From the IMG/VR virus record IMGVR_UViG_3300014913_000007, positions 32,001 to 96,000 of that record: a stretch of 64,000 nt of DNA; one strand, 5' to 3'. Positions 1 through 64,000 of this stretch are shown here, one piece after another (positions within the stretch are counted from its first letter, which is position 1; every line of letters begins with the position of its first letter). The notes beneath the pieces are model-generated. The model saw nothing but the letters and a program-made list of their open reading frames with translations. It made no database searches and had not been told where the DNA came from. This DNA is from a virus. The position numbers and the translations under genes are program-made.

Positions 1-161
1 ATGATTATGCGTAGTATGGGAGGGTTGGACTGTGATAGTAGGGAGGAGATGCGTAAACTTGCTAAGAAGTTGAAAGTTCAATTACTGTTAGAAGTAATTG
101 ACACTCCAGATGATGTTCAAATAGTAATTAAAGAAGGAAAGGTATTCCAGGATAAAAGATA

Positions 162-422
162 ATGAGTAGTACTAAACGAGCAATTAGAAAAGCAGTAACC
201 TCGTGGTTTGGTATGGAAAGTCCTAATGGTACTTATTTCTTTAACCTAACTAGAGTAAAAAGCTCAGCATCTTATGGTACTATGACTTTAAAAGACTTCG
301 AAGAAGTAACAGAAAAGCAGATTGATGAATTAACTGAAGCTATCTGGGAGGAACTTATAGCAGAAGTCAGAGGAAATGAAAGTCTAGATTTGGACCTTAA
401 AAAATCCATGTGGCCAAAGTAA
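162..422 (+). CDS. hypothetical phage protein
   Basis: 86-aa ORF in a co-directional gene run. Confidence 0.6.
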   Translation: MSSTKRAIRKAVTSWFGMESPNGTYFFNLTRVKSSASYGTMTLKDFEEVTEKQIDELTEAIWEELIAEVRGNESLDLDLKKSMWPK

Positions 423-438
423 CTGGAGAACTACTTAA

Positions 439-693
439 ATGTCAAGCAAGATACTAGCCAAATTTAAAGCAGAGGAAAAAGCATTTAAAAAGAAGCAACT
501 AAAGAAGAAACAAGAACTTGTACACAATATGTATAAAGATCTACTTCCTGAGCAACAAGAATTCTTAAATAAAGTTTTTAAAGTAAATTATCCTAAATGT
601 AAAACTAAAGATGTAGATAATGTCTTGGCATTAATGGAAAGAACTATTAAAAAAACATTGAAAAGGCTAGTCCTTTGTTGGCAAACATATTAA
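439..693 (+). CDS. hypothetical basic protein
   Basis: 84-aa ORF, GGAG upstream. Confidence 0.6.
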   Translation: MSSKILAKFKAEEKAFKKKQLKKKQELVHNMYKDLLPEQQEFLNKVFKVNYPKCKTKDVDNVLALMERTIKKTLKRLVLCWQTY

Positions 694-711
694 GAAATTT
701 TGAGGAAATAG

Positions 712-1080
712 ATGAAGGATAAACATACAAAGCACTTTAACCTAGCTAAAAGATTAGCTAAAAAGTCTAATCATCCTAGATATCAAATGAGCTGTGTAAT
801 AGTGAAAGGAAACACTATAATAAGTACTGGGTATAATCAGCTCAAAACGCACCCCAAATCCCCTCACAAGTGGAACATGATACATGCTGAGTTTGCTGCC
901 GTTTTAGGCACTCCTGCTGCCCAGTTACGAGGATCTACAGTGTATGTATACAGAGAGCTTAAGAACGGAGAATCAGCTCTAGCGAAGCCTTGTAAGTCCT
1001 GTATGAAGATGCTTTCTGATTGTGAAATTAGTAGAGTTTTTTATTCAACAGCTAATGGATACGACAGTATTGAATATTAG
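712..1080 (+). CDS. zinc-dependent cytidine/dCMP deaminase family protein
   Basis: HAE and PCKSC zinc-binding motifs. Confidence 0.85.
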   Translation: MKDKHTKHFNLAKRLAKKSNHPRYQMSCVIVKGNTIISTGYNQLKTHPKSPHKWNMIHAEFAAVLGTPAAQLRGSTVYVYRELKNGESALAKPCKSCMKMLSDCEISRVFYSTANGYDSIEY

Positions 1081-1091
1081 TTAAAATAAAG

Positions 1092-1119
1092 CTAAAGTTT
1101 TATTATAAAGTGACGATAT
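1092..1119 (+). promoter_or_regulatory. sigma28/FliA-like promoter
   Basis: TAAA-N15-GACGATAT; ATG 7 nt downstream (probably leaderless). Confidence 0.65.
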
Positions 1120-1126
1120 TACTATT

Positions 1127-1426
1127 ATGACAGATTTTACATTTGATGCCTCATATGTCTCTGTACTTCCTGCTAGATGTAAGGATGAAGTCTCAGTAGA
1201 AGTTAGTGGTGCAGACGAAGACGAAATAATGAATCAGATTGATATAGGAAATGCAATAAATCATTACGGAGAGTCAGATATACTTGGTAAAATGGGAGCT
1301 TCTACAGTAGTCTCAGAATCTGATATAGGAGACTTGTTATCTGAAATGGAGACTGGAGACATTCTAGATTATGTAGGTATATCAGAAATAGAAGAATGGT
1401 TAAGAAATAAAGGATTACTAATTTAG
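1127..1426 (+). CDS. small acidic protein with ~9-residue periodicity
   Basis: D/E-rich 99-aa ORF right after the promoter motif. Confidence 0.7.
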   Translation: MTDFTFDASYVSVLPARCKDEVSVEVSGADEDEIMNQIDIGNAINHYGESDILGKMGASTVVSESDIGDLLSEMETGDILDYVGISEIEEWLRNKGLLI

Positions 1427-1546
1427 TATAGTAGGACAGATATGAAACCTCCAAAATAAAAGATTCAGAAGCAACTGAATTTGATTCTAACGATCAATAT
1501 CGTTCTAAATGCGAATATAATATTAAACTTATGGAAAAAGAGTAAC

Positions 1547-2434
1547 ATGTCAATACAAAGCCTATCCATAGTAGTTCCTAATAAGAAATGTATTAATAAA
1601 TGTAAGTTCTGTGTATCTAGAATGCATGATGCAGATGAATATGAGAATATGATTACAGGCAGGAATTTATACTTTGACCGATATATGAGTGATTTCATAC
1701 AACGATTGGAATATGCTAGAGATAATGGATGTCAGACTGTAATCCTTACCGGAGATACTGAGCCTCAACAGAACTGGGAGTTCTTAAAACTGTTTGCTAT
1801 CTTTAATAAGATGTCTAAGAATCCTTTCAAGCAGGTGGAGATGCAAACCTCTGGGACTCTCCTAGATGATGGCTATTTGTACTTCTTAAGACACCATGTA
1901 GGAGTTACTACTATAGCTCTATCTACTGCTAATGTATTCAACCAAGAAAAGAACTTTGAAATACAGCAAACCCCTGAGAAATATCAATTTGATGTTGACT
2001 ATCTTTGTAGCAGAATAAAAACCTATAGATTTACCTTAAGAATCTGTTTGAACATGACTAACACGTATCAAACTAAAGCTGGATATCCACACCCTGAAGA
2101 TTATTTTAATAAAGTCGAAGAGCTAGGTGGAAACCAGATCACTTTTAGAAAGATGTATACTTCTGGCAATGACACTAATCAAGATCATTGGATTGATAGT
2201 CATCAGTTCGAGGAGGGATTTTTTAAAGAGATAGCAACTTTTATTAAAACTGGGGGTAGTTTACTTAGAGTACTAGATTATGGTCAGCTGTGTTACTCGG
2301 TAAAGGGGATGTCTACTGTAGTAGACGATGATTGTATGTCTCAGATACCAAAAAAAGATTTAAAGTATCTTATTTTAAGACCTGATTGTAAATTATACTC
2401 TCAGTGGGATGATAAGGGAAGTTTAATATTTTAA
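1547..2434 (+). CDS. radical SAM protein
   Basis: CINKCKFC (CxxxCxxC) and ILTGDTEP; start taken at ATG 1547 rather than TTG 1481. Confidence 0.85.
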   Translation: MSIQSLSIVVPNKKCINKCKFCVSRMHDADEYENMITGRNLYFDRYMSDFIQRLEYARDNGCQTVILTGDTEPQQNWEFLKLFAIFNKMSKNPFKQVEMQTSGTLLDDGYLYFLRHHVGVTTIALSTANVFNQEKNFEIQQTPEKYQFDVDYLCSRIKTYRFTLRICLNMTNTYQTKAGYPHPEDYFNKVEELGGNQITFRKMYTSGNDTNQDHWIDSHQFEEGFFKEIATFIKTGGSLLRVLDYGQLCYSVKGMSTVVDDDCMSQIPKKDLKYLILRPDCKLYSQWDDKGSLIF

Positions 2435-2795
2435 AGGAATGTTATGAATATAAAATTAAAAATAACTAGAGCTGCTGCTATAGCTAAAATAGTAACTATG
2501 GTTGTAAAATCTAAAGATAGCTTTATAGAAAACTTATTGGCTTATATTTTTAGAGATACTTCCTATACTTTTAACATAGTTATTAGGGAGCGTGATAATG
2601 AAACTCTAAAGGAGTTAGAATAGTGGTAAAAAGGTATACTGAAGAATTGAAAGAACTGCTTATTGCTATGATATTGGGTAATATCTCTATCTGGATATCT
2701 CATGACCTATCAGGGTTTGAATGGTTACGTGCAAACTATCGGTATACCTGTAGTTATACTTTATCTTATTATTCAATGTAAAGCAAAGAGGTACA

Positions 2796-3047
2796 ATGGT
2801 ATTTAAAAAAGAAGATTTCTATCCCTGTGAGATATGTGGTAGAAAAACACATAATAATTTAGTTATGGACATTCCTTGCTCAATATGTGACGATAATACG
2901 GTTGAGTGCTGTATTTATTGTGTGAATAGTAATCATCCATTACTGGAGGCATGTTATGTATGTGAACAAATGGCAGACGATTTACTATACCAGGAACAGT
3001 TGGAGAAACTGGAAGCAGCAAAAAAGAAAAGAAGGAAAAAGAAATGA
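2796..3047 (+). CDS. Cys-rich putative zinc-binding protein
   Basis: four CxxC pairs. Confidence 0.6.
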   Translation: MVFKKEDFYPCEICGRKTHNNLVMDIPCSICDDNTVECCIYCVNSNHPLLEACYVCEQMADDLLYQEQLEKLEAAKKKRRKKK

Positions 3048-3056
3048 GTGCTATCT

Positions 3057-3872
3057 TTAAGTAGTCTTATTTAATCTCCACTTACGGGTTTTTATTGAGG
3101 AGCTAGTCCTTGTTAATTTCTTCTCTAATTCGGCTATGGTTAGTTCTTCAGACAAAATTAAGAGGTCTTCCCAACCTTCCCACGTTTTACAAGAGTATAG
3201 TCTTCTATTTGCAGTTCTTTTCCAATTTTTAAGCTTTAGGTATGCGTTATGCTTACGATCTAAACAAGTACAACAGTTTGCATATAGTAGCTCAGAAAAT
3301 TTAACAGCTGCTTCATCGTATATACAGATGTTGTAAGCGTCATCTCTAACATTCCTGGATATGTTTAACTCTATTCCTATAACATCTATTAGAGTACCTA
3401 CTAAGTACTCCTTTAATCTTTCTGACTTGGTACATAGGGACATAAAGGCCCTGTTATTAGAAGTTATTCCTAAGGAACCATCTCCATCATATATCCCTCT
3501 AAGATAGTCTGGTTGAAACTTTACTACAGGTGGAGTAATTGTCTCACTTTTTCTGCCTACTGGTATAAATGGAGTAAAATACTTCTTTAAAAAGTCTTTT
3601 GTATTAATATTAATTGCTACACTTTTGTAATCTTTTTTAAAGTTTGTATCTCTAGTTCTATAGTACTTGGTAACATGTACAATAGGACTCAGGATTTCTT
3701 CTATTTTATTTATAACATCTAAATCTCTAATAGATATCTCTAGGGATAGCTTATATTTATCTTTATCCTTAAACTTATAAAGACTTCCATCAGTTTGAAA
3801 TAAACCCAGTAAGTACAGATGGTTATTATCTAATAGTCTCATAATAGTAAATATTATAGCAAATTTAAACAT
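3057..3872 (-). CDS. free-standing double-motif LAGLIDADG homing endonuclease
   Basis: YLLGLFQTDGS and YLRGIYDGDGS motifs; inserted opposite to its neighbours. Confidence 0.85.
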   Translation of the reverse strand: MFKFAIIFTIMRLLDNNHLYLLGLFQTDGSLYKFKDKDKYKLSLEISIRDLDVINKIEEILSPIVHVTKYYRTRDTNFKKDYKSVAININTKDFLKKYFTPFIPVGRKSETITPPVVKFQPDYLRGIYDGDGSLGITSNNRAFMSLCTKSERLKEYLVGTLIDVIGIELNISRNVRDDAYNICIYDEAAVKFSELLYANCCTCLDRKHNAYLKLKNWKRTANRRLYSCKTWEGWEDLLILSEELTIAELEKKLTRTSSSIKTRKWRLNKTT

Positions 3873-3886
3873 TTTTGTTAAATTTA

Positions 3887-3915
3887 CTAAAGTTTTGTGA
3901 TATACTGGTCGATAC
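3887..3915 (+). promoter_or_regulatory. sigma28/FliA-like promoter
   Basis: TAAA-N16-GTCGATAC upstream of rtcB. Confidence 0.6.
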
Positions 3916-3945
3916 TAACTATAGGATTTAAAATTAGAGAATAGT

Positions 3946-5133
3946 ATGACAGTTTTTAAGTTTAAAAAAGACAATATGAAAGTCCCATGTTTTATATGGC
4001 ACAATATGCGAACTTTTGATAAACAGGCATTGCAGCAAATAATTACTGCATCTAAATTACCTTTCATATTCCATCACACCTGTGTAATGGCTGACGGGCA
4101 CAAAGGGTATTCATTACCTATAGGAGGCGTAGTGGCCTGCTTAGGAGTAGTGTCTCCAGCTATGGTAGGTTTCGACCAAGGATGCGGTATGTTAGCTGTG
4201 AAAACAGGAATAAAGATTACTGAATTGAATAGAGAACTGTTAATTCGAATAAAAAAGTTAATAGAAACCCATGTTCCAGTAGGATTAGGTACTTATAACC
4301 AAACTCCACAGGAGTGGGAGGGATTTAACAATACACCAGATGATGTGGTAATTCAGAAACAACTACAATCTGCACGTTTCCAGTTGGGATCACTTGGATC
4401 GAATAATCACTTTTTAGAGATACAATCAGGTTCTGATGGTTACATTTGGTATATGATTCACTCTGGAAGTAGAAATCTAGGACATAAAGTAGCTACCCAC
4501 TACAACAAACTGGCCTTAAATTTAAATAAAAAATGGCATTCAGATATAAAAAGATTAAAAGGTGATGAACCTATGTCTTTCTTACCAGTAGACACTCAAG
4601 AAGGAGTGGATTTTATAACAGCTCTAGATTTTACATTAAAGTTCGCTCAAGCTAGTAGAGAGAATATGTCTAATAAGATTCAAGGTTGTATTACACAGGT
4701 ACTTAAATGTACATTTGAAAAACCTATAAATATACACCATAACTATGCAGCTCTAGAGAATCATTATGGTAAAAACGTTTGGGTACATCGGAAAGGGGCT
4801 ACTTCTGCTAAGAAAGGGCAATTGGGAATCATACCTGGATCTCAAGGCACTAAATCTTTTATAGTTAGAGGAAAGGGAAGTCAGGAGTCATTCACTTCCT
4901 GTAGTCACGGAGCTGGGAGAATTCTTGGAAGAAAGAAAGCAAAACAAACACTAAAGTTAAATGAAGAGTTGAAATTACTAGAAGATAAGGGAATCTTACA
5001 TTCAATAAAATCCAAGGCTAACTTGGATGAGTCACCTTCCGCTTACAAAGACATAGATATAGTCATGAAAGCGCAAAAAGACTTGGTAGATATAGTTGTA
5101 GAATTATCCCCTTTAGCAGTAGTTAAGGGCTAA
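3946..5133 (+). CDS. rtcB: RtcB family RNA 3'-phosphate/5'-OH ligase
   Basis: DGHKGYSLPIGG, VGFDQGCG, NH, HSGSR, HHNY, HRKGAT, SHGAGR motifs. Confidence 0.95.
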   Translation: MTVFKFKKDNMKVPCFIWHNMRTFDKQALQQIITASKLPFIFHHTCVMADGHKGYSLPIGGVVACLGVVSPAMVGFDQGCGMLAVKTGIKITELNRELLIRIKKLIETHVPVGLGTYNQTPQEWEGFNNTPDDVVIQKQLQSARFQLGSLGSNNHFLEIQSGSDGYIWYMIHSGSRNLGHKVATHYNKLALNLNKKWHSDIKRLKGDEPMSFLPVDTQEGVDFITALDFTLKFAQASRENMSNKIQGCITQVLKCTFEKPINIHHNYAALENHYGKNVWVHRKGATSAKKGQLGIIPGSQGTKSFIVRGKGSQESFTSCSHGAGRILGRKKAKQTLKLNEELKLLEDKGILHSIKSKANLDESPSAYKDIDIVMKAQKDLVDIVVELSPLAVVKG

Positions 5134-5335
5134 TTTAATCTGAAACATCCTCAAAGCAAGTACATTGATAATACAAACTTGGATCTACCTCTCCAGTTTC
5201 TTCGTTATACATCCAGGGCCTACCAACTTCTTTTGGGTATCCACATTTTTCACATTTATCTAGATAGCCAAAGAATACAACACTATTGTATAACTTAGTC
5301 AAAAATAATTTTATCATTAACTTAGTATATCAGAG

Positions 5336-6040
5336 TTAAGCTAGAGGATCAACTGCTATGTCCATTGCTGCCTCTGTGATAGTTTCTAAAACTCTCATAC
5401 AATTACCAAGCTTTTTAGCTCTTAGACATTCCTCTACTTCTCGTAATTTATTACTGAAGTTTATAAATCCTAAGGTTCCAGTAAATCCTATTAAACTATG
5501 AGTTAACCTTGCTGCTTTATCCCAATTACCTAAATCTACTGCCCTTCTGATTCTATACAGTTCAGTAGGTAAGTCCTCCTTACGAAGGTTTATAAGTTCT
5601 ATAAGTTTTTCAGGTAGATTATCAAGGTCTCCAGAGGTTGCATAGGTACATACTGTAAGATTCTTAGGCTCTACTTCAAGTTGCGGGAAGGCAGTTTTTA
5701 GAACTTCAAATAAATTCTTGTTTTCTAAAGGTTTATTTAGTACACCAGTAAATCCACGCTTTAGGTACTTTTTATTATCCAACTCAGCGGTCCAAGCTAT
5801 TATAGGACTAGTAACTCCTGCTTTTTTAGAGGCTCTTACTACACTTTCACCTGATGCGCCTCCTAATTGTAAGTCTACAAATGCTATGTCAAACTGTTTA
5901 GTAACTAACTGTTCTAATGCTTCTTTTGCGTTATCCACTTCCATTACTAAGGCCCCCATAGCACTTAGACGTTCTTCTAGGACGACCCTATTTACTTCGA
6001 TATCGTCTACTATTAGTACTCTCTTGTCATCTATTCGCAT
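5336..6040 (-). CDS. receiver (REC) plus HPt phosphotransfer protein
   Basis: VLIVDD, FDIAFVD, KP receiver motifs; C-terminal helical domain with HSLIG. Confidence 0.8.
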   Translation of the reverse strand: MRIDDKRVLIVDDIEVNRVVLEERLSAMGALVMEVDNAKEALEQLVTKQFDIAFVDLQLGGASGESVVRASKKAGVTSPIIAWTAELDNKKYLKRGFTGVLNKPLENKNLFEVLKTAFPQLEVEPKNLTVCTYATSGDLDNLPEKLIELINLRKEDLPTELYRIRRAVDLGNWDKAARLTHSLIGFTGTLGFINFSNKLREVEECLRAKKLGNCMRVLETITEAAMDIAVDPLA

Positions 6041-6047
6041 AAGTATA

Positions 6048-6076
6048 GTATCGACAGCTTTGAAAAAAAACTTTAG
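6048..6076 (-). promoter_or_regulatory. sigma28/FliA-like promoter
   Basis: minus strand TAAA-N16-GTCGATAC; ATG 7 nt downstream. Confidence 0.6.
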
Positions 6077-6397
6077 ATGTTTGTAAAAATTAATTTAATG
6101 ATGTATACTAAAAGTATGGAATTAGATAGCTTAATTCAAAAAATGATCGAGATAGAGCTTAATAAAACAAGTAGTATTCCTTGGTACTTAGCTTCATATT
6201 TCCTGAAATTAAATCCAGGAGTTTCACTATTTCATAGTAATGAAGGTGACAGTCTAACCAGGGAGTTAAGCTATAACACAGTCACAAACGAAATAGACTA
6301 TATTTTGTGGAACAAGAACAAGTACCTAGATAAGGGATCTTTAAATCACTTCCCTTTAGCGACAAGTACATATAGATTACTTAAAACTAAACAATAA
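6077..6397 (+). CDS. hypothetical protein
   Basis: ORF; true start may be a later ATG. Confidence 0.5.
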   Translation: MFVKINLMMYTKSMELDSLIQKMIEIELNKTSSIPWYLASYFLKLNPGVSLFHSNEGDSLTRELSYNTVTNEIDYILWNKNKYLDKGSLNHFPLATSTYRLLKTKQ

Positions 6398-6401
6398 ATA
6401 G

Positions 6402-6430
6402 CTAAAGCTTTAGAGGGTCAGCGACGATAT
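6402..6430 (+). promoter_or_regulatory. sigma28/FliA-like promoter
   Basis: TAAA-N16-GACGATAT; ATG 6 nt downstream. Confidence 0.6.
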
Positions 6431-6436
6431 ACTGGT

Positions 6437-7771
6437 ATGGAACTTGAAAAAGTATTAAAATTACCTAATATACTCACCTTAAAAAAGATATTAGGTGTAA
6501 CTGCTGATTTACACCTAGTAGGTGGAGCTGTACGTGACATTCTTCTAGATAGAACCCCTAAAGACTTCGACTTTGCCACAGCTCTAACACCTGATGAAAT
6601 GATTCACATGCTTCAGATCAATTCAATAAGATGGATTCCGGTAGGTATTAGACGAGGTACGCTTGCTATAGTAATTAAGGGCGAAGTGTTTGAAGTTACA
6701 ACTTTTAGAGATCCTAGTCAAGAAACACAATTTACTAGCTCTATTGAAGAAGATCTCCCAGCTAGAGATTTTACAATTAATGCCATAGCTATCTCATTAA
6801 ATACTGGTAAATTAGTGGATCCTTTTAGGGGTGAAGAAGACTTAAAAAATAATGTGCTCAAAGCTGTAGGGAATCCAGAGAGGCGGTTTATGGAAGATCC
6901 TCACAGGATTTTAAGAATGCTACGGTTTGGTATAGGTCAAAATAGAAAAGTTGATCAAAAAACTAAAGTAACCGCCTATAAACTAGCTACATTAGTGGAA
7001 GGAATAAGTATTGAAAGAATAAGAGATGAGTTATCAAAAATACTAATAACCGATAATGCTTCAGAGGCATTTAAAGAACTTCTGGAAATGGGAATTCTTA
7101 ATATGTTCATACCTGAGCTTGTCTCTACTGTAAATATAAAACAAAATAAATGGCACTTATGGGACGTTTTTACACATATATTAAAAGTAGTAGATCTATG
7201 TCCAAAAGATAAGATAACTAGATTAGCAGCACTACTACATGATGTAGGTAAACCTCTATGCATATCTGAAGATGAAAATGGTAGGCACTTCCTGGAACAT
7301 GAGACTGTCAGTGCGAAGCTAGCAGAAGTTGTACTTAAGAGGCTTAAATTTCCAAGCAGGGAGATTGCAGAAGTAGTTACCTTGATACGAGAACACATGC
7401 GACCCATAGAGAACTGTAAGGGAAAAGCTATACGTAAAACTATGGTGAAGGTAGGAGATTTATTTCCAAAGTGGTTGGATCATAAGAAAGCTGACAAACT
7501 TGGTGGAATTAAAGGTTTAGATCCTGAAGCATTTGAAGTAGAGTGGAATGCGTTTTTAGCTAAAGTTACCCAAGAGCAGGAGAGGAAGCAAACTAGTAAG
7601 TTTGATAGTCTGGAAATATCTGGTAGAGATATTATGGCATTAGGAGTAGCTCAGGGACCTAATGTAGGAATTATCCTTTCAAAGCTGCAAGAGATAGTTA
7701 TAGATGATCCAGATTTTAATCAAAGAAGAGTGTTGATAGTCTTAGCTAGGAGAATTATCAATGGTCAGTAA
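6437..7771 (+). CDS. cca: tRNA nucleotidyltransferase (CCA-adding family) with HD domain
   Basis: VGGAVRD, DFD, RDFTINA, EDPHRILR, ERI, LLHDVGKP. Confidence 0.9.
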   Translation: MELEKVLKLPNILTLKKILGVTADLHLVGGAVRDILLDRTPKDFDFATALTPDEMIHMLQINSIRWIPVGIRRGTLAIVIKGEVFEVTTFRDPSQETQFTSSIEEDLPARDFTINAIAISLNTGKLVDPFRGEEDLKNNVLKAVGNPERRFMEDPHRILRMLRFGIGQNRKVDQKTKVTAYKLATLVEGISIERIRDELSKILITDNASEAFKELLEMGILNMFIPELVSTVNIKQNKWHLWDVFTHILKVVDLCPKDKITRLAALLHDVGKPLCISEDENGRHFLEHETVSAKLAEVVLKRLKFPSREIAEVVTLIREHMRPIENCKGKAIRKTMVKVGDLFPKWLDHKKADKLGGIKGLDPEAFEVEWNAFLAKVTQEQERKQTSKFDSLEISGRDIMALGVAQGPNVGIILSKLQEIVIDDPDFNQRRVLIVLARRIINGQ

Positions 7772-8651
7772 TATAAAGTTACTCCACGATAAAAAGTTAA
7801 TTACTCCTCCTAAATTCTTAGTAAAGAACGTACATTATGAAACTATTATAGGATCTATGGCTTATGGAGTGAATAAGGACGATTCTGATTATGATGTTTA
7901 CGGTATATGTATACCTCCTAAGGATATAGTGTTCCCGCATTTACAGGGAATTATACCAGAATTTGATGACTCTTATATCAAATTCGATCAGTGGCAAGAA
8001 CATCATATAATTGATGACAGTACTTCTAGGGAGTATGATTTTACAGTTTATAATGTGGTGAAGTTTTTCAAACTTGCCTCAAAATGTGTACCAAACATAG
8101 TTGATTCTCTTTTCACTCCTACTAACTGTGTATTACATCTGAGTAGGGTAGGTAATATAATCAGGGAGGATAGAAAACTATTTCTATGTAAGAAGATCTA
8201 TCATTCATACAGTGGATACGCATATCAGCAGTTGAGTAAGGCTAAAAAAGGTTCTAATAAAAGCAATCCTAAAAGGAAAAAAAGTATAGAAACTTATGGA
8301 TATGACGCAAAATTCTGCTATCATATTATTAGATTGGTAAACCAGGCAGAACAAATGTTAGTAGAGGGAGATTTAGATCTTCAGGCTAGTAGAAAGCAAT
8401 TAATGTCTGTAAGGAATGGAGAGTGGACTTTCGAACAAATAGAAGATTACTTTGAAAGTATTAGAATTAAGCTTTCTAACTTATATCAAACTTCTAATGC
8501 TTTGCCTGAAAAGATACAAAAAACTAAAATTAAAAATCTCCTATTAAAAGTTCTTGAAGAGAATTATGGATCAATAGATCAATGTGTTAAGATTTTAGAC
8601 AAAGATACTACTATTTTAAATCAAATACAAGAATTACTAAAAGGTAGGTAA
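7761..8651 (+). CDS. RlaP-like (pol-beta fold) nucleotidyltransferase
   Basis: GSMAYG..DSDYD motif; GYDAKFCYHIIRL. Confidence 0.8.
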   Translation: MVSNIKLLHDKKLITPPKFLVKNVHYETIIGSMAYGVNKDDSDYDVYGICIPPKDIVFPHLQGIIPEFDDSYIKFDQWQEHHIIDDSTSREYDFTVYNVVKFFKLASKCVPNIVDSLFTPTNCVLHLSRVGNIIREDRKLFLCKKIYHSYSGYAYQQLSKAKKGSNKSNPKRKKSIETYGYDAKFCYHIIRLVNQAEQMLVEGDLDLQASRKQLMSVRNGEWTFEQIEDYFESIRIKLSNLYQTSNALPEKIQKTKIKNLLLKVLEENYGSIDQCVKILDKDTTILNQIQELLKGR

Positions 8652-8653
8652 GT

Positions 8654-8917
8654 ATGCATGATCTTATAACAGAGATAATCGGTTGGATAGGAGCTGGATT
8701 ACTAAGTTTATGTGGAGTTCCTCAGCTAATAAAAACATATAAAACAAAAACAACTAAAGGATTATCTTTCGGTATGTTACTTTGTTGGCTGTTAGGTGAA
8801 ATATTTATGGTAACTTATATTATATTGACAGCCTTCGAATGGCCATTACTAGTTAACTTCTCTACGAATATTCTAATAGTCGCCCTAACGGTTATATTGT
8901 ATATTAGGTATAAATAA
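8654..8917 (+). CDS. SemiSWEET / PQ-loop membrane protein
   Basis: three TM helices, IGWIG..PQLIKTYKTK..GLS. Confidence 0.85.
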   Translation: MHDLITEIIGWIGAGLLSLCGVPQLIKTYKTKTTKGLSFGMLLCWLLGEIFMVTYIILTAFEWPLLVNFSTNILIVALTVILYIRYK

Positions 8918-8936
8918 ATAAATAAATAAATAAACT

Positions 8937-9428
8937 CTAAGAATAGGTAAGCTTTTCTACAATCAAAGGTATTTCATTTACAGTCTCAGGAAATTTGCGC
9001 TTTTTAGTCCTAACTAGTAACTTGACGGCCTCTTCTCCAGTGGCTGTAAAACTATGTAACGTCTTTACTATGAACATACCTGTAAACTGCCTAACCTGTA
9101 CAAGTGCTTCTACGGCCTTCATACTAGGTCTATATTTGTCTAGATCGGTTTTACTTCTGAAGATTCTATAATCTGCTATATCAAATATATTTGCCAATTC
9201 TTTTGCTCTTTTTATACCAATCCTTTCCTTAGATTCTAACCTACGCAGGGCAGAAACTCTCTTAATTCCTAACAAATTAGCTAATTGGTGTACATTCCAG
9301 CCTTTTGTGACTCTAAAAGCCTTTATTATGTAACCACTAAAGGGCTTTCCTTGCAACTTCTCCGTTGATATTAAATCCCAAGGAGTATTATGAACTAAAT
9401 TACGTTTATCGTCCAATCTAAGGATCAT
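8937..9428 (-). CDS. XRE-type HTH protein
   Basis: GWNVHQLANLLGI..LRRLE..RAKELANIF. Confidence 0.6.
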   Translation of the reverse strand: MILRLDDKRNLVHNTPWDLISTEKLQGKPFSGYIIKAFRVTKGWNVHQLANLLGIKRVSALRRLESKERIGIKRAKELANIFDIADYRIFRSKTDLDKYRPSMKAVEALVQVRQFTGMFIVKTLHSFTATGEEAVKLLVRTKKRKFPETVNEIPLIVEKLTYS

Positions 9429-9679
9429 CTTTCAGGTTTACACACTAGTACAGGTCTGATGAGTAGAATCCACATCCAAAACAAAACAAATGCCTTACCA
9501 TAAGTCAAAATGGGTAATCCAAAATCTGCCATTGTAAAATTCCAACCAAATTTAAATAACAAAGGAATACCAAGAACAAGGCTACCCATAACAAATAAAA
9601 ATAGTAGAGTATATACTAATATCAGCACTATCTCTAGTAAAGTAAAAATTACCTCGTCTCTTTCCATTCTTTTCCCCAA
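9425..9679 (-). CDS. small membrane protein
   Basis: two hydrophobic segments. Confidence 0.55.
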   Translation of the reverse strand: MGKRMERDEVIFTLLEIVLILVYTLLFLFVMGSLVLGIPLLFKFGWNFTMADFGLPILTYGKAFVLFWMWILLIRPVLVCKPER

Positions 9680-9943
9680 ACTTCAAAACAAGTCCTTAAA
9701 CCATTATTAAGTGTCTTAATTGGTCTAGATTTAATAACTCTAGAAATTCTAAATATAGCCTTATTGCCTCCACCTAATTTGATCTGTATTACTTTTCCAG
9801 GTAAAAACTTACTGGGTGTGGCTGTATTGAATAGGATTCTCTCTCCGCTTAGATTGCAAATAATTCTTTCTAACATAAATCCTCCTTACTTAAGTATCTA
9901 CTTAAATTATTATAGACTTTTTCAACTTTTACGTCAATAGCTC

Positions 9944-9972
9944 TTGCTATATTAATAAAAAAATGCTATTCT
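9944..9972 (+). promoter_or_regulatory. sigma70-like promoter for the S2 gene
   Basis: TTGCTA-N17-TATTCT with TG extension. Confidence 0.5.
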
Positions 9973-10023
9973 TAATAAGAATTAATTTTAACACTAAAAT
10001 AACCATGTGCAGGAAATTTAAAA

Positions 10024-10908
10024 ATGATTAATACTAACGCAGATACCTTTGAAACTACTAAAAAAGTAAACAAAAAAGCTCTTAGAAGAAAAGAAAGAGA
10101 AAGAAGACAAGCAGAAAAAAGAGCAAAAGAGAATTTGGTCTATAAACGTATCAGTATTAAAACTATGCTAGAAAATGGTGCCCATTTCGGTCATGACAAG
10201 CAGTATTGGAATCCAAAAATGGCAGTAAACCTGTACGGAACTCGAAATGATGTACATGTTATTAATCTTAGAAGAACATTAGAACTTTGGGCGAGGGTGG
10301 ATGAGTTGATTACTAAGGAAACCGCAAAAGGTAAAACTATTTTATTTGTAGGTACTAAGCAAGCAGCCCGTGATATAGTCCAAAAAGAAGCTGAAAGATG
10401 TGGGTTTTTCTACATGACACACAAATGGCCTGGAGGAGTACTTACTAACTTTAACACTATTAGAAGCTCTATTAAACGAATGGTGGACTTAGAAAAGTTT
10501 ATAAAAAAGGTAGAATCACCAAAATCAAGAATTAAAATAGGTAAAAAAGAACTACTATTTAAACATAGAGAGCTAGAAAAGTTGCAAAAAGTGTTTGACG
10601 GTGTACGAGAAATGAAGGAACTTCCTGATATGGTATTCGTTGTAGATGCCATAGAAGATCGTATTGCTATCACCGAAGCAAGAAAACTCGCTATTCCAGT
10701 AATAGGTTTGGCAGATTCTAATGTGGACCCAAGCCTGTTAGATTATCCAATTCCTGCTAATGATGATGCACGAGGAACAATAAACCTCTTCGTGTCCAAC
10801 GTTGCTGAATCTGCACTAACTGGAAGAAGGATGTACCAAGAAAAGATGGATAAAATAGCCATTGAAAATGCAGAAAAAGCAGAAAACATTATTAAAAACT
10901 TAGAATAG
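10024..10908 (+). CDS. rpsB: 30S ribosomal protein S2 (uS2) with basic N-terminal extension
   Basis: GAHFGH, WNPKM, LFVGTK, WPGGVLTNF, LPD, EARKLAIPVIGLADSNVDP, PANDD. Confidence 0.95.
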   Translation: MINTNADTFETTKKVNKKALRRKERERRQAEKRAKENLVYKRISIKTMLENGAHFGHDKQYWNPKMAVNLYGTRNDVHVINLRRTLELWARVDELITKETAKGKTILFVGTKQAARDIVQKEAERCGFFYMTHKWPGGVLTNFNTIRSSIKRMVDLEKFIKKVESPKSRIKIGKKELLFKHRELEKLQKVFDGVREMKELPDMVFVVDAIEDRIAITEARKLAIPVIGLADSNVDPSLLDYPIPANDDARGTINLFVSNVAESALTGRRMYQEKMDKIAIENAEKAENIIKNLE

Positions 10909-10977
10909 AAGTATAAAACCTAATAAATACATATAACTAAGTATAAACAAAATAAATAAATTAATTACATTATTTAC

Positions 10978-11005
10978 CTAAAGTTTTCCAAGATTCTGTC
11001 GATAA
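10978..11005 (+). promoter_or_regulatory. sigma28/FliA-like promoter
   Basis: TAAA-N15-GTCGATAA. Confidence 0.7.
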
Positions 11006-11047
11006 TACTATTAAGCGAAACAAACAACTTTAAGGAGTTTAATAGTA

Positions 11048-11836
11048 ATGATAAACCGTATAACAAGTATTCTTAAATACAATAACTTACAAAACTCAGA
11101 TAGTATACTCCAGGAACAGAGAGATCCTATTAAAACATCTGATAGATATAATAAAATAGATCACTTAGATATCATTGAAAAATTTAACCAACATGGTTGG
11201 TACATAGTAGACTATCAACAGTTAAAACCTCAAAAAAATGAACGTAGTAAGTATGTTAGGTGGCTGGCAACTTATCAAAATATTGATTTCCAACCTGCTG
11301 GAGAAGAAGCTATTCCACAGATACTTCATCAGGGCAGTCACGATGGTACTAAACCTTTCATACTAAATTATGGTTTATTTAATGTATCCAAACTAAACAG
11401 TGTTGTGGTGGGAGAAAAATCCTTCTCTCCAGTATATCAGAAACATGTTGGAGATGTTCCAGAAGATTTTGAAAGTGCTATGAAGTCTGTAGTAGTGGAA
11501 GTAACTGAATCTATCATATCCACTGTCAAAATGTTTCAGTCTAAAGTATTGTCTGAGGCCCAGGTTAGTGAGTTTGTTCAAGAAGCTTCAGCAATTAGAT
11601 TCTCTCCTGACAAGTATAGCATACCTAATCCAGAATTGTTTTCTATTGGAAGTACTGATAGTCTTTGGTCACTGTTTAATCAAGTACAAAAAAAACTAAC
11701 TTCAGCAGATAGTCTTAAAGTAACTATAAAAAATAGCGGAAAGACTAGAAAAGCCAAACCTCTAAATAATATAGAAGCCTGTATGTGTTTAAAGAAAGAA
11801 CTCTGGAATCTAACTTTAGGCTATCTAGTTAAATAA
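11048..11836 (+). CDS. DUF932/DUF945-like protein
   Basis: SDRY, SHDGT, LWSLFNQVQ, ELW motifs typical of this phage/plasmid family. Confidence 0.65.
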   Translation: MINRITSILKYNNLQNSDSILQEQRDPIKTSDRYNKIDHLDIIEKFNQHGWYIVDYQQLKPQKNERSKYVRWLATYQNIDFQPAGEEAIPQILHQGSHDGTKPFILNYGLFNVSKLNSVVVGEKSFSPVYQKHVGDVPEDFESAMKSVVVEVTESIISTVKMFQSKVLSEAQVSEFVQEASAIRFSPDKYSIPNPELFSIGSTDSLWSLFNQVQKKLTSADSLKVTIKNSGKTRKAKPLNNIEACMCLKKELWNLTLGYLVK

Positions 11837-11863
11837 TTTACTATTTTAGGAAGATATCTTAAA

Positions 11864-13450
11864 ATGAAACACATTAAAGATAAGTGTATATCAATATTAA
11901 ATAAATTTAAGGGCAACCCAAATGTAAACTTCAATCCCTTAGACTTTACTCCCAATCCAATTATAGATATTGATTTAAAAGGTAACATTATATATTTGAA
12001 TCCAAACATACAAGAACTATTTCCATCACTATCGCAAGAATCTTTAAGTCATCCATACTTAGAGGATATAGTGAAATGGTTAAGAATGGTACAAAATGAT
12101 ATGTATGCAAAACCACACACTAAATCATGGTTTAGAGAAGTGAAGGTTGATAGTCAATATTATGAACAAGTATTTCAAAAAACACAGAAATCAGGAATAA
12201 CTAGAATATATGGAACCAATATAAGTAAAAAAGTAAATAAGCTTAACAAACTGACTGAGGAAAGGAACCAAGCAAACGAATTAACTAAGTTAAAAAGTGA
12301 GTTCATAGCTAATATGAGTCATGAAATTAGAACTCCTATGAGTGGTATTATAGGAATTGCCGACATTCTACTTGAAACAGATCTAACAAAAAGTCAAAAT
12401 AGTTACTTAGCAATGCTAAAAGACTCTTCTAAACATCTTTTATTTATACTTAATGATTTGCTGGATCTCTCAAAAGCAGAAACTGGCAAATTGGAGGTTC
12501 TAAAAGAAAAATTTAACTTTAATAAATCTATCGGACACTTGGTAGCTCAATTTAAAGTTACTGCTGAGGAAAAAAATCTACAATTTGAGACAACTATAGA
12601 CTCGAATATACCTAAAGAATTGGTTGGTGATTCTGTAAGACTTACACAGATACTGATTAACTTGTTAGGTAATGCTTTTAAGTTCACTCCTGAGAGTGGA
12701 AGTGTATTATTAGAAGTATTGATAGAAAAAGAATTAAAAGATTCAATAATTCTTCAATTTAAAGTACAAGACTCCGGTATTGGAATACCCCTAAATAAAC
12801 AAAAAGATATACTAAAAGCATTTATTCAAGCAGACAGTTCAGTTACCAAGAAATATGGAGGTACTGGATTAGGATTAGCTATTACTAGTTCCCTGTTGGA
12901 GTTAATGGATTCTAGCCTAAAATTAGTAAGTACTGAAGGTAACGGATCAACTTTTTCCTTCTCACTCAAAGTATTGAAACCTGAAAAAAAAGATAAGGAA
13001 GTACCAGTAAATAATGAAGACTTGAAAAAAATACTAAATAAAGCAAAAACGGTTAAAAATACATATGACATATTGATTGTGGAAGATGATGAAGTTAATA
13101 AAAAGATAGCAAACTATGTCCTCGCAGAGGCAGGACATACAGTTAAAACTGCATCAAATGGTTTGGAGTGCATGGAATTAGTAAAGAAACATGTATTTGA
13201 CTTAATACTGATGGACTGTCAAATGCCTGAAATGGACGGATTTGAAGCTGTAACTGCAATACGTCAAAGGGAACGTATACTAGGTGTAAGAGTACCTATT
13301 ATAGCCCTTACAGCCCTTGCTATGAAAGATGATAAAGACAAATGCCTTGAAGTGGGTATGGATGTATATATTAGAAAGCCATTCGAAAAGGTTAAGCTAC
13401 TTAAGATGATAGAAAAATTAATTGAAAAATCTAGAAAAATTGACAAATAG
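11864..13450 (+). CDS. cytoplasmic hybrid histidine kinase (PAS-HisKA-HATPase-REC)
   Basis: ANMSHEIRTP H-box, NLLGNAFKFT, DSGIG, GGTGLGL, receiver DCQMPEMDG. Confidence 0.95.
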   Translation: MKHIKDKCISILNKFKGNPNVNFNPLDFTPNPIIDIDLKGNIIYLNPNIQELFPSLSQESLSHPYLEDIVKWLRMVQNDMYAKPHTKSWFREVKVDSQYYEQVFQKTQKSGITRIYGTNISKKVNKLNKLTEERNQANELTKLKSEFIANMSHEIRTPMSGIIGIADILLETDLTKSQNSYLAMLKDSSKHLLFILNDLLDLSKAETGKLEVLKEKFNFNKSIGHLVAQFKVTAEEKNLQFETTIDSNIPKELVGDSVRLTQILINLLGNAFKFTPESGSVLLEVLIEKELKDSIILQFKVQDSGIGIPLNKQKDILKAFIQADSSVTKKYGGTGLGLAITSSLLELMDSSLKLVSTEGNGSTFSFSLKVLKPEKKDKEVPVNNEDLKKILNKAKTVKNTYDILIVEDDEVNKKIANYVLAEAGHTVKTASNGLECMELVKKHVFDLILMDCQMPEMDGFEAVTAIRQRERILGVRVPIIALTALAMKDDKDKCLEVGMDVYIRKPFEKVKLLKMIEKLIEKSRKIDK

Positions 13451-13501
13451 CTTATAATTTAGTATACTATTGAATAATAACTTATTACTCAGGAGTATAC
13501 T

Positions 13502-14650
13502 ATGTCCAACTTTTCAGCGCCCGTAGTAGAATTCACTATTGAAAAACACCCCAATGCCGACTTACTCTCTATAGCACACGTAGAAGGATGGCAATGTATT
13601 GTAAAGACTGCAGATTTTAAAAATGAAACATTAGGTGTATATGTACCCTTAGACGCTGTAGCAGATAAGGATCATCCTCTACTTGACTTCATGAACGGAA
13701 AGAAGGTAAAAACTATAAAGCTTAGAAAAGTAATCTCTCAAGGTATCTTACTTCCATTGTCCACTGTGGAAAAGTTCGTAAGAAGTAAGGGGTACCAGGA
13801 GACCCTCCAGGTAGGAGATGATTTACATACACTTCTAGAGCTTAAAAAGTGGGAGCCTGTATTTAAGCCTCAAGGACTAAATGTCTCTGGTGGTAGTGAG
13901 GCTTACCTAGAATCTCCTGGATGGATGGGTAAGTATACTGACATAGAAAATTGGAATAATCACCCTAATACAATAAAAGAGGGAGAAATAGTGAGTATTA
14001 CCGAAAAGTTACACGGATCCAGTGCAAGATACGGAATCGTGGATGGTGAATTCTACGTAGGTTCTAGGAATAGAATTTTAAGGTTAGATCCATACATCTC
14101 AAGAATGGATCAACGTAAATGGGATTCACGACCTTTCTTTCAAAGATTCAAGGATTTTATATTGAGAAAGAAAGTTAAACTTACTACACCTAGGGAAACA
14201 GTCTGGACTAAGATAGCTAGAAAACAAGGAATACGTAGTAAACTAAGGTATTTATCCTTTAACTTTGCGGAAGGTGGTAATGTAGCTATTTACGGTGAAA
14301 TAGTTGGTCCTGGGGTACAGGATCTTGAATACGGACTAGAGGAAGTAGATCTATACCTTTACGATATAAGAATTGAAGGTAGGAGTGGAGATAAATACAT
14401 AAGTCCTCCAGAGTTTAGGGAAATGGCAGGTAATATCAAGCTAAAAACTGTACCACTATTGAAGGAAGGCCCTTTCGAATTAGCTGATTTGGAGCTTAGG
14501 AAGGGTAAAGACACTATTAATACTAAGCATGTGCGAGAAGGTATCGTTATAGAGCCTACAAAGCTTCAGTTTGACAAGGGATTAGGTAGGGTAATACTTA
14601 AGAGGGTATCAGAAAATTACCTTCTTAGAAAGAATGGGACTGACTATTAA
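13502..14650 (+). CDS. RNA ligase, DRB0094/Rnl5 family
   Basis: HPNADLL OB-like N-terminus, TEKLHG (motif I), YGE, REGIV, terminal K. Confidence 0.9.
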   Translation: MSNFSAPVVEFTIEKHPNADLLSIAHVEGWQCIVKTADFKNETLGVYVPLDAVADKDHPLLDFMNGKKVKTIKLRKVISQGILLPLSTVEKFVRSKGYQETLQVGDDLHTLLELKKWEPVFKPQGLNVSGGSEAYLESPGWMGKYTDIENWNNHPNTIKEGEIVSITEKLHGSSARYGIVDGEFYVGSRNRILRLDPYISRMDQRKWDSRPFFQRFKDFILRKKVKLTTPRETVWTKIARKQGIRSKLRYLSFNFAEGGNVAIYGEIVGPGVQDLEYGLEEVDLYLYDIRIEGRSGDKYISPPEFREMAGNIKLKTVPLLKEGPFELADLELRKGKDTINTKHVREGIVIEPTKLQFDKGLGRVILKRVSENYLLRKNGTDY

Positions 14651-14946
14651 TGACTGATAAAAAGATACCACTAATCTATGGACATAATTCAGTAGGTGTT
14701 GACAGAGGTATAGCCATAAGAATTAGAACTGAATCAGATTACATATCTAAGCTGTGTAAGATGTTTGAGCAGAACTTTGATGCTAGAACTAACCAACTAA
14801 TAAGTGCTTATAATAAAGTAGAGAATATTAAGGATAAACTTGAAGAATTGAAAAGATTACTTAAGACTGGAGCACCTCAAAAGGATATAGATAGTCTTGT
14901 AAGTAATTTACGTGCTAATATTAAAGATGCAGAGGACCTAATATAA
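14650..14946 (+). CDS. hypothetical protein
   Basis: translationally coupled ORF. Confidence 0.6.
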   Translation: MTDKKIPLIYGHNSVGVDRGIAIRIRTESDYISKLCKMFEQNFDARTNQLISAYNKVENIKDKLEELKRLLKTGAPQKDIDSLVSNLRANIKDAEDLI

Positions 14947-15248
14947 TGAGTGACAACGGATATAAAAAAGAAAAGCTGGACTATAGTTCTTTAGCCAGTA
15001 AAGCCTTCCACAATAAAGATGATGGAGCATTATTCAAAGAAATGCGTATACTTATAGAGAGTAGTAATAAACTTGACAAGTCAAAAATGGGAGAATTTGA
15101 GCAGGTTGAAATAGATAAGCACTTTATAGATTTACTTCAAAACGTCTTCATACCTAGATTACTTGAGAATAATGAACTAGTTACAGATAAATGTGCTGGT
15201 GACCTTTCTTGCTTCATACATGAACTATTTGACGAATTTAACAAATAA
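14946..15248 (+). CDS. hypothetical protein
   Basis: translationally coupled ORF. Confidence 0.6.
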   Translation: MSDNGYKKEKLDYSSLASKAFHNKDDGALFKEMRILIESSNKLDKSKMGEFEQVEIDKHFIDLLQNVFIPRLLENNELVTDKCAGDLSCFIHELFDEFNK

Positions 15249-15390
15249 TTACTTGCTATTTCCTTAAAATATTGATATACTTATAATAGGTTATGATTTA
15301 ACTAATTTATTTTAAATTAGATGATGCGGATTGGACTATTTTAAATAGGAGACAAGCAATATAGAAGACAGGAGTTAATTATAAATTAAC

Positions 15391-16488
15391 GTGATCAAAA
15401 CAGATACTATAACTAAAACACCTAAAAAGTCAAAAAAATCAACTACTAAAACAAAAAGCAAAACAAAACCAACTAAAAAAGTAACTAAATCTACTAAGAA
15501 AACTGATTATAAATTTGTAAATTACTTTCAATCAGAACCTCAACTAGACGAAATAACACATAAATCTGACCCAGAAGATATCCTTAATGCTTATGAAAGA
15601 ATTATATGGGTTACAGCTAAAAAACACTACAAAATGGGAAGAACATCTACCGAACTAGAGGATTTAATCGCTCAAGGTCAATTAGGTGTGTGTGAAGCTA
15701 TAAAAAGATACAAAAACCCAAACACTAGACCAAGATATAAATTTCACATGCTATGTTTATATAATATACGTGATTATATCTTTAAGTATTGTATCCGTAA
15801 TGTAAATCAATTAAAAACTCCTGTTTACATTCAAAGAGAACTAATGCATGTAGCTCAAATATTTCAATTAATGAATAACCAAACAGTGGCAGAAGCTATC
15901 TTAAAGAGAGAAGGTCCGTCTACTGAAAGTGAAATAATAGCATTCATCTATGATGAAGATGAAAGATTGCCTTTAAAATCAAAAACTTTTATAAAGAAGC
16001 AGATTAATAAAAAAGTAAATAAAAAAGAATTCGAACAAATATATAATGGAATTATAAGTCATGAATTAGGAAGTAGACACTCCTATGTAAAAAATAATTT
16101 AAGTGATGTTGGGAAAATACTACATATTAAAGAAAAAATTTGGTACACTTTTAAAAGTAATAATATGAAATATGAAAGAGGAATTAAACTTATCCTCTCT
16201 GCTAAACAATCTCAAGACTCATTAGATGCTGCAATACACTCACCCATACCAAAGGAAGTAATAGAACAAAACGTAGCACAAAAACAATTAATAGATCATG
16301 GATCTAAGATATGTGGTAAATTAAACTTTAGAATACTATTTGAAAATAAGTGCATGGATATGAACTATGCAGAAATATCTAAAACACACAATATTAAAAA
16401 AAACATGGTAACGGATATAATCAAAAAATCTATAAAATTATTGCAAAAAGATCCAGTGTTCCAAGAAATGTTTAAGGAGCTATTTTAA
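15391..16488 (+). CDS. phage RNA polymerase sigma factor (sigma70 family)
   Basis: region-2 EDLIAQGQLGVCEAIKRY; C-terminal HTH MNYAEISKTHNI. Confidence 0.8.
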   Translation: MIKTDTITKTPKKSKKSTTKTKSKTKPTKKVTKSTKKTDYKFVNYFQSEPQLDEITHKSDPEDILNAYERIIWVTAKKHYKMGRTSTELEDLIAQGQLGVCEAIKRYKNPNTRPRYKFHMLCLYNIRDYIFKYCIRNVNQLKTPVYIQRELMHVAQIFQLMNNQTVAEAILKREGPSTESEIIAFIYDEDERLPLKSKTFIKKQINKKVNKKEFEQIYNGIISHELGSRHSYVKNNLSDVGKILHIKEKIWYTFKSNNMKYERGIKLILSAKQSQDSLDAAIHSPIPKEVIEQNVAQKQLIDHGSKICGKLNFRILFENKCMDMNYAEISKTHNIKKNMVTDIIKKSIKLLQKDPVFQEMFKELF

Positions 16489-17507
16489 TGACAGTGACTA
16501 TATTAGAGGTTGGAGATCCAGCTATTCCTGTAGTAAATGCGGATTACCTAGATCCAGTAACCGACACTGAAATGACCTTCCCAACTCAAGGTATAGTTGG
16601 TACAGTATTAAAAAGTGAAACTTATGGTAATTATGTAGAAAGTGATGAACCTATCTATCAATATCTATTAACTTTTGACCCTCCCGTCGAGACGACAGCA
16701 GATGTAGTCACAGCCGACGATGATGGAATAGAAACTTCTAACCAGCAGCTATTTACAGCATCTGAAATATGGTTTTCAGATGTGGACTTAGGATTATCGG
16801 ATGAAGTAGACCCTTTCGAATTGGATAGTCAGGCTATTCAAAATACAATAGATGAAGGTAAACAGAGGTCCACAGCTAATTTATCTACAGTTCAAAGTAT
16901 AAGTGCATCTGTAGGGCAGGAGGATGTAGTAAATACTTCTGATTATGGAGGGCCAGATATATTGGCCTCTTCAGATACATTAACTGCCTTAGTTGGAACA
17001 TTAGATAATATTGAGGATGTAAATGGGAAAACAAGTGATGAAATAGACAACCAAGCTTACAAATATGAGAAAGAAGCTAGCAGTGTTGCAGACAACTCCG
17101 ATATCTTTGCTGAGTATGTAGATAATTTATACTCACAGAGGCAAGTGGAGCAAGAAAAGGAGGATGAGAGACATCGATATTCTGAGCAAGGTGCAGAACA
17201 GCAACAACAAGCAGACGTAGAAGATGCTCAAAACTCGAAGGAATATTATGATGCACACATAGACTTAGGACATTTGGAAAATCCTTTCACACTAACTGAA
17301 AATTTTGATGAGTATAACCTATCAGAGGAGGCTGAAGAGACTCTACTAGATTCCATTGAGGAAGTAGTTAATAATCTAAATAGTAGCTTATTAGGACCCG
17401 ATGATCCAGCTCCTACACTTTTTACAATAGAAAGAACTACTAGCACTGTACAACCAGAACCAGAATCAACTAGTTACCCTACATCTCCAGAAGAAGCAGA
17501 AGAATAG
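16488..17507 (+). CDS. very acidic hypothetical protein
   Basis: 339-aa D/E-rich ORF coupled to the sigma gene. Confidence 0.7.
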   Translation: MTVTILEVGDPAIPVVNADYLDPVTDTEMTFPTQGIVGTVLKSETYGNYVESDEPIYQYLLTFDPPVETTADVVTADDDGIETSNQQLFTASEIWFSDVDLGLSDEVDPFELDSQAIQNTIDEGKQRSTANLSTVQSISASVGQEDVVNTSDYGGPDILASSDTLTALVGTLDNIEDVNGKTSDEIDNQAYKYEKEASSVADNSDIFAEYVDNLYSQRQVEQEKEDERHRYSEQGAEQQQQADVEDAQNSKEYYDAHIDLGHLENPFTLTENFDEYNLSEEAEETLLDSIEEVVNNLNSSLLGPDDPAPTLFTIERTTSTVQPEPESTSYPTSPEEAEE

Positions 17508-17529
17508 TCATTCTATTTTGTAAAAAAAA

Positions 17530-17558
17530 TTAAAGTTATACATAATAAATGTCGATAC
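17530..17558 (+). promoter_or_regulatory. sigma28/FliA-like promoter
   Basis: TAAA-N16-GTCGATAC; ATG 6 nt downstream. Confidence 0.6.
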
Positions 17559-17564
17559 TAACGT

Positions 17565-18536
17565 ATGGACATAATAAAGAACATACAAGTACCGACTGGA
17601 AACATACTTATAGTATCTGGAGATAAAGGAAACTTAGAATTCCTATCTATTGGGGATTACGGAAAAGAAGCCAATTTGAAGTGTGACGCTTTGGGACTAA
17701 CTAGGGAAATAGGTAAGGTCCAACACGTTGAAATGTTACCACTATCTGAAAAGTGGGTAATAACTGTGTCAACTCAATATGGTTGCTCGATGAACTGTAC
17801 ATTTTGTGATGTACCTAAGGTTGGTCCTGGTATAAATGTGACTCTCGATGATCTTATCCAACAAATATCACTAGGTTTAGGGCTACATCCTGAAGTGAAA
17901 AGTGGGAAAAGATTGAACGTTCACTATGCCAGGATGGGGGAACCTACCTTTAATCCTGAAGTTCTAAGATCAGCCTATGCATTACAACTATTACTAAAGG
18001 ATTTTGATACTGTTCACCCAGTTGTATCCACTATGATGCCCAAAAATAATAAATTCTTAAAGAAATTTCTAAATGAGTGGATGTATATAAAGAATGAAAT
18101 TTTTCAGGGGGAGGCTGGCCTACAGTTGAGTTTAAATAGTACCTGTGAGCAAGAAAGAAAACTAATGTTCTCTGGTAATTCTTTAAGTCTATCAGATATT
18201 TCAGATGTAGTTTCAGCTTATAGACCTAAAGGTAGAAAGATTACACTAAATTTTGCTGTTGCAGACTACACTATAGATCCGAGTGTACTATTGAAATATT
18301 TTGATCCTAAATACTTTATAATAAAACTTACACCTATGCATAAAACTCATACTGCCTTAAAGAACAGTATAAAAACTAATGGAGATTACACAACTTTTTA
18401 TCCATATAAACAACACGAAAAAACACTTAAGTCTGTTGGATATGATGTATTAGTATTTATAGCATCTGTAGAAGAGGACCTAGGTAGAATAACTTGTGGT
18501 AATGCTATACTATCAGGATCTACTCCAGATTACTAA
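17565..18536 (+). CDS. RlmN/Cfr-like radical SAM protein
   Basis: STQYGCSMNCTFC, MGEP, LQLSLNS, C-terminal CGN. Confidence 0.8.
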   Translation: MDIIKNIQVPTGNILIVSGDKGNLEFLSIGDYGKEANLKCDALGLTREIGKVQHVEMLPLSEKWVITVSTQYGCSMNCTFCDVPKVGPGINVTLDDLIQQISLGLGLHPEVKSGKRLNVHYARMGEPTFNPEVLRSAYALQLLLKDFDTVHPVVSTMMPKNNKFLKKFLNEWMYIKNEIFQGEAGLQLSLNSTCEQERKLMFSGNSLSLSDISDVVSAYRPKGRKITLNFAVADYTIDPSVLLKYFDPKYFIIKLTPMHKTHTALKNSIKTNGDYTTFYPYKQHEKTLKSVGYDVLVFIASVEEDLGRITCGNAILSGSTPDY

Positions 18537-18589
18537 AAAAAGAGGAAGAAATTTCTTTCTCCCTCTTAAATACCTTGCCTTTTTTAAGA

Positions 18590-19459
18590 CTAGAACTTTT
18601 TAATAGATGTTCTCTTCCATTTATTTGTCTCGACTGCCACATAAATAAAGTCATCATCAAGAACCAAAGATCCTGAGATTCCTGTATCTGTTTCTGAGGC
18701 TGGAACTGAACCACCCTCTAACACTGTTAAACCTTCAACAACAAGATCACCTGTCACGGCGAGATTTCCACCTATATAACCTGCTTGATTACCAATAATT
18801 CCACCTGGAACATTATCAGCAAACAAAGTAGCGACAGCTATGTCATCTGCTAAATTACTTCCTACAGATACATCTCTCTCAACTTTGCAAGACATAATAT
18901 AAGGGGCAGCTCCAGCACTGGTAAATTCAGTTACTGGAATTGTAAATGAACATAGAGTTAATTCATCCTGGTCTGCAGCCCCTACTGAAAGAGTCTGAGT
19001 CTTAGATAATACTAAGGCTCCTGCTGATGGATCATCACCTAGTTCAAAAATGTCATAAGTTAAATCAAATTTAACGGATGCTGGGCCATTTGCTTTAGGA
19101 GCGTAGAACATTCTAACCTGGATATCAGCTGCTGGCTGAGCGGGTACCGAAAATGAAAATCTAAAAGATGTATCAACAGTATCCTCCATAATAATAACGT
19201 CTAAATGACCTAAAGTATCTCCAACCGTACCACTAACATTAGAAACGTCATCAATCATTACGATACCACTGGCTACTGAATAGTCAATACCCGACAGTTC
19301 GTTATCGATTCCTTCTAATATAGTCTGTACGTCACCACCTGAAACTATGGTTAAAGTAGAATCATCTACCTCAACTCCTGATGCAGCTAGAACTTCCTCT
19401 GCCCAATCACTTCCTGTCCAACGTACTGCACGTCTTTGATTAGCTGTAAAATTAATCAT
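18590..19459 (-). CDS. putative virion structural/fibre protein
   Basis: acidic, G/S/V-rich; shares the VDDST..SG..VQ.IL..ID module with 37419-38075. Confidence 0.6.
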   Translation of the reverse strand: MINFTANQRRAVRWTGSDWAEEVLAASGVEVDDSTLTIVSGGDVQTILEGIDNELSGIDYSVASGIVMIDDVSNVSGTVGDTLGHLDVIIMEDTVDTSFRFSFSVPAQPAADIQVRMFYAPKANGPASVKFDLTYDIFELGDDPSAGALVLSKTQTLSVGAADQDELTLCSFTIPVTEFTSAGAAPYIMSCKVERDVSVGSNLADDIAVATLFADNVPGGIIGNQAGYIGGNLAVTGDLVVEGLTVLEGGSVPASETDTGISGSLVLDDDFIYVAVETNKWKRTSIKKF

Positions 19460-19654
19460 AGAATTTATACCTCATGCATGTTTTTTACTAAAGCTTATAG
19501 TAATAAGTAAAAATAGAGCTATTTCATACTTATCAAAGGTTATATAGTACTAAAATAACTTTATAATTTCTAGATAATTGCTTCCTATACAAAAATATGC
19601 TACAATATACTTAAGGAGCAATATCAAGTACATAAGTACCTGATACAACTAACT

Positions 19655-20176
19655 ATGCCTAAAATAGAAGGAATATATCTCCGTAAGGACTTAAAAGAGT
19701 ATATTACAGAATCTTTTGTAAAAAGATACTCTATTAATTTAAATAATTGGATAGAACCTTTTGCCTACTGGGATCAGTATAATCAAAGTGTACTAAGTAA
19801 TGGATCTGTTCCTGATGGTACGTATGTATTACTTGGTAACGTAAAATATCCAAGCGTAAATAAACTGTCTTTTCATAATATCTATCAGTTTAATGTTGTT
19901 AGATTATTAGGAAGTGATGTCACTTTCTCTGGGAACTTTAATGAATACGTAGGTTTATCTAAATCAGTTCCACTGAGACCAGTGTTTCCTCTATTTAAGC
20001 TAGATCAAGCACGTTCCTTCAATAAGGCGAGAAATGTATTTATAAGAGAGTTAAACAAACCTTTGACTCATTTAGAATTAAATGCTAAGATAGAACAAGC
20101 AAAACCAGGATCTATAACGGATAAATTATATAGATTAAGATTAGCTTTAGAAACCGATATACTTAAGGAGAAATAA
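19655..20176 (+). CDS. hypothetical protein
   Basis: 173-aa ORF. Confidence 0.6.
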   Translation: MPKIEGIYLRKDLKEYITESFVKRYSINLNNWIEPFAYWDQYNQSVLSNGSVPDGTYVLLGNVKYPSVNKLSFHNIYQFNVVRLLGSDVTFSGNFNEYVGLSKSVPLRPVFPLFKLDQARSFNKARNVFIRELNKPLTHLELNAKIEQAKPGSITDKLYRLRLALETDILKEK

Positions 20177-20178
20177 CA

Positions 20179-20418
20179 ATGGCAACAGATGTAGAAGTTT
20201 TAACAGTAGGTGTTTCAGTTGAGAGTCCTACTTTTGATAGTGATTTAGCACTTGCTATACAAACTGCTATACTAGATTTAGGATCACCTTTTGATACTTC
20301 ATTTGATATAGTTTCAATTACGCCCCTTCCAGGAGGAGGAAGAGCTAAGATAGCGGGGGATTCTAATGAAGCAAAAACTGTTAAATTACAAAGATATACA
20401 GTAATAGTACAGGCTTAA
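20179..20418 (+). CDS. small hypothetical (possibly virion) protein
   Basis: AGGAG RBS, 79 aa. Confidence 0.65.
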   Translation: MATDVEVLTVGVSVESPTFDSDLALAIQTAILDLGSPFDTSFDIVSITPLPGGGRAKIAGDSNEAKTVKLQRYTVIVQA

Positions 20419-21041
20419 AGACTATCTACATATTCTTGTACTGTGATGTAGGGAAATGGGTATGTAATTCCCTTACTATATGCCCATTTTTCTAAAGCTT
20501 CCTCGGAGTTTAGACCTTTCTTAGAACAATTAACTACTCTACTTACCGGAACTAACATTATTCCATTACTAGTTAGTACATATTCTAATTGAAAGGCATC
20601 CTTAGCCCTGTGATTATATCCTTGAAGAGGTACTTTAGAGTAGGCACATTTCCAATCATATCTTTCTAATAAGGTACAAACATCCATATTATCGAATACA
20701 ATGTTTTCAGTGCTCATTTGCTTGTAGAACTTCTTATTCTTAAATCCTGTAGATTCTTTACCTGAATGCGATAAGTTCCACTGGTCATTGTAAAGTCTGT
20801 GATTGATGGAAAGTCTTCTATAACAAGACCTACATAATCCTTTAGCCCAATGTCTGTATTTTTCAAAAGAGTTTCTTGTTTTGCACAGGGAACAACAAAC
20901 AGCTGAATTACTGTTCCAAGGTCCCTCACAGTAAAAGTCACCATGAAAGTATTTCTCTCTCTCCGACATATCTACACTATTATTCACTTTCCACCTCCCA
21001 GTGAGTCTTCCTAATCTATTTCTTCTTGCGACATCTTCCAT
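20415..21041 (-). CDS. Cys-rich protein with degenerate HNH-like C-terminus
   Basis: CxxC pairs; WKCAYS..LVPVSRVVN. Confidence 0.45.
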   Translation of the reverse strand: MEDVARRNRLGRLTGRWKVNNSVDMSEREKYFHGDFYCEGPWNSNSAVCCSLCKTRNSFEKYRHWAKGLCRSCYRRLSINHRLYNDQWNLSHSGKESTGFKNKKFYKQMSTENIVFDNMDVCTLLERYDWKCAYSKVPLQGYNHRAKDAFQLEYVLTSNGIMLVPVSRVVNCSKKGLNSEEALEKWAYSKGITYPFPYITVQEYVDSL

Positions 21042-21223
21042 TCAAAATTATCTATTGTTGCATTATTATATCTATTATCCATACATATACCATAGTACAG
21101 ACTGTGGGACATAATAAAAAAATGTAGTCGCAAAAGTGAAAAAGTCCTAGTATTTTTATGTAAAATGAATAACTATAATAGGTTATAATATACCTACTAA
21201 ATTAACTTATTACATAAATATAC

Positions 21224-21251
21224 CTAAAGTTATTTAAAAATATGCCGATAT
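21224..21251 (+). promoter_or_regulatory. sigma28/FliA-like promoter
   Basis: TAAA-N15-GCCGATAT, near consensus; ATG 7 nt downstream. Confidence 0.75.
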
Positions 21252-21258
21252 ACTAGAT

Positions 21259-21684
21259 ATGACAAATTGGGATGACGAAAAGGAGTGTTTAAAAGCTGTT
21301 AAACGGGATGGATTTGCTTTAAAGTATGTAGAGAATCAAACTCCAGAAATCTGCCTAGAAGCTGTTAAACAATGTGGACAAAGCTTAGAATATGTAAAAA
21401 GCCAAACTCCAGAAATCGGCCTAATTGCTGTTAAAGAAAATGGATGGGCCTTAGAATATGTAAAAAACCAAACTCCAGAAATCTGCCTAGAAGCTGTTAA
21501 ACAATGTGGACAAAGCTTAGAATATGTAAAAAGCCAAACTCCAGAAATCTGCTTGGCTGCTGTTAAAGAAAATGAATGGGCTTTACAGCATGTAAATAAG
21601 AAATTTTATACTTCAGATTTAAAAGCATTTATTTTAACTAGTTATGATAAAAAAGTTACTTTAAACTATTTTGAGTTTATATAA
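21259..21684 (+). CDS. DUF4116-like repeat protein
   Basis: 22-aa repeats QTPEICLEAVKQ.G..LEYV; near-exact DNA duplication at 132-nt offset. Confidence 0.8.
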   Translation: MTNWDDEKECLKAVKRDGFALKYVENQTPEICLEAVKQCGQSLEYVKSQTPEIGLIAVKENGWALEYVKNQTPEICLEAVKQCGQSLEYVKSQTPEICLAAVKENEWALQHVNKKFYTSDLKAFILTSYDKKVTLNYFEFI

Positions 21685-21757
21685 ATTTGTTAATTAATTG
21701 TTGTATATTTTTACAAAATAGTGTAAAATAGAAATATTAATATTATATAGGAATAAT

Positions 21758-22756
21758 ATGTCTGATCCCTTAAAAGCATTTATTAAAATCCCAGGTGGGA
21801 AACGTAAATCTATACCTTATCTAGTAAAAAACCTACCTAAGAACTATTTCAAAGAAGACTATACTTATGTGGAACCCTTCCTAGGTGGTGGTAGTTTCGG
21901 TCTGCACCTTCTTAATATAAAATTGGAACAAAATAAACTAGATATAGGTAAGATAAATAAGTCTAATGGAGAACAGGATCCTAAGATAGCCTTTAAGGTA
22001 AAAAAATTAATACAAGATAACTTCTTATTTAATGAAAAGAATCCTGACATCTTTAACTTATGGATGCATACTATGTATGATGCCCCAGAATTACTAGAAT
22101 ATTATATGGACTTACTATCTAAACACTCAGAAAAAGAATTTTATACTAAAAGAGGAATCTTTAATACCATAAAGGATCCTAAACCACTAATGAATGGCAA
22201 TTGTTTTAATTATCTTTACAACACAATACTTAAAAGTGCTCTATTCTTATACTTAGATAAACATTGCTTTAATGGTCTTATAAGGTATAATAAAAATGGA
22301 GACTTTAATAGTCCATGTGGTAAATATAGGACTGTTCAAAAGGTGGATGGACGGAACATGTTAAACCTATATACACTAACTCAAGCTAGTGACCTCACAC
22401 TTGAGAATCTTGATTTCCAGGAATATATAGAATACCTATTCGAAGAGAAACTAATTACTAACAACAAGAAAATATTAGTCTATTTCGATCCCCCTTATGT
22501 ACCTCTTACACCTACTTCTAACTTTACGGAGTATAATCCAGCCGGATTTGGACAATATGACCAGATTAGGTTAAAATCAATGATAGATTACTTAACTAGT
22601 ATAAATGTTAAGATAATGTTGTCTAATTCATCTGCCAGGTGGGTTTATGATACTTATAAAGATTATAATATCCAAGAAGTAGCTGTAGCCAGGTCTATCA
22701 ATTCAGTGGGGGCTGGTAGGGGGAAAATTAAGGAACTTTTAATTACAAATTATTAA
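21758..22756 (+). CDS. Dam-family DNA adenine methyltransferase
   Basis: GGK, EPFLGGGS, FNGLIRYN, DPPY. Confidence 0.9.
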   Translation: MSDPLKAFIKIPGGKRKSIPYLVKNLPKNYFKEDYTYVEPFLGGGSFGLHLLNIKLEQNKLDIGKINKSNGEQDPKIAFKVKKLIQDNFLFNEKNPDIFNLWMHTMYDAPELLEYYMDLLSKHSEKEFYTKRGIFNTIKDPKPLMNGNCFNYLYNTILKSALFLYLDKHCFNGLIRYNKNGDFNSPCGKYRTVQKVDGRNMLNLYTLTQASDLTLENLDFQEYIEYLFEEKLITNNKKILVYFDPPYVPLTPTSNFTEYNPAGFGQYDQIRLKSMIDYLTSINVKIMLSNSSARWVYDTYKDYNIQEVAVARSINSVGAGRGKIKELLITNY

Positions 22757-22930
22757 GGAATACTTTATGAACTTAGAGATACTTGAGTTACTCGTATTGG
22801 CACAATCTATTGTTTTATTATTAATTATACTTAAGATTACTAAGATAGAAAACACAAATATTATTAAAGATGCGTTAAAGGACGTTAAAATTAAAAGAAA
22901 AAAGAAAAAAAGAAGAAAAAAGAATAAATA

Positions 22931-24364
22931 ATGAGTAAAATCTTACCACAAAATGAGCATCAATTAGATATATGTGGAGACTCCATCTTCGGTAGGGTGG
23001 GGTTCTCTGTCACGTTAGACAGTCTACTGATGCTTTCTAACTCTATAGCTAATTACTGTGCCCACTATAATATTAATAATATATACTTCGGGTATGACTC
23101 TTCTACGTGGGGTAAGCTTTTTGTGGAAGAAGTGTTGGCTAACAGGTTACATAACTTAGGGTATCAAATAACCTTAATTGATGGTAGTTGTCCTATTTTT
23201 CAATTAAGTTGGACTGTAAAACAACAAACAGAGTTAACTAAAGGTTCTAAGGATACACTAGGAATATATGTAGGTACTGACTCATCTTACCCAGACAATC
23301 TCTCTATACATTTTAGAAATAGTGAAGGCTTCCCCTTAACCGAAAGCGAGGTGGCTACAATAGTCTCACATTCAGCAAGTACAGCAGCACTGTTAGAATG
23401 TCCCGAAGATGATTCCCTTAAGATAGATCTCAGTGAATATTCAAAATATTTATTAAAACTGAGACTATTTCCCAAGTCTGGATTAAAATCTTCTGGAAAA
23501 ATAAATATAGATACAATGTTTGGCTCATCTGAAACCTTAGTAGATGAAGTTGTAAAGCATTTCTCACTTTCTGGAGACATTTTCAATAGAGCAACAGTAC
23601 CTAATAGAATTGTAAATTACCTACCTATACCCACTGGGAGCTTCTTAAAATGGAAGCTAGATAAGTGTCAGTATCACTTCGCTATTGATGGGGATGGGGA
23701 TTCAGTAGGAGTTTTAGATCCTGTGCAAGAATTAGAGATCAGTCCTAGTAGTCTCTACATGATATTTATTAAATACTTAGTTGAGATTAAAAAGAAGAAA
23801 GGAACTATCTATATATCTAAAGCACTAAGTGATCGGGTAGCTGTAGTTGCAAAACATTATGGACTAAGAGTAAAGTGGGTAGATTCCGGGGTGGATGGCT
23901 TCTCTCAGGCATTACGAAGAAGTGATAAGAGATCAGCTCTAATGTATGGAGATGAGACTGGTGGATTCTGGTTTAAAGGGGATACCCCTGATAGGAACAG
24001 TATACTAACTATTCTAATATTAGTCTCTGCCTGTAATAGGTTTAATAAATCTCCAGGACAGTTAGTTGATGTAATAACTGATGAGCTATTAGATTCAAGC
24101 TATCATTTTAACTTTTTGGAAGTATCTAACCAATTTATAAGTAAAAGTAAGCTAGAAAAACTTCTAATAAAAGAACTATCACCTACTAAACAAGAACTTG
24201 GAAATACATCAGTTCTTAGGACAAGCAATGATGGCAAAATAGTAATAATAGATAAGAAAAAATATAAGTCTACTATAGTACTTATTGAGTCTATAGATGA
24301 TGCCGAAGTAAGGAATATAACTGACTACATTGATAAGGTAGGTTATAATGCTAGCAAAACTTAG
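22931..24364 (+). CDS. divergent phosphohexomutase (PGM/PMM)-like protein
   Basis: DGDGD metal loop and GDETGG retained; SHN phosphoserine motif not recognisable. Confidence 0.7.
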   Translation: MSKILPQNEHQLDICGDSIFGRVGFSVTLDSLLMLSNSIANYCAHYNINNIYFGYDSSTWGKLFVEEVLANRLHNLGYQITLIDGSCPIFQLSWTVKQQTELTKGSKDTLGIYVGTDSSYPDNLSIHFRNSEGFPLTESEVATIVSHSASTAALLECPEDDSLKIDLSEYSKYLLKLRLFPKSGLKSSGKINIDTMFGSSETLVDEVVKHFSLSGDIFNRATVPNRIVNYLPIPTGSFLKWKLDKCQYHFAIDGDGDSVGVLDPVQELEISPSSLYMIFIKYLVEIKKKKGTIYISKALSDRVAVVAKHYGLRVKWVDSGVDGFSQALRRSDKRSALMYGDETGGFWFKGDTPDRNSILTILILVSACNRFNKSPGQLVDVITDELLDSSYHFNFLEVSNQFISKSKLEKLLIKELSPTKQELGNTSVLRTSNDGKIVIIDKKKYKSTIVLIESIDDAEVRNITDYIDKVGYNASKT

Positions 24365-24881
24365 TATACTAGTCTGTACTCTAATTCTGGCCACTGCTTG
24401 TATCGCAGAAGGAGTCCCTCCCTGTTATAATAAGGTTGATTGGGAAACTTCTCAGTACTCACATAAGAGTAGGGGAGAAGTAATCTTATATAAAGTACCA
24501 ACTAATTATGATATCAGTCCTACAAATCTTGCCTGTATAACAGTATTAGCATTAATAGAACTGAGAAAAAATGTACCTAATAGTATGGTAGTAGGTCTTA
24601 TAACTGAGGACTTTAGGCAAGCATTTATTGTTAAGTGGTCTATAGCTGATAACATGTTTGTACTTTTGGAGGTTTACATTCCAGAGAATCAAATATCTAG
24701 TCAAAGTAAGTTTACGGTGTATCCTAATCCTCTTAAGAGAATTCGGGAACTAATGGTAGTGAGTAGATTTCCTACTCCAGATGAGCTTCCTCCACAATTC
24801 AAGAAGAAATTTAAAACTAACTACATGGTTACATCTGTAAGCCACATGAAGTCCTTATTTAATCCCGACGAAATCTACTAA
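24348..24881 (+). CDS. secreted/lipoprotein-like hypothetical protein
   Basis: N-terminal signal with LATAC. Confidence 0.6.
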   Translation: MLAKLSILVCTLILATACIAEGVPPCYNKVDWETSQYSHKSRGEVILYKVPTNYDISPTNLACITVLALIELRKNVPNSMVVGLITEDFRQAFIVKWSIADNMFVLLEVYIPENQISSQSKFTVYPNPLKRIRELMVVSRFPTPDELPPQFKKKFKTNYMVTSVSHMKSLFNPDEIY

Positions 24882-25733
24882 ATGAAACATCAATATAAGA
24901 TACAAAAAATGTTAGAATTAATACGGCCTGGATTATTGAAGGAATTAATAAGCAATGATGCCTCTATTTGCGGAGGTACTTGGACATCTTTATACTCAAA
25001 CACTAAAGTAAATGATCTTGATATATTTTTTAAAAATGTAGTTGATTATGTAAGTATGAAAATTTACATGTCAGTTAATACGACTAATTATACTCATTCT
25101 TTTGAATCTATAAATGCAGTAAGTTATCTGGACAATTTTTCAGGAAAAAAGATACAACTTATCAAAAAAAGGTATGGAGATACTACAGAAATTATAAATG
25201 AGTTTGATTTTATTTGTTGCATGTGTGGGTACTCCTTTAAAGAAGAGAAGATGTACTACCATGAAGATTTTATGAAACAAGCTAAGGATAAAAGAGTACA
25301 CTATAATTACAAATCGACTTCTGGAGTTATAGGTACGTTAATAAGAGTACAAAAGTATTCAGCTAGAGGCTTTGTAGTCAATCCTATAGACGTTACTAAG
25401 ATAGCACTTAAAGTTAATGAACTAAATTTTAATACCTTCCAAGATCTTTTAGACGAAGTAGAGTCCTATATTTACTACTTAGATAATGGTAAGACTTTAA
25501 AAGTACTCAAAGTACACAGAGATGAAGAGTTCTCTATTCCAAAGTTCCTAGAGTTGGTATCTAAGGTAGAGCATTCGGATATTATTAGGGATGATACTAC
25601 CCTGTGGGGAGATCCTGAGATACCTAACTGGGGAAAAGGTTTCAAAGGAGAAGTAGAAAAGCAGATATTAGAAGAAGTATACAAGAAAAAAGAAGTAGAA
25701 ATGAGTACAGATAACCCAAACATACCTTTTTAG
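24882..25733 (+). CDS. phage nucleotidyltransferase-like protein
   Basis: ICGG..NDLDIFF and FDFICC motifs. Confidence 0.65.
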   Translation: MKHQYKIQKMLELIRPGLLKELISNDASICGGTWTSLYSNTKVNDLDIFFKNVVDYVSMKIYMSVNTTNYTHSFESINAVSYLDNFSGKKIQLIKKRYGDTTEIINEFDFICCMCGYSFKEEKMYYHEDFMKQAKDKRVHYNYKSTSGVIGTLIRVQKYSARGFVVNPIDVTKIALKVNELNFNTFQDLLDEVESYIYYLDNGKTLKVLKVHRDEEFSIPKFLELVSKVEHSDIIRDDTTLWGDPEIPNWGKGFKGEVEKQILEEVYKKKEVEMSTDNPNIPF

Positions 25734-25739
25734 GAGCAT

Positions 25740-26246
25740 ATGTTTTACGATAAAAATTATATTAATATTAAAAAGATTAAACTACTGTGGATAACTAATC
25801 AATATGATGGTCCACTTTCAGGAGTGTGTATCTACAAATATCGACTGTGCTATTTCGATATGTGTATCTGGGGAGGATATGAACCACTTGTAATCGACAC
25901 TGACATGTATAATAAATTACATGCCTTTATGAAAACCTCACCAAATGCTTTTAAATTTCCAGCTTATGAAAATGGCTTTAGAGATGTTTGTTTTCATATG
26001 AAGATAGACGGTACTATGGAAAACTTTTACTATGATGGTGAGGATGATAGTTTTAGTATGTCTATTCCCAGGATACATAACTTATACAAGCTATCACTAA
26101 AGCAATTCTTATTACAATCTTATATTGCATTACAATTTAGATTTAATAGAGAGAAATACTACAGGTTAAATACTAAGTATAATGTTAAAAACGAGTTTAT
26201 GGAAAGTGTAAATAAAGATAATTTTATATGTAAAATAGGATATTAA
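25740..26246 (+). CDS. hypothetical protein
   Basis: AGGAG RBS. Confidence 0.6.
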   Translation: MFYDKNYINIKKIKLLWITNQYDGPLSGVCIYKYRLCYFDMCIWGGYEPLVIDTDMYNKLHAFMKTSPNAFKFPAYENGFRDVCFHMKIDGTMENFYYDGEDDSFSMSIPRIHNLYKLSLKQFLLQSYIALQFRFNREKYYRLNTKYNVKNEFMESVNKDNFICKIGY

Positions 26247-27112
26247 TGAAAGAAATTAAGGTACTAGATAAAGGATTTGTACGTCTTGTAGATCATATGG
26301 GAGATGACGCTGCCATAGTACAGATGGCCAGGACATCTTATGGAAAGGGTACTAAAACTATAAATGAAGATAAAGGTCTTATAAGGTATCTAATGAGACA
26401 TAAACATACTTCACCTTTCGAATCTTGTGAATTTAAGTTCCATATGAAGTTGCCAATTTTCGTGGCTCGGCAGATGATTCGACATAGGACTGCCTCCGTA
26501 AATGAGATCTCGGCTAGGTACTCAGAACTACCTGCAGAATACTACATACCTGGAAAAGATAGAATTGTAGCTCAATCCACATCTAATAAACAATGCAGTT
26601 CGGCTAACCGACTCGGAGATATGGGAAAATTTATAACTAGTTTCGATGCCGAAGCTGGAAAAGCACACCTTCTCTACTCAGATAGACTGTCTTTAGGTCT
26701 AACTAGGGAAATTGCCAGGGTAAATCTACCCCTTTCCACTTATACAGAGTGGTATTGGAAGATGGATTTGCATAACTTATTGCATTTTCTGAAACTTAGG
26801 CTGCATCCACATGCTCAGTGGGAGATCAGAGTATACGCTGAGGCGATTTATGAATTAATAAAACCAATAGTACCAGATACTTGTGAAGCTTTTGAAGATT
26901 ATATTCTAAACGCTACTCATCTAACTTCCATAGATACTGAAGCTCTAAGTGTATTATTAACTGAGATCCTTAATGGACAGGTAACTGAGGACAATAAGTT
27001 CAAGACTACTTTAAATAAAATAGCAACTGCACATTTTAACAATAGTAGAGAAAAAACAGAGTTTATCAGTAAAATTAATAAACTATTTAAAAGCTCTAAA
27101 AAGAATAAATAA
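26246..27112 (+). CDS. thyX: flavin-dependent thymidylate synthase
   Basis: HTSPFE, RQMIRHRTASVNEISARY, HAQWEIR. Confidence 0.95.
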   Translation: MKEIKVLDKGFVRLVDHMGDDAAIVQMARTSYGKGTKTINEDKGLIRYLMRHKHTSPFESCEFKFHMKLPIFVARQMIRHRTASVNEISARYSELPAEYYIPGKDRIVAQSTSNKQCSSANRLGDMGKFITSFDAEAGKAHLLYSDRLSLGLTREIARVNLPLSTYTEWYWKMDLHNLLHFLKLRLHPHAQWEIRVYAEAIYELIKPIVPDTCEAFEDYILNATHLTSIDTEALSVLLTEILNGQVTEDNKFKTTLNKIATAHFNNSREKTEFISKINKLFKSSKKNK

Positions 27113-27134
27113 TTTACTCAAAGGAGAAATACTT

Positions 27135-27860
27135 ATGACTTATAAAGGTATAGCTTGCTTCGCTGCTTTAAACCCTAAATTCCCTACTAGGAGAGTTTTA
27201 AAGGCTTTTCCAAAAGGTCTAGAGAAGCCTTGCACAGCTATTTTATATGAACTATTTGGGAATGATTGGACATTTGTAAAAAAGTTTTGTTCAAAGTTCA
27301 GTGACAGAGATCATTGTATTGAATGGCACTTATGTTTTAGAAATCCAATATCAATCTCAGAAATGAAACTGAGAATAGACGAGATACTTACGAATATGCA
27401 AATCTATGGAAATGCTAATACAAAGTTCATTGTATGTCCGGTGCTAGAAGATGACTGCTCTAATGTACAATTTAAAAGAATATACAAAAAACTGAAAAAG
27501 AATTATGACTTTTTAATTGTTAGAAATCCTTGTATGGGTGAGGATAGTATTAAATTTTGTGATTTTGAAGAACATCATGGGAAAACACCTAAATATAAAA
27601 AAAGAAAGAATAAAAGAATCTACAATCCTGATGGAGTGTCTGTAGACTTTGAAGACGGTGATAAATACTTTAACAGGTTCAGTGTTGATCAATTTAAACA
27701 AGTAGTCAATGATGATTTGTTCATGTGGATTATCTGGTATGCCCCACTTCAAGGTTTTAAAAATTGCTCAGGTTGGACAGATAAGCCACCTATTGAAAAA
27801 CGGAAGTATAAAATATCTGGAAAAGCAATAAGAGGTATGAGAAGTTTACTAGAAGATTGA
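27135..27860 (+). CDS. hypothetical protein, paralog of 36220-37254
   Basis: colinear shared motifs (see findings). Confidence 0.7.
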   Translation: MTYKGIACFAALNPKFPTRRVLKAFPKGLEKPCTAILYELFGNDWTFVKKFCSKFSDRDHCIEWHLCFRNPISISEMKLRIDEILTNMQIYGNANTKFIVCPVLEDDCSNVQFKRIYKKLKKNYDFLIVRNPCMGEDSIKFCDFEEHHGKTPKYKKRKNKRIYNPDGVSVDFEDGDKYFNRFSVDQFKQVVNDDLFMWIIWYAPLQGFKNCSGWTDKPPIEKRKYKISGKAIRGMRSLLED

Positions 27861-27957
27861 ATATTTAATACTGTAATATCATAGCTTTATATATCTTGAA
27901 TAGTAACAAAAGATATGATATACTAATTAATAATAGATTTAAATAAGGAGTAATCTT

Positions 27958-28560
27958 ATGTCAGGAACGGTGGAAATAATAGATAGTAAAATAGATAATC
28001 CAATATTAGAAAAATTGACTGCCAAATTTGAAGAAAGTTCCCTAAAAAAGAAGGGCAAATTTTCTTATATACCTGAACCTTTGGTTAGAGAAAGACTTCA
28101 GGAAGTTTTGGGCTTTAACTGGAGCTTTGAAATTACTTCAGAGACTAATACTCTTTTTAAAAATAATGAAGCTGTTGTAATCCGTGGAAAACTAACTGCA
28201 TACCTTCCTAGTGGTAGAGTAGTAGTTAGAGAAGGTTATGGTGGAGCACTTAGGGATAACGGAATGTCTGCGGGAGATCCTCAAAAAAGTGCAGCTTCAA
28301 ATGCGCTTAAGAAAGCAGCTTACTTATTAGGAGTTGGGTCCTACTTAGGAACAGATGGTTTAGAGAGTCAAGATGATACTACTAGTTGGGGAAGCTCTAA
28401 TAGCTCTGGTTATGGTTCTAACAACGCTTCTGGTAATTCTGGGTGGGGAGCAGGCCCTGCACCTGGTTCAACGGCTGCTCCAACTGCTCCAGCTGCTCCG
28501 GTACAAGAGGCCCCAGTTCCAACACCTGGTTCAACGGGTGGTACTCCTAGTGGTTGGTAA
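27958..28560 (+). CDS. Rad52/Sak-like single-strand annealing protein
   Basis: FSYI..V..RL..VLGFNWSF, KSAASNALKKAA..LGVG; low-complexity tail. Confidence 0.8.
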   Translation: MSGTVEIIDSKIDNPILEKLTAKFEESSLKKKGKFSYIPEPLVRERLQEVLGFNWSFEITSETNTLFKNNEAVVIRGKLTAYLPSGRVVVREGYGGALRDNGMSAGDPQKSAASNALKKAAYLLGVGSYLGTDGLESQDDTTSWGSSNSSGYGSNNASGNSGWGAGPAPGSTAAPTAPAAPVQEAPVPTPGSTGGTPSGW

Positions 28561-28587
28561 TTCCTTTTAATTTGGGAGAAAATTCCT

Positions 28588-30393
28588 TTGAAAGTAAGAA
28601 AAACCTACATTAGAAACTTATCCAAAACAATTAAAATAATTGAAACTGAGACTAAAAAAGAAGTATCCACTGACTTAACTACACTAGAAACAGATATTTC
28701 AGAAATAACTTATAAATCTTGGGTACTAGAAACTTACATCGTAGGTATCAATGAGGTCTTTGATCTAGTGTTAACTTATTCAAAGAATGAGGAGGAAGCT
28801 ACAGCTCTAAAAAACGACTTGTTTAGAGAAACTATAAAGATAAATCCCTACCTAGATCCAAATGACTTGTATATAGATGTAAATCAAATTACACTAACTA
28901 AAACTCCAAATCAACTAGTAGAGTCTAAACATTGGAAAACAAATGAAGATACCTCTAATATACCTATTATATCTGACTTCCACAAATACTTTGAAATGTC
29001 TAAACAAGTTAGAGGACACGACCATTCAGTAGAAACTGCGTTCAGTGAAGTTCTTAACATGGGTATAAAAATAAGAATATTTAACAAAAAAATTAGGGAC
29101 TCACTTGTATTTGGATTTGACCCTAAATCAGAGCAAGCTGTTAAATATCATACTATTGTAACGTGTGTAGATAGCCTACATGATCTTCTTACACTAATAA
29201 AAAGTGATCCTAATAAGAAACAAATACCCTTCTCACATATTTTGGAAGATCTGTTTAACTGGTCTATATTGCATAATCCTTTTCTTGATTTAAAGATCAA
29301 AGATATTAAGAAGATAAACAAAACTACTAAAGAGTTTGTCCAAGCAGTAGGTAAGGAAGATACTAAAGAAGTTACCAAAAAAGGCAGAACACATATAAGC
29401 CAAGTACCTAGAGAGGAGATACTAGCTTTAGAGGAAACACTATTAAGTCAGATATTCGGGCAAGATACTGCAGTAAAAGCCGTATCTGATGCCTATAAGA
29501 GAGCCTTTAGTGGAGTTAAGAATCCTACTTCTCCAATAGGGTGCTTCCTGCTCTATGGAGGAACTAGTACTGGTAAAACTGAGTTAGCTAGAGTGTTAGG
29601 TAAACTGCTAACGAAGAGCCATAGAGGGCTTATAAAGATACCTTGTAATACCCTCCAGGCTGCCCACAGTGTGGCTACGTTGATCGGTGCCCCTCCAGGG
29701 TATGTAGGCTACGAAGATGGCTGTCTGGCCGAAAATATGAAGGATAGCAGCTTCAAGGTGGTACTCTTCGATGAGCTAGATAAGGCTCACCCTAATATAT
29801 ACGATCTAGTACTTGAGATGATAGAAGAAGGTAAACTTTTAATCTCTAATGGTGAGGTACTAGATTTTACTCAATGTCTAATACTATTTACCAGTAACAT
29901 GGGTCAGCAGGCAGCTCAAAAGGGTACTTCTAAGAGTGGATTCTCCTCTAACATAGGAAATAAAGATAAGCTAAAAGCAGATGAGTACTTAAGGATTATA
30001 GAGAGAGACATAAAGCCTGAGTTCCTGGCTAGGTTAAACGGAAAATTCTACTTTCCAGATTTAAGTGATGAAACTCTAGAAAAAACAGGGAGAAGATACT
30101 TAGAAATAAGAACTGAACACCTTAAACAGAATAAAATTCACTTTTCATACCCTGATGCCTTACCTGAGGTAGTTCTAGAACGCTGTAGTACAGCGAACCC
30201 AAAGGGATTTCATGCTAGAGAGTTAAACAATTATATAGAATCTGAAATAATACAGAAGTTAGGTAACTATATGATTAGATCGGAGCTTACAGGGAAACGT
30301 AATGTATCCATAGGGTTATCTGTAACACCTACTGGTTACACTTTTAGGAAGAAAGCTAAGAAAGTAGAGAAAAGAACTAAAAAGAAAGATTGA
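28588..30393 (+). CDS. Clp-type AAA+ ATPase (ClpA/B D2-like)
   Basis: IFGQ, GGTSTGKTE, LIGAPPGYVGY, LFDELDKAHP, PEFLAR. Confidence 0.9.
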   Translation: MKVRKTYIRNLSKTIKIIETETKKEVSTDLTTLETDISEITYKSWVLETYIVGINEVFDLVLTYSKNEEEATALKNDLFRETIKINPYLDPNDLYIDVNQITLTKTPNQLVESKHWKTNEDTSNIPIISDFHKYFEMSKQVRGHDHSVETAFSEVLNMGIKIRIFNKKIRDSLVFGFDPKSEQAVKYHTIVTCVDSLHDLLTLIKSDPNKKQIPFSHILEDLFNWSILHNPFLDLKIKDIKKINKTTKEFVQAVGKEDTKEVTKKGRTHISQVPREEILALEETLLSQIFGQDTAVKAVSDAYKRAFSGVKNPTSPIGCFLLYGGTSTGKTELARVLGKLLTKSHRGLIKIPCNTLQAAHSVATLIGAPPGYVGYEDGCLAENMKDSSFKVVLFDELDKAHPNIYDLVLEMIEEGKLLISNGEVLDFTQCLILFTSNMGQQAAQKGTSKSGFSSNIGNKDKLKADEYLRIIERDIKPEFLARLNGKFYFPDLSDETLEKTGRRYLEIRTEHLKQNKIHFSYPDALPEVVLERCSTANPKGFHARELNNYIESEIIQKLGNYMIRSELTGKRNVSIGLSVTPTGYTFRKKAKKVEKRTKKKD

Positions 30394-30446
30394 AAATAAC
30401 CTCAACCTGTGGTATAATATACTTATAATTAATGTAGGAGTCAATT

Positions 30447-31211
30447 ATGCCATATATACTACCAGAAGATAGAAAAAAATTCGATAAGACTATTCTAAAG
30501 TTAGCTAAGAAGTTACGAAAATTCAAAGGCAAGGAGAAGTACACTAGAACTTCCAGTGTAATCTTAGACACGTTCTTGCAGTTTTACAATTACCAGTTTC
30601 GCTATGCAGACATAAATGAAATTATGGGTGTACTTACATGCGCTCTAGAAGAGTGGATGCGAAGGAAGGACGGGGTTGAAGGTTATACAGATAATTCAAC
30701 TGTGTTCGGAGAGGCTTTAATACCTTACGGAGGTGAATACGACTTAATTGAAGAACTTTCTGATTTGCTGAAATGTAACACATCACTATCAGGAACAGCT
30801 GGAAATTTCAACTACTGTATAACAAAGCTTCTTACTGAAGTGTTTTCACCTCTTGACAAATTAACTGCAGTAGATCGTGAGGAAGTACCTAGTATACTAG
30901 CTACAGTACGTGGATTTTTCTATGACAATTATGCAATACCCTACGAAGATACTAAGGTAGATATGAATGGAGATGTATTTTATTCCAAGGAAAAAAGGTC
31001 AGTAAAAAAGAAAATTCAAAAAGAATTTAAACAGCAAGTAGAAGAGAATCTAGGTAAACAGATAGAATTATGCGGTGAGGCTTTTAGAGACGTAGATCTG
31101 GACGAAATTGATGAGCCTGATCCCACCTGGAAAGATATAGCCATTATTTTAGGCTCTACTATTTTCTTAGCTGGATTAGTAACTATGTCAATTCTTAACG
31201 CAGTATTTTAA
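30447..31211 (+). CDS. conserved phage protein (MPYI..GNFNY..PYED.K...NGDV type)
   Basis: recognisable phage family motifs; C-terminal TM helix. Confidence 0.6.
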   Translation: MPYILPEDRKKFDKTILKLAKKLRKFKGKEKYTRTSSVILDTFLQFYNYQFRYADINEIMGVLTCALEEWMRRKDGVEGYTDNSTVFGEALIPYGGEYDLIEELSDLLKCNTSLSGTAGNFNYCITKLLTEVFSPLDKLTAVDREEVPSILATVRGFFYDNYAIPYEDTKVDMNGDVFYSKEKRSVKKKIQKEFKQQVEENLGKQIELCGEAFRDVDLDEIDEPDPTWKDIAIILGSTIFLAGLVTMSILNAVF

Positions 31212-31224
31212 TTACCGAAGTATA

Positions 31225-31515
31225 ATGAATAAAAAGCAAATAGAAAAACACATTAAATTCGCTCAACGGTATGGTGGAAATCCTATAACTGCATCTGGAA
31301 TATTACCTAAGAACGGCAGATTTTATGGATTAGATCCTGCATATGAACTACCTGAGCCTACTACAAAAACACATAAAGAACAACAACTGGAAAACATAGA
31401 GGGAACCTTTCAAGAAGTTGAAAATTTTGAGAGTAAACTACGTAGAGATGCTACTAAAAAGGCAAATAAAACTATTTTAGATTCAATTGTAGGTAGTATA
31501 ACAACTAGTGAATAA
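31225..31515 (+). CDS. hypothetical protein
   Basis: ORF. Confidence 0.55.
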   Translation: MNKKQIEKHIKFAQRYGGNPITASGILPKNGRFYGLDPAYELPEPTTKTHKEQQLENIEGTFQEVENFESKLRRDATKKANKTILDSIVGSITTSE

Positions 31516-31825
31516 AGTAAAACAATTAGAAGAAATAGAAAACACATTTAAGGAGATAGATGCAGTACTAGATCCTAATAAGTCTTTAGTATCTAACAGT
31601 GACTTTCTCACTATGCAGCAACTAAACGCAACTATATCAAATTATGACTCTGGTATTAGTCTAGATACTAATAATGTAATTACTAACAGAATGGAACCGG
31701 AGGAATTTGTGCTCCCAAATGTTAGGCCAGCCTGCCCAATAACTGGTCAAATGTATGTTGATCCAGGTCTTGATGAGTTGTGGATCTATATGTACTCTGA
31801 ATGGAAAAAGGTCAATCTTAGTTGA
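31508..31825 (+). CDS. hypothetical protein with fibre-type RP..P..G..Y.D..W module
   Basis: C-terminus resembles the C-terminus of 56241-57794. Confidence 0.55.
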   Translation: MNKVKQLEEIENTFKEIDAVLDPNKSLVSNSDFLTMQQLNATISNYDSGISLDTNNVITNRMEPEEFVLPNVRPACPITGQMYVDPGLDELWIYMYSEWKKVNLS

Positions 31826-32035
31826 CATTCAATGTAATATAGGTTAAAATACAATTATGGGAAAAAATAAAATACCACTAGATAAACAAATTGATACATG
31901 CAATAGAAGAATTCAAGGACATTTAAATAATCCTAATTCTAATCCAGAAAGATTATTTAGATTGCTTGAAAGACTCGCTAAATTAGAAAATCTCGTACCT
32001 AAAGGAAGTAAGAAGAAAAAGAAGTAGGTTCTTCC

Positions 32036-32335
32036 CTACTTCTGTTCTAAAATTTCTTTTAGCTTATTTCTTATATATTCCTGAGTTAAACCATAATCTA
32101 GGTTTAAGTGCATACATGCATACTGAAAGCTCATTATCAATGGGTCTTCAACTTCTGGTACGATGAGCCATTCTAGAGATTCCCTTCTCTCTACACTACT
32201 CTCTAAGTCAGCTACTGCCCTCTCTATCATGGCTTTTAGTAGTCTCTTTTCTCCACAGAAATCAGCACAATTATTCTCTATATTAATAGTCTCTACTGAG
32301 AACTTACTGTTAGATTTAGATCCTGTATTAAACAT
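32036..32335 (-). CDS. hypothetical protein
   Basis: AGGAG RBS. Confidence 0.6.
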   Translation of the reverse strand: MFNTGSKSNSKFSVETINIENNCADFCGEKRLLKAMIERAVADLESSVERRESLEWLIVPEVEDPLIMSFQYACMHLNLDYGLTQEYIRNKLKEILEQK

Positions 32336-32374
32336 ACTGCTCCTTGCAACTAAATTAAATTAAATTAAATTAAA

Positions 32375-33229
32375 TTAAATTACCTCATAAGTTACCGTTC
32401 CATCCTCTATTAATTCTAGGTTGAACCCACTCGGTTTTCCATAGTCAGCATAACATACTAAACATGGGAAGCCCCTCATCATATTCTCTTTACCAAAGTG
32501 TGTATGACCAGACACTATGAGTCTCACTTCTCTCATCTTTGTTAATGTATCTCCTGCAGTTAAATTGTAGAAATATGGAGTACCTAAATTCCAACCATGA
32601 TCCTTCCAGGTTATAGTTTCAGGGAGTATGGGCATATGTGTAAATACAGCTACATGTTCTGAATCCTTATCCATTAAGCCATCTTGTATTCTTTCAACTA
32701 GTGCTTCTACTCTTTCATTAGCAAAATCTATATTACTTTTAGATAGTTTAACATAGTCGGAGTCTTTGGTTCCGTCTTTAATATTTGCAGCATAGTATGC
32801 ATCTGGTAAAAGCTTTATAACTCCTTCATGTTCCCTTTTTGCACTGTAATCATACCAAATTATACTTCCGGTTAATAACCAGTTATTTAATTTAAAATTT
32901 TCCTGCTCTAAATATATGCATTTACACTCTTCACATATTCTAGGTATCTCAGTATAAAAAGCCTCATCAGTGGTTGAAGTCTTTCTCCAATTGGTGCTCC
33001 AGATATCGTGATTACCTGAGACTACTAAAACTGGAGTGTCTGGAAAATACTTGTCTTTTATAAGTTTTAAAGCTTTTTTAAAAGAGTTTTTACCATGGGA
33101 CAGATCTCCACCGATTACAAAAGCTTCAGGATTCCTTAACTGAGCTTTCACCATGAAGTCATCAAAGGCTGTAGCGTCAAACCTAGGTCCTAATATATGT
33201 ATATCAGATGTAAAAACTATATTACTCAT
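32375..33229 (-). CDS. calcineurin-like metallophosphoesterase
   Basis: SDIH, GGD, GNHD, TH, GHTH. Confidence 0.9.
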   Translation of the reverse strand: MSNIVFTSDIHILGPRFDATAFDDFMVKAQLRNPEAFVIGGDLSHGKNSFKKALKLIKDKYFPDTPVLVVSGNHDIWSTNWRKTSTTDEAFYTEIPRICEECKCIYLEQENFKLNNWLLTGSIIWYDYSAKREHEGVIKLLPDAYYAANIKDGTKDSDYVKLSKSNIDFANERVEALVERIQDGLMDKDSEHVAVFTHMPILPETITWKDHGWNLGTPYFYNLTAGDTLTKMREVRLIVSGHTHFGKENMMRGFPCLVCYADYGKPSGFNLELIEDGTVTYEVI

Positions 33230-33497
33230 CTTCAGTTAAAACTCCAAAAACATCATTTATTAACAACCCACTATTTGTATGTTTTATAAGTACTAATCTA
33301 TCCTCATCATAGATAAATAATTCCCACCCATCTCTCAGTAATATCTGAAATTTCTGAACCTTATCTGGCTCATTTAATTTACGCTGTTCCTTCATCAAGT
33401 CTAAGTAGCTAGGCGAAATCTCCTCTAGTAATGGGCTTAAAGTAGCACAACCTGAGAAAAATATAAATATAAATATTAAAAAAGCTAATCTATACAT
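33222..33497 (-). CDS. putative lipoprotein
   Basis: hydrophobic signal ending FSGC. Confidence 0.6.
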   Translation of the reverse strand: MYRLAFLIFIFIFFSGCATLSPLLEEISPSYLDLMKEQRKLNEPDKVQKFQILLRDGWELFIYDEDRLVLIKHTNSGLLINDVFGVLTEDE

Positions 33498-33614
33498 AAT
33501 ATTATATCCAAACTATTCGTACCAAAGTAAATGGTTAAATTGGGGGTTTCCTGAAAAATCCTTTAACCAGTTAGTTATTTCTAAAGTTGTAATAAACATT
33601 AAATAACCCTACAG

Positions 33615-33932
33615 TTAGTTACCAGCAGACTTTTTCAATAAATCTTTAGCGTCATCTTTTAACATTTCAGATAGAGCCGTGATTAATTTAATCTGCCTCT
33701 CTACTTCTTCCCAATCCTCATATTGGAAAGCCACGTCCAACCTTCTGTACATACTATCCTGCTTCTCTACTATCTCCTCATACTGATCAAACCTGCTTAT
33801 CCAGTCTCCATGATTAGTTGTATTCATTTTACCTTTGGCTTGCTTAACGGCTGACCTAAGCCCCTCTAGTGAGCTTTTTAGGTAATTGTATATATATGTT
33901 TCTAAAATTTCCCTTTGTTTTTTAGTAGTCAT
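33615..33932 (-). CDS. hypothetical coiled-coil protein
   Basis: AGGAG RBS; sigma28-like promoter upstream. Confidence 0.65.
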   Translation of the reverse strand: MTTKKQREILETYIYNYLKSSLEGLRSAVKQAKGKMNTTNHGDWISRFDQYEEIVEKQDSMYRRLDVAFQYEDWEEVERQIKLITALSEMLKDDAKDLLKKSAGN

Positions 33933-33951
33933 TTACTTCTCCTTATTTAAA

Positions 33952-33980
33952 CTATCGGCAGTATGTCTAATTTTCTTTAG
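33952..33980 (-). promoter_or_regulatory. sigma28/FliA-like promoter
   Basis: minus strand TAAA-N16-GCCGATAG. Confidence 0.65.
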
Positions 33981-34039
33981 TAAAACTTTAAAGTTATATA
34001 AAAATACTTGTATTTCTTAATAAAATCTATGAAATATTC

Positions 34040-34609
34040 TTAGTTATTTAACTCCTTTATTAAAAATTTAAACACCTTTATTCCCAATTTCACGTCATTT
34101 AAAGCTATATGTAGGTCTCCAGAGGTGCAAATTTTAAGAGAACTTGCTACACTTTCAAGTGAGAATTCTGCGATCTCCTTCCCGGTTTTATACATGTAAA
34201 GCTCTATCAAGGAAGTTATATCAATGAACCTATAATTAAACCGTATCTCAGGCTCCCTAGCTCTTCTGAGAAACATAAAATCCAACATTAAGTTGTACCC
34301 GACCCAGATATAATCTCCCTCTGGGAGCCATTCTCGAAGGCTTTTAACTGCTTCCTCAGGAGGGCTACCAAGTTCTAGAAGCTCCTTACATATTTTTACC
34401 TTCTTCAATGCTCCAGGATGTGCATTAGCTAAAACAGAATCTGAAGACTCTCCTGACCTTACTCCTACATTAATACTAAAAGTGTCTACTATACCAAAAT
34501 TCTTTGGATCACATTTTATAGCAGCAATTTCAATAAGTTGGTTTCTTACTGGATCTGGTCCAGTCATCTCACAATCTAGAAATATAAGAGGACACTTAAA
34601 ATTTTGCAA
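34040..34609 (-). CDS. DEDDh 3'-5' exonuclease
   Basis: FLDCEMTG, GYN..LD, HIALND. Confidence 0.85.
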   Translation of the reverse strand: MQNFKCPLIFLDCEMTGPDPVRNQLIEIAAIKCDPKNFGIVDTFSINVGVRSGESSDSVLANAHPGALKKVKICKELLELGSPPEEAVKSLREWLPEGDYIWVGYNLMLDFMFLRRAREPEIRFNYRFIDITSLIELYMYKTGKEIAEFSLESVASSLKICTSGDLHIALNDVKLGIKVFKFLIKELNN

Positions 34610-35227
34610 CTACGCTCCTAAAAACTCCATATCAACAGATACATTTACCTTCATAGTAGGTATACCTATTTTATCTATTAAACCTAGTTTTTTGGCTTGT
34701 TTACTAGTTAAATACCAATTAGTATTACCTCTTTCTTTTAACTTATCAAAAAAGTATTTACGATCCAAAGCACAATTAACAGCTAATATTTTGTATAATT
34801 CTTTTTTCAATCTTTCTGAATTTTCTACAGATACTTTCATATCTTCTACTTTTCCAATAGTTCCAGCACTAGCATCATGTACCATTATGGTGCAATTTGA
34901 ATCTGCAAATCTGTATCCAGGGGTACCACTACTCAGTAAAACTGCTCCACAACTCATGGCTTTACATAATCCGACTGTTGCTACTGGTTTTGAACTTCTC
35001 TCGATTAGAGATAACATTCCCATGAGTGTATATATTTGCCCTCCTGGGCTATCTATTAATATAGGAATAATAGGTTGATCCGGGTTGGACTCTGCCCTAT
35101 CAAACTTCTCTCTAAATATTTCAAAAGACCTGGAATTAAAATCAGTAACATTAATTACTGTAGGCATATCGAATAAGTCTGATTTTCTATAATTTATAGA
35201 GTTGTCTACTTCAGTTATGATCTTCAT
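34610..35227 (-). CDS. clpP: ClpP-like protease
   Basis: IDSPGG, AMSCG, MVHD, GLIDKI. Confidence 0.85.
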   Translation of the reverse strand: MKIITEVDNSINYRKSDLFDMPTVINVTDFNSRSFEIFREKFDRAESNPDQPIIPILIDSPGGQIYTLMGMLSLIERSSKPVATVGLCKAMSCGAVLLSSGTPGYRFADSNCTIMVHDASAGTIGKVEDMKVSVENSERLKKELYKILAVNCALDRKYFFDKLKERGNTNWYLTSKQAKKLGLIDKIGIPTMKVNVSVDMEFLGA

Positions 35228-35251
35228 GTAATTCCTTAAAGATTAACAAAA

Positions 35252-35764
35252 TTAAGCTAACAGGTCCCAGAAATTATCCTCTAATGTTTTGGCACATTCT
35301 GGATCCAAATCTTCCATATGTTCAATTAAATGTTCATGAAGGGTTTTAAGTGCTAACCTAGATTCCTTCTTTACTTTTATCAGCTTCCCTCCTTCCATTC
35401 TAGCTCTGTGTTTGGCTTTTGCAGTTTCTTCACATAACTTACATCTGTCTTCTTCTAGTTTCCAAACCTTATGTAGTTCCTTACTATATCGCTTTTCAGT
35501 CCATTCTAGTGATTTTCTGGTTTCTTTATGCTCACTACGCTCTCTATCTAATGCTCTTTGTAGATCACGTATGTTCTTTTTTGAATTTTTCTTATAGGCT
35601 GTGAGTGCTTTCAATCTAATCTCAATGTGTATTAGGTAGTTAATCACTAAAGCTAAATCTTTAGACTTCCAAGGTGACTTGTTCAAGATTTCGGTTAAAT
35701 AAGAAATAGAACTTTTTAAATCTAACATATCCTTCTCCTTACTTACCTTTAAGACTTTCAGCAA
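35252..35764 (-). CDS. coiled-coil hypothetical protein
   Basis: ORF. Confidence 0.55.
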   Translation of the reverse strand: MLKVLKVSKEKDMLDLKSSISYLTEILNKSPWKSKDLALVINYLIHIEIRLKALTAYKKNSKKNIRDLQRALDRERSEHKETRKSLEWTEKRYSKELHKVWKLEEDRCKLCEETAKAKHRARMEGGKLIKVKKESRLALKTLHEHLIEHMEDLDPECAKTLEDNFWDLLA

Positions 35765-36161
35765 AAGCTTTACTTTCTGCTTCTTTTTTAGCTTCCTCTT
35801 TAGCTTCCTTATTTTTATCTAGGAATTCTCTAAGCCTTTTAAGTTTGAATTCTTTGACCTTTTCTATGGCCTCTTCACCAAGTGCTCTCTTAACCTGTTC
35901 TAGCATAATAAGACAGTCTGCAACTTCTTCTGCGACCTCTTCAATTTTACCTTTTCCGACTACAAAGCGATTTATAGAGGCTGCAAGCTCACATGACTCT
36001 TCAGCTGTTACTAGCAATTGAGTTTCTACTCCCCAAAGTATTAAACACTCTTCATAGATGTCCTTAGGCTCAGAGCAACATCTTCCAGCGCAAGAACCAC
36101 AATTCTCAGGTCCACATTCTTCTGAACAACTACCACCATCTTTATCATTTTTACATGACAT
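35739..36161 (-). CDS. MazG-like NTP pyrophosphohydrolase
   Basis: EESCEL..EEVAD motif. Confidence 0.75.
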   Translation of the reverse strand: MSCKNDKDGGSCSEECGPENCGSCAGRCCSEPKDIYEECLILWGVETQLLVTAEESCELAASINRFVVGKGKIEEVAEEVADCLIMLEQVKRALGEEAIEKVKEFKLKRLREFLDKNKEAKEEAKKEAESKAFAESLKGK

Positions 36162-36219
36162 ATACTGTCTCCTATTTTAAATATACGATTAGAATATCAA
36201 AATTCTAGTAAAATTACAA

Positions 36220-37254
36220 CTACTTTAAGTTCATTAATTGCTTTAAATACTCTTTCTTAACTATCCTATAATTCCGTTTGCTTGGATGTTGACGCTTAAC
36301 TGTATCTAATCCTTGAAATTCATGTCTCCACACATACACATCTAAACCTTTCTTACGTGCTTTTCGTATTATCTTTTTTGTTTCTTTGAAACTACTCACA
36401 TGACTTCCCTTATACCAATCTTCCCTAGTTAAATCCTGTCCTGGGAAGTTAAAATAGTCTCCATCAAAGGATACTATATCTCCCTTACTCACTAGTTTAA
36501 GGTGTCTAATATCAATTGTATGTATTTCACGTTTAAAATTAGAATATCCATATGGAATATCCCCCACATTATTTCTTGCAAAAACTACATTACTACTATC
36601 TTTAAAAACTGATTTCAAGATCCTTGCTTTTTGTTTTACTACTTCCCACTTTCCACCATCATTATCCTCTAAGGATATTGTAAGAGTAAATGTCATTTCT
36701 GGATATGGATCTACAAACTCACTTTTTATGCCCTTCAACCACTTTCTGTATTTTAATCTTGTTTTTCTATTATTTACAAAAGAATCTTCTAATTCCCTGA
36801 CATTCATATTTTTGCAAAAGGATGCTAAATTCATTGTGCGTATTCTAGGTGGTCTACATGCTCCACAAAGTGTGTATATTTCTATATGTACACTCCTGCC
36901 TTCTTCTAAAAACATACTCATTAACTTGTAGTAGTTTATAGGATCTGCTCCAAAAGCATTCTTACCGTATAAGAGTGCAAAAGTCGGTCTATCTGATTCT
37001 CTTAAAATTTCATAGGCATCTTCTACCGGAAAATTTTTATGTAATAAGGCCAATATGGCTAAACCTCTTCTACCATACTTATATTTCCTATCCAGATTTA
37101 ATGGGACTTCAGATCCAGGTCCCTGTAATGTAGTGATATTAGTATTGAGAGTATAAGACCTTGAATTGATTGAGCTGTCTGCATATTTACTGTTAAATAT
37201 CGAGTAACTGGAGAATACTAGAATTATTAATATAATTGCATATAATTTCTTCAT
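36220..37254 (-). CDS. exported hypothetical protein, paralog of 27135-27860
   Basis: signal peptide; shared motifs. Confidence 0.7.
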   Translation of the reverse strand: MKKLYAIILIILVFSSYSIFNSKYADSSINSRSYTLNTNITTLQGPGSEVPLNLDRKYKYGRRGLAILALLHKNFPVEDAYEILRESDRPTFALLYGKNAFGADPINYYKLMSMFLEEGRSVHIEIYTLCGACRPPRIRTMNLASFCKNMNVRELEDSFVNNRKTRLKYRKWLKGIKSEFVDPYPEMTFTLTISLEDNDGGKWEVVKQKARILKSVFKDSSNVVFARNNVGDIPYGYSNFKREIHTIDIRHLKLVSKGDIVSFDGDYFNFPGQDLTREDWYKGSHVSSFKETKKIIRKARKKGLDVYVWRHEFQGLDTVKRQHPSKRNYRIVKKEYLKQLMNLK

Positions 37255-37418
37255 ATATTAATAGTATCATAATAATATTTTCTTGTAAAGAGTATACCAG
37301 AGTACTCTGGGACATTTTCAAAAGTTGCTTCCAAAATTTTTTAAGAAAAAACGCTAGTAGTAAATTAATACAAACTAACGTTAAAATTTTAGCTTAAACT
37401 TTGTTAAGGTTTAGTTTA

Positions 37419-38075
37419 CTAAGATAAGTCTCCTACTGCAGACCAGGTATCAGTATCCACCTTAACAAGTGAAAACATTGAGTATTTTTCAGTAGTTGTA
37501 TACTCGTTAGCTGCACTCTGAATAACTACTCCTACACCTGAAGTCATAGTCACTGCACCATCTCCTAGTTGTCTTATCATATATTGGGATCCTACTGGCA
37601 AAGTTACAGATGAGTTAGCAGGTATTGTTAGAGTAATTGGACTACTATTGTCTAAATCTATTTGATTACTCATATCTGATGCTTGAAGGGTATAACCTGT
37701 AGTAGTTACTACATTAATATCTATAATATTCATGCTATTAGTCAAAGCTACTAAGTTTTGGTCTATGCTTAAAAGTGTTTCATATACATTGGTTCCAGTT
37801 ATAACTGTAAAAGCTGAATCGTCAACTGCAATATCTAAACTGTCTGCTGGAATGTTTTGTAATTGTACGTCAATCTCTTCTAAAATACTCTGTACCTCAG
37901 ATCCAGATAGTACTGTGAAAGTAGAATTATCTACACTAACAATTTCTGCACTAGTTAATATTCCAGAGATTACTGTACTTCTCCGAAGTATTCCAGCTGT
38001 ATCATATAGATCATCTTCTATCTTCCTTACTAATGATTCAGGTCTTACCTGTGGATCTACCTTGTAGTTACTCAT
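37419..38075 (-). CDS. putative virion fibre protein with MSNYKVDPQV N-terminal module
   Basis: start at 38075 by homology with paralogs; C-terminal YTLQASD..ITLTIP..W..GDL domain. Confidence 0.7.
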   Translation of the reverse strand: MSNYKVDPQVRPESLVRKIEDDLYDTAGILRRSTVISGILTSAEIVSVDNSTFTVLSGSEVQSILEEIDVQLQNIPADSLDIAVDDSAFTVITGTNVYETLLSIDQNLVALTNSMNIIDINVVTTTGYTLQASDMSNQIDLDNSSPITLTIPANSSVTLPVGSQYMIRQLGDGAVTMTSGVGVVIQSAANEYTTTEKYSMFSLVKVDTDTWSAVGDLS

Positions 38076-38163
38076 GGGGAGGGTCTCCGCTAACAATTAT
38101 TTTCGTATACAAACTATAAATAGTACAAACCAGTATACTAAAATACCTTTATATAAAGTACAT

Positions 38164-39900
38164 TTATGTAGCTACTGTCCACCCTTTTCCAGTTGCTATA
38201 GCTATCTGTGTAGGTGTAAGCGAAGCTGTTCCTGGATTGGTGGCCACATTAATAGTCATTCCAGATACAGTTGCTAACCCATTGAAAATGTTCTCTATTT
38301 CAGCCGTCGGTAAACTACATCCTTCATAGGAAATATCATAAGCTGTCCCACTTAAGGTTCCTACTTCCAGACTATCGCAAGCCATAAACATACCTGTAAA
38401 GTTAGTCACATGTGAAACATCAAAAGATGGAATTGAAACTAAATCAGAACAGTTCCTAAAAAACTCAATCATATTAGTAGTCATGCTAGAAATATCGAAA
38501 TGTGGAATAGTAGTTAATGATTGACATCCTGAGAAAAATTGCTGCATATCAGTTACGTTCGAGGTATCATAATGTGGTACTGTTGTAAGAGATCTACAGC
38601 TATAAAACATCTGACTCATATTCGTAATGTGAGACGTATTAAAATTAGGTAGCTCCTGTAAATTCTGACAATTATAAAAAAGTCTAAATAAACTAGTAGC
38701 ACTAGAAATGTCTAACTGATGCACTCCAGTTATTGAAGTACATTGCCAAAAGGTTTCTCTATAATCTGTTACACTAGAGGAATCAAATTCAGGTACACTT
38801 TTTAATTCTCTACAGTTCAAAAAGGTTCTATATAAGCTGGTTAGGTTTGAAGTATCCGTTGGAAAATCAACAGTCTCTAAGTCCATACAGCCATAAAAAG
38901 TGCCTTCCATATTTGTTAGGTTACTGGCTGTACCTGTCAGAGTGATTTCCGTTAGTTTGCTACAATTCTGGAACGTTCCCCCTAATGAATTCGAGTTAGA
39001 AATGTCTAAAGTTGGTACATCTACTAAATTAACACATTGTGTAAACATTTGTAATAAAGTATATGCATTAGATGTATCTAAAGCAGATACTGTAGTCAAA
39101 GAATCACAACTAGTAAACATACCTTTAAAATCAAGGACACTAGAAGTATCAAACTGTGGAATAGTTGTTAAACTATTACAGTTTTCAAACGTCTCATACA
39201 TACTAGTTACTTTAGAAGTATCGAAAAGAGGTACTGACTCTAATGAACTACAGTTACGAAACATGTGCCTCATATCTAATACATTAGACGTATTAAATAA
39301 GGGTATCTCTTGTAGGTTTGAATTATTATAGAACATAGCTTGCATAGTGGTAGCTTTAGAAGTGTCTAATAATGGGACTTCAAGTAGATCACATCGGTTA
39401 AACATGCTCTGCATTGTGGTTACATTTGAAGTATCTAACAGTGGGATATAATTTAGATTTCCGCATTGTCTAAACATTTCTACAGCGTTGGTGACCGTTG
39501 AAAAATCCCCCGACAACGCACTTTGGGCTATTGTAAGGTTGGAACATTCCTGGAAAGATTGGTCGCAGTTTATCATCCCAATTTTCCCGAAATTTGTTAT
39601 CTCTTGCAATTTATCCCTATTTGAATTCTGATAAGTATCAATTCTTGTAGCTAGTCCTTCCATTTTTATAGTGTAATTTCCAGGAGTTGTATAGATGTGT
39701 GTTGCCTCAGCCTCGTCCCAAGCCGTTATATGATTTCTCTCACTTCCATCTCCCCAATCTACTATGAAGTCATAAGTTCCTGCTGAAACTATAGGTAATG
39801 TAAAAGATTCCAAGGGGGTAGTTGTTTTCCAGACTGAAATAAAAGAGACATCTACTCCACCTTGAGCTAGTATTCCATGAGTTAAGATCCTGAAAGCCAT
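38164..39900 (-). CDS. BspA/DUF285 leucine-rich-repeat surface protein with PKD-like domain
   Basis: VDWGDG; many DTS.VT.M..MF..C..L repeats. Confidence 0.85.
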   Translation of the reverse strand: MAFRILTHGILAQGGVDVSFISVWKTTTPLESFTLPIVSAGTYDFIVDWGDGSERNHITAWDEAEATHIYTTPGNYTIKMEGLATRIDTYQNSNRDKLQEITNFGKIGMINCDQSFQECSNLTIAQSALSGDFSTVTNAVEMFRQCGNLNYIPLLDTSNVTTMQSMFNRCDLLEVPLLDTSKATTMQAMFYNNSNLQEIPLFNTSNVLDMRHMFRNCSSLESVPLFDTSKVTSMYETFENCNSLTTIPQFDTSSVLDFKGMFTSCDSLTTVSALDTSNAYTLLQMFTQCVNLVDVPTLDISNSNSLGGTFQNCSKLTEITLTGTASNLTNMEGTFYGCMDLETVDFPTDTSNLTSLYRTFLNCRELKSVPEFDSSSVTDYRETFWQCTSITGVHQLDISSATSLFRLFYNCQNLQELPNFNTSHITNMSQMFYSCRSLTTVPHYDTSNVTDMQQFFSGCQSLTTIPHFDISSMTTNMIEFFRNCSDLVSIPSFDVSHVTNFTGMFMACDSLEVGTLSGTAYDISYEGCSLPTAEIENIFNGLATVSGMTINVATNPGTASLTPTQIAIATGKGWTVAT

Positions 39901-40030
39901 GTTAATATTTTTTCCTAATATCTACTGTTATATTCCTATAGGAGAATATAGTACATTAGGAAGAACTCTGGTACAAACTATGGGACATTTCTCGAAAATT
40001 CCTCCCAAAATTTTTTAGGGAATATCCAGG

Positions 40031-40408
40031 CTACTGACTTTCTTTGTTAACCCATTTCCCTTTTACATCTCTAACCTCAGTCTTAATGTTCTTAGGATTC
40101 ATTTGTTCTTCTACTATCTCTTCTATAGATGGCTTACCCATAAGCTCTGCTGATTTTATCTTTAACCACATCTTAAAGGTATCTGTATCTAGCATACGTT
40201 TGAAGGCACTTTTTTTATTAAGTAACTGACTCTTAGAATCCCTTGCCTCACCCCTAGCTCCTGAAGCATGGTGAATTACTCTAGCTCCTGAGTCTGTCTT
40301 ATTCTGATGCTGTCCACCAGGTCCTCCAGATCTAAAGGTCTGAACTTCACAGTCCTTAATTGAAACTGAAAATAATAACTCTTTCTTTTTATTAGGTTTA
40401 TTCTTCAT
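40031..40408 (-). CDS. GGQ peptidyl-tRNA hydrolase / release-factor-like (PrfH/ArfB-type) protein
   Basis: FRSGGPGGQHQNKTDSG, SQLLNK. Confidence 0.85.
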   Translation of the reverse strand: MKNKPNKKKELLFSVSIKDCEVQTFRSGGPGGQHQNKTDSGARVIHHASGARGEARDSKSQLLNKKSAFKRMLDTDTFKMWLKIKSAELMGKPSIEEIVEEQMNPKNIKTEVRDVKGKWVNKESQ

Positions 40409-40410
40409 AA

Positions 40411-43026
40411 TTAATCACACTTACTATCTACTTGTCCTGTATCTAAATTTATAATCTTAACACATCCATCTTCCATACGTACTTCTATATTGTCTCCGTA
40501 CTTCTGCTTGTATTGTTCCTGTAAGTCCTCAATCTTTATATACTTTTTAAGTATTCTAGATAATCCAGAACCAAACTCAGTAATATTCTTTGAGGATTTT
40601 TTAAGCTGTTCACATACATATTCTAAAGGAGCACCATGTCTTAGTGACATTGATATCAGCCTAGTAGAAGCTTCGTAGTCTTTATTATCAAAATACTCTA
40701 TTATATCTATCTCCCTAAACTCTAGAGCCTCCTCATCCAGGAAGCATAAAAAGTATTTGCCCTTGTTTCTTCTCTCTACATAGCCTGAAAAATGTTTGTT
40801 AGGAATTTTATTATGATGTTCCCCAAAGAACACTTCATATACGGATCCATTGAGTAAACCTACCATAACTACGTAATCTTTACCCTTAATCTTTGTAAAA
40901 TGTACTTCACAGGGCAGTTTCTTAGGTCTTTTAGGTGCTTCAGCTCTTTCTATGCTCTTAAGTTCTTCTCTCTTCTCTACTGTATCTGTAACTAATACAC
41001 CAGATCTACATCCATCTCTATAAATTGTTACACCTTTCAGCCCCTTCTCCCAGGCATACATATACAGCTTCTTCACAGTCTCTACATTAGTTTCGGCTGG
41101 TAAGTTAATAGTTGAACTTAAGCTGTGATCTACATACTCTGTAAGCACTGCCTGGAAGTCTATTCTCTTCTTCCAATCTAGTTTATCAGATGTTATGAAG
41201 TAATCTGGTAGTAGTTTGTTTAATTCTACATCATTTTTTATATTCTTAGGTAGTTCTTTACCTACGGAATTGAAGTATCTCTCTATGTTCTTTTCAAATA
41301 CTGGAAAATCTGTGTATTTATCTCCACTTTGATCCACAAAGTCCACTCTAGCACCTGGCTCATTGTTATTAATCTTCCTTCTTCTAGTGTACATGTGTCT
41401 AAAAGTAGGCTCTATACCTGAGGAACACTCACCTAACATGGAAATTGTACCTGTAGGTGCATTGGTAAGGATAGAAATATTCCTCCTACCATATCTCTTC
41501 ATCTTCTCTAGTAAATCCTCTGGGAAGGTGTTAAAGAATTCACAATCCTTCTCTACCTCCCAGTCCCAAACTTTAAAAGATCCGTACATCTTAGCTAACT
41601 CTACTGACTCATCATATGCACAGTCTCTGTAACACTTCTTAATATTCTTTGCTAATTCAATTGACTTCTTGCTTCCGTACTTTATACACAGCTGTGAAAA
41701 CATATCTCCCCAACCGTGGTCTCCTAATCCTATTCGTCTACCTTCTTCTCCCTTTTTTAATACGTTGTTCCATAGATCTATTTCGAGTTGGTATTCTACT
41801 TTCTTGTCTTCATCTGCTTCTTTCTGTTCTTTCATAAGTTTGTCTAATATTCTCTGTATTTGTAAGTTTTCTGCACGTACCAGTGCTTCTCCCATTGCTA
41901 CTGTAATTCTTATAGCTTTTTCAAATTTATCGAAGTTAAATGAAGCTTCTTTAGTAAAGGGTTTATCTACAAAGTTAAGTAGTCTTATACTTATTAACCT
42001 ACATGCATCATAAGCTGACAAGCTTATTTCACTACATGGATTCGTGCTAACTACCTCATATCCTTCATAAAAGTGTGCAGGGAGGGTCTTGGTAATAGTA
42101 TCTCTATTTAATATTCCAGGCTCTGCCATCTCCCAAGCTGAGGTACATACAGTATCCCATAGCTCCTTAGCCCTTACCTTTTTAGAAAACGTAGGTTCAT
42201 TAGAATCTATTGGAAACCTCAACTCAAAATCAGTATCTTTCTTGACCGCAGTCATGAACTCGTCTGTTATCCATAAGGATATGTTGGCTCCAGTACAGTA
42301 TGTAAGGTCTTTCTTCATTGTTGCCCACTTCTCGGAATCTGGATGCTTTATGTTTAATGTGAGCATAGTTGCTGCCCTTCGTCCTCCTTGTCCAACATCC
42401 CTTCCAGTATTACTAAAGTGATTTGACCAACCTATGGCTCCAGTGGAGGTTCTAGCAGCGTTGTTCACTTCAGCACCTGAAGGTCTAAGGGTGGATAGGT
42501 CTACACCTGTTCCTCCTCTACGCTTGAAAATGTGTGCCATATTCTCACTAGTTCTCATTATTCCTGCCATAGTGTCAGATGGAGCTGGAACCACAAAGCA
42601 ATTAGATAAGCTCTGTAGTTTATTAAGATCCCCAGCTGCTGCTAGTACTGAACCTTGTGGACACACTTCTTCGAAATCATTGCAAGCATCAAAAAAGATT
42701 TCAAACCAGGTGTAAGTCTTATCTGATCTACTGGGATCATACTCCTCTTTGAACACTCTTTTTAACCATTCCTCAGGAGGACAGTTTAATTCTGCAGTAG
42801 GTTGACCTGCTTCATCAAAGAAAGCACCTATAGTTTTATCCTCAGGCATTGCATCTGCTAGCACTCTCATCACCCTTATTATTGTCTCTGCCGGTGATAG
42901 TTCCAATAGGTTACCATCCTTATCTCTCAACGCATATTTATTTAAGTAAGTTGTTGCTGCGAGTTCGTTACCGTTAAAGAACTTTATTGCATTTTTTAAA
43001 GCTATCTGTTCATTGGACTTAGACAT
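40411..43026 (-). CDS. nrdJ: class II (B12-dependent) ribonucleotide reductase
   Basis: SLSNC, TNPCSEI, APTGTIS..SSGIEP, KGVTIYRDG, C-terminal RP..L domain. Confidence 0.9.
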   Translation of the reverse strand: MSKSNEQIALKNAIKFFNGNELAATTYLNKYALRDKDGNLLELSPAETIIRVMRVLADAMPEDKTIGAFFDEAGQPTAELNCPPEEWLKRVFKEEYDPSRSDKTYTWFEIFFDACNDFEEVCPQGSVLAAAGDLNKLQSLSNCFVVPAPSDTMAGIMRTSENMAHIFKRRGGTGVDLSTLRPSGAEVNNAARTSTGAIGWSNHFSNTGRDVGQGGRRAATMLTLNIKHPDSEKWATMKKDLTYCTGANISLWITDEFMTAVKKDTDFELRFPIDSNEPTFSKKVRAKELWDTVCTSAWEMAEPGILNRDTITKTLPAHFYEGYEVVSTNPCSEISLSAYDACRLISIRLLNFVDKPFTKEASFNFDKFEKAIRITVAMGEALVRAENLQIQRILDKLMKEQKEADEDKKVEYQLEIDLWNNVLKKGEEGRRIGLGDHGWGDMFSQLCIKYGSKKSIELAKNIKKCYRDCAYDESVELAKMYGSFKVWDWEVEKDCEFFNTFPEDLLEKMKRYGRRNISILTNAPTGTISMLGECSSGIEPTFRHMYTRRRKINNNEPGARVDFVDQSGDKYTDFPVFEKNIERYFNSVGKELPKNIKNDVELNKLLPDYFITSDKLDWKKRIDFQAVLTEYVDHSLSSTINLPAETNVETVKKLYMYAWEKGLKGVTIYRDGCRSGVLVTDTVEKREELKSIERAEAPKRPKKLPCEVHFTKIKGKDYVVMVGLLNGSVYEVFFGEHHNKIPNKHFSGYVERRNKGKYFLCFLDEEALEFREIDIIEYFDNKDYEASTRLISMSLRHGAPLEYVCEQLKKSSKNITEFGSGLSRILKKYIKIEDLQEQYKQKYGDNIEVRMEDGCVKIINLDTGQVDSKCD

Positions 43027-43325
43027 TTAAAAACTATTCCTTAGGTTAGTACTATTAAATTTTAAAATGATTAGCAATATGGATATGGTGGAGTCTGATT
43101 GAAGTATATATATGTGATTTTTCCTTTCCTGCAACTTTGAATCTCCTGCCCTTTATTAACTGCCTACAATAGACTATAGTATACTCTTAAAAAGATGTCT
43201 AGTGTACCACAGTAAATAATAAGGAAGATTTTTTATGTTAGGGATAATACTAAAGTAAAAAAAAACGCCATTGATACAAACAATGACGTAATTATACTAC
43301 TTATAAGTTTTAATACCTATATCTG

Positions 43326-43622
43326 TTACTTTTCGTATATGTGATAGCCTCTTACTTTATATCTACCCTTCTCTACAATAACTGAATCTAAGTAAGTCAA
43401 AGAAGCTGGTTCTCCAGCAGCAAAGTCTTCATCATCCCTGATTACTCTGAATTCTTTAGTAACGTCCTGGTTTGAAGTGTCTACTTCTGCCCATACGAAA
43501 AATCCAAAACTTCCTCCAGCCCCAGTTTCCTCTGCTTCTACTTTTAGTAGAGTAGCTCCACTAGGTACTACCATTTCAGTATCTGCATCATAGTCTAGAT
43601 AATATTTCCTAACTGTTTTCAT
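43326..43622 (-). CDS. hypothetical phage protein
   Basis: AGGAG RBS. Confidence 0.65.
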   Translation of the reverse strand: MKTVRKYYLDYDADTEMVVPSGATLLKVEAEETGAGGSFGFFVWAEVDTSNQDVTKEFRVIRDDEDFAAGEPASLTYLDSVIVEKGRYKVRGYHIYEK

Positions 43623-43688
43623 AATAAACTCCTAAAATTGTTAAATATATACTTAATATAGTATATATTAAAAAAATTAAAAAAGTTC

Positions 43689-43717
43689 TTGACTTTAATA
43701 TTTCAATGTACTATAGT
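43689..43717 (+). promoter_or_regulatory. promoter of tRNA array A
   Basis: TTGACT-N17-TATAGT. Confidence 0.75.
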
Positions 43718-43726
43718 AAATATGTT

Positions 43727-43773
43727 GCAGGTAATAAATATAGGGATACTCCTATAATTAGCCTGCTTTTTTT
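43727..43773 (+). terminator. promoter-proximal intrinsic terminator / attenuator hairpin
   Basis: GCAGGTAAT..TATAGG/CCTATA..ATTAGCCTGC followed by T7. Confidence 0.65.
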
Positions 43774-43783
43774 ATGAGTTAAT

Positions 43784-43903
43784 ATGATGGAAAAGAAACT
43801 TCAAATACATACAAATATCAATTCTAATATTATGGTGCCGTTCATGGTACCCATGTTTATTGCCCCTGCGGGGCAAGTACAACCAGTGCCATTTTGGTGC
43901 TAA
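43784..43903 (+). CDS. leader peptide A (MMEKKLQIHTNINSNIMVPFMVPMFIAPAGQVQPVPFWC)
   Basis: 39-codon ORF just upstream of array A; 30/39 residues match the array's tRNA specificities. Confidence 0.75.
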   Translation: MMEKKLQIHTNINSNIMVPFMVPMFIAPAGQVQPVPFWC

Positions 43904-43950
43904 TAAATTATTAATCAAACAATTTAGTTCGGGTAGAAGAAAGCAAATTT

Positions 43951-44025
43951 GGCGGGAAGGACGTTGGCTTCCAGTAGTGTCTCATAAGCATTATTACGCT
44001 GGTTCAATTCCAGCTTCCGCAACCA
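43951..44025 (+). tRNA. tRNA-Met(CAT), 1:72 mismatch (fMet/Ile2 identity uncertain)
   Basis: anticodon loop CTCATAA, TTCAATT T-loop, CCA. Confidence 0.75.
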
Positions 44026-44110
44026 TTTTATTAACTTAAATTCCTAGGATTACCATTTTCAGTGATTAGCTTGCAACACTTTGATCTTTAAGTGGTAGTC
44101 CTACTTTTCT

Positions 44111-44185
44111 GCTCCGGTAGCTTAACTGGTAAGAGCGTTCGGTTGAAGCCCGAAAGATGGAGATCGACACCTCTCTGGAGCACCA
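44111..44185 (+). tRNA. tRNA-Phe(GAA)
   Basis: cloverleaf, loop TTGAAGC, CCA. Confidence 0.85.
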
Positions 44186-44186
44186 T

Positions 44187-44258
44187 ACACTTCTAGTCTT
44201 GGGACAAAGGAAGCCTCCAAAACTTCTAAGCAGAGTTCGAATCTTTGGGAGTGTGCCA
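44187..44258 (+). tRNA. tRNA-Trp(CCA)
   Basis: loop CTCCAAA, TTCGAAT, G73 plus CCA; short D arm. Confidence 0.8.
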
Positions 44259-44259
44259 T

Positions 44260-44333
44260 GCTAGATTAGTTTAATGGTAGAACAGGAGTTTTACATGCTC
44301 TTAGCGGTGGTTCGATTCCATCATCTAGTACCA
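44260..44333 (+). tRNA. tRNA-Val(TAC)
   Basis: cloverleaf, loop TTTACAT, CCA. Confidence 0.9.
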
Positions 44334-44348
44334 TATTTTTATTTTTAT

Positions 44349-44420
44349 TCCGGTGTAACTCAGTGGTAGAGTGGTCGTCTGTTAAACGACTTGTCTGTAG
44401 TTCGATCCTACACACCGGAG
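44349..44420 (+). tRNA. tRNA-Asn(GTT)
   Basis: loop CTGTTAA; no encoded CCA. Confidence 0.9.
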
Positions 44421-44427
44421 CTTTTAT

Positions 44428-44503
44428 TGTATCTTAGCTTAATTGGCAAAGCGTGGAACTGTTAATTCCAAAGATTTAGGTTCGAACCCTAAAGATACAG
44501 CCA
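44428..44503 (+). tRNA. tRNA-Asn(GTT)
   Basis: loop CTGTTAA, CCA. Confidence 0.9.
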
Positions 44504-44504
44504 T

Positions 44505-44582
44505 CTGGATGTAGCTCAGCCTGGTCAGAGTGCTCGTTTTGGATACGAGTTGTCGGGGATTCGAATTCCTCCATCCAGACCA
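44505..44582 (+). tRNA. tRNA-Pro(TGG)
   Basis: loop TTTGGAT, C1-G72, CCA. Confidence 0.9.
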
Positions 44583-44592
44583 TTTTTTTTAC

Positions 44593-44668
44593 CTGGCATT
44601 GGTGTTTAACAGTAGCATGGTGGCTTTGGGAGCCAGCGGAGAAAGTGCAAATCTTTCATGCCAGACCA
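44593..44668 (+). tRNA. tRNA-Pro(TGG)
   Basis: loop TTTGGGA, CCA. Confidence 0.85.
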
Positions 44669-44724
44669 CTTTTTTAGAACAGTCATTCTTTACATTAAAA
44701 GCTATATAATATATACTATACTTA

Positions 44725-45174
44725 ATGGATACCAAGTACTGTGATAAATGTAAGAACGACCTGCCAGTTGATACTTTCCAAAGACGTGGGAAAAACGGAT
44801 TACAGCCTTGGTGTAAGAACTGTCAAAAAGAGTATGATAGACAACGTTACATAGATAATAAAGAATACATCTGTAAGCAAAATAAAGACGGTAGAGAGCG
44901 TAGAAGAGAAAGAAGTAGAAACGAAGTAACAAGCTATCTATTAGAGCATCCTTGTGTTGATTGCGGTGAGAAAGATATAATAGTACTCAGCTTTGATCAT
45001 GTTAGAGGAGAAAAGGAATTTAACATATCAGATGCGATTAAGGATGGTATGAAGTGGGAGAGGATAGCGAAAGAAATAAAGAAGTGTAAAGTTAGATGCT
45101 TCAACTGTCACATGAGAAAGACTGCAAAACAGCAGGGCTGGTTCAAATACAACAAATCAAATAAGAAAAAATAA
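44725..45174 (+). CDS. HNH endonuclease inside tRNA array A
   Basis: CVDCG..FDHV..RCFNCH; N-terminal CxxC pairs. Confidence 0.85.
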   Translation: MDTKYCDKCKNDLPVDTFQRRGKNGLQPWCKNCQKEYDRQRYIDNKEYICKQNKDGRERRRERSRNEVTSYLLEHPCVDCGEKDIIVLSFDHVRGEKEFNISDAIKDGMKWERIAKEIKKCKVRCFNCHMRKTAKQQGWFKYNKSNKKK

Positions 45175-45187
45175 CAAACAAAATTTA

Positions 45188-45261
45188 GGGGATATAGTTT
45201 AAATGGGAAACGCCAGCCTTGCAAGCTGAGGTTCTGGGTTCGATTCCCAGTTTCTCCACCA
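45188..45261 (+). tRNA. tRNA-Ala(TGC)
   Basis: G3:U70, loop CTTGCAA, CCA. Confidence 0.9.
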
Positions 45262-45269
45262 ATTTTTAA

Positions 45270-45344
45270 CCGGGGTTAGTGAAGCGGTTATCACCTCAGA
45301 CTTTGAATCTGAGATCGAGAGTTCGAATCTCTCACCCCGATCCA
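45270..45344 (+). tRNA. tRNA-Gln(TTG)
   Basis: loop CTTTGAA, CCA. Confidence 0.9.
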
Positions 45345-45345
45345 C

Positions 45346-45438
45346 TTTGGCCGATCCTGTACACCACTTATAAACTGACATATGTGACGGTAATCGCTAT
45401 TCATTTGGCGATCTTTTGGCCGATCTTTTGGCCGATCT
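45346..45438. repeat. TTTGGCCGATC(T) repeats, 4 copies (3 tandem)
   Basis: copies at 45346, 45404 (1-nt deletion), 45415, 45427. Confidence 0.8.
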
Positions 45439-45442
45439 TTAC

Positions 45443-45518
45443 GGGGGAGTAACTCAGGGGTAAGAGTGCCAGTCTGATATACTGGTGGTCGAAGGTTCAA
45501 CTCCTTCCTCCCCTACCA
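45443..45518 (+). tRNA. tRNA-Ile(GAT)
   Basis: loop CTGATAT, CCA. Confidence 0.9.
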
Positions 45519-45559
45519 TTTTCAATTGACTTACATTTATATGTAGGTTATACTTAACT

Positions 45560-45724
45560 AGGAAACACCAGTTAGAAGTTACTAGAAGCTTGGTGGTGTA
45601 CTTCTCTGGCATAGATCTATAGTAATTCTAGTTGAGCAAAATGTACGAAGCATTCACTATAGGTACCAGAGTTAGTGGTTTAGGGGGTGTTTAATGAGGC
45701 GAAGCCCTCCGACTGGTGTTTCTT
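45560..45724 (+). ncRNA. candidate ~165-nt structured RNA (6S-like rod)
   Basis: TTGACT-N17-TATACT at 45526-45554; 14-bp terminal stem; inner stem; U-tract. Confidence 0.55.
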
Positions 45725-45796
45725 TTTTCTTTCTTCAAGAAATCAAAAAGAAAAAAATAACAAAACAAAATTTAGGAATTATAATTTGATAGCTAT

Positions 45797-46348
45797 TTAG
45801 GTAAGAATACTTAAATCGTTGACGAAACACGACCAATTTTTGGCTTTTTGATGATACCCTAAAGGTAATTTAATGGGTAATTCATAGTAAAAATCATTGG
45901 TTACCTTATCTTGGTTTGGGAAGAAATCCATTCCTGTTTGATCTTTACCTATAAAATAACTTCTAGCTTCCTTTAAGGATATAGCTTTATCAAACAACAC
46001 CCAAACATGGTACCTATCTGGTGCTCCGCTTTTTTCTATAAGTATATTACTATGTATCTGTTTAGCCCAGAAAAATGCTTTAACTAAGTACTCCTCTCTT
46101 ATATCATCTACATCAAAACATAGGAACTTAACTGTCTGTGTTGAAAGTTCAGTTGGAAAGACACCCAAGGTTATCTTCCCTGCTAGATGTTTCTCGATTA
46201 ATTCTTTAGTAAGTGGAGCATATACTCTTTCATAGTAGTTCTCCCTTAATCTCCCAGAAGCATCCCTCTGCCAAGGATGCGGAGTCATTAAACAATAGGC
46301 ATCTTTTCTATGACAAAAAGTGTTATATAAGAAATCTACTTTACTCAT
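45797..46348 (-). CDS. stand-alone archaeo-eukaryotic primase domain (TOTE-associated type)
   Basis: HLAGKITLGVFP, FDVDD, EKSG..YHVW, FPNQD, IKLPLG. Confidence 0.75.
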   Translation of the reverse strand: MSKVDFLYNTFCHRKDAYCLMTPHPWQRDASGRLRENYYERVYAPLTKELIEKHLAGKITLGVFPTELSTQTVKFLCFDVDDIREEYLVKAFFWAKQIHSNILIEKSGAPDRYHVWVLFDKAISLKEARSYFIGKDQTGMDFFPNQDKVTNDFYYELPIKLPLGYHQKAKNWSCFVNDLSILT

Positions 46349-46658
46349 CTTCTATTTTATGTACACATCTAACACTATTCTCTGTATCTTCCTGTAAGGC
46401 AGTTCTATCCCCAATCATTAAGTCTCGATTTCCATTTATTACTCCTGTGGACAAAAGATATAGCCATTTATATCTTGTCAAATCTTCCACTTCTTTAGAG
46501 TATCTAACCACTGACTGCCAAGAAGTCCTAGGCCAGTCTGCTACCTTTGGAGCAAGTCCTAAAGTTTTTACTTGAACATTCACTACTTGTCCAACACTGT
46601 AGTCTTGAGTATCAGTAGTATAGTCTTCTGTTGCATATGTAACATAAATTGCTTTCAT
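46341..46658 (-). CDS. hypothetical protein
   Basis: ORF in a minus-strand run. Confidence 0.55.
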   Translation of the reverse strand: MKAIYVTYATEDYTTDTQDYSVGQVVNVQVKTLGLAPKVADWPRTSWQSVVRYSKEVEDLTRYKWLYLLSTGVINGNRDLMIGDRTALQEDTENSVRCVHKIEDE

Positions 46659-46659
46659 G

Positions 46660-47671
46660 TTATATTCTCCATTTTATTAAGAAATTAAGTGCATAATCCG
46701 ATTTATTAAAAATATTTATCTGTGTAGTACTAGGTGGATCTGAGGTCTCCGTAGGAAAAGCAATCATAGTATTAAAACCCTTTTCATCCCATTGCCATCC
46801 TGCCCCACCTCGATAGATATTAACTACCTGCCCCGGTACTTGTCCAGTAATGCCATTATGAACTAGAGTATCAGGAAAGGTATAATTATAATTAGTTATC
46901 CCGCGCCATACTGCCTGAGTAACATTACGAACATTAAACTCATCCGGTGGTTCATGGAATTCAAAAATGTCGTTAGTTTGATGTGTTGCAGTTCCTGATA
47001 CCATCGTTGTATTTGCTTGCTTACTGTTGATATATGAAGTAATATAGCTCCAGGTATCTCTTGTTATATTATGAACTACAGCTCCTACAGGCAACTTACC
47101 TTGTATCACCGACCTAGTTAGGATACTTGTAAGACCTGTATTACCGTGGCTTAAACCAGTACCAACAATAAGTCCTAACTGATACCACACCTTCCCCTCA
47201 ACAACCATCTGAGTAGTTGAAGTACCAGCGGAGAGTGTTAAATCTAACTCCCCTTCATCAGCAAAATTTCTTTGTTGTATAACTTGAAAATCGGCAGTAT
47301 AAGCCGGAATCGATAGGTTGACAGTTTCCCATCTCTTACCCTCTACCACAACTATTGCCATATTATTATAAAATTTATTGTCTTCTATGTCAGTCTCAAG
47401 CATAGAGCTTGTTGAGGCCACCAATTCGTCTACATACAGTTTTAGTTGTGGCATCATTCTGCCCACTTGGAGTGGGTAAATTAATCAAAGATTGATTATT
47501 AAAATCCACTGGACTTTGTGGTTTATATAGGTACCAATCCTCTGCAGCTCCTCCAGAGGGTACAACTATTTCTGAATCAGAATACCTTCCAGCTACAGCT
47601 ATCAAGTCCTTCCCTACCTTAATTATACTTGATTCAGGTGTTACTTGTGGATCTACTTTATAATTTGACAT
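46660..47671 (-). pseudogene. MSNYKVDPQV-module virion protein split by a +1 frameshift
   Basis: 47396-47671 and 46660-47466 join as DATTK|LYVDELVAS, matching EAATKLYVDQLIAS in the 56241 paralog; extra base in the T4 run at 47440-47443. Confidence 0.75.
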
Positions 47672-47930
47672 TTACCACTCTTCTATGCTAAATTTTTCTC
47701 TAGATATACTTATAATATAGTACACAAAGTTAACATTCAACTTTTTAGTTAAGTATCTACAATATTATACTTTGTCAACTATCTAAAACACACACGGACT
47801 TACAAGTCCTCTGTTTCTACTTTATAAAAAAGGACCCGTAAGTGACTAATTACAGGTCCAAAGCCGTCACGACTAACATGTACGCATTGTACTACTTGAT
47901 ATATAGTACTTTTAATAGTATACTACAAAT

Positions 47931-48452
47931 ATGTTTAATTTCATAGAGATATTATTTATAATGTTATCAACAACCTACCAGGTTCCTGAAATCTTTGATT
48001 GCCATATAAATAAATATCAGATATTAAAACTCAGTAACGAAGTCACCTTTGATGTAAGTAACTTCCTAAAGTATGATAGATATGTACTCAAATCGTCTCA
48101 AATTCACTCTATAGACCCCGATTTAATCAGATCAATCATCATAGTGGAATCTAAATATAATCCAGCTGTAGGCTCTCACAGAGGGGCTAGCGGGTTGATG
48201 CAGCTCATGCCACTTACTGCCAAGTATTTAAACGTAACAGACAGGAAAGATCCTGAGCAATCAATTGAAGGTGGTACTAAGTATTTGAGGGAACTATTCA
48301 CCAGATTTGGTAATCTAGACCTTACCCTAGCAGCGTACAACGCAGGTCCTACAATAGTAGGAAAGTACAATAAGATTCCTCCAATTAAAGAAACTGGCAT
48401 ATATGTTAGGAAAGTCAAGTACTTATATAAACAATTATCTAAAAACAACTAA
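47931..48452 (+). CDS. SLT-family lytic transglycosylase
   Basis: VES, GASGLMQLMP, AAYNAG. Confidence 0.9.
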   Translation: MFNFIEILFIMLSTTYQVPEIFDCHINKYQILKLSNEVTFDVSNFLKYDRYVLKSSQIHSIDPDLIRSIIIVESKYNPAVGSHRGASGLMQLMPLTAKYLNVTDRKDPEQSIEGGTKYLRELFTRFGNLDLTLAAYNAGPTIVGKYNKIPPIKETGIYVRKVKYLYKQLSKNN

Positions 48453-48527
48453 TAACAATCTCTGAAAATGTACTATCTTATAATGTAGTATACTTGTATA
48501 AAAATATTTTTAAAGAGGTAATATATA

Positions 48528-48800
48528 ATGGCATTATTATTTGATGGAGTAGCAACGGATTTCGCAGCTGATGAAGCTAGTTTCGTAGAGGTTGCACATA
48601 ATATTGGACAATGTCCTGATAGCATTCAATTTTTAGGAGTTGAAGGTGAGGTAGAAGGTTTTCCTACACTACTAGATGGTGAAGGTGATGAAATTCCTGG
48701 CCCATACCTAACACAAACAAGAGATCCTAATGTAGTTAGAGTTCACAAACCTAACGCTTATACGTTCGCAGGTAAGTTTATTGTTCGTATTTACGGATAA
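48528..48800 (+). CDS. small putative virion protein
   Basis: GAGG RBS; TGTACTAT motif upstream. Confidence 0.6.
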   Translation: MALLFDGVATDFAADEASFVEVAHNIGQCPDSIQFLGVEGEVEGFPTLLDGEGDEIPGPYLTQTRDPNVVRVHKPNAYTFAGKFIVRIYG

Positions 48801-48851
48801 TTTATAATCTCTATAGCCTGGTTAATTAACTTTAACTGGGCTATTTTTACG

Positions 48852-49214
48852 TCATAAATCTATAAGTCTCAGCTCTCTATTCCTATAATAGATTTTAGCA
48901 GTACCTTCAACGAAGTCTTTTAATGTTCTTGAAAAGATAGTACACCCATAACAGTCTGCCAACCTGTCTTCGTAATCCACTAGAGCTAAGAAATTGTTAA
49001 CTCCTCCTAAGCTTTCCTCTGAAAACCCAAACTTTATTAAGTCTTTTCTTTCTAAAGATCTTCTATCTATATGTGCTCCATTATAGAATTCAGTACGTAG
49101 TATAGCTTTATACTTAGCACCTTCCTTAGTTTCCTTTATCCAAAAAGAATTACCAAAGAGCAGAATCTCTATGAATTTATCTCTAGTTACTCTTCTTATC
49201 TTATATCTACTCAT
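48852..49214 (-). CDS. hypothetical protein
   Basis: ORF. Confidence 0.55.
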   Translation of the reverse strand: MSRYKIRRVTRDKFIEILLFGNSFWIKETKEGAKYKAILRTEFYNGAHIDRRSLERKDLIKFGFSEESLGGVNNFLALVDYEDRLADCYGCTIFSRTLKDFVEGTAKIYYRNRELRLIDL

Positions 49215-49770
49215 CTCTTAAAAGTTCCTGTCTGAAAAGTACCCAACGATGGTTAAGTTCTACTTTACCTCTATTAACCTCATCTAAATAGTCTATACAG
49301 TCAACTACATTGTCAAACATGAACTTAGGATCTATAATTCCAAATAACCAAGAGGATGCTTTTGTTTTACCCCCTTTCACGATAACTAGTACAGGCTTCT
49401 TCTGCTGATCTGCAAGTATTAGTTCATGGTACGTTCCACACATATGAATGCTAGTATCTACCATAACTATTAAGAAGTCAGAGATATCTACTTGTCTCAA
49501 ATCCGAGCGTACAATTTTTCTCATTAATCTTCTAAGTTTTGTCCAGCTTCTGTTCTTCTTTAATGTTCGAATAGCTTCCTGCTCCTCTCCTACGTCAGGT
49601 GTAAGAGCTTCTAACTTATGAGTTGGGTCTAGGAATTTGATACCTATACCTCGTTTCTTAGTTTCTTCTATAATTTCTTGTCTATAAGACACTCCATAAT
49701 CCTCAGACATATCAATAGGTCCCGCTAAATATGCCACAGATTTATCTAATATGTTGACCTTTTTACTCAT
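49207..49770 (-). CDS. nucleoside 2-deoxyribosyltransferase-like protein
   Basis: YLAGPID, DLRQVDISD, GTYHE. Confidence 0.75.
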   Translation of the reverse strand: MSKKVNILDKSVAYLAGPIDMSEDYGVSYRQEIIEETKKRGIGIKFLDPTHKLEALTPDVGEEQEAIRTLKKNRSWTKLRRLMRKIVRSDLRQVDISDFLIVMVDTSIHMCGTYHELILADQQKKPVLVIVKGGKTKASSWLFGIIDPKFMFDNVVDCIDYLDEVNRGKVELNHRWVLFRQELLRDE

Positions 49771-50741
49771 TAGTTTTCTCCATGTTTAGTATATAAATGT
49801 AAATATATTCTAGATATCTGATCTAGAAAAATTTCAAAGGTATGATCCTTTTTCATCATATTACAAGTTTTGCAAGCTGGTACACAGTTATCTAAGTAAT
49901 AACCCTTAGTATTGTCTAGTCTATCTATACTATTCCTAAATAGTCCTTTTCCTGACCTGAGCTTAGTTTGCGGAGAGTTTCCACAGTAATAACACTTTGA
50001 AGAGGCTATGGTTTTGAACTCCTCCAAAGTTAGATCAAAAGTAGTATTGTTAAAAAGCTTGTTACGTCTTCTATAGTTTGAAGCTATATACGCTCTAAAT
50101 TCTGACTCCCAAGCTTTAGCCTTAGTAGAAGGTCTCAAACTTTGTGAACACCTTGAACACTTTTTAATTAGTCCCTGCCTAAGATTGCAACCTATATATG
50201 CCTGCTCATTACCACATGTACACCTACACATCCACTTAAGTTCACGTTTTCCACTTTTAAATACATGATCCTCAACATTATACAAGACTACCAAATCTCC
50301 AAACACTTTTCCAGATAGATCAATAACAGATTTATACCTAATTACTTTAGAAAGGTTATCACAAGTCTCGCAGTAGGTACTACTACTTCTTCTAGAGGCT
50401 TTTCCATTGTAAGTCTTCAAAGTATCAATTGATATTTCCTTTTCTAGACCACAACTGCATTTACATAGATACCAAGATCGTCTTGTCTTTGTTGTCGAAC
50501 TTCTAGTTCTCTCTAAAACTGTCCAATTGTAGAAAGATTTCCCTATTAATTTTAACCTCTGTTCTTCGTGTTTACACTTTACACATTGTGTACTCATGCC
50601 TCTCGATAAAGCTGATCCTAGGACTGTGCTTTCTGTACCACAACTACATTTACATGTCCAATAAAGGTTTCCACTGGCGCTCTTATCCCTGGCTTTACTA
50701 ACTACCGTCCATTTACCTATTATTTGTCCAGTTTCAATCAT
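49770..50741 (-). CDS. HNH-type endonuclease with three CxCxCG repeats
   Basis: GKWTV..W.C.C.CG-like unit x3; CYYCG..IDRLDN..GY..NCVPACKTCN. Confidence 0.85.
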   Translation of the reverse strand: MIETGQIIGKWTVVSKARDKSASGNLYWTCKCSCGTESTVLGSALSRGMSTQCVKCKHEEQRLKLIGKSFYNWTVLERTRSSTTKTRRSWYLCKCSCGLEKEISIDTLKTYNGKASRRSSSTYCETCDNLSKVIRYKSVIDLSGKVFGDLVVLYNVEDHVFKSGKRELKWMCRCTCGNEQAYIGCNLRQGLIKKCSRCSQSLRPSTKAKAWESEFRAYIASNYRRRNKLFNNTTFDLTLEEFKTIASSKCYYCGNSPQTKLRSGKGLFRNSIDRLDNTKGYYLDNCVPACKTCNMMKKDHTFEIFLDQISRIYLHLYTKHGEN

Positions 50742-50835
50742 TTGTCTAAAATATTCGGATTCTTACTCATATTAAATCCTGTTATTAAGTAAAAATTCTA
50801 TACCTATTATAACATTATAAGTACAAAGCTGCAAC

Positions 50836-51216
50836 CTACTTACCATTAACATGTTTATATACCTTGTCATACAACTCTTTTACTAACTTACTAATAAATT
50901 CCGGATCATGAGTCTCTACTTTACTAATATGCTTACCACAATCCTTACAACGAACATAGAAGTGAATGCGGGGACCAATAAAGTCTCCTTGACAGGAATC
51001 ATAATCCTCTCTTTTGACGTGTTCGATATCTGGGTCATAATCTAGATTCTCATGCTTACAGGCTTCTATCTCACAGGCTCTTTCACATACTCCGGCCTCA
51101 TGCTCTTGTTTATAGGACTTACTACAAATATCACAGATATACTCGTAAACGTCATACTTCACCGTCCTTTCAATTGTCTTAACTAGTTTCTTCTTCATTG
51201 TTTTCCTTACATCCAC
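50836..51216 (-). CDS. Cys-rich zinc-binding protein (paralog 1)
   Basis: YxCxxC..CE..C..CxH..CxxC. Confidence 0.65.
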   Translation of the reverse strand: MDVRKTMKKKLVKTIERTVKYDVYEYICDICSKSYKQEHEAGVCERACEIEACKHENLDYDPDIEHVKREDYDSCQGDFIGPRIHFYVRCKDCGKHISKVETHDPEFISKLVKELYDKVYKHVNGK

Positions 51217-51547
51217 AAATTACAAAATCATCTGCTAACTCATATACTTCTCTAAAAAACTTACGAGAACAACATAAGTCCATCTTCTTATCTGATATTA
51301 CCTTATTACAGTTACTGCACTTCTCTAACAGGTACAGATATCCGGGTTCATGATCGTCTACATCATAAGAACGTCCTGGGAATTCCTCTATTACTACCTT
51401 TGTACAGTAATGTTTGCAATCTTTCTGCCTACATAATGACTCACACTCCTCTATATCTTTAGGACTTAAAGACTTCTTACCACAAAAGATACATTCATAC
51501 TCAATTACATATTCAGTTACTGGTACTTTTATTCTTTCTGTTTTCAT
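51179..51547 (-). CDS. Cys-rich zinc-binding protein (paralog 2)
   Basis: same Cys pattern. Confidence 0.65.
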   Translation of the reverse strand: MKTERIKVPVTEYVIEYECIFCGKKSLSPKDIEECESLCRQKDCKHYCTKVVIEEFPGRSYDVDDHEPGYLYLLEKCSNCNKVISDKKMDLCCSRKFFREVYELADDFVICGCKENNEEETS

Positions 51548-51927
51548 TCAAAGTCTTCCTCTTTTGTTTTATAGATTGAGAACTTCTTATACTGTTCTGC
51601 TATAGGTTGTATCTTCGCCAGGAATAGCTGTATATACTTCTTACCTTCTATCCTAACTTCACTAATGGCTGCTCCACATCGAGAACACTCTCCTTCAATT
51701 GATAGACTTGGGTGTTCAACTATGTCTAGATCTTCGTTAAAGGATCCGGAAAATCCATATAAACTATAATTAATTTCGTCATGTTCACAGTTAGTAAATC
51801 TACATAAGTCCGTACACTCTTTGGCCTCTTCTTCAGTGTCATATTCTCTTTTGCAGACTTCACATATATATCTATAGATGGTAACTTCCCTTAATTCTTT
51901 ACCTATAATCACTTTTTTCATTACCAA
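51544..51927 (-). CDS. Cys-rich zinc-binding protein (paralog 3)
   Basis: same Cys pattern. Confidence 0.65.
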   Translation of the reverse strand: MVMKKVIIGKELREVTIYRYICEVCKREYDTEEEAKECTDLCRFTNCEHDEINYSLYGFSGSFNEDLDIVEHPSLSIEGECSRCGAAISEVRIEGKKYIQLFLAKIQPIAEQYKKFSIYKTKEEDFE

Positions 51928-52847
51928 TCTGCCCCGAAAACTAACCCACCATAAATAGAAAACCTATCTTCTTGCTCTGAATACTGCCTAGTAGATCCTA
52001 TAACATTAAATTTAACTGAGTATCCTAAATATTCCAGTCCGACTCCAGTATGCAGACTACTTACAAAATGTTTAGTATCTACACTATGACTTTTTCTAAA
52101 CAAAGTTCCATCATAGAATATATTCCTACCTACTAAAGCTATGTTAGTTCCACCAAAAGCATATGCTGATACTCTCTCAGTGTGGCTTCCATCTAGTTGA
52201 GGTAAGTTTCTTCCTACTCTAAACAAATTTTTATAATTAAAATCAGTGTAAATATTACCTGACCTAAACCGTATTTCAGATACTCTATCTATAAATCTTC
52301 CATAAACAAACTTCTTACTTCTAAGATACTCTAAGTTTAGTACTAGCTCATGAGGTAGCTGATGATCCCAACCTTTAGGGTCTTTCCCCTTGCCTAGGTC
52401 ATTATGTACAAATTTCTGTGCATGTTCAGAAAAAGAATACTTACCCACCAATCCTATAGTTAAGGAGGTCTCTATTCTAAAGTCGGCATCAGCGTTTACT
52501 CTAGTTAACTGTGTAAACAATAATCCTGCATAGGGGTTATTGTTTTCTATTAGCTCCACTACCCCTATATCACTTGGGGTATGAATCTCTTGCCCAAACC
52601 TTGTTTTAATTCTGGTTAGTTTATCAGGGTCATTATCGTATATTCTAATAGCGGGTAAAAATCTCGCAGCTTGTCTCAGTTTCTTGGTGGCTTTAGCATA
52701 GCCTACTGAATTAGTTAAGATAGTTCCATGTGTGTAGTTTTTATCACTCCCCCCCACAATATCATTTTCTATAGTTATGCCAAAGTTATTGGAAACTGAA
52801 CAACTACACAAAAAAGTTAGTAGTATTATATATAAGTACTTAAACAT
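51921..52847 (-). CDS. lpxR: lipid A 3'-O-deacylase LpxR family outer-membrane protein
   Basis: END..D..YTHG, GQEIHTP, PYAG, QKFVH, GWDHQL; signal peptide; terminal aromatic W. Confidence 0.85.
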   Translation of the reverse strand: MFKYLYIILLTFLCSCSVSNNFGITIENDIVGGSDKNYTHGTILTNSVGYAKATKKLRQAARFLPAIRIYDNDPDKLTRIKTRFGQEIHTPSDIGVVELIENNNPYAGLLFTQLTRVNADADFRIETSLTIGLVGKYSFSEHAQKFVHNDLGKGKDPKGWDHQLPHELVLNLEYLRSKKFVYGRFIDRVSEIRFRSGNIYTDFNYKNLFRVGRNLPQLDGSHTERVSAYAFGGTNIALVGRNIFYDGTLFRKSHSVDTKHFVSSLHTGVGLEYLGYSVKFNVIGSTRQYSEQEDRFSIYGGLVFGADW

Positions 52848-52852
52848 GAAAC

Positions 52853-53233
52853 TTAAACCTCAATTATAAAATTATCTTCTTCCTCTGACTTAGTAACCTT
52901 ATTTACTCTTTTAGTACATAATGCAATACTAGTTTTATTAGGTCTTCCCTTCCTTCTAGCCTGAATGCCAGTACTCCCAAAGATAGTCCTTAAAGCTTTA
53001 GTATCTATTCTATACCTTACTGCTATCTCTTTCTGAGTCTTGCCTTCTATTATGTACAATTTAAACAACTTGTCTCTGGTTAACAATCTCCTAGCTCTTG
53101 CTATTTTTGTTTCTTTTCTCTTCACACAATGCTTTGATTTGAATTTCAACATTGTCCGGGTAGAGGCAGTTTCCACTTTGACTTCTCCTTTAGTTCCAAA
53201 TAAGACTTTTCTTATTCTTTTAATAAACAACAT
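52853..53233 (-). CDS. HTH-containing protein
   Basis: LYIIEGKTQKEIA. Confidence 0.55.
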   Translation of the reverse strand: MLFIKRIRKVLFGTKGEVKVETASTRTMLKFKSKHCVKRKETKIARARRLLTRDKLFKLYIIEGKTQKEIAVRYRIDTKALRTIFGSTGIQARRKGRPNKTSIALCTKRVNKVTKSEEEDNFIIEV

Positions 53234-53353
53234 ACTGCTCCTACTTCTCCTTCTTATTAAATATTCCTATAGAAAACAGTATACCCATCCTTTGATTGTA
53301 TGTCAAACTATTAATATAATCAATGCTAATAAAATTAATTAATTAATTAATTC

Positions 53354-53382
53354 TTGACTTTTATCATTACCTGTACTATAGT
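53354..53382 (+). promoter_or_regulatory. promoter of tRNA array B
   Basis: TTGACT-N17-TATAGT. Confidence 0.75.
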
Positions 53383-53388
53383 GAGTAT

Positions 53389-53469
53389 ATGATTACAAGA
53401 ATGATTTCTTTATACACTTCTTTATGTACCTCTTATCTAGAGGAACTCGAATATCTATATCTAAAATAA
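53389..53469 (+). CDS. leader peptide B (MITRMISLYTSLCTSYLEELEYLYLK)
   Basis: ATG at the expected +1; L/Y/E/C-rich, matching array B. Confidence 0.75.
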   Translation: MITRMISLYTSLCTSYLEELEYLYLK

Positions 53470-53484
53470 GGTAAACTTCACATA

Positions 53485-53549
53485 AAACTAAACGCACTTC
53501 TGGCCCAGTTTTATGGGAAGGAGATAAGTGTATTTAGTTTTTGTTTTTT
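53485..53549 (+). terminator. terminator-like hairpin between leader B and the first tRNA
   Basis: AAAACTAAACGCACTT/AAGTGTATTTAGTTTT followed by TGTTTTTT. Confidence 0.55.
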
Positions 53550-53553
53550 ATTA

Positions 53554-53640
53554 GCCCAGGTGGTGGAATTGGTAGACACGCTGAGTTTAAGCCTCAGTGT
53601 CAGCAATGACGTACAGGTTCGAGTCCTGCTCTGGGCACCA
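53554..53640 (+). tRNA. tRNA-Leu(TAA)
   Basis: long variable arm, loop TTTAAGC, CCA. Confidence 0.9.
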
Positions 53641-53641
53641 T

Positions 53642-53725
53642 ACTAGATTGGTGGAATTGGTAGACACATTAGGCTCAAACCCTGAGGCCAGAAATGGTGT
53701 ATAGGTTCGACTCCTATATCTAGTA
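53642..53725 (+). tRNA. tRNA-Leu(CAA)
   Basis: loop CTCAAAC; no CCA. Confidence 0.9.
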
Positions 53726-53730
53726 CTTAT

Positions 53731-53814
53731 GCCGAGGTGGTGGAATTGGTAGACACGCTAGTCTTAGAAGCTAGTGCCCGAAAGGGCGTGAGGGTTCGAC
53801 CCCCTCCTTCGGCA
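53731..53814 (+). tRNA. tRNA-Leu(TAG)
   Basis: loop CTTAGAA; no CCA. Confidence 0.9.
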
Positions 53815-53823
53815 CTTTTATAT

Positions 53824-53897
53824 GACTCCTTGGTCAAGTGGTAAGACGAGAGATTGCAAACCTCTAGTCCTGGGTTCAATCCCCAGAGGAGTTTCCA
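53824..53897 (+). tRNA. tRNA-Cys(GCA)
   Basis: loop TTGCAAA, U73, CCA. Confidence 0.9.
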
Positions 53898-53898
53898 C

Positions 53899-53986
53899 GG
53901 GAGAACGGTCACGATGGTGGAGTGGCACTGGTCTGTAAAACCAGCACAAAGAAACACAGGGGGTTCGAATCCCTCTTCTCCCACCA
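53899..53986 (+). tRNA. tRNA-Tyr(GTA)
   Basis: loop CTGTAAA, long variable region, CCA. Confidence 0.9.
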
Positions 53987-53989
53987 CAT

Positions 53990-54060
53990 GTCTCCATCGT
54001 CTAACGGTAGGACATCTGACTTTCTATCAGATAATGTCGGTTCGATTCCGGCTGGAGATA
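53990..54060 (+). tRNA. tRNA-Glu(TTC)
   Basis: TCTGA-CTTTCTA-TCAGA anticodon arm; no CCA. Confidence 0.85.
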
Positions 54061-54066
54061 CTTTTT

Positions 54067-55110
54067 TTAATCCTCTACTAGTACCTTAGATTGTATATAC
54101 TCTTTAACATACTTAAAAGGAATATCTAAGTCTTCGCTTATCTCCTCATAAGAAAGTCCTTCATCTATAAGCATAGTAGAAACTTCTGTTCCGTGTGCCT
54201 CCACTAAAGGTCTGAAGACTTGTTTAGCTTTTATTAACTCTTTCTTTGAGTTCCAATATCTAACAGACTTAAATAATTTCTTAGCTTTAGTATCTTCTGG
54301 AAAAATAGATGATTCAAGATCTACTTCTGGATATAGAATTTCTGCAAACTTAATCATGTCTACTGTCATAACTCTTACCCTACATACAGTAGATTGCTTC
54401 GTACTAGTATTTTCTAGGATGGTATTATATATTCCTAAATCCTTTAGTACTTCTGAAAACTGAGTGACAAATTTAATAGTAGGTCCACTCATGGATAGAA
54501 ATCCAGGTTCAGGTTCTGTTAAATTCTTACAGAAACCTCCATGTCTTTCAAAATACCCTCTCAAGTAATGTGGTAGTAGTTTCTTTGGCATTAAAGGTGG
54601 GAAGTCTAACATGTTTACATTTCTACTACCATAGTGCCACTTATTAAGTGCTTCTCTTATTCCTTGTTGGCTTATAGTAAGAAAAAATTTACCATATTCA
54701 CGTCCATTTACTGTTTGAGTACGGTAACTAAATTTATTATCTATCTTTAAACATTTTTTTAACTTTACTAAGTACTCTTTATCTTTTATAGAAGAAGTTA
54801 TTATCATACTTTCTGAAGTACTAGTCTTAAGGATCGATCCTGCCCAAGCTAGGTAACCTAATACGTAAGCTAAGTCCTTATTATCAATTTTCTTAAACTT
54901 ATCTAAGTCTATTTTCTTATACTTTCTTGTATTAATCATTCCAAGATCATAGCATTCCTTAAAGGATCTAAACTTCATATTATATTTTTCAAATAGCTTT
55001 TCTACTCTGTAAGTTGTAATAGAATATTTTTTTGCTATAGCTTTTTTACTTTTAAGCTCAATTAAGTAACTGGTCTCTAGTTGTTTTTTAGTTGGTAATT
55101 TAGTAAGCAT
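54067..55110 (-). CDS. degenerate LAGLIDADG protein with terminal HTH-like segments
   Basis: YVLGYLAWAGS and YLRGYFERHGG lack the catalytic D-G. Confidence 0.7.
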   Translation of the reverse strand: MLTKLPTKKQLETSYLIELKSKKAIAKKYSITTYRVEKLFEKYNMKFRSFKECYDLGMINTRKYKKIDLDKFKKIDNKDLAYVLGYLAWAGSILKTSTSESMIITSSIKDKEYLVKLKKCLKIDNKFSYRTQTVNGREYGKFFLTISQQGIREALNKWHYGSRNVNMLDFPPLMPKKLLPHYLRGYFERHGGFCKNLTEPEPGFLSMSGPTIKFVTQFSEVLKDLGIYNTILENTSTKQSTVCRVRVMTVDMIKFAEILYPEVDLESSIFPEDTKAKKLFKSVRYWNSKKELIKAKQVFRPLVEAHGTEVSTMLIDEGLSYEEISEDLDIPFKYVKEYIQSKVLVED

Positions 55111-55215
55111 CTATCAGTCTCCTTAAAAAATTCACTATAAGTAGCAGCTTACCAATATACAATAGTTTTGTCAATAGTACTTGCTATCTAAATAAAAATC
55201 CTATATAATATGCCT

Positions 55216-55381
55216 AGGGAGTGCCGACTCACAGTAGAGGAAACACTCGTAACGACAAAAAAATAAAGATGCTACTGTCTCTTAACTACTGGGTTTAATG
55301 GTTCGTTTATGTGCTCTGTACGTAACATCACCACCGATGGCTGTAGGTGTAAGCTCAACCTAGGAACGGGCCAGCTTTTTT
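55216..55381 (+). ncRNA. candidate structured RNA / 5' leader
   Basis: TTGCTA-N17-TATAAT at 55181-55209; multi-stem fold; U-tract. Confidence 0.4.
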
Positions 55382-55399
55382 ATTATACAAGTAACTAAA

Positions 55400-55738
55400 A
55401 TGAAGAAAATAAAACCTAAAGACTATTCAAAGTTAAAGCCTGGTAAAACATACCTATTTGCAAGTATACACTTCAAAGAAAAAGAAGTAAGTCTGCAAGG
55501 GAAAAAAGTTAAAACCTGGGAAATAGTAGAAGTAACTCCCAGAGAAGGTAAATTACTATCAATAACCACTAAAAGAATAGAGATACTAAAGAAAGGCAAA
55601 CCTACAGGAAAGTTCGCTCTGGTTGGGGATGTATTAATCTTTGAACCAAGAAATAACTGCATAGTATTAATGGGAAGTAAAGTAAAAGTCTTCAAAACAG
55701 TAATAGGCTGTAATAATTTTAAAATATATAAGAAGTAA
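55400..55738 (+). CDS. basic hypothetical protein
   Basis: ORF. Confidence 0.55.
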   Translation: MKKIKPKDYSKLKPGKTYLFASIHFKEKEVSLQGKKVKTWEIVEVTPREGKLLSITTKRIEILKKGKPTGKFALVGDVLIFEPRNNCIVLMGSKVKVFKTVIGCNNFKIYKK

Positions 55739-56240
55739 TTAAATATGGATCCAGTAATACTAATATTAATACTTATCTTATTTACGTCTGTGACTATAAA
55801 TTTGGTGCTTACATGTAGGTTATTAAGGTCTGAACTAACTTTAAGAAGAAAATCTAAAAGATTAGAAGCAGTTATGAAAGAAAATGAACGCTACTTCTAC
55901 GAACAGTTCGATAAATATGTTGATAACAAGTCAAATGAGGATTTTCATTAATCTGCTGGCCTATCTACTAAAATCCAGACACATCTACTGAATATATTTA
56001 AAGTAACTTCATCCTTCAATTCATGATCGTCTGGTGAGATGGTCTTATCATACCCTAAACATTTGAGATATTTATTCTCTACCCTGGCTAATTGTCTTAA
56101 CTTTTCAAAAGAGAGTTTCATTTCGTCTCTGTCCTTTTCCAGCATTGTATGTCCTTATGTATTTATAAGTTATTATTAATATTAGTTTAACATATATTTA
56201 ATACTAAGTCAAATACGTATTTTATGCTATTTCTTGACTT

Positions 56241-57794
56241 TTAAGCAATTATTCCTGAGGCTGTTACCCAATTACTACCACTATACCAAATTGGTAATCC
56301 TAAAGTAGTATCAAAGTAGAGTTCTCCTAATAGAGGTAATCCAGGTCTTTCCCCTGTGATACCTGCACTAGGTGTAACTAGAACGTCTAAGGCATCTTTT
56401 ACTGTAGATCCTGATACTGTAGAATCATTAATAGTAATAGAAGCAAAACTCTCTATAAAAGTATCATTTAAAGAAGTGGTATTACTATCATCTAAAGTAT
56501 ACCCATTCTCAATTAAGTAATCTACGGTATTATTATAACAAACATTTTTCTTTAAGTTACATACAGAACCATTCTCAAGTCTTATACCTCTATTACAGTT
56601 ATAACAAGTATTACCGATTATCGCTGCCATTCCATTAGCACTGCCACCGTCTAAAGATATACCCTCACCCGAACACTCAGAAACTAGGTTATCTTGGAGA
56701 ATACTAACACTAGTGACATCATCTATATCTATACCTTCAATGCAGCGTTTGACCCTATTTCTTCTAATTATTGCTGAGTTTCTGTAGCCAGAAATAGTTC
56801 CTAACTGATCTAACTTTATCCCTTCGCCTCCATTACCATCATCACAATTATTAATGTAACAATCTTCTACTAGCATGTTAATTGAATTCTGTAAATGAAG
56901 ACCTCTGCCCAGACTTGCAGAATCAATAAAACAATTCTTTATAAACGCAGAGTTAGAACCTCTTAAACAGATAGCTGCTCCTTCTATCTTATCTGTAGTG
57001 GCCTTATGTAAGTGACAGTCAATAATGGAGATATTACTACTCATTTCAGATATAGAAGGTGCAGTTGCATAATCTGATCCATTATAGTAGGCTAATAGTA
57101 TTGCACTGCCCTGGGCATTTCTTATAGTAATATTGTGAAATATTAAATCATTAGCTTTAGAATGATTGTCTTTAAATGTTATTGCGGAGCCTTTACCATT
57201 CTGGTAGGAGGTAGTGCAATCTTCTAGTATTAAGCTACTCAGTAAGATATCAGCTGCCCCATCTTCTACTTGAATACATTGCTGACCTGTAATAACTGGA
57301 AAATATCCATCTGTTACCTTTACTTTAAATTCTACTCCTGAGGGTATAGTAATTGGACTATAAGTAGCACTTGTCCTAACTTCAAGTACTTGGTCATCAG
57401 TAAGCGAGTTAATTGCCAAATTTAAATCATTTGATCCAGTAGTGGTTAAGATAACGTCTGGTATCTCAAATCTTAGTTCCTCAATGTCTTGTAAAATACT
57501 TGAGTATTCTCCAGCCTCTACTGAAGCTATTAACTGATCTACATATAACTTAGTTGCAGCTTCAGAGTCTGTGGTGGGGTTTGGTAATTGACTAAGTATT
57601 TGATTATTAAAGTCTACAGCATCCTGAGGAGGATATTTGTACCACTCATCTGCTGCAGCTCCAGAACTTGTAGCTCCAGAACTTGTAACTGCCTCTGAAT
57701 CTCGGTATCTACCTCCAACAGCTAATAGTTCCTCTCCTCGCTGAATTACTCTAGATTCAGGTGTTACTTGTGGATCTACTTTATAATTTGACAT
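56241..57794 (-). CDS. MSNYKVDPQV-module protein with right-handed beta-helix (tailspike/depolymerase-like)
   Basis: I.N/GI repeats typical of parallel beta-helix; C-terminal RP..P..GELYFDTTL..W module. Confidence 0.75.
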   Translation of the reverse strand: MSNYKVDPQVTPESRVIQRGEELLAVGGRYRDSEAVTSSGATSSGAAADEWYKYPPQDAVDFNNQILSQLPNPTTDSEAATKLYVDQLIASVEAGEYSSILQDIEELRFEIPDVILTTTGSNDLNLAINSLTDDQVLEVRTSATYSPITIPSGVEFKVKVTDGYFPVITGQQCIQVEDGAADILLSSLILEDCTTSYQNGKGSAITFKDNHSKANDLIFHNITIRNAQGSAILLAYYNGSDYATAPSISEMSSNISIIDCHLHKATTDKIEGAAICLRGSNSAFIKNCFIDSASLGRGLHLQNSINMLVEDCYINNCDDGNGGEGIKLDQLGTISGYRNSAIIRRNRVKRCIEGIDIDDVTSVSILQDNLVSECSGEGISLDGGSANGMAAIIGNTCYNCNRGIRLENGSVCNLKKNVCYNNTVDYLIENGYTLDDSNTTSLNDTFIESFASITINDSTVSGSTVKDALDVLVTPSAGITGERPGLPLLGELYFDTTLGLPIWYSGSNWVTASGIIA

Positions 57795-57864
57795 AATTAT
57801 TATTATTCCCTCATATTAAAATTTCTTTTAATATTCTATAGTACATTACCAAGTTAAATATTTC

Positions 57865-57893
57865 TTGACATACGTTAATATCTGTACTATAGT
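57865..57893 (+). promoter_or_regulatory. promoter of tRNA array C
   Basis: TTGACA-N17-TATAGT. Confidence 0.75.
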
Positions 57894-57899
57894 ACATTT

Positions 57900-57983
57900 A
57901 TGATGTTATCTATTTGTAACATATCTTTTGACTTTGCCGTATTCAACGGTACAGGAATCACCTCGGGAACTGGCACACATTAA
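57900..57983 (+). CDS. leader peptide C (MMLSICNISFDFAVFNGTGITSGTGTH)
   Basis: ATG at the expected +1; G/T-rich C-terminus matching tRNA-Gly and tRNA-Thr. Confidence 0.7.
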   Translation: MMLSICNISFDFAVFNGTGITSGTGTH

Positions 57984-58074
57984 GTGTAAACTGTCAGGAT
58001 CCATCTAACAAATAAGTTTAAAATTTAATCTGGATACTGGCGGTACTAATATGATCGTATTTGGAGTTTGTTAC

Positions 58075-58410
58075 ATGAGTAGATCACGTAGAAAAAAACC
58101 TATCATCAGACACGGTGGTAGTGATAAGTGGTGGAGAAGGAACTACAATCGTAAACTAAGAAGAGCTAATAAGGTACTCTTACAGAAACAGAAGGAAGAT
58201 TTCCTACCTAAATTAGTTAGAGAAGTTAGTAATGTTTGGGATAGTAGTAGAGATTGTACTTTTAGATTTACTTATCTAAAGGATGGTAACTTATGTCATC
58301 TAAGTAACGTTGGATTCTGGGCTGATTTTTATGGAGTATCTATAGAAGAGTATATAGAGAAAGAAAAGAAAGAAGCTAAGGAGGAATACAACAAATGGAT
58401 GAGGAAGTAG
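58075..58410 (+). CDS. basic phage protein (MSRS.R..P type)
   Basis: GGAG RBS before ATG 58075. Confidence 0.6.
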   Translation: MSRSRRKKPIIRHGGSDKWWRRNYNRKLRRANKVLLQKQKEDFLPKLVREVSNVWDSSRDCTFRFTYLKDGNLCHLSNVGFWADFYGVSIEEYIEKEKKEAKEEYNKWMRK

Positions 58411-58556
58411 AGTACAAGAAAACTAACAGGGAGAAGGTACAGACTCCTAAGTTAGGTATATTCTATTGCACATGTGATAGAGCTTTAGTAGGAAAGGGGA
58501 GGAAGTGTAAGTTTTGCGGGACTAGAGATCCTGGTAAAACATTTAAAAAATAATAT

Positions 58557-58629
58557 CCTGGAATGAGGTTAATGGTTAGCCTGTCTGACTTCCAATCAGA
58601 ATGCGTCAGTTCGAATCTGGCTTCCAGGA
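58557..58629 (+). tRNA. tRNA-Gly(TCC)
   Basis: loop CTTCCAA, TTCGAAT; atypical acceptor stem; no CCA. Confidence 0.8.
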
Positions 58630-58634
58630 CTCCT

Positions 58635-58707
58635 GCTCGAATAGTATAAGTGGGCAATACACTGGTTTTGTAATCCAGAATTTTCGGATCGTGGCCGAAT
58701 TCGAGCT
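58635..58707 (+). tRNA. tRNA-Thr(TGT)
   Basis: loop TTTGTAA; atypical T-loop; no CCA. Confidence 0.75.
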
Positions 58708-58748
58708 AATTATTTGACATTACTTAGTATTTATAATATAATAGTTAA

Positions 58749-59117
58749 ATGTCCAAACTTAAAGTCTGTAAACAATGTGGAAAAACTTTCCCCAAATCAG
58801 GTATGTACTTAGGTAAGTGAAGGAACTTCTGTAATAGGAGTTACTTTCTTTTATGCTCCTCAACTAGGTTGGCCAGACAGTATTTACTGGAGAAACATGG
58901 AAACAAGTGTTTTCAATGTGAAGTAACCGGATGGAATGGACGGCCAGGACCTGTAGTTTTAGATCATATAAATGGAAACCCTTATGATCATAGTTTAGAA
59001 AATATTAGATTGCTCTGTTGTAATTGTGATGCACAAACTAATACATATAAAAACAAAAATAAAGGTAAAGGCAGGCACACTAGGAGATTACGATACAAAC
59101 AAGGTAAAAGCTACTAA
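58749..59117 (+). pseudogene. HNH endonuclease with in-frame TGA
   Basis: ATG 58749 is in frame with the HNH part (LDHING..LCCNC); TGA at 58818-58820. Confidence 0.65.
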
Positions 59118-59148
59118 TAGCTAACTCAACTCTCAGCTTCAGCTCCAT

Positions 59149-59454
59149 TTATTTTGGTAATAAAGTCTCAACGAGTACATGATAATCTCCGAATATAATA
59201 CATGTACCATAGTCATTAATAGAAAACTGACCAAAATTAGGTGATATACCTTCCACACTCTCCTTAAAATAACTAAAGGGTACTTCAAGCAAGGAACTAT
59301 TTCCCATACATAATACAACCTCTTCAGTGTTTACATCTATAAACCCACTTATTACATGCTTCTCTGGGTTATCTTTCTTTAATACTTTAGTTATATTATT
59401 AGGATCTAATTTTGCTCTTCTACTAATCATATGTTCCTCACTCAATGTATTCAT
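59149..59454 (-). CDS. DUF2442-like hypothetical protein
   Basis: VPFSYF..I.DYG..I.FG pattern. Confidence 0.45.
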   Translation of the reverse strand: MNTLSEEHMISRRAKLDPNNITKVLKKDNPEKHVISGFIDVNTEEVVLCMGNSSLLEVPFSYFKESVEGISPNFGQFSINDYGTCIIFGDYHVLVETLLPK

Positions 59455-59555
59455 TAGTTATTACAAAATAAGCTAGTAATATATTAATACATAATTTAAA
59501 GATAAATGTCAAGTTACCATGTATTATATGTACCATAGTGTACTATAATATAAGT

Positions 59556-59918
59556 ATGGATATATTCCAATTAATCAAACAATGCTTAGAAACAGCTGAG
59601 GATACACCACATTTAAGCGTACTGGACGATTACATGCTATCTTATACCCTGGACCCAGATGATGAAGATCTAGCCACAGCGAGAGAATATGACCTTGATC
59701 GAGTAACTTATAAAGGATTAATAGAAGGTGAACAAATATTTATAGGACCAGATAGACAACCTATAGCACTTAAAGAGTCTGAATATAAAAAGAAATGGGT
59801 GATGATTTCAACTACTAAATTAAAAGGACAAATATTACTTGCTGAATATGAAAAGCTAATCCAGCAAGTTTATAATCAGTTACCTGAAGCTTTGAAAGAT
59901 AAAGTCTTTATTAAATAA
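59556..59918 (+). CDS. hypothetical protein
   Basis: ORF; start taken at ATG 59556. Confidence 0.55.
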   Translation: MDIFQLIKQCLETAEDTPHLSVLDDYMLSYTLDPDDEDLATAREYDLDRVTYKGLIEGEQIFIGPDRQPIALKESEYKKKWVMISTTKLKGQILLAEYEKLIQQVYNQLPEALKDKVFIK

Positions 59919-59920
59919 TA

Positions 59921-60250
59921 CTAAAAAGCAAAGCATTCAAAATAAAATGCTGAATCAGATGGGGAGGAACTTATTCTTCTAGTACCTACTCTAATAGTAT
60001 TAATATCTGAACTATTAGTTAATTCTCTCCAACCAGTTACAGAACCATTGGAACTTTGCTGCTGATCTTCAAAAGATCTAAACTGTGTTTCAGGATCATT
60101 TCCTACATTACCCGTGAACATTCTTATAAGTTGCACTCTTTTACCAAAATTATGATTAAAATAATATTGAATTTCCGAAGTAGAGGTACTCCTGGTTAAT
60201 ACCTCAGATTGATAATGTAAAACATTACTTTCATTTGTTAATCTAATCAT
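59921..60250 (-). CDS. hypothetical (possibly virion) protein
   Basis: GAGG RBS. Confidence 0.55.
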   Translation of the reverse strand: MIRLTNESNVLHYQSEVLTRSTSTSEIQYYFNHNFGKRVQLIRMFTGNVGNDPETQFRSFEDQQQSSNGSVTGWRELTNSSDINTIRVGTRRISSSPSDSAFYFECFAF

Positions 60251-60321
60251 AATATAATTCCTCGTATTTATTATCTATTCTTTATATATATAGTATAGAA
60301 GTAATATTTTTAATATAATAT

Positions 60322-60350
60322 TTGACATTAATTTTTATTTGTACTATGAT
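60322..60350 (+). promoter_or_regulatory. promoter of tRNA array D
   Basis: TTGACA-N17-TATGAT. Confidence 0.75.
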
Positions 60351-60359
60351 CTATTTGTT

Positions 60360-60446
60360 ATGTTAATATCAACTCTAAAACATATACTATTCGATATAAA
60401 GCGGTTCCATAACCGCCATAAAAGACGCTTTGCGTCTACAATATAA
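60360..60446 (+). CDS. leader peptide D (MLISTLKHILFDIKRFHNRHKRRFASTI)
   Basis: K/H/R/D-rich, matching array D. Confidence 0.75.
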   Translation: MLISTLKHILFDIKRFHNRHKRRFASTI

Positions 60447-60494
60447 TCAAACAAACAATTCAATTAGGGTAGAAGTAATTAAGTAAATAAATTT

Positions 60495-60563
60495 GGCTGT
60501 ATAGGTTAATGGTAGACTAGGAGACTGTCGATCTCTTTGCCGGGTTCGATTCCCGTACAGCCG
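60495..60563 (+). tRNA. tRNA-Asp(GTC)
   Basis: loop CTGTCGA, G73; short T stem. Confidence 0.8.
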
Positions 60564-60570
60564 TTCTTTT

Positions 60571-60642
60571 AGGGAGATAGCTCAATGGTTGGAGCACTCG
60601 GCTCGTATCCGAATGGTTACGGGTTCAAGTCCGGCCTCCCTA
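60571..60642 (+). tRNA. degenerate tRNA, anticodon CGT (Thr) on an Ile/Met-like body
   Basis: loop CTCGTAT; mismatches in acceptor, anticodon and T stems. Confidence 0.5.
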
Positions 60643-60743
60643 CTTTTTAAAGTAAACTATTCTTTACATTATACCAACTTAATGTATAGAATACTAGACA
60701 TTATCTGCTATACTGTCTAAGATTCTATACATTATAGCATTTT

Positions 60744-60817
60744 GCTGCAGTAGTCTAACTGGATAGGCATCTCGCTTCTAACGAGACAATATGAAGGTTC
60801 GAGTCCTTCCTGCAGTG
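60744..60817 (+). tRNA. tRNA-Arg(TCT)
   Basis: loop CTTCTAA; no CCA. Confidence 0.9.
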
Positions 60818-60825
60818 CTTTATAT

Positions 60826-60899
60826 GGTGACCATAACTTAACTGGTTAAAGTGCCTGACTGTGAATCAGGTGATTCGGGTTCAAATCCCGATGGTCACA
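60826..60899 (+). tRNA. tRNA-His(GTG)
   Basis: loop CTGTGAA, encoded G-1; no CCA. Confidence 0.9.
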
Positions 60900-60905
60900 C
60901 CCTTT

Positions 60906-60981
60906 GCCCTGGTAGTATAATCAGATAAAACACTCAGCTACGAACTGAGAGATGAAGGTGCAAGTCCTTCCTAGGGTGCCA
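60906..60981 (+). tRNA. tRNA-Arg(ACG)
   Basis: loop CTACGAA, CCA. Confidence 0.85.
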
Positions 60982-60986
60982 ATTAT

Positions 60987-61057
60987 TCCCTCTTAATGTA
61001 ACGGTAGCATACCTGGCTTTTAACCAGTTTGTGGGAGTTCAAATCTCTCAGGGGGAA
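60987..61057 (+). tRNA. tRNA-Lys(TTT)
   Basis: loop CTTTTAA; no CCA. Confidence 0.85.
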
Positions 61058-61095
61058 CTTTTTCAATTTCTAAGTATTAACTAAGTGCTATACAC

Positions 61096-61308
61096 TTACT
61101 GACTTCCCCACTGTGCAAAACCTGTGGGAGAGTTATAAATTGTAGGTTCTTTGGTAATATCTTCGGATACACTAAAACTATCAGGATATCTTCTCAACAA
61201 AATTTCTCTCGCCTGTTCAACGCTCTCTGCCAAAGCGAACATTATTCCTGCTTTCCAGTCCCAGAGAACATCTTCCCATACGTATAGTTTTAGGTTTTTA
61301 TTCTTCAT
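61096..61308 (-). CDS. hypothetical phage protein
   Basis: LKLYVW..FALAESVEQAR. Confidence 0.6.
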   Translation of the reverse strand: MKNKNLKLYVWEDVLWDWKAGIMFALAESVEQAREILLRRYPDSFSVSEDITKEPTIYNSPTGFAQWGSQ

Positions 61309-61729
61309 CTGACCATTTACCAGTTAGTTTAAAGTGCATTAGTTCACCAGTAAGCTCACTGCTACCACATAGAACTGGTACTCCAAGTTCTACACAGAGT
61401 TCTACTTCTTCACGCATACCTCCAGATACCTTATCACCGTAAAGCCAAAGCTCGTCAAAGCCTCCTCGTCTAAACATTGCCTTGTTTGCTTCTATTCCCA
61501 ATCTTCTCTCTTCTGGAATGTTATCATCTAAATAAAGAAGTGGGACTATGTAGGGAGCTAATGGGATAATATTTGGAGAATTTTTATGTATTTCCTCACA
61601 TATATCTTTTACACGATCAATATTACCAGAAATATCTCCAGACACCGGATGAGCTATATAAACCATTAGTTTCTCTTTTTTTGTCTCTTTAACTTCTGTT
61701 TTACCAAACATTTTAGGCTCCCATAGCAT
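61298..61729 (-). CDS. DUF4406-like / nucleoside-transferase-fold protein
   Basis: VYIAHP, DELWLYG..SGGMREE. Confidence 0.65.
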   Translation of the reverse strand: MLWEPKMFGKTEVKETKKEKLMVYIAHPVSGDISGNIDRVKDICEEIHKNSPNIIPLAPYIVPLLYLDDNIPEERRLGIEANKAMFRRGGFDELWLYGDKVSGGMREEVELCVELGVPVLCGSSELTGELMHFKLTGKWSDEE

Positions 61730-61863
61730 GTAAAAAGTAAGTTACACAAAAGATTATAACAGCAATATCAAGTACTATCATTGCAAAATTATGTAAAAAT
61801 TTTCTCCAAAATCCTGCTAAATCTATAACAAAGCTAGCAGATATTTTTAATAGTAATCCTAAT

Positions 61864-62094
61864 TTATACATTCTTCTTCTCCTTGGCTTTGGCCTCTAAA
61901 ACTTTAAATTCCCTATACTGAGTATCTAATATCTTTAATAAATCAAAATCGTTAAGGAAAAATAGATCAGGTACTTTAGAGTCACAGTCTATATCAGTCA
62001 ATAACTGTCCAAACCTTTTATCAGGTCGTTGTCTCCATACCTCTCTCACTGTTGCAAGAACTAGGTCTATTCTTTCGAAGTCTTCATTAGGCAT
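61864..62094 (-). CDS. small protein, tandem paralog of 62067-62270
   Basis: ERID.VL..W...PD.RFGQ. Confidence 0.65.
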   Translation of the reverse strand: MPNEDFERIDLVLATVREVWRQRPDKRFGQLLTDIDCDSKVPDLFFLNDFDLLKILDTQYREFKVLEAKAKEKKNV

Positions 62095-62270
62095 TCTAAA
62101 ATCTCCAACAATTTTGAATCTTCAAAGTAAAATACTTCAGGTGCTATTAAGTTCTTCTTCTTCTGTCTCATTAAATTTATAAGTATCTGACCCAACCTCA
62201 AATCTGGCTGAGATTTCCAACGTTCCTCTAACAAGCTTAGTATTTTATCTATTCTTTCTGGATCTCTCAT
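62067..62270 (-). CDS. small phage protein (MRDP.RI..W...PDLRLGQ type)
   Basis: motif. Confidence 0.7.
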   Translation of the reverse strand: MRDPERIDKILSLLEERWKSQPDLRLGQILINLMRQKKKNLIAPEVFYFEDSKLLEILECLMKTSKE

Positions 62271-62704
62271 TTACCTGTACTCCCAAAGCCTGCGGACCCT
62301 CTAATAGATTCATCTAACTTATCTACTTCTAAAAGTAGAATCTTACCTGTATTATCCTTCCTTAAAACTAATTGGGCTATTTTATCTCCCCTGTTTATTT
62401 TAAAGAAGGGTAGTTTATTGCTTGCTTTATTGCATTTTAGCCTTACAAAAATTTCTCCGCGATAATTTGGATCAAGTACTCCGGCCATCACATGTGCATA
62501 CTTAGATACAGAAGATCTATCAATGATTTGAAACCAATAACCAGTAGGAGGTTGTATAGCTATACCCGTAGGTACTAGAGTCACGTCACCCGGAACCATA
62601 TCTATATTTGCGTCTGCATAAATATCAATTCCAAGGTCTCCAGGTCTGGGTGGTTTAATCTTATTTAGTGGTTTATTTAAGTACTTAACTTTGGTTACAA
62701 ACAT
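62267..62704 (-). CDS. dut: trimeric dUTPase
   Basis: RSS, GVLDPNYRGE, GDKIAQL, RGSAGFGSTG. Confidence 0.95.
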   Translation of the reverse strand: MFVTKVKYLNKPLNKIKPPRPGDLGIDIYADANIDMVPGDVTLVPTGIAIQPPTGYWFQIIDRSSVSKYAHVMAGVLDPNYRGEIFVRLKCNKASNKLPFFKINRGDKIAQLVLRKDNTGKILLLEVDKLDESIRGSAGFGSTGK

Positions 62705-62710
62705 ATTTAA

Positions 62711-63103
62711 TTAAGCATCCTTTAAAGTTATTATAGACCCTTTTCCTATTTTATTAGTGTCACAGAAATCCTTACGAAGTTCTACTGCTACTGTGTAAAC
62801 TCCATACATTGGAAATACTATTTTTGCACTGTTCTTGTTCATATCTACACTTTCCATAACCACTCCCTGCTGAACATCTTCAGTGTCTATCATGTTGAGT
62901 AGATATAGAACTCTTAAATCATAAGGTACTCCAGTATTTTCAAATTGAAGTTTCATTGCTGTATCATATTGAAACATGTAACCCTCATTACTTGATAAGG
63001 TGTTTCCAGATGCTCTTGCTCCCTCTCTATACTCATCTGAAGTTTCTACTTTATTTAGCATTATAGGTATTCCATCTATTATAGCTTTTTGTTTTAACAT
63101 CAC
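62711..63103 (-). CDS. DUF192-like protein
   Basis: EGYMF..NT..DL..L..AVEL pattern. Confidence 0.55.
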   Translation of the reverse strand: MMLKQKAIIDGIPIMLNKVETSDEYREGARASGNTLSSNEGYMFQYDTAMKLQFENTGVPYDLRVLYLLNMIDTEDVQQGVVMESVDMNKNSAKIVFPMYGVYTVAVELRKDFCDTNKIGKGSIITLKDA

Positions 63104-63549
63104 ACTTCCAATTTAAAATTTAAGAAATCTTTTAAGGCTTCCAAGTTCTGTCTAGCTTGAGAATTTCTATTATCATATGTTTCTGCTATTTGTTTAGTTC
63201 TTATAATCTGAGATTTAGAAAAATTAACAATATTCATTAAAAAATTTAATTCATGAAAACTAAATTCCTTCTTAGAAAATCCTCCCTCTCTAGAATTTTT
63301 AACTGCCTCGGAAAGCATTTTAAGAGCTTCGTCCAACATGTCTTCATTTTGGAAGGCTAACTTTTTCTCATTCTCTACTGCTTCTTCTGCTACTTCCTCT
63401 ACTATTGGAGTTTTTGTAACAGACTTTCCAGGTTTTATTGTTTGTCCTTTAGCAGTAATCTCTGGCTTTGGTTCCTGAGGTTCTGGATTTACTCCAGCTT
63501 TATTTATTTTACCTTCAGTAATTGTTTTTGAAGCTTTTTTCTTAGGCAT
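63100..63549 (-). CDS. hypothetical protein
   Basis: ORF. Confidence 0.6.
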   Translation of the reverse strand: MPKKKASKTITEGKINKAGVNPEPQEPKPEITAKGQTIKPGKSVTKTPIVEEVAEEAVENEKKLAFQNEDMLDEALKMLSEAVKNSREGGFSKKEFSFHELNFLMNIVNFSKSQIIRTKQIAETYDNRNSQARQNLEALKDFLNFKLEV

Positions 63550-63899
63550 TACTTACGTCTCCTATTTTTCCTATTATTCCTATCCCTTCTACATTTTTCC
63601 TTTCGTACAAAGATATACAAGTCTTTTAAGTCAGGAAAGTCTCTAAGGATACTGCTAAAATTTTTATCTACATATTTCTCTAAGGTAATATCAAAATTAC
63701 CACTATCCACTATTCTATCTAAAACTTTATGGTAAATAGTTTCATTTTTACTCAGAAGTAGTCTTTCAGACATCTCAGCTACGAAGTCTTCTTTTTTAAT
63801 AAACTCCCTAGGAGTTTTTGGCTTAGTAGCCTCTTCTGCTAACTCTTCTGCTGTTTCTGCTGTTTCTTGTACACCTAAACTGGCTGATTTTTCCTGCAT
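63549..63899 (-). CDS. hypothetical protein
   Basis: GGAG RBS. Confidence 0.6.
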   Translation of the reverse strand: MQEKSASLGVQETAETAEELAEEATKPKTPREFIKKEDFVAEMSERLLLSKNETIYHKVLDRIVDSGNFDITLEKYVDKNFSSILRDFPDLKDLYIFVRKEKCRRDRNNRKNRRRK

Positions 63900-64000
63900 T
63901 ATATCTTACTCCATAAGTTACATTTATTATTTTTATTTATAGGTATAGGCATTCTATAGTTATTAGAATAATTATACCCCTTATTACACGTCTGTGTCAA

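Follow-up and report, generated by a model that had tools for sequence, protein, structure and literature searches.

A ribosomal protein uS2 gene in a lineage of large phages, with a predicted place in the host 30S subunit

The uS2 gene and its surroundings

The window is a 64,000-nucleotide stretch of DNA corresponding to bases 32001-96000 of a 153,389-bp IMG/VR virus record, which is linear, 78% complete by CheckV and of 34% GC. An open reading frame at 10024..10908 on the + strand encodes a 294 aa, full-length bacterial-type uS2 (rpsB-like). uS2 is a universal and essential protein of ~26 kDa that connects the small subunit's head with its body and forms the platform where S1 docks. The ORF matched the Pfam family Ribosomal_S2 (PF00318) with an E-value of 2.5e-74 and 249.6 bits (cut-off 26.1), the match spanning the whole profile (positions 1-216) over residues 48-267, and TIGR01011 (rpsB_bact) with 262.4 bits (cut-off 76.3). 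The best solved relatives were ribosomal uS2 chains, the top one from Pseudomonas aeruginosa (223 bits).

An AlphaFold2 model was generated from a 60-row alignment and had a mean pLDDT of 94.8. Comparison with ribosome-bound uS2 gave Z ∼33 and an rmsd of 1.1-1.6 Å over 221-232 residues. The modelled protein has the two-domain fold, with an alpha/beta globular domain and a coiled-coil hairpin formed by helices 143-164 and 174-194; residues 1-40 and ∼278-294 were unmatched in the solved uS2 chains. From the model, comparison with relatives and mapping against E. coli rpsB, the coding sequence was divided into three parts on the + strand. Codons 1-41 (10024..10146) form an N-terminal extension of net charge +8, in which residues 17-37 are predicted to be helical. 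Residues 42-268 (10147..10827) form the conserved core, which includes the zinc pocket (H57, D231, D247, D248), Y71 and G251. Residues 269-294 (10828..10905) form a C-terminal tail that extends the predicted last helix (250-293) and is kept in family members P0001-P0005. The full-length uS2 called at 10024-10908 by the sequence-only reading was thus borne out by both profiles and by the fold model, and the protein was confirmed, at the level of sequence and predicted structure, as a diverged but intact bacterial-type uS2.

The 147-nt spacer upstream of uS2 holds back-to-back sigma-70-type promoters. The rightward promoter (9944..9972, + strand) consists of TTGCTA (9944-9949), a 17 nt spacer and an extended -10 element, TGcTATTCT (9964-9972). 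A simple promoter scan did not list it; it is conserved between the window and two related contigs, L008 and L108, where the intergenic DNA on either side has diverged, and it is the predicted counterpart of the own promoter that the sequence-only reading had given the gene. The divergent promoter (9909..9937, - strand; TTGACG, 17 nt, TATAAT, 11/12 consensus matches) would serve the leftward genes from 9876 to 8937, and its core is also conserved in L008 and L108. A Shine-Dalgarno-like core read from the sequence, AGGA (10011..10014, + strand), lies 10-13 nt before the uS2 ATG, at which place L008 has GGGAAAG. As the leader is ∼40 nt, counted from the -10 element, and carries this core, uS2 itself is not leaderless. 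Past the uS2 stop a sigma-28-like promoter was found by motif match (10979..11004, + strand), from which the next gene would be transcribed with a 43-nt leader containing AAGGAG. The same motif follows uS2 in L002, L008 and L108, and in L002 it stands 8 nt from the ATG.

The gene directly after uS2 encodes a DUF932 protein. The uS2 ORF is the sole uS2-family match in the 153-kb record, and EF-Ts (tsf), S1 and S21 gave no match anywhere in it, in keeping with the earlier remark that tsf is missing downstream. Four RNA-repair genes lie at most 6 kb from uS2, all on the + strand. They encode an RtcB RNA ligase (3946..5133; PF01139, E 5e-100), which is near uS2 in L002 too, a CCA-adding enzyme or tRNA nucleotidyltransferase (6437..7771; PolyA_pol, PolyA_pol_RNAbd, HD and tRNA_NucTran2_2 domains), RlaP, an RNA-repair-pathway nucleotidyltransferase (7761..8651; PF10127, E 2.7e-19), and an RNA ligase (13502..14650; RNA_ligase domain and PHA02142 OB fold). 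The window also contains 23 tRNA genes, and the RNA-repair genes with the tRNA arrays read as a block that would keep translation going.

The phage-type genes of the record encode PolA, a DnaB-like helicase, a primase, a UvsX-like recombinase, an exonuclease, ribonucleotide reductase (RNR) and dUTPase, accompanied by several HNH and homing endonucleases and by glycosyltransferases. Together with the RNA-repair genes, these make good the earlier description of the neighbours as phage-like. A 387-aa ORF resembles a sliding clamp, its nearest clusters being mostly Uroviricota. The DNA polymerase (PolA) is ∼24% identical to the polymerases of cultured phages, and nothing closely related to it is present in IMG/VR. 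No capsid, portal or genuine terminase was recognised with PHROGs and Pfam among ∼30 large and mid-size ORFs of the 153-kb record. PHROG matches of an 819-aa and an 846-aa protein to 'terminase' were not accepted, as they overlap P-loop helicase and PhoH domains. A 742-aa ORF received no explanation from an atlas look-up and a 2463-aa ORF had no match in phage records.

Relatives and provenance of the gene

A search of a collection of 5.8 billion proteins returned four metagenomic proteins as the closest to the window uS2 (71, 62, 50 and 46% identical), followed by a plateau of cellular uS2 at 44-50% identity. On five independent contigs from other metagenomes (L008, L108, L002, L005 and L107) uS2 is placed beside the same neighbours in the same gene order. 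The uS2 copies on these contigs are 46-71% identical to that of the window and the shared flanking proteins are 30-66% identical. Upstream, a PQ-loop protein and two small ORFs are shared with L008 and L108; downstream, DUF932, RtcB and three conserved ORFs are shared with L002 and L005. Three further members (P0122-P0124) came from a profile search of 1.84 billion cluster representatives; they are carried on phage-like contigs without tsf, and one of these contigs has a small ORF family and the promoter type in common with the window phage. No match to tsf was obtained in L002-L008, L107, L108, L110 or L111.

In maximum-likelihood trees the eight cluster representatives formed one clade with SH-aLRT support of 98-99 and a long stem, outside all sampled phyla. 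The best copy among 185,579 species genomes was at most 47% identical to the phage uS2. A neighbouring long-branch sequence, P0125, lies in an rpsB-tsf-pyrH-frr operon and was set aside as cellular, given this classic rpsB-tsf arrangement.

A scan of IMG/VR with the single uS2 protein gave no matches. An alignment-based scan gave 13 other uS2 loci, none belonging to the phage uS2 family. Eight of these have tsf directly downstream, one has an IS110 transposase and a lambda-like terminase beside it, and those that were placed in the tree nest within Bacillota, Aeromonas or Alphaproteobacteria. On their tsf or IS110 neighbours and their tree position these loci were rejected as viral uS2 and assigned to host DNA. 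In cultured phages tblastn returned uS2 matches that were all below 45% identity, several of which are mislabelled bacterial contigs and many of which are in unannotated records. PHROGs gave no uS2 family match.

Selection was estimated by the NG86 method between the window and L008, with dS saturated at ∼3. dN/dS was 0.07 overall and 0.05 for the core, and on these values the core of the phage uS2 is under strong purifying selection. An assembly chimera with host DNA, which the sequence-only reading had named as the finding that would overturn it, was looked for and not seen. It was rejected because synteny is kept in independent contigs, the proteins form a separate clade, tsf is lacking and no cellular copy exceeds 47% identity. 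As judged from these sequence comparisons, the window uS2 is part of a phage genome and not host DNA.

S1-docking surface, terminal extensions and initiation signals

The phage uS2 family was mapped onto E. coli uS2 utilizing published S1-S2 contacts from E. coli (PMC4288201). The zinc-pocket residues (E. coli H18, D188, D204 and D205; H57, D231, D247 and D248 here) are retained in 8/8 phage uS2, as are the equivalents of His15 and Asn203. Phe16 is Phe or Tyr (Tyr in three) and the His-Phe-Gly-His motif is retained. Phe32 of E. coli uS2 stacks with Phe5 and Phe9 of S1 and is essential for S1 binding (PMC4288201). This aromatic anchor is Tyr in 8/8 phage uS2 (Y71 here); among sampled bacteria the position is Phe in 37/39 and Tyr in 2/39. 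E. coli Arg208, the salt-bridge partner of S1 Asp39 (PMC4288201), is lost in all eight, being replaced by Gly, Leu or Thr (G251 here), at a position where 94% of 341 other uS2 sequences have Arg or Lys. Arg or Lys at position 208 is a conserved and not a defining trait, so membership of the uS2 family stands.

A systematic screen found only seven signature positions in the phage uS2 (19, 38, 95, 97, 169, 202 and 208). The signature changes comprise R95K, L97P/V, Q19, E169, G202 and the loss of R208. Three of the seven positions (19, 202 and 208) are next to zinc ligands or to contacts with S1 domain 1, Gln19 and Gly202 both being altered. Prediction of a complex of the phage uS2 with the N-terminal domain of E. 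coli S1 (residues 1-90) gave scores of 0.54, 0.14 and 0.13, with the median below the mark, and was counted neither for nor against S1 binding. The alignments suggest a remodelled contact to S1 domain 1 beside a preserved main S1 anchor and zinc pocket. The remodelled contact and the added terminal helices hint at a retuned handling of S1 and mRNA.

N-terminal extensions of 18-41 aa are present in 8/8 phage uS2 family members, compared with extensions of at least 20 aa in 0/115 cellular-like uS2 matches. The charge varies, being +8 and +9 in the two closest members and neutral or acidic in others, and the sequence is variable too; dN/dS for the extension was 0.25 (window against L008, dS saturated). 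The C-terminal tail past the core helix is 25-74 aa in the family. The ∼40-aa basic N-terminal extension of the sequence-only reading therefore stands for the window protein (41 aa, +8, from a predicted start codon), and its basic character extends only to the two closest members. An alternative start at a TTG, codon 38, would drop the extension and was judged less likely than the ATG: the ORF is open for 18-41 codons upstream in 8/8 members, and the window and L008 agree at 13 extension residues. The extension was also considered as a mimic of the S1 helix; this was dropped, as Phe9 is unconserved even in the closest relative. Phage bS21 proteins likewise carry basic N-terminal extensions, which have been proposed to serve competitive binding or selection of phage mRNA (PMC7162821).

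The 153-kb record was scanned for a sigma-28-like motif, TAAAG-N14-19-CGATA, which resembles the sigma-28 consensus. In 17 of the 38 motifs found, an ATG comes shortly after CGATA. The gap is 8 nt in 11 motifs, 7 nt in two and 6 nt in four, and between 3 and 15 nt no other gap length occurred more than once. By motif geometry, promoters with the ATG 8 nt after CGATA lie at 1093..1129, 17531-17567 and 21225-21261 on the + strand and at 6075-6038 on the - strand, and the ATG of the CCA-adding enzyme gene (6437) is 7 nt after the -10 core. All five of the near-leaderless starts previously noted (1127, 6040, 6437, 17565 and 21259) fit this promoter-to-ATG geometry. Standard promoter geometry would put the A of the ATG at +1 or +2. 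The remaining sigma-28-like promoters have leaders of 19-62 nt, often with AGGAG, and a Shine-Dalgarno 4-mer was found at -20 to -5 in ∼56% of genes against a background of 15%. With 17/38 promoters of leaderless-type geometry but a Shine-Dalgarno core in 56% of genes, the phage seems to use both modes of initiation.

Proposed role and alternatives

The phage protein is probably a functional, vertically inherited uS2 that is assembled into the host 30S subunit, where it replaces or supplements the host uS2. In the proposed course of events, a lineage of large, low-GC, tRNA-rich sediment phages would long ago have taken up rpsB from a bacterium, tsf not included, and passed it on vertically thereafter. 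Host RNA polymerase with sigma-70 would transcribe the gene from its own promoter, giving an mRNA that has a leader and a Shine-Dalgarno-like core and from which uS2 would be translated. The protein would then settle where uS2 normally sits in the host 30S, between head and body, and insertion into the host ribosome during infection is its most likely predicted fate. With host uS2 replaced or supplemented, ribosomes would stay competent or become phage-tuned in infection. As the main S1 dock is kept, the domain-1 contact remodelled and N- and C-terminal helices added, the placement of S1 or mRNA may be altered.

This proposal fits the neighbourhood, since tRNAs, the CCA-adding enzyme, RtcB, RlaP and RNA ligase sustain translation. 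It also fits what is known of uS2 assembly, as uS2 is a late-assembling, peripheral 30S protein (PMC4371863, PMC10491246, PMC10931766), in line with the published rule that the ribosomal proteins carried by viruses are peripheral and exchangeable ones which enter ribosomes (Mizuno 2019, PMC6375957). Excess uS2 in E. coli represses rpsB-tsf and slows growth (PMC10931766); by analogy, simple supplementation may not be the sole possible outcome.

The phage uS2 has the same fold, zinc ligands and aromatic S1 anchor as bacterial uS2 in solved structures (7unr, 7n1p, 4ybb, and 4TOI for S2 with the S1 N-terminal domain). It differs from bacterial uS2 in being at most 47% identical, in its terminal extensions and signature changes, in lying on phage contigs and in lacking a tsf partner, which in the cellular rpsB-tsf operon is next to rpsB. 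Like phage bS21 and bL12, it is a lone ribosomal-protein gene in a large phage, encoding a peripheral, late-binding, initiation-linked protein under purifying selection (PMC6375957, PMC7162821, PMC9723584). Unlike bS21 it is ∼4 times larger and constitutes the S1 docking platform, and in contrast to other viral ribosomal proteins it forms a deep phage-specific clade rather than stemming from several recent captures. uS2 is absent from the 14 viral ribosomal proteins of Mizuno et al. 2019 and from the 13 in their metagenomic table (PMC6375957), from the phage ribosomal proteins of Al-Shayeb et al. 2020, which are S4, S1, S21 and L7/L12 (PMC7162821), and from the six ribosomal proteins of the 'jumbo cyanophage' PhiMa05 (PMC13157829). 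A full-text search found no report of a phage or viral uS2 within the searchable literature. These lists, with the syntenic clade of its own, uphold the earlier view that uS2 is unusual among viral ribosomal proteins, and within the searchable literature the phage uS2 is apparently new among them.

Two other functions were weighed against assembly of an ordinary uS2 into the 30S. In the first, raised by the sequence-only reading, phage uS2 in the 30S would reprogram the ribosome by weakening or moving S1, and perhaps bS21, giving a preference for AUG-starting transcripts of the sigma-28 type. Lack of uS2 in E. coli (rpsB ts, rpsB11), with loss of S1 and bS21, favours leaderless mRNA (PMC10491246, PMC3653068), and the likeness is in the same protein, the same S1 docking surface and many apparently AUG-starting transcripts in the phage. 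The sharp peak of promoter-to-ATG spacing at 8 nt, within the 17/38 promoters at 6-8 nt, speaks for such a role, as do the occurrence of this promoter type in uS2-carrying relatives, the added terminal segments in all members and the position of 3/7 signature changes (208, 19 and 202) at or near the S1 domain-1 or zinc contact (PMC4288201). Expression of uS2 from a predicted sigma-70 promoter could moreover precede that of the sigma-28-type genes. Against these points, the aromatic residue at position 32 that is essential for S1 is kept as Tyr with the zinc pocket intact, and the charge reversal D39K in S1 had only a minor effect on S1 binding (PMC4288201). The E. coli effect arises from absence of uS2, whereas the phage supplies an extra, intact uS2 with the main S1 anchor kept. 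Canonical initiation must continue, given the share of genes with a Shine-Dalgarno core, and the leaderless starts themselves are deduced from geometry. Many bacteria also translate leaderless mRNAs without special ribosomes. The intact anchor, the prevalence of Shine-Dalgarno-led genes and the origin of the E. coli effect in uS2 lack argue against a simple S1-exclusion model. Ribosome reprogramming through a weakened or moved S1 is on balance unlikely, and the same low probability was given to its wider form, in which a ribosome-specialising uS2 with altered S1 (perhaps bS21 and anti-SD) geometry favours phage transcripts including the AUG-starting sigma-28-type class. In the second function the protein would act outside the ribosome, free phage uS2 mimicking the autogenous repressor of host rpsB-tsf mRNA or working as a decoy or antidote against a host factor directed at uS2. 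The long stem branch and seven signature substitutions could reflect such a changed, non-ribosomal role; the branch is fast-evolving, the terminal extensions differ in length and charge between relatives, the gene is among RNA-repair genes of counter-defence type, and excess uS2 has the repressive effect noted for E. coli (PMC10931766). Against this, the whole rRNA-binding fold is retained with almost unchanged geometry and the core dN/dS is 0.05; a decoy or a small RNA-binding function would require less. The rpsB leader element is not known outside Gammaproteobacteria, and we know of no defence system aimed at uS2. An extraribosomal role was accordingly rated as quite improbable.

A different objection is that the gene is not strictly a phage gene and instead sits on a mobile element other than a virus or on a piece of an unusual cell's genome, or is a neutral passenger from a host. 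The record is a linear, incomplete fragment in which PHROGs and Pfam recognised no capsid, portal or terminase, and the critique of PhiMa05, which holds that a virion module is needed before ribosomal-protein claims on such records, shows that errors of this kind happen (PMC13623518). The present case resembles PhiMa05 in being a ribosomal-protein claim on a large record with few virion genes. It differs in having just one ribosomal protein, far from cellular homologues, with conserved synteny and with phage replication and RNA-repair genes in place of cellular operons. The gene content is phage-like throughout, synteny is kept in five independent contigs, no cellular copy is more than 47% identical, and the strong purifying selection and conserved promoter speak against a passenger. 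The missing ∼22% of the genome (∼43 kb, extrapolated from the CheckV estimate) could be big enough to hold a virion module. A non-phage origin was therefore considered very improbable, and uS2 of phage origin joining the host 30S remained the preferred reading.

Viral ribosomal proteins reported to date are mostly small, bacteria-specific and loosely bound (bS21, bL12, bL31 and bL33). That uS2 is kept across deep divergence, down to 46% identity, under constraint suggests that replacement of a host-ribosome part pays off. The phage protein offers a natural variant for probing how uS2 and its S1 contacts contribute to mRNA selection, and, with uS2 found together with tRNA-repair enzymes, many tRNAs and a large number of leaderless-looking genes, this phage group is a promising system for viral control of translation initiation. 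If the ribosome-specialising reading were true, a virus would have made a 'specialised ribosome' around a universal core protein.

The sequence-only reading had also expected the uS2 phylogeny to indicate the host; the tree gives no host affiliation. Matches to the hybrid histidine kinase of the record are only ∼40% identical and are spread over many phyla. No RNA sequencing run was listed with the locus, and just two sediment DNA runs carry the stretch, one of them possibly the source sample.

RNA-repair and signalling genes around uS2

The phage uS2 gene (window 10024-10908, + strand) is flanked by an RNA-repair island comprising RtcB (window 3946-5133), a CCA-adding enzyme (6437-7771), RlaP (7761-8651) and an RNA ligase (13502-14650). 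The island probably counters host defences that cleave tRNA. The phage also encodes components of two-component signalling: a hybrid histidine kinase that includes a receiver domain (window 11864-13450) and a receiver-Hpt protein (window 5336-6040, - strand). The kinase has one metagenomic relative at 57% identity, with the remaining matches at only ∼40%.

Among the other IMG/VR uS2 loci, L020 (IMGVR_UViG_3300046449_000372) carries a uS2 of alphaproteobacterial type at the contig end, where its neighbors are genes for an IS110 transposase, phage lysozyme and a terminase of the lambda Nu1/gpA type. This uS2 is most likely a host rpsB at a prophage border rather than a phage gene.

Candidate sigma factor and repeated promoter

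A 365-aa ORF (window 15391-16488) gave a weak match to Sigma70_r2, below the cut-off (E = 9.5e-4), and could be a phage sigma factor serving the sigma-28-like promoters. It is conserved at 54-62% identity in L002 and L005, two independent metagenome contigs with a related uS2, and in the window and both contigs uS2 is found a few kb upstream of it.

One sigma-28-like promoter, together with the first codons that follow (ATGACA), is present as three near-identical 40-nt copies in the 153-kb record, at record positions 13746, 53225 (window 21225) and 153176; two of them are identical, and a single base sets the third apart. Because one copy sits ∼200 nt from the contig end, the copies may mark either paralogous genes or a long repeat.

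Giant ORFs, virion-like signals and a clamp-like protein

Two giant ORFs encode 2463 aa (L012:9448-16839, - strand; L012 is a stretch counted to the same record) and 1777 aa (record positions 130223-135556, - strand). For the former, Pfam gave no hit, nor did a tblastn search of 50,697 phage records. Both are adjoined by ORFs of 930, 742, 329 and 308 aa, and all six may represent virion or tail genes that escaped recognition. The sole virion-like signal seen in the record is a 517-aa right-handed beta-helix protein (window 56241-57794, - strand), a candidate tailspike, which matches a PHROG annotated 'virion structural protein' over 40 aa in its C-terminal part.

A 387-aa ORF (L012:1332-2495, - strand) without a PHROG or Pfam match resembles, by ESM Atlas comparison, a DNA polymerase III beta sliding clamp, with a feature score of 0.95-0.96 and a structural TM of ∼0.8; its nearest clusters there are mostly viral.

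Follow-up and report, generated by a model that had tools for sequence, protein, structure and literature searches.

Leader ORFs whose codons match the downstream tRNA blocks of an uncultured phage look like translated sensors of cognate tRNA supply

The purpose and regulation of phage tRNAs have been debated for decades. The uncultured phage record IMGVR_UViG_3300014913_000007, a fragment with an estimated completeness of 78%, raises the question of what the short ORFs that precede its tRNA blocks are for. The DNA analyzed was a 64,000-nt stretch of this record (the window), in which four tRNA units, A to D, span positions 43689-61057. As the earlier note on this DNA had claimed, the four units open with a common promoter layout, TTGACW-N17-TATRRT at 43689, 53354, 57865 and 60322, with TGTAC immediately 5' of the -10 at all four sites. 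Five matches to TTGACW-N17-TATRRT were observed versus 0.22 expected, the fifth one (58714) being devoid of TGTAC, and the combination of GTACTATRVT with a TTGAC -35 is restricted, genome-wide, to the four tRNA-unit sites.

43689-43717, + strand: promoter of unit A, TTGACT-N17-TATAGT, TGTAC 5' of the -10
53354-53382, + strand: promoter of unit B
57865-57893, + strand: promoter of unit C
60322-60350, + strand: promoter of unit D, -10 TATGAT

ARAGORN detected a total of 23 tRNAs, every one inside the four blocks. The Met (43951-44025) and Trp (44187-44258) tRNAs of block A are non-canonical, being called by ARAGORN only at 95% and 90% of its thresholds and having no Rfam match at E≤1. Once both are counted, 19 amino acids are covered and Ser is absent from the record, Ser arrays being present in relatives; the near-exclusive split of amino acids between blocks that had been claimed has an exception in Thr, found in both C and D. 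The order promoter, leader, array likewise holds in the four units, but two protein genes lie between leader and tRNAs in unit C, and block A is not a plain tRNA run, since it is interrupted by an HNH gene carrying its own promoter.

43951-45518, + strand: tRNA block A: Met (CAU, sub-threshold), Phe, Trp (CCA, sub-threshold), Val, Asn x2, Pro x2, HNH gene, Ala, Gln, Ile
44725-45174, + strand: HNH gene interrupting block A, own promoter at 44689-44717
53554-54061, + strand: tRNA block B: Leu (UAA), Leu (CAA), Leu (UAG), Cys, Tyr, Glu; T-run after the last tRNA
58075-58410, + strand: basic protein gene of operon C, without family assignment; distant homologues sit in tRNA regions of other phages
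58395-58553, + strand: Cys-rich ORF of operon C, 52 codons
58557-58707, + strand: tRNA block C: Gly (UCC), Thr (UGU)
60494-61058, + strand: tRNA block D: Asp, Thr (CGU), Arg (UCU), His, Arg (ACG), Lys; T-run after the last tRNA

Each promoter is followed by a leader ORF that includes all the amino acids of its own block (4/4 units), in agreement with the earlier note. Cognate fractions are given below for the whole ORF and for its distal half.

43784-43903, + strand: leader ORF A, 39 codons, 30/39 residues from the nine amino acids of block A; cognate fraction 0.62 (0.77 with Met and Trp), distal half 0.75 (0.90)
53389-53469, + strand: leader ORF B, 26 codons, ATG exactly at the predicted +1; cognate fraction 0.54, distal half 0.77
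57900-57983, + strand: leader ORF C, 27 codons, ATG at the predicted +1; cognate fraction 0.30, distal half 0.57
60360-60446, + strand: leader ORF D, 28 codons counted from the ATG, which lies 9 nt after the -10; cognate fraction 0.46, distal half 0.57

In leader B, 14 of the 25 post-start residues are Leu, Cys, Tyr or Glu, and residues 16-25 are exclusively Tyr, Leu or Glu. Gly or Thr occupies 8 of the 10 residues 17-26 of leader C, and Asp, Thr, Arg, His or Lys account for 13/27 post-start residues of leader D. When the genome's ATG ORFs of 20-45 codons, 512 in all, were scored for the amino acids of a given block, the corresponding leader ranked 1-4 in each case (empirical p 0.002-0.008 each), which upholds the claim of 26-39 codon ORFs with array-specific composition. 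The pooled cognate fraction was 0.44 in frame versus 0.23 and 0.16 in the two remaining frames. These comparisons support a composition match that is specific to the array and to the frame. Counted by hand with standard wobble rules, 52 of the 64 cognate leader codons are readable by anticodons of their own block (60/64 if U34 reads whole four-codon boxes); AUA in A and CGG, ACU and ACA in D are unreadable by the block's own tRNAs. Non-cognate residues also occur in the leaders, among them Ser, despite the lack of a Ser tRNA on the record.

Metagenomic relatives were retrieved via the neighbouring ribonucleotide reductase and the operon C protein. Four of them (L089, L090, L092 and L095) carry 10 additional units in which promoter, ORF and tRNAs follow one another as in the window, so the leaders are kept as ORFs, and their composition follows changes in array content. 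A Ser-only array is preceded by a leader of 16 codons with 6 Ser, drawn from both the UCN and AGY families; an Asn/Asn/Pro/Ala/Gln array, the product of a split, has a leader of 18 codons with 9/17 cognate post-start residues; leaders of a Met/Pro/Ile/Lys/Arg array and of an Asn/Arg/Trp array match too. In the permutation of leader-array pairs that the earlier note had proposed, the true pairing of 8 non-homologous units was the single best of 40,320, and the 4 units outside the window, permuted alone, gave 1/24.

We consider it probable that the leaders serve as gauges of decoding. Each tRNA block would be a transcription unit opening with a short translated leader ORF, the codons of which, chiefly in the distal half, would demand the amino acids of the tRNAs encoded downstream. 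Because the leader codons demand the block's own amino acids, ribosome speed would report the supply of those charged tRNAs; the position of the ribosome would determine the choice of RNA structures at and beyond the stop codon, and hence the amount of the tRNA block made, resulting in a separate feedback loop per block. Slow decoding most likely raises read-through, judging by the leaders of amino-acid operons and by canonical units in other phage lineages. As to the sensing of tRNA scarcity suggested previously, the match, which is array- and frame-specific, conserved and follows array content, speaks for it, as do the canonical units of other lineages, but the direction of the response does not share this support.

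The canonical units belong to more distant lineages, L143 (two units) and L112. Their leader ORFs match the following tRNAs, and each unit has a canonical hairpin/U-run terminator with a 5' arm that forms a perfect 7-9 nt complement of the last leader codons; read from sequence, these are textbook terminator/antiterminator leaders preceding tRNA arrays. Within the window, transcription attenuation, which had been put forward as the read-out, is plausible as the output of unit B only, where a terminator-like helix with a U-tract is present, but no hairpin/U-tract terminator was found between leader and tRNAs in units A, C and D.

43727-43773, + strand: strong hairpin then U7, between promoter A and leader A; missing in relative L089
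43931-43939, + strand: GGGTAGAAG box of unit A, 11 nt upstream of the first block A tRNA
53480-53553, + strand: terminator-like long helix and U-tract directly 5' of tRNA-Leu, unit B; arms 53484-53499 and 53526-53541
57990-58044, + strand: long conserved hairpin separating leader C from the next gene, without U-tract; 3 pairs compensatory across five relatives
60467-60475, + strand: GGGTAGAAG box upstream of block D

The helix of unit B is AU-rich and has candidate competing pairings, of 53481-53489 with 53507-53515 and of the 3' arm with leader positions 53411-53421. The L090 homologue likewise shows a long helix and a U-tract just 5' of the first tRNA, with competing pairings; when unit B was folded thermodynamically with the ribosome footprint masked, no clean two-state switch emerged. 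Internal hairpins are predicted in leader A at 43862-43874 and 43885-43901, the latter ending at the stop codon, while leader C has an inner hairpin (57936-57950) and its stop codon in the loop of another one (57974-57988). The stop codon lies within a hairpin loop in 10/14 units, and the folding energy local to leader stop codons is lower than that of 600 control stop codons (p=2.5e-4). The GGGTAGAAG box recurs in L089 and L095 units. With only 2-5 relatives per unit family, structural covariation is thin. The hairpin and U7 upstream of leader A may stabilise the 5' end or provide an additional termination point.

A more ambitious form of the decoding-gauge reading, possible but less likely than not, has the phage monitor its decoding capacity in modules. 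The blocks of a near-complete tRNA set would each carry a leaderless test ORF, and any block read slowly, owing to host anticodon nucleases, phage-induced host tRNA loss or amino-acid shortage, would be up-regulated independently; the read-out would then pass through stop-codon hairpin, spacer and box, not a classical terminator. The tie to host anticodon nucleases is itself a conjecture.

The same structures leave some room, rather less than for the monitor, for leaders that are translated yet have a positive coupling or a different output. A ribosome trailing RNA polymerase could drive it past a pause caused by the stop-codon hairpin, or protect the untranslated pre-tRNA transcript against Rho or nucleases, and good decoding would then raise tRNA output; or the leader could govern, instead of transcription, RNA processing or, in unit C, how the small genes downstream are translated. 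Such outputs would suit units A, C and D, which are without terminator, and the feature common to most units, a stop-codon hairpin without U-tract, would fit a pause or processing site. The spacers that follow the stop codon are G-poor and CA-rich as far as the box, but the G-poor stretch covers only 20-27 nt 5' of the box, and the overall C:G ratios (A 4:7, B 11:16, C 10:12, D 4:6) do not favour a Rho loading site. In 3/5 relatives, complementarity exists between nucleotides 16-22 of leader C and the start region of the following gene, and it only weakly exceeds that of shuffles (p 0.02-0.07). What keeps this joint alternative rather unlikely is also that canonical attenuators of the stall-to-read-through type exist in other lineages with the same leader-array logic.

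Less probable still is that the ORFs are functional micropeptides, or untranslated RNA elements resembling the arrays for reasons other than decoding, for example GC-rich structure-forming codons or a T-box-like direct codon-anticodon pairing with tRNAs. Rare GC-rich codons indeed cluster in the leader hairpins, and those of leader D (60401-60416 and 60423-60437) are made of the putative regulatory Arg/His/Lys codons. Distal leader D is invariant at the nucleotide level, with a 17-nt block identical in three relatives and no variation at synonymous sites of its cognate codons; selection at the RNA level therefore probably acts there as well. Against this alternative stand the frame specificity of the match and the fact that leaders follow array content. 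Homologous C leaders, moreover, keep to 27-28 codons across in-frame indels, with four Gly/Thr codons differing synonymously only, and the B leaders of two relatives share their composition but are not alignable in sequence. When positions 43000-62000 were scanned with Rfam at E≤1, all matches were of tRNA type, with no T-box, leader or riboswitch family among them. Leaders B, C and D begin at, or ≤3 nt from, the predicted transcript start, leader A having a 5' UTR of 60 nt; leaderless translation is plausible because bona fide protein genes of the same phage, the HNH gene at 44725 and a split HNH at 58749, also start at the predicted +1. We infer that the leaders are translated, and composition match, covariation in relatives and coding-type conservation together make them look like translated sensors of cognate tRNA supply. 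Accidental resemblance of small AT-rich ORFs to the arrays, favoured by nothing more than the small size of each ORF, is effectively refuted by the 512-ORF ranking and the pairing permutations, and the design is shared by independent metagenomic relatives.

Multivalent attenuators are well known in enterobacterial amino-acid operons, such as the Ile/Leu/Val leader of ilvGMEDA and the Thr/Ile leader thrL, alongside hisL, trpL, leuL and pheL. The phage units resemble them in having a 5' short ORF enriched in several product-linked codon types, with ribosome speed as the likely signal, and in a terminator, putative in unit B and canonical in L143 and L112, that would compete with a leader-involving pairing. 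They differ in that a single leader lists up to nine amino acids, that 3/4 leaders are on leaderless mRNAs, that a recognisable terminator is missing from 3/4 units and that no Rfam leader family is matched. In addition, the genes regulated would be tRNAs instead of biosynthetic enzymes, and the sensed molecule would therefore be the product itself. As in pheST (pheM leader) and T-box systems, production of one part of the decoding machinery would depend on the state of a cognate tRNA, but pheM is monovalent and controls a synthetase, and T-box riboswitches read uncharged tRNA directly, without ribosome, through a conserved fold that Rfam did not find here. In tnaC, mgtL/mgtP and ermC-type switches, leader occupancy also reshapes downstream RNA without an intrinsic terminator and a ribosome that stalls or terminates near the stop codon matters; the phage leaders, in contrast, show no evident effector-dependent arrest peptide. 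The possible leader-to-start-region pairing in unit C, statistically weak, recalls Rho-dependent/translational switches, whereas the composition of the phage spacers gives no support for a Rho loading site.

If the decoding-gauge explanation holds, the phage would assess decoding capacity per codon family and tune its tRNA supply accordingly, ribosome-mediated attenuation would come to include genes that themselves encode the sensed molecule, and the codon-supply and counter-defence hypotheses would both become directly testable. The window variant, combining leaderless mRNAs and the absence of terminators, may reveal an undescribed output mechanism, and a true non-terminator read-out would be a new one for leader-peptide sensing. 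The units are short and portable (promoter, leader, spacer) and could be natural reporters for how available individual tRNAs are. We found no publication on leader ORFs matched to their own tRNA block in phages, and small ORFs of the T5 tRNA region, compared with the downstream tRNAs, gave no match. Phage tRNA sets counter host tRNA-targeting defences, and tRNA sequence changes evade nucleases (van den Berg et al. 2023, PMC10264068); the subject of that study is nuclease evasion, not regulation. Such phage tRNA sets and the present locus have in common a large tRNA repertoire, with U34 anticodons for nearly all amino acids, and a surrounding region rich in homing endonucleases.

A pattern search of the window for TTGACW-N17-TATRRT recovered five matches on the + strand against 0.22 expected, and four of the five carried TGTAC directly 5' of the -10 (43689, 53354, 57865 and 60322). 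This type of -10 context with a TTGAC -35 was restricted to those four sites in the whole 153-kb record, bearing out the single promoter layout that the earlier note had ascribed to four tRNA arrays. ARAGORN predicted 23 tRNA genes in the record, all within the window and organized in four + strand blocks downstream of the four promoters. Two non-canonical genes of block A, missed by default ARAGORN and by Rfam, were found at lowered thresholds:

43951-44025, + strand: tRNA-Met(CAU), ARAGORN at 95% of default thresholds
44187-44258, + strand: tRNA-Trp(CCA), ARAGORN at 90% of default thresholds

The acceptor stem of the CAU gene is mismatched at its top, and this gene could alternatively be an Ile2 tRNA reading AUA; the Trp gene combines a short D arm with an anticodon stem that contains a C-A mismatch. 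With Met and Trp, the four blocks cover 19 amino acids, as had been claimed, and Ser is absent from the record, a linear fragment of estimated 78% completeness; Ser arrays are present in relatives.

In each unit (promoter, leader ORF and tRNA block; units A to D) the leader was taken as the first ATG ORF downstream of the promoter:

43784-43903, + strand: leader A, 39 codons
53389-53469, + strand: leader B, 26 codons
57900-57983, + strand: leader C, 27 codons
60360-60446, + strand: leader D, 28 codons

Over the whole ORF, amino acids of the unit's own block make up 0.62 of leader A (0.77 when Met and Trp are counted), 0.54 of B, 0.30 of C and 0.46 of D; in the distal half the values are 0.75-0.90, 0.77, 0.57 and 0.57. 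Leaders scored with the sets of the other blocks gave 0-0.37. Compared with the genome's 512 ORFs that start with ATG and have 20-45 codons, each leader ranked between first and fourth for its own set (three measures, p 0.002-0.008 each), and the array-specific composition proposed earlier was thus recovered. By hand count, 52 of the 64 cognate codons (those for amino acids carried by the unit's own block) are readable by the block's own anticodons under standard wobble rules, and 60 are if U34 is taken to read all four codons of a box. Leaders A (p 0.005) and D (p 0.003) draw on rarer synonymous codons than do the long ORFs of the phage; these rare codons are mostly GC-rich and situated in hairpins.

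To look for the same system elsewhere, several routes were used. In IMG/VR, neither protein queries (tail-fibre-like protein and reductase) nor pattern queries (promoter and invariant D-leader block) led to a close relative, and the D-leader pattern had no match in JGI metagenomes. The tRNA region, the reductase and the operon-C protein (encoded between leader C and its tRNA block) likewise lacked close relatives in cultured-phage collections. Relatives were reached via homologues of the adjacent B12-dependent ribonucleotide reductase and of the operon-C protein. They comprise the metagenomic contigs L089, L090 and L092, with reductases 71%, 57% and 54% identical to that of the window, and further contigs with the same system (L095, L170 and L172); loci L096-L101, found via a weak homologue, were dropped as a different system. 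The promoter type is retained in the relatives, and in most units the ATG lies 9-10 bases past the -10. The leaders are also kept as ORFs: those of unit C differ by in-frame indels among five contigs yet stay at 27-28 codons, with four Gly/Thr codons showing synonymous-site differences only. Leader B of the window is not alignable with that of L090, yet both are rich in Leu, Tyr, Glu and Cys.

The most telling evidence among relatives is that the leader differs where the content of the unit differs. The leader ahead of an array of Ser tRNAs alone is 16 codons long, and six of these are Ser codons, drawn from the two Ser codon families. Block A is divided in L089, where a separate promoter heads the second part (Asn, Asn, Pro, Ala, Gln); its leader has 18 codons, and 9 of the 17 post-start residues come from that part's set. 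L092 carries a Met/Pro/Ile/Lys/Arg unit and an Asn/Arg/Trp unit, with a matching leader in each. Permutation of leaders and arrays over eight non-homologous units gave the true pairing as the single best of 40,320, and the four units outside the window alone gave 1/24. Pooled over 14 units, the cognate fraction was 0.44 in frame versus 0.23 and 0.16 in the other frames. Both the comparison with swapped pairs and the change of leader with array content, put forward earlier as checks, therefore came out in favour of the match. We regard it as highly probable that the leaders are translated, array-matched regulatory leaders.

The small ORFs upstream of every tRNA array in the retrieved loci were also scanned without bias. 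Five arrays reached p<1e-3 versus 0.68 expected with swapped sets (no more than 3 in any of 200 swaps); an artefactual tRNA call accounts for one of the five. Two more distant, uncultured lineages (L143 and L112, contigs of 156 kb and 372 kb) contain units made of a leader ORF, an antiterminator and a terminator:

L143, 3644-3790
L143, 11355-11535
L112, 9321-9480

One array of L143 (three Met, two Lys and two Arg tRNAs) has a leader rich in Lys, Arg, Met and Ile, and another (Tyr, Thr, Pro, Ala, Ser, Cys and His tRNAs) has one rich in Thr, Ser, Tyr, Ala, Pro, Cys and His; in L112, the array of Gln, Phe and Arg tRNAs has a leader rich in Gln, Phe, Arg and Val. A textbook terminator, a hairpin with a U-run, is present in all three units, and the leader's last codons are a perfect complement of its 5' arm over 7-9 nt. 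From these units, leader-peptide attenuation of phage tRNA arrays is predicted to be an existing class, of the polarity in which a stall gives read-through. The lineage of the window is predicted to be a variant of it with a different output module.

For the attenuation proposed earlier for the window's own arrays, the support concerns the sensor and, in part, unit B. Immediately 5' of tRNA-Leu, unit B has a long AU-rich helix followed by a U-tract, with two competing pairings, one involving leader codons 8-11, and its L090 homologue has a helix with the 5' arm inside the leader and the 3' arm ahead of a U-run. This architecture fits a putative intrinsic-terminator attenuator, and terminator-type attenuation is plausible in unit B; folding with a masked ribosome footprint gave no clean switch. 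No hairpin/U-tract terminator was found between leader and tRNAs in units A, C and D, and a Rho loading site was unsupported by spacer composition. The sensor is well supported in the window's units, and we infer the output and its direction. The full statement, that the tRNA block is under supply-sensing control and that stalling raises its output, is considered likely.

Rfam gave no known leader, T-box or riboswitch family (43000-62000, E<=1). A small hairpin holds the leader stop codon in its loop in 10 of 14 units and ends at the stop in two more; its 5' arm is formed by the last regulatory codons, and the spacer 3' of it is G-poor and CA-rich. Compared with 600 control stops, the leader stops lie in surroundings of lower folding energy (Mann-Whitney p=2.5e-4). 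Leader D contains a 17-nt block over five regulatory codons that is invariant in three relatives, where both of its hairpins hold position with one compensated pair. In unit C, a long hairpin past the stop (57990-58044) shows three compensated pairs in five sequences and lacks a U-tract; pairing of the leader with the start region was marginal. A GGGTAGAAG box is identical in units A (43931-43939) and D (60467-60475) on the + strand, 11-19 nt ahead of the first tRNA of their blocks, and boxes of this type lie 7-19 nt 5' of the first tRNA in units A and D and their L089 and L095 homologues. No conserved pairing partner and no function were found for it, and its 8-mer is frequent in coding DNA.

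A full-text literature search returned no description of leader peptides ahead of tRNA genes, in line with the earlier note, in which the design is not known to have been described for phage tRNA operons, and leader-ORF control of phage tRNA arrays is apparently unpublished. The T5 tRNA region has small ORFs as the window does, but they do not match their tRNAs, with no cognate enrichment. Regulation is not a subject of the published work on phage tRNAs in counter-defence (PMC10264068).

The starts of the leaders were also compared with those of neighbouring genes. The ATG of leaders B and C begins at the seventh base past the -10, the predicted +1; nine bases separate -10 and ATG in leader D, and the sole real 5' UTR, of about 60 nt, is that of leader A. 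Between promoter A and leader A (43727-43773, + strand), a strong hairpin followed by U7 resembles a terminator ahead of the leader; it is missing from the homologous unit in L089. The following elements were found among the tRNA genes:

44689-45174, + strand: HNH gene with its own promoter, ATG 7 nt past the -10, interrupting tRNA block A
58714-58742, + strand: perfect-consensus promoter directly 3' of tRNA-Thr, ahead of a predicted leaderless HNH gene
58749-58820 and 58869-59117, + strand: apparently split HNH gene, a 23-codon zinc-finger piece and an 82-codon HNH piece

Leaderless translation in this phage is plausible, because the HNH genes at 44725 (149 residues, well supported) and 58749 (split) also start 6-7 bases past good -10 boxes. 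A strict count of leaderless genes behind TTGAC promoters gave two cases only, and pervasive leaderless starts were not confirmed. The tRNA region is rich in homing endonucleases, with further HNH genes at 52853-53233 and 49770-50741 and a LAGLIDADG gene at 54067-55110.

The operon-C protein (58075-58410, + strand) is small and very basic, with no Pfam or PHROG family. Distant homologues occur in 66 metagenomic loci, 15 of which have tRNAs nearby, mostly on the strand of the homologue, and it may represent a tRNA-array-associated phage protein family. Between tRNA-Gln and tRNA-Ile (45345-45442, + strand) lies a short tandem repeat of three copies of a unit of about 12 nt. In the stretch right after tRNA-Ile (45526-45700, + strand), a TTGACT-N17-TATACT promoter has no ORF downstream; its transcript would be structured and non-coding, without Rfam match. 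A T4 Rnl1-type RNA ligase was looked for and not found; an Rnl2-type family match is present, and an RNA-ligase family (PF09414) gene lies at 13991-14605 (+ strand). In relatives, RNA ligase and PNKP-like genes occur near tRNA arrays, a combination that fits a putative role in tRNA repair.

Follow-up and report, generated by a model that had tools for sequence, protein, structure and literature searches.

The array A operon

The window analysed here is a stretch of 64,000 nucleotides from a virus (positions 32,001 to 96,000 of IMG/VR record IMGVR_UViG_3300014913_000007). It carries a tRNA operon, array A, in which a short open reading frame, leader ORF A, lies between the promoter and the first tRNA gene. 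The operon comprises the following features.

43689-43717, plus strand: operon promoter (TTGACT, 17 nt, TATAGT), with TGTAC directly 5′ of the −10 box
43722-43757, plus strand: 11-codon ORF, its ATG 4 nt past the −10 box, overlapping the 5′ arm of the hairpin that follows
43727-43766, plus strand: terminator-like hairpin (16 pairs, −16.6 kcal/mol, z = −2.5), with U7 at 43767-43773
43784-43903, plus strand: leader ORF A, 39 codons and a stop, with the 39-residue translation given in the earlier note
43833-43902, plus strand: structured, GC-rich distal half of ORF A, from codon 17 to the stop
43860-43876 and 43885-43901, plus strand: local hairpins in ORF A, which compete with an alternative long-range fold
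43901-43950, plus strand: spacer from the stop codon to tRNA-Met, made up of a G-free run, AATCAAACAA and a purine box
43913-43922, plus strand: AATCAAACAA motif, inside the G-free run
43931-43939, plus strand: purine box GGGTAGAAG, before tRNA-Met
43951-44025, plus strand: tRNA-Met(CAU)-type, found with relaxed ARAGORN (Rfam 21.5 bits against a cut-off of 29; atypical D arm; G1-A72 mismatch)
44111-44185, plus strand: tRNA-Phe(GAA)
44187-44258, plus strand: tRNA-Trp(CCA), found at the relaxed ARAGORN threshold only
44260-44333, plus strand: tRNA-Val(UAC)
44349-44421 and 44428-44503, plus strand: two tRNA-Asn(GUU)
44505-44582 and 44593-44668, plus strand: two tRNA-Pro(UGG), the second scoring merely 25.9 bits in Rfam
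44725-45174, plus strand: HNH endonuclease gene, 43-47% identical to annotated phage HNH endonucleases
45188-45261, plus strand: tRNA-Ala(UGC)
45270-45344, plus strand: tRNA-Gln(UUG)
45443-45518, plus strand: tRNA-Ile(GAU)

The earlier note described an array of eleven tRNAs. Nine of these (Phe, Val, two Asn, two Pro, Ala, Gln and Ile) are called by ARAGORN at its default setting and by the Rfam gathering score, and Met and Trp appear only at the relaxed ARAGORN threshold. Both additional calls are supported by a related phage contig, L046, which has the two tRNAs at equivalent positions: a CAU tRNA comes first (found at the default threshold) and Trp lies between Phe and Val, in the same Phe-Trp-Val order. 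The HNH endonuclease gene interrupts the array and is preceded by a promoter-like site of its own (44689-44717), lying 7 nt 5′ of the ATG. A hairpin in the Met-Phe spacer was considered as a conserved attenuator and ruled out, as it is not kept in L046.

The promoter belongs to a form, TTGACW-N12-TGTACTATAGT, that occurs genome-wide only at four tRNA operons, with one further two-mismatch site before a reductase gene. In the other three operons, B, C and D, an ATG at the position equivalent to 43722 opens a codon-matched leader at the predicted transcription start. At array A, translation of the corresponding 11-codon ORF is doubtful, because transcription is predicted to begin at 43724 (−10 end + 7), which probably truncates the ATG. 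Leader A stands apart from the rest of its set by a longer 5′ untranslated region, ∼60 nt in this genome and ∼23 nt in L046. Here this region includes the terminator-like hairpin and U7 (43727-43773), which a simple hairpin scan overlooked because its compound stem is long, and which is missing from L046. As this element lies upstream of ORF A, it is beyond control by ORF A translation. On inspection, no acceptable −35/−10 pair was seen for an additional promoter that would leave ORF A leaderless.

Codon content of the leader

The earlier note proposed that the leader is written largely in the nine amino acids that array A serves (M, F, W, V, N, P, A, Q and I). Its counts hold: the set accounts for 30 of the 39 residues and for 26 of the 28 at positions 11-38. 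The set is broad (nine of twenty amino acids) and was scored on an ORF and a residue window picked post hoc. The background frequency of the set in long ORFs is 0.38. In a six-frame scan of the 153,389-bp genome, at least 30/39 or at least 26/28 is reached at two loci only, namely leader ORF A and a PAAPVQ-type low-complexity repeat. By a scan statistic, 0.26% of 400-nt tiles match the leader's score, its own tiles included. Nucleotide composition does not explain the bias, since only 5 of 100,000 dinucleotide shuffles of ORF A reach 30/39 (P = 5e-5). The other five frames of the same stretch hold 11-19 in-set residues per 39-40. The match between leader and array is therefore real and far beyond chance and, as set out below, part of a wider system.

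Codon choice is likewise distinctive. All four types of proline codon are used (CCG, CCC, CCT, and CCA twice), as the earlier note pointed out, and CCG and CCC make up 4% and 9% of proline codons in long ORFs. In codons 17-39, 9 of 19 synonymous codons end in G or C against 3.7 expected (P = 0.005). The anticodons of array A read 28 of the 30 in-set codons with ordinary wobble; reading CCC and GCC takes four-way wobble, and GAU does not read ATA. The Shine-Dalgarno sequence of ORF A is a weak 3-nt GAG placed 5 nt 5′ of the ATG, compared with at least 4 nt in 51 of 85 long ORFs. No Pfam family matched the ORF. Its C-terminal half is hydrophobic, and a membrane helix is unlikely because five prolines fall within 23 residues and leucine is nearly absent.

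RNA structure and the downstream spacer

Three hairpins that the earlier note had named are present in the leader. The minimum-energy fold merges them into a single irregular hairpin (43833-43902, −30.5 kcal/mol, z = −2.8), in a distal half with a GC content of 54% compared with 34% for the genome. Folding equal to the native distal half is seen in 4% of synonymous recodings (P = 0.04) and 0.2% of codon-order permutations; the structure thus exceeds synonymous recodings only moderately. Both local hairpins are kept in L046, where two wobble pairs are replaced by Watson-Crick pairs. Neither the long-range nor the local fold makes or destroys a terminator. A tRNA-derived origin of this half was ruled out, the fold being one long hairpin with no cloverleaf.

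Downstream, the G-free run (43901-43926) spans 26 nt with about three C residues, and runs of this length occur at 1.5% of genome positions. The combination of AATCAAACAA and the purine box is found genome-wide only 5′ of arrays A and D. Between the ORF A stop codon (43901) and tRNA-Met (43951), neither an intrinsic terminator (hairpin and U-tract) nor another recognisable switch was found. The spacer also appears to be a poor candidate for a Rho loading site because it has few C residues. Classical attenuation, implied by the earlier note, is therefore not supported: no terminator follows ORF A, the sole hairpin with a U7 tract lies upstream, and the Shine-Dalgarno sequence is weak.

Conservation in a related phage

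A homologous leader A is known in one relative only. The L046 contig is syntenic, with a reductase about 71-72% identical and a tail-fibre-like protein 67% identical. It presents the same order of elements: an identical promoter core is followed by a 47-codon open ORF, and a G-free spacer and the purine box then lead to tRNA-Met. Its leader lies as follows.

7122-6979 of L046, minus strand: homologous leader ORF, open and unshifted despite indels

The L046 ATG is 30 nt past the −10 box. The two leader peptides are 39% identical, and the 15 identical positions include FIA and QPVP. In the distal half of the L046 leader, 20 of 24 residues are in-set. The differences there, in an alignment read by eye, mostly replace one member of the set with another that is chemically unlike it, which fits selection on set membership and not on a folded peptide. 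The G-free spacer of L046 is 47 nt long with 11 C residues, a length reached by 0.1% of positions, and a (G/A)GTAGAAG box precedes the first tRNA in three L046 operons. On the reading of the earlier note, relatives that keep the array should not have a frameshifted leader, and L046, the sole available relative of that kind, has an open homologous ORF with the same bias.

Neither DNA searches nor searches with the flanking 98-aa protein found a close relative in a phage collection (near and distant mode) or in IMG/VR, and a search of 5.8 billion proteins returned the query itself alone. The back-translated leader A pattern had no match in IMG/VR, and the promoter pattern matched two IMG/VR contigs, both without tRNAs. 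A leader-plus-box pattern gave 28 matches in metagenomes and IMG/VR, which are likely due to chance because none precedes tRNAs. The reductase relatives L048, L049, L051, L052 and L053 have no tRNAs near the gene, and L054 is without tRNAs.

Matched leaders at other operons

Leader A is not alone. In a 4 × 4 table of leaders and arrays, enrichment is 1.8-2.5 fold where a leader is scored against its own array and never exceeds 1.16 fold where it is scored against another. The fractions of tiles that reach each leader's score are 0.0026 (A), 0.0046 (B), 0.0013 (C) and 0.088 (D). Leader B has a U-rich tail that suggests an intrinsic terminator after the ORF. In L046 and a further relative, L047, operon leaders also match their own arrays (Asn/Pro/Ala/Gln, Gly/Thr, Leu/Cys/Tyr/Glu, and Ser); a Ser-rich leader, for example, heads three tRNA-Ser genes. 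Throughout the three related genomes, every other tRNA operon has an ORF that matches that operon's tRNAs.

Matched leaders extend to an unrelated phage, G001, with which 7 proteins are shared. It has two of them, with the core THTTCPQWFTPT 5′ of a Pro-Thr-Phe-Gln-His-Cys array and the core LSLYSSSSYLLL 5′ of a Leu-Leu-Ser-Ser-Tyr array, each followed by a hairpin and U-tract. Both G001 sequences also show alternative antiterminator pairings, in a textbook terminator/antiterminator layout. By the scan statistic, no matched leaders were found in contigs G002 and G003 or at G001 arrays 2, 3 and 5. At an Asn-Asn-Arg-Phe-Trp array in L050, a single ORF ends nearby, and its match is unconvincing.

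Proposed mechanism and alternatives

In our view, the short ORF of leader A is probably translated and monitors the supply of the aminoacyl-tRNAs encoded in its own operon, as one of a set of such leaders conserved in this lineage. Both its translation and the direction of its response are inferred. Scarcity in any of the nine tRNA species would slow the ribosome within the matched, structured codons 11-39. The slowed ribosome would alter the fate of the nascent transcript, and a larger share would reach the tRNA genes. With ample supply, the ribosome would run to the stop codon and output would drop. The output step is presumably non-classical, there being no intrinsic terminator of the trp type. 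We rank first a factor-dependent termination or processing event at the G-poor spacer and purine box, in the style of tnaC or mgtL; hairpin-dependent pausing or processing would come second.

Translation could also act as a simple gate that sustains transcription or shields the transcript, such that scarce tRNAs lower output. The missing terminator/antiterminator pair after ORF A suits such a gate, and the untranslated RNA 3′ of ORF A would be exposed to textbook Rho-dependent polarity. In constrained folds, moreover, the U-tract (43767-43773) pairs either with the region around the start of ORF A or with the purine box, which speaks for the same idea. Yet a gate of this kind forms a positive loop and gives no homeostasis, it leaves unexplained why each leader polls only its own operon, and the layouts of G001 and leader B imply that stalling favours read-through; we regard it as unlikely. 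It is quite unlikely, in turn, that the leader is a non-coding, structured RNA with an incidental open frame, serving for instance as a pause hairpin, as a processing site or to stabilise the tRNA precursor at its 5′ end. The GC-rich distal half (54% versus 34%) with its stable fold (−30.5 kcal/mol, z = −2.8), the enrichment of rare G/C-ending codons (P = 0.005), the two hairpins kept in L046 through pair-preserving changes and the weak Shine-Dalgarno sequence all point that way. However, composition does not produce the amino-acid bias (P = 5e-5), the other five frames lack it (11-19 of 39-40), and the L046 frame has stayed open through indels and 61% peptide divergence. Matched ORFs stand at all other tRNA operons of the three related genomes, and structure and translation can coexist.

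ORF A might instead encode a short hydrophobic peptide that has an independent role, the match to the array being a side effect. The hydrophobic C-terminal half and the 15 positions identical in L046, with FIA and QPVP among them, are in keeping with this. We nonetheless judge it very improbable: a membrane helix is not expected, no Pfam family matches, and the conserved DNA overlaps the conserved hairpins. In addition, substitutions are chemically non-conservative yet in-set, and the compositions of the other leaders differ widely, tracking their own arrays. That the ORF is spurious and rich in the nine amino acids by chance is barely credible. The set is indeed broad (background 0.38), and ORF and window were chosen after viewing, but the genome-wide six-frame scan and the shuffles, conservation in L046, parallels in eleven other operons and a dedicated promoter all stand against an accident.

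Relation to known systems

The closest parallels to the proposed polling by leader A are the trpL, hisL, pheL, leuL, thrL and ilv leaders and pheM of pheST, likewise short 5′ ORFs enriched in codons that report on the operon's product. Leader A shares with the trp type a same-strand ORF between the promoter (43689-43717) and the first operon gene, here a tRNA (43951), and an enrichment of the relevant codons. As in leader A, hairpins overlap the ORF in amino-acid operon attenuators, and among these the leaders of ilv and thr respond to several amino acids as well. In contrast to these attenuators, the genes regulated here would be tRNAs and not enzymes or synthetases, so the loop would close on tRNA abundance. 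Furthermore, one leader covers nine specificities, and its matched codons extend to the stop codon. The downstream intrinsic terminator is also absent, whereas one is present in G001 and, judging by the U-rich tail, after leader B.

Leader peptides also control Rho-dependent termination, as with tnaC (tna operon), mgtL/mgtP and corL (Salmonella), and in mgtL proline codons are the sensors. Leader A resembles tnaC and mgtL in that the ORF is followed by a G-poor, unstructured spacer without an intrinsic terminator and has its sensitive codons near the stop. It differs in its C-poor spacer and in the conserved purine box (G/A)GTAGAAG, which has no counterpart there. T-boxes likewise sense a specific tRNA to control genes of the translation apparatus, but they bind uncharged tRNA directly, without the ribosome, and their targets are synthetase and amino-acid genes. 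In 43000-62000, the Rfam matches with E up to 1 were all of the tRNA type except for two weak ones attributed to chance, and none was a T-box.

Among phages, the tRNA region of T5 reportedly contains 'unusual' small ORFs, described in the 1980s. It resembles the present locus in having small ORFs, promoters and homing HNH endonucleases between tRNA genes. As a precedent T5 was rejected: 20 kb of its tRNA region holds no matched upstream ORF, and its best tile fraction by the same scan statistic is 0.27. A literature search turned up no description of tRNA genes controlled by a leader peptide.

Implications

The role of phage tRNAs is debated; proposals include that they compensate for codon usage, let the phage escape host defences that cleave tRNAs, or replace a host pool that decays. 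More tentatively than for leader A itself, we suggest that tailed phages with large tRNA sets may run tRNA homeostats, in which each operon's leader polls its own tRNAs (up to nine species). Such homeostats would be conserved in one lineage and would have arisen independently in, or spread to, an unrelated one. At arrays A and D, the output might proceed by a step not yet described, acting through the G-free spacer and the (G/A)GTAGAAG box in place of an intrinsic terminator. The composition signature provides a simple tool for finding further matched leaders in viromes. If the proposal is right, attenuation by the ribosome, which has until now been linked with amino-acid and synthetase genes, would extend to tRNA genes, and a phage would be able to gauge tRNA shortage and respond to it operon by operon.

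tRNA arrays and their shared promoter

The window, bases 32001–96000 of a 153,389-bp virus record (34% G+C), carries 23 tRNA genes by ARAGORN at default settings and 25 at a relaxed threshold. They are grouped in four same-strand arrays, A to D, covering all amino acids except Ser. Genome-wide, the promoter form TTGACW-N12-TGTACTATAGT is confined to sites 5′ of these arrays, apart from one copy with two mismatches before the reductase gene. Operons B, C and D each have an ATG 6–9 nt after the −10 box, the start of an ORF of 26–28 codons. A search of the phage collection returned no close relatives of the genome. The class II ribonucleotide reductase adjoining array A has homologues in metagenome assemblies (52–71% identity), which led to two related contigs, L046 and L047.

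The Met and Trp tRNAs of array A are sub-threshold calls, supported by their conserved positions in L046. The CAU-anticodon tRNA heading the array (43951–44025) is atypical, with a G1-A72 mismatch, an unalignable D arm and a score of 21.5 bits; its counterpart (L046:6832–6916) has an extra arm and measures 85 nt. The tRNA heading array A may serve as elongator Met, as initiator, or as an Ile tRNA for AUA, which accounts for 56% of Ile codons in the focal genome.

Other features in and beside array A are as follows.

44045–44103: stable hairpin followed by CUUUUCU, within the 85-nt tRNA-Met/tRNA-Phe spacer
44689–44725: promoter-like site of the intra-array HNH endonuclease gene, its −10 box ending 7 nt before the ATG
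45096–45164: 22-codon ORF overlapping the HNH gene's 3′ end in a different frame
45346–45440: 11–13-nt unit (TTTGGCCGATC and a variant) in four copies, three in tandem at 12-nt spacing, directly 5′ of tRNA-Ile
45797–46348, minus strand: 183-aa protein with an archaeo-eukaryotic primase domain of the TOTE conflict-system type, adjoining array A

The hairpin of the Met-Phe spacer folds at −20.3 kcal/mol (z = −3.6), a value that no shuffle equalled, and L046 does not conserve it. It may be a site of processing, act as an internal terminator or give a small stable RNA. The HNH gene appears leaderless because its −10 box lies so near the ATG, an arrangement seen in 19 of the 85 long ORFs of the genome. 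The 22-codon ORF stops 24 nt before the Ala-Gln-Ile sub-array and has VQIQQI within its last ten residues; 2.5% of tiles score equally high, and it may be a chance ORF or the remnant of a second leader. The primase-domain protein (PF22548, E = 5e-21) has its closest homologues, 45–76% identical, only on contigs shorter than 2 kb.

Codon content of leader A

We lean towards reading leader A as a translated sensor of tRNA supply.

43784–43903, plus strand: leader A, 39 codons, upstream of array A

The translation given in the earlier note was reproduced, as was its count of residues served by the nine specificities of the array (Met, Phe, Trp, Val, Asn, Pro, Ala, Gln and Ile): 30 of 39 overall and 26 of 28 in residues 11–38. 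The background for this set is 38% of residues in long ORFs, and the remaining five frames over the leader hold 11–19 such residues. Dinucleotide shuffles reached 30/39 in 5 of 100,000 cases and the distal counts never. Across all six frames of the genome, the residue counts of leader A are reached at a single further locus, a Pro/Ala/Val/Gln repeat of low complexity. By maximal-segment score, 0.26% of 400-nt tiles do as well as leader A, its own tiles counted. Scan-statistic fractions are 0.0026 for leader A, 0.0046 for B, 0.0013 for C and 0.088 for D. When all four leaders are set against all four arrays, each is enriched 1.8–2.5-fold for the amino acids of the array it precedes; for the remaining arrays, enrichment does not exceed 1.16-fold.

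As the earlier note had it, all four Pro codons are used; CCG and CCC are rare. Codons 17–39 favour G/C-ending synonymous codons (9 of 19 versus 3.7 expected, P = 0.005); codons 1–16 show no such excess. The Shine-Dalgarno sequence is GAG only.

Codon-matched leaders in other phages

L046, a 13.9-kb ENA scaffold, has a reductase 71–72% identical to that of the focal phage, a beta-helix tail-fibre-like protein 67% identical and the same gene order. On the corresponding strand lies the same promoter, with an ATG 30 nt further that opens a 47-codon ORF. Downstream come a 47-nt G-free spacer built from CAATA in five copies, then the box GAGTAGAAG and the tRNAs Met and Ile; the array continues past one gene with Phe, Trp and Val. 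The two leader peptides are 39% identical and have FIA and QPVP in common. The frame, whose disruption in an array-keeping relative the earlier note held to count against its idea, stays open despite indels in L046, the sole such relative. Its distal half has 20 of 24 residues in the array A set. In an alignment read by eye, most distal differences exchange one residue of this set for a chemically unlike one that is also in the set. We read this pattern as selection acting on the identity of the tRNA called, not on the fold of the peptide.

L047, whose reductase is 57% identical to the focal one, and G001, an unrelated phage (IMG/VR contig IMGVR_UViG_3300034062_004313, 155,874 bp; L031 coordinates) with only seven proteins in common with the focal genome, also carry such leaders.

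Further leaders and the tRNA genes they precede
L046, second promoter: 18-codon ORF, core NNNAANP; before Asn, Asn, Pro, Ala, Gln
L046, third promoter: Gly/Thr-rich ORF; before Gly, Gly, Thr, Thr
L046, fourth promoter: Arg/His/Lys/Asp/Thr-rich ORF, start codon GTG (read by eye); before Asp, Arg, Lys, Lys
L047:1761–1909 and L047:3611–3829, minus strand: a Ser-rich and a Leu/Glu/Tyr/Cys-rich leader, the same promoter type before both
L031:5586–5720: G001 leader, core THTTCPQWFTPT; before Pro-Thr-Phe-Gln-His-Cys
L031:8136–8267: G001 leader, core LSLYSSSSYLLL; before Leu-Leu-Ser-Ser-Tyr (Tyr from the anticodon)

The Ser leader of L047 has 16 codons, with six Ser among the last nine residues, and precedes three tRNA-Ser genes; unlike L047, the focal phage has no tRNA-Ser. 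The other L047 leader precedes three Leu, one Cys, one Tyr and two Glu tRNAs. The scores of the two G001 leaders are equalled by just 0.15% and 0.46% of tiles across the genome. Both have an ATG about 6 nt past a −10-like box and a GC hairpin with a U-tract between the ORF and the first tRNA. By inspection, the segment at the ORF end can alternatively pair with the 5′ arm of the terminator. By the same scan test, the other three G001 arrays show no codon-matched leader.

RNA structure and the output step

43722: ATG right after the −10 box, opening only an 11-codon ORF across the 5′ arm of the next hairpin
43727–43766, plus strand: terminator-like hairpin (−16.6 kcal/mol) with U-tract U7 at 43767–43773, between promoter and leader A
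43860–43876 and 43885–43901: hairpins inside leader A
43913–43939 and 60445–60475: shared element AATCAAACAA then TT(T/C)A(G/A)TT(C/A)GGGTAGAAG, between leader and first tRNA

The hairpins that the earlier note named in leader A exist, and together they form a single irregular hairpin spanning codon 17 to the stop (−30.5 kcal/mol, z = −2.8). Its stability exceeds that of 96% of synonymous recodings and of 99.8% of codon-order permutations. With a ribosome footprint at successive codons, local hairpins and the long-range fold replace each other, and the U-tract has two alternative partners, the start region and the purine box, (G/A)GTAGAAG. No footprint position along the leader yields a terminator in constrained folding, and the spacer between the stop codon and tRNA-Met has no hairpin with a U-tract. 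Leader A cannot control the terminator-like hairpin at 43727–43766, because RNA polymerase reaches that hairpin before the ORF exists. Being absent from L046, this hairpin with its U7 is an addition specific to the lineage; it may cause partial termination, stabilise the 5′ end or yield a short RNA. The ORF at 43722 is probably truncated by the predicted start site.

Several conserved elements are candidates for the output step. Both hairpins inside leader A recur in L046, where two wobble pairs of the second become Watson-Crick pairs. From the stop codon onward, a G-free stretch runs for 26 nt in leader A, 23 nt in leader D and 47 nt in L046. Operons A and D, like three operons of L046, have the purine box 10–21 nt 5′ of their first tRNA, and several short leaders show, by inspection, a small GC hairpin across the stop codon. 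Within the genome, the shared element is confined to arrays A and D. The ORF hairpins, G-free stretch, purine box and stop-codon hairpins suggest that the output step would be factor-dependent or processing, of the tnaC or mgtL kind. For leader A, the low number of C residues in its spacer weakens a Rho model.

Relation to known systems

The earlier interpretation is probably right about the purpose of the ORF. The mode of action it proposes, in which a stalled ribosome could remodel the hairpins, is unproven and probably wrong in detail. An Rfam scan of 43000–62000 at E values up to 1 found no T-box. The T5 tRNA region reportedly holds unusual small ORFs; the same scan test on the T5 sequence gave no codon-matched leader. 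A full-text literature search found no account of leader-peptide control of tRNA genes. The G001 leaders have the layout of a textbook attenuator, here placed before tRNA genes. Leader A shares the logic of leader-peptide attenuation, from which it departs in its tRNA gene targets, in the number of specificities polled and in the missing terminator; as far as we can tell, these three features are new.

Follow-up and report, generated by a model that had tools for sequence, protein, structure and literature searches.

Why phages carry tRNA genes, and how those genes are controlled, has been debated for decades. The locus described here poses the matter in a compact form: why should a very short ORF (leader B), whose residues mirror the amino acids of the tRNA genes behind it, stand between a promoter (53354-53382) and the first gene of a six-gene tRNA array (tRNA-Leu, 53554)? 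The main ideas put forward for phage tRNAs are codon compensation and the replacement of those tRNAs that host defences cut (PMC10264068, PMC11464382). The reading favoured here is that leader B is a leaderless leader-peptide transcription attenuator that places tRNA supply under negative feedback; it is assigned a probability of roughly 0.6, and it rests on calculations in silico, without RNA or ribosome data.

The window, that is, the whole 64,000-nt stretch that was analysed, corresponds to positions 32001-96000 of an IMG/VR virus record that is 153 kb long and has an estimated completeness of 78%. The phage DNA has a GC content of about 34%, and among its genes are those for an LpxR-like outer-membrane protein and a ribonucleotide reductase of class II; no close kin were found in the phage collection by megablast and blastn, and a comparison of the phage S2 protein with genome contigs was uninformative about the host. 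With default settings, ARAGORN identifies 23 tRNA genes, which share the plus strand and form four main blocks; together with two further genes found under relaxed settings, the total is 25 tRNAs covering 19 amino acids, with Ser alone absent. One of the two added tRNAs, the CAU tRNA at 43951-44025, could be of the Ile2 type, because ATA makes up 56% of phage Ile codons. Met and Trp, the assigned identities of the two, also occur as residues in leader A. The anatomy of unit B, observed in silico, is collected in Table 1 with its sister units and other phage genes.

Table 1. Features of unit B, of the sister units A, C and D, and of other phage genes; all coordinates are window positions.
Feature	Position	Strand	Description
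Promoter P_B	53354..53382	+	-35 TTGACT (53354-53359), 17-nt spacer, -10 TATAGT (53377-53382); 10/12 match
Leader ORF B	53389..53469	+	26 codons plus TAA (53467-53469); ATG at predicted +1
Small hairpin within leader B	53429..53443	+	CCUCU-loop-AGAGG; seen in computed folds
Sensor run, codons 16-25	53434..53463	+	YLEELEYLYL; each codon cognate to downstream tRNAs
Predicted antiterminator AT	53476..53520	+	CUUC-A-CAUAAAACU paired with AGUUUUAUG-G-GAAG
Predicted terminator T	53484..53549	+	Interrupted stem of ~29 bp, 58 nt (53484-53541), plus U-tract UGUUUUUU (53542-53549)
Regulated array B	53554..54061	+	tRNA-Leu(UAA), Leu(CAA), Leu(UAG), Cys(GCA), Tyr(GUA), Glu(UUC); 1-8 nt apart
T-run CTTTTTTTA	54062..54070	+	Directly after tRNA-Glu
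LAGLIDADG-type homing endonuclease gene	54067-55110	-	Abuts tRNA-Glu (6 nt away)
Sister unit A	43689..43903	+	Shared promoter; 11-codon ORF in hairpin plus U7 (43722-43773); 39-codon ORF (43784-43903)
Array A			Met, Phe, Trp, Val, Asn x2, Pro x2, then Ala, Gln, Ile
tRNA-Met(CAU)	43951-44025		Missed at default, found with relaxed ARAGORN settings
tRNA-Trp(CCA)	44187-44258		Missed at default, found with relaxed ARAGORN settings
Leaderless Cys-rich 149-aa ORF	44725-45174	+	Inside array A
Sister unit C	57865..57983	+	Shared promoter; leaderless 27-codon ORF with Gly/Thr-rich run at its end
Array C			Gly, Thr; two ORFs between leader C and array
Sister unit D	60322..60446	+	Same promoter type; 28-codon ORF rich in K, H, R, D, T
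Array D			Asp, Thr, Arg, His, Arg, Lys
RtcB-type ligase	3946-5133		PHROG match
CCA-adding tRNA nucleotidyltransferase	6437-7771		PHROG match
Kinase-like protein	11864-13450		PHROG match
RNA ligase	13502-14650		PHROG match

The promoter of unit B sits inside a common motif, TTCTTGAC-N13-TGTACTATAGT, and its canonical +1, counted 7 nt past the -10, is position 53389, the A of the leader B ATG. This start is predicted and the transcription start remains unmapped; translation of the ORF is likewise inferred. Because the ATG is the predicted RNA start, leader B has no Shine-Dalgarno sequence. An ATG placed 6-7 nt after a -10 also heads phage ORFs of 517, 344, 173 and 149 aa, among others, and since long ORFs in the same phage share this -10-to-ATG layout, leaderless initiation of leader B is plausible.

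The codons of leader B agree closely with the tRNAs encoded downstream. In particular, 14 of the 25 post-initiator residues are cognate to the array, with Leu encoded by TTA (twice), CTA (three times) and CTC (once), Tyr by TAC or TAT, Glu by GAA or GAG, and the single Cys, at residue 13, by TGT; the encoded anticodons UAA, UAG, GUA, UUC and GCA can read all of them. TTA and CTA are also the main Leu codons of the phage as a whole (43% and 23% of its Leu codons). The initial annotation had placed the ATG at the predicted +1 of the promoter, counted residues 16-25 as ten out of ten Y, L or E, paired the sole Cys with the tRNA-Cys of the array, described the Leu codons as mainly TTA and CTA, which the encoded tRNAs with anticodons UAA and UAG read, and named the array as Leu/Leu/Leu/Cys/Tyr/Glu; all of these readings are borne out. 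Its further suggestion, that three Ser codons might be the trace of a lost tRNA-Ser, finds no support: relaxing the ARAGORN thresholds brought up no tRNA-Ser anywhere in the genome and no degenerate tRNA in 53470-53553, and the Ser codons in question, which belong to the 11 of 25 that are non-cognate, fall outside the sensor run.

How surprising is this agreement? When random peptides are drawn from the genome's all-frame codon frequencies, 14 cognate residues out of 25 have a P of 1e-3, and a ten-out-of-ten run has a P of 1.7e-5 for a random 25-mer. Moreover, across 154,763 stop-free 10-residue windows from six frames of the 153 kb, only one is made up entirely of L, C, Y and E; this window belongs to leader B and precedes the Leu/Cys/Tyr/Glu array by 120 nt on the same strand. 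Because TATCTA occurs three times within the sensor run, its codons depend partly on one another, and the nominal P is somewhat inflated.

Further, the match is not confined to unit B. The motif TTGAC-N13-TGTACTAT(A/G)(G/A)T has four copies in the 153 kb, one before each tRNA array and none elsewhere, and an ATG lies within 4-9 nt of every copy. The 39-codon ORF of unit A is rich in M, F, W, V, N, P, A, Q and I (29/38 cognate, P 1e-6); leader C holds the single window in the genome with at least eight of ten residues from {G,T}; and leader D has 13 cognate residues out of 27 (P 4e-3). When each leader is scored against each array, the -log10 P values are 5.8, 3.0, 2.7 and 2.4 on the diagonal and no more than 0.4 off it, so that all four leaders are enriched for the amino acids of their own array alone, with a Fisher combined P of 5e-11. 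Since the contents of the arrays differ, duplication is excluded as the source of the match, and selection must have produced it on four occasions. A functional link between the ORF and the particular tRNAs encoded behind it is held with high, though not complete, confidence.

How might such an ORF act on the genes behind it? The hairpin that precedes the array has a predicted folding energy of -21.6 kcal/mol (z -5.2, equalled by none of 300 shuffles), and its U-tract ends 4 nt before the start of tRNA-Leu(UAA); that transcription terminates there is an inference. No other promoter fits between this hairpin with its U-tract and the array, and the six tRNA genes are only 1-8 nt apart; every array B transcript must therefore pass the hairpin. 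By inference, the T-run directly after tRNA-Glu is the likely end of the array transcript. The 5′ strand of a second hairpin, AT, begins 7 nt past the leader B stop codon, and this structure has 13 pairs with one mismatch and a folding energy of -11.9 kcal/mol (z -3.5, again with 0/300 shuffles matching). It is a register-shifted hairpin rather than a classical 2:3 pairing, and unit B has no 1:2 element. The two hairpins overlap at 53484-53489 and 53507-53520, and they are mutually exclusive because both use these nucleotides.

Folding calculations indicate that the choice between them depends on the position of the ribosome. When the nascent RNA extends to 53522, AT forms with a probability of about 1 if the 5′ boundary of the free RNA lies at or before 53476, which corresponds to no ribosome or to a stall at codon 25 or earlier. 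In contrast, a ribosome on the stop codon, which masks the RNA up to 53479-53483, abolishes AT in silico; what nucleates in its place is the terminator's apical hairpin. The initial annotation had pointed to a long hairpin with a U-tract between the stop codon and the first tRNA, had proposed folding alternative structures of the leader region, and had read the whole as an attenuator. The hairpin is present as described, an exclusive alternative fold that depends on ribosome position was found, and the attenuator reading gains support in silico from the codon match at four arrays, the private promoter and this ribosome-dependent alternative hairpin.

A thermodynamic switch was rejected: in equilibrium folding with ribosome masks, the terminator is dominant in every state. 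The switch must therefore be a kinetic one. The direct-path barrier from AT to the terminator is about 14 kcal/mol for leader B versus 5.8 kcal/mol for trpL, where such barriers are heuristic upper bounds; on this modelled barrier, AT once formed should outlast the passage of the polymerase. The E. coli trpL leader (sequence from NC_000913.3), run through identical scripts as a control, forms its 2:3 antiterminator only in the stalled state, leaves its terminator unopposed when the ribosome is on the stop codon, and has the terminator winning at equilibrium. Overall, trpL, a proven attenuator, shows a pattern like that of leader B in this analysis. For leader B, the default in the absence of ribosomes would be read-through, and termination would need the leader to be translated to its end in time. 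The small hairpin within leader B is a possible RNA polymerase pause element, which is inferred only.

The attenuator reading can be set out as a sequence of proposed steps. Transcription would begin at 53389, the first letter of the ATG, and a 70S ribosome would load on the leaderless 5′ AUG. It would then decode 26 codons; the ten that precede the Lys codon and the stop call for precisely those Leu, Tyr and Glu tRNAs whose genes lie downstream. With rapid decoding, the ribosome would reach the UAA (53467) while the polymerase is still synthesizing 53480-53520, and its footprint on the stop codon would mask the first 4-7 nt of the AT 5′ strand; with AT masked, the apical hairpin of the terminator would nucleate, the full hairpin and U-tract would follow, and transcription would stop 4-9 nt before tRNA-Leu. 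If charged cognate tRNAs are scarce, decoding would be slow and the ribosome would stall at or before codon 24, allowing AT to fold first and become kinetically trapped, and the polymerase would enter the six tRNA genes. The new tRNAs would make decoding faster and shut the gate, which would amount to negative feedback on the supply of charged cognate tRNAs. Both the direction of the response and its signal, including a response to tRNA supply, are inferred.

The sister units bear on how far this output step can be generalized. Directly past promoter A lies a GC-stemmed hairpin followed by U7, which encloses the 11-codon leaderless ORF; this is a second, different terminator-like gate, placed before the 39-codon matched leader A. 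Units C and D contain hairpins, and no clear U-tract terminator was found in either. Because units C and D have no clear terminator and unit A is laid out differently, the output step may differ among the arrays.

These differences give weight to a rival account in which the codon-matched sensor is translated as proposed and its output is Rho access, processing by RNase E or RNase III, or precursor stability, rather than a terminator/antiterminator switch; in that case the B hairpin would act as a stem for processing, or as a terminator that leaks constitutively. Matched leaders without a hairpin plus U-tract in units C and D are what this account would expect, the dominance of the terminator at equilibrium in all ribosome states agrees with it, and the tRNA regions of T5 offer a parallel, in that stable RNAs and processing elements lie between their promoters and tRNAs. 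It is nonetheless considered unlikely, since unit B has a strong hairpin and U-tract directly before its first tRNA, and a non-random competing hairpin 7 nt past the stop codon goes unexplained if processing alone matters.

Two other accounts do without the sensor altogether. The promoter could be of the ordinary tRNA kind and its 165-nt leader untranslated; the hairpin would then work in both directions as a terminator, or as an insulator against antisense transcription, and the amino-acid match would have arisen by chance. The flanks of the B hairpin are A-rich upstream and U-rich downstream, as in a terminator readable on both strands, the minus-strand endonuclease gene ends only 6 nt from tRNA-Glu, and the run includes the low-complexity TATCTA repeat; indeed, the hairpin could also stop antisense transcripts from this LAGLIDADG gene. 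This account is very improbable, because the match is the unique genome-wide maximum, stands at the correct array, and is repeated at three other arrays with their own amino-acid sets and the same private promoter, for a combined chance of about 1e-10. The other account takes the 26-residue peptide or the 160-nt RNA as the product itself, a small protein or dual-function sRNA, with the tRNAs expressed by incidental read-through. A promoter, a short ORF and a terminator do make up a complete small gene; yet nothing in this account gives a reason for four different peptides that each mirror their own tRNA set, no homologues or domains back a protein function, and no promoter dedicated to the tRNA genes would remain, which makes it scarcely credible.

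If leader B is a leaderless attenuator, what might it be for? One possibility, advanced only tentatively and with less than even odds, is that the four leaders serve as an alarm for tRNA loss, array by array, and as a counter-defence against a host anticodon nuclease or infection-induced decay. The loss of given tRNAs would stall the matching leader, and that array alone would be switched on as a replacement; the leaders would act together with the phage RtcB, RNA ligase, kinase and CCA-adding enzyme and with a leaderless translation programme. These four genes form a tRNA repair kit that fits a tRNA conflict with the host, and the defence reading is attractive because the phage has them. It is untested, and as signals a mismatch with host codon usage or general tRNA decay are equally not told apart from it.

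Comparison with known systems places leader B among the attenuators while setting it apart from each of them. Like trpL, leuL, pheL, hisL, thrL and ilvL, it is a short ORF with its regulatory codons near the 3′ end; its stop codon lies a few nucleotides before the antiterminator 5′ strand, and a predicted intrinsic terminator directly precedes the genes, as in the enterobacterial attenuators. Its proposed switch, like that of trpL, is kinetic. Unlike the enterobacterial attenuators, of which thrL and ilvL are multivalent, leader B would regulate tRNA genes rather than biosynthetic enzymes, so that the product acts back on the sensor; its multivalence covers three or four amino acids matched to one array; it is predicted to be leaderless, has no Shine-Dalgarno sequence and is phage-encoded, and its AT is register-shifted, with no 1:2 pairing.

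For the idea that ribosome speed on enriched codons is the signal, a mycobacterial case is close. Barth et al., cited in PMC10264068, reportedly observed in 2021 that cleavage of tRNA-Cys by VapC4 stalls ribosomes on Cys-rich small ORFs; in that case tRNA loss can be the trigger, which resembles the idea proposed for leader B. Leaderless polycysteine short ORFs have been described as cysteine-responsive attenuators in mycobacteria (bioRxiv 10.1101/834739). Leader B resembles these ORFs and the VapC4 case in being a predicted leaderless first cistron whose enriched codons would make ribosome speed the signal, and differs in that the mycobacterial systems control cysteine or stress genes of a bacterium and respond to one amino acid each, whereas unit B precedes phage tRNAs and has a visible intrinsic terminator. 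T-boxes also use a 5′ leader that chooses between a terminator and an antiterminator according to tRNA status, but they bind uncharged tRNA directly, without translation, and stand upstream of amino-acid or synthetase genes. An Rfam scan of 43000-62000 with E up to 1 placed neither a T-box nor any other cis-regulatory family at 53383-53553; it returned only tRNA-type matches and two weak, sub-threshold Plastid-ycf2 matches on the minus strand of two tRNA genes.

Other phages were compared as well. T5 (NC_005859) resembles the present phage in having tRNA blocks behind phage promoters, with small ORFs and homing endonucleases interspersed; mobile endonucleases thus stand beside tRNA blocks there as well. 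No convincing codon-matched leader was found in T5, where several windows rank equally with the best candidate, T5.072. T5.072 (NC_005859 locus 10618-10893, minus strand) has WEGWEGEIEWLYFY upstream of a Tyr-Glu-Trp-Phe tRNA block; chance probably accounts for the match, since P14a, the annotated promoter, comes after it and several other windows in the region do at least as well. Ralstonia phage RsoM2USA likewise yielded no convincing codon-matched leader. With no convincing case in either T5 or RsoM2USA, the design is not universal.

An independent candidate for a codon-matched attenuator occurs in the uncultured megaphage LR756501.1 (735 kb). At locus L020, 3693-3835, a 22-codon ORF precedes five tRNA-Leu genes; seven of its 22 codons are Leu (P 3e-3), and all six Leu codons are used (P 0.016 given seven Leu). 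A strong terminator lies between the ORF and the tRNAs, and GAUUGGGU appears both in the last codons of the ORF and in the 3′ arm of the terminator, resulting in a textbook 1:2 / 2:3 / 3:4 switch. As in unit B, a short ORF rich in the amino acid of the array is followed by a terminator and then by the tRNAs; unlike leader B, it senses one amino acid through the classical layout, and the two have no sequence similarity.

No relatives of the array or the leader were found in phage, viral-contig or metagenome collections, so there is no evidence from conservation or covariation. In particular, comparing the flanking proteins with viral contigs revealed no related array; the D-arm pattern of the triple tRNA-Leu genes led to no related array in viral contigs and to bacterial Gly/Leu loci only in metagenomes; and the private promoter motif had eight chance matches in viral contigs, all without tRNAs. 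In full-text literature searches, no report emerged in which a leader peptide governs tRNA genes. Attenuation itself is known; what the proposal adds is its application, in the form of leader peptides, to phage tRNA genes, in a multivalent and leaderless version. If the proposal is true, tRNA supply is self-regulating, array by array, and classical attenuation extends from amino-acid genes to the translation machinery itself. With a length of about 200 nt, including a promoter, 26 codons and two hairpins, the unit could also find use as a small biosensor that reports how available particular tRNAs are.

Several smaller observations concern the arrays and their promoters. The promoter motif common to the arrays falls within a palindrome, TGTACTATAGTACA, that overlaps the -10; the palindrome is perfect at promoter C (57883-57896) and partial at promoters B (53372-53385) and A (43707-43720), and it could be the operator for a dimeric regulator common to all tRNA arrays. 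In array D, a 100-nt gap (60644-60743) between tRNA-Thr(CGU) and tRNA-Arg(UCU) contains a promoter-like TTTACA, 18 nt and TAGAAT; because of this site, array D may be two transcription units. Between tRNA-Gln and tRNA-Ile, positions 45345-45442 of the window hold three direct repeats of TTTTGGCCGATC-like units.
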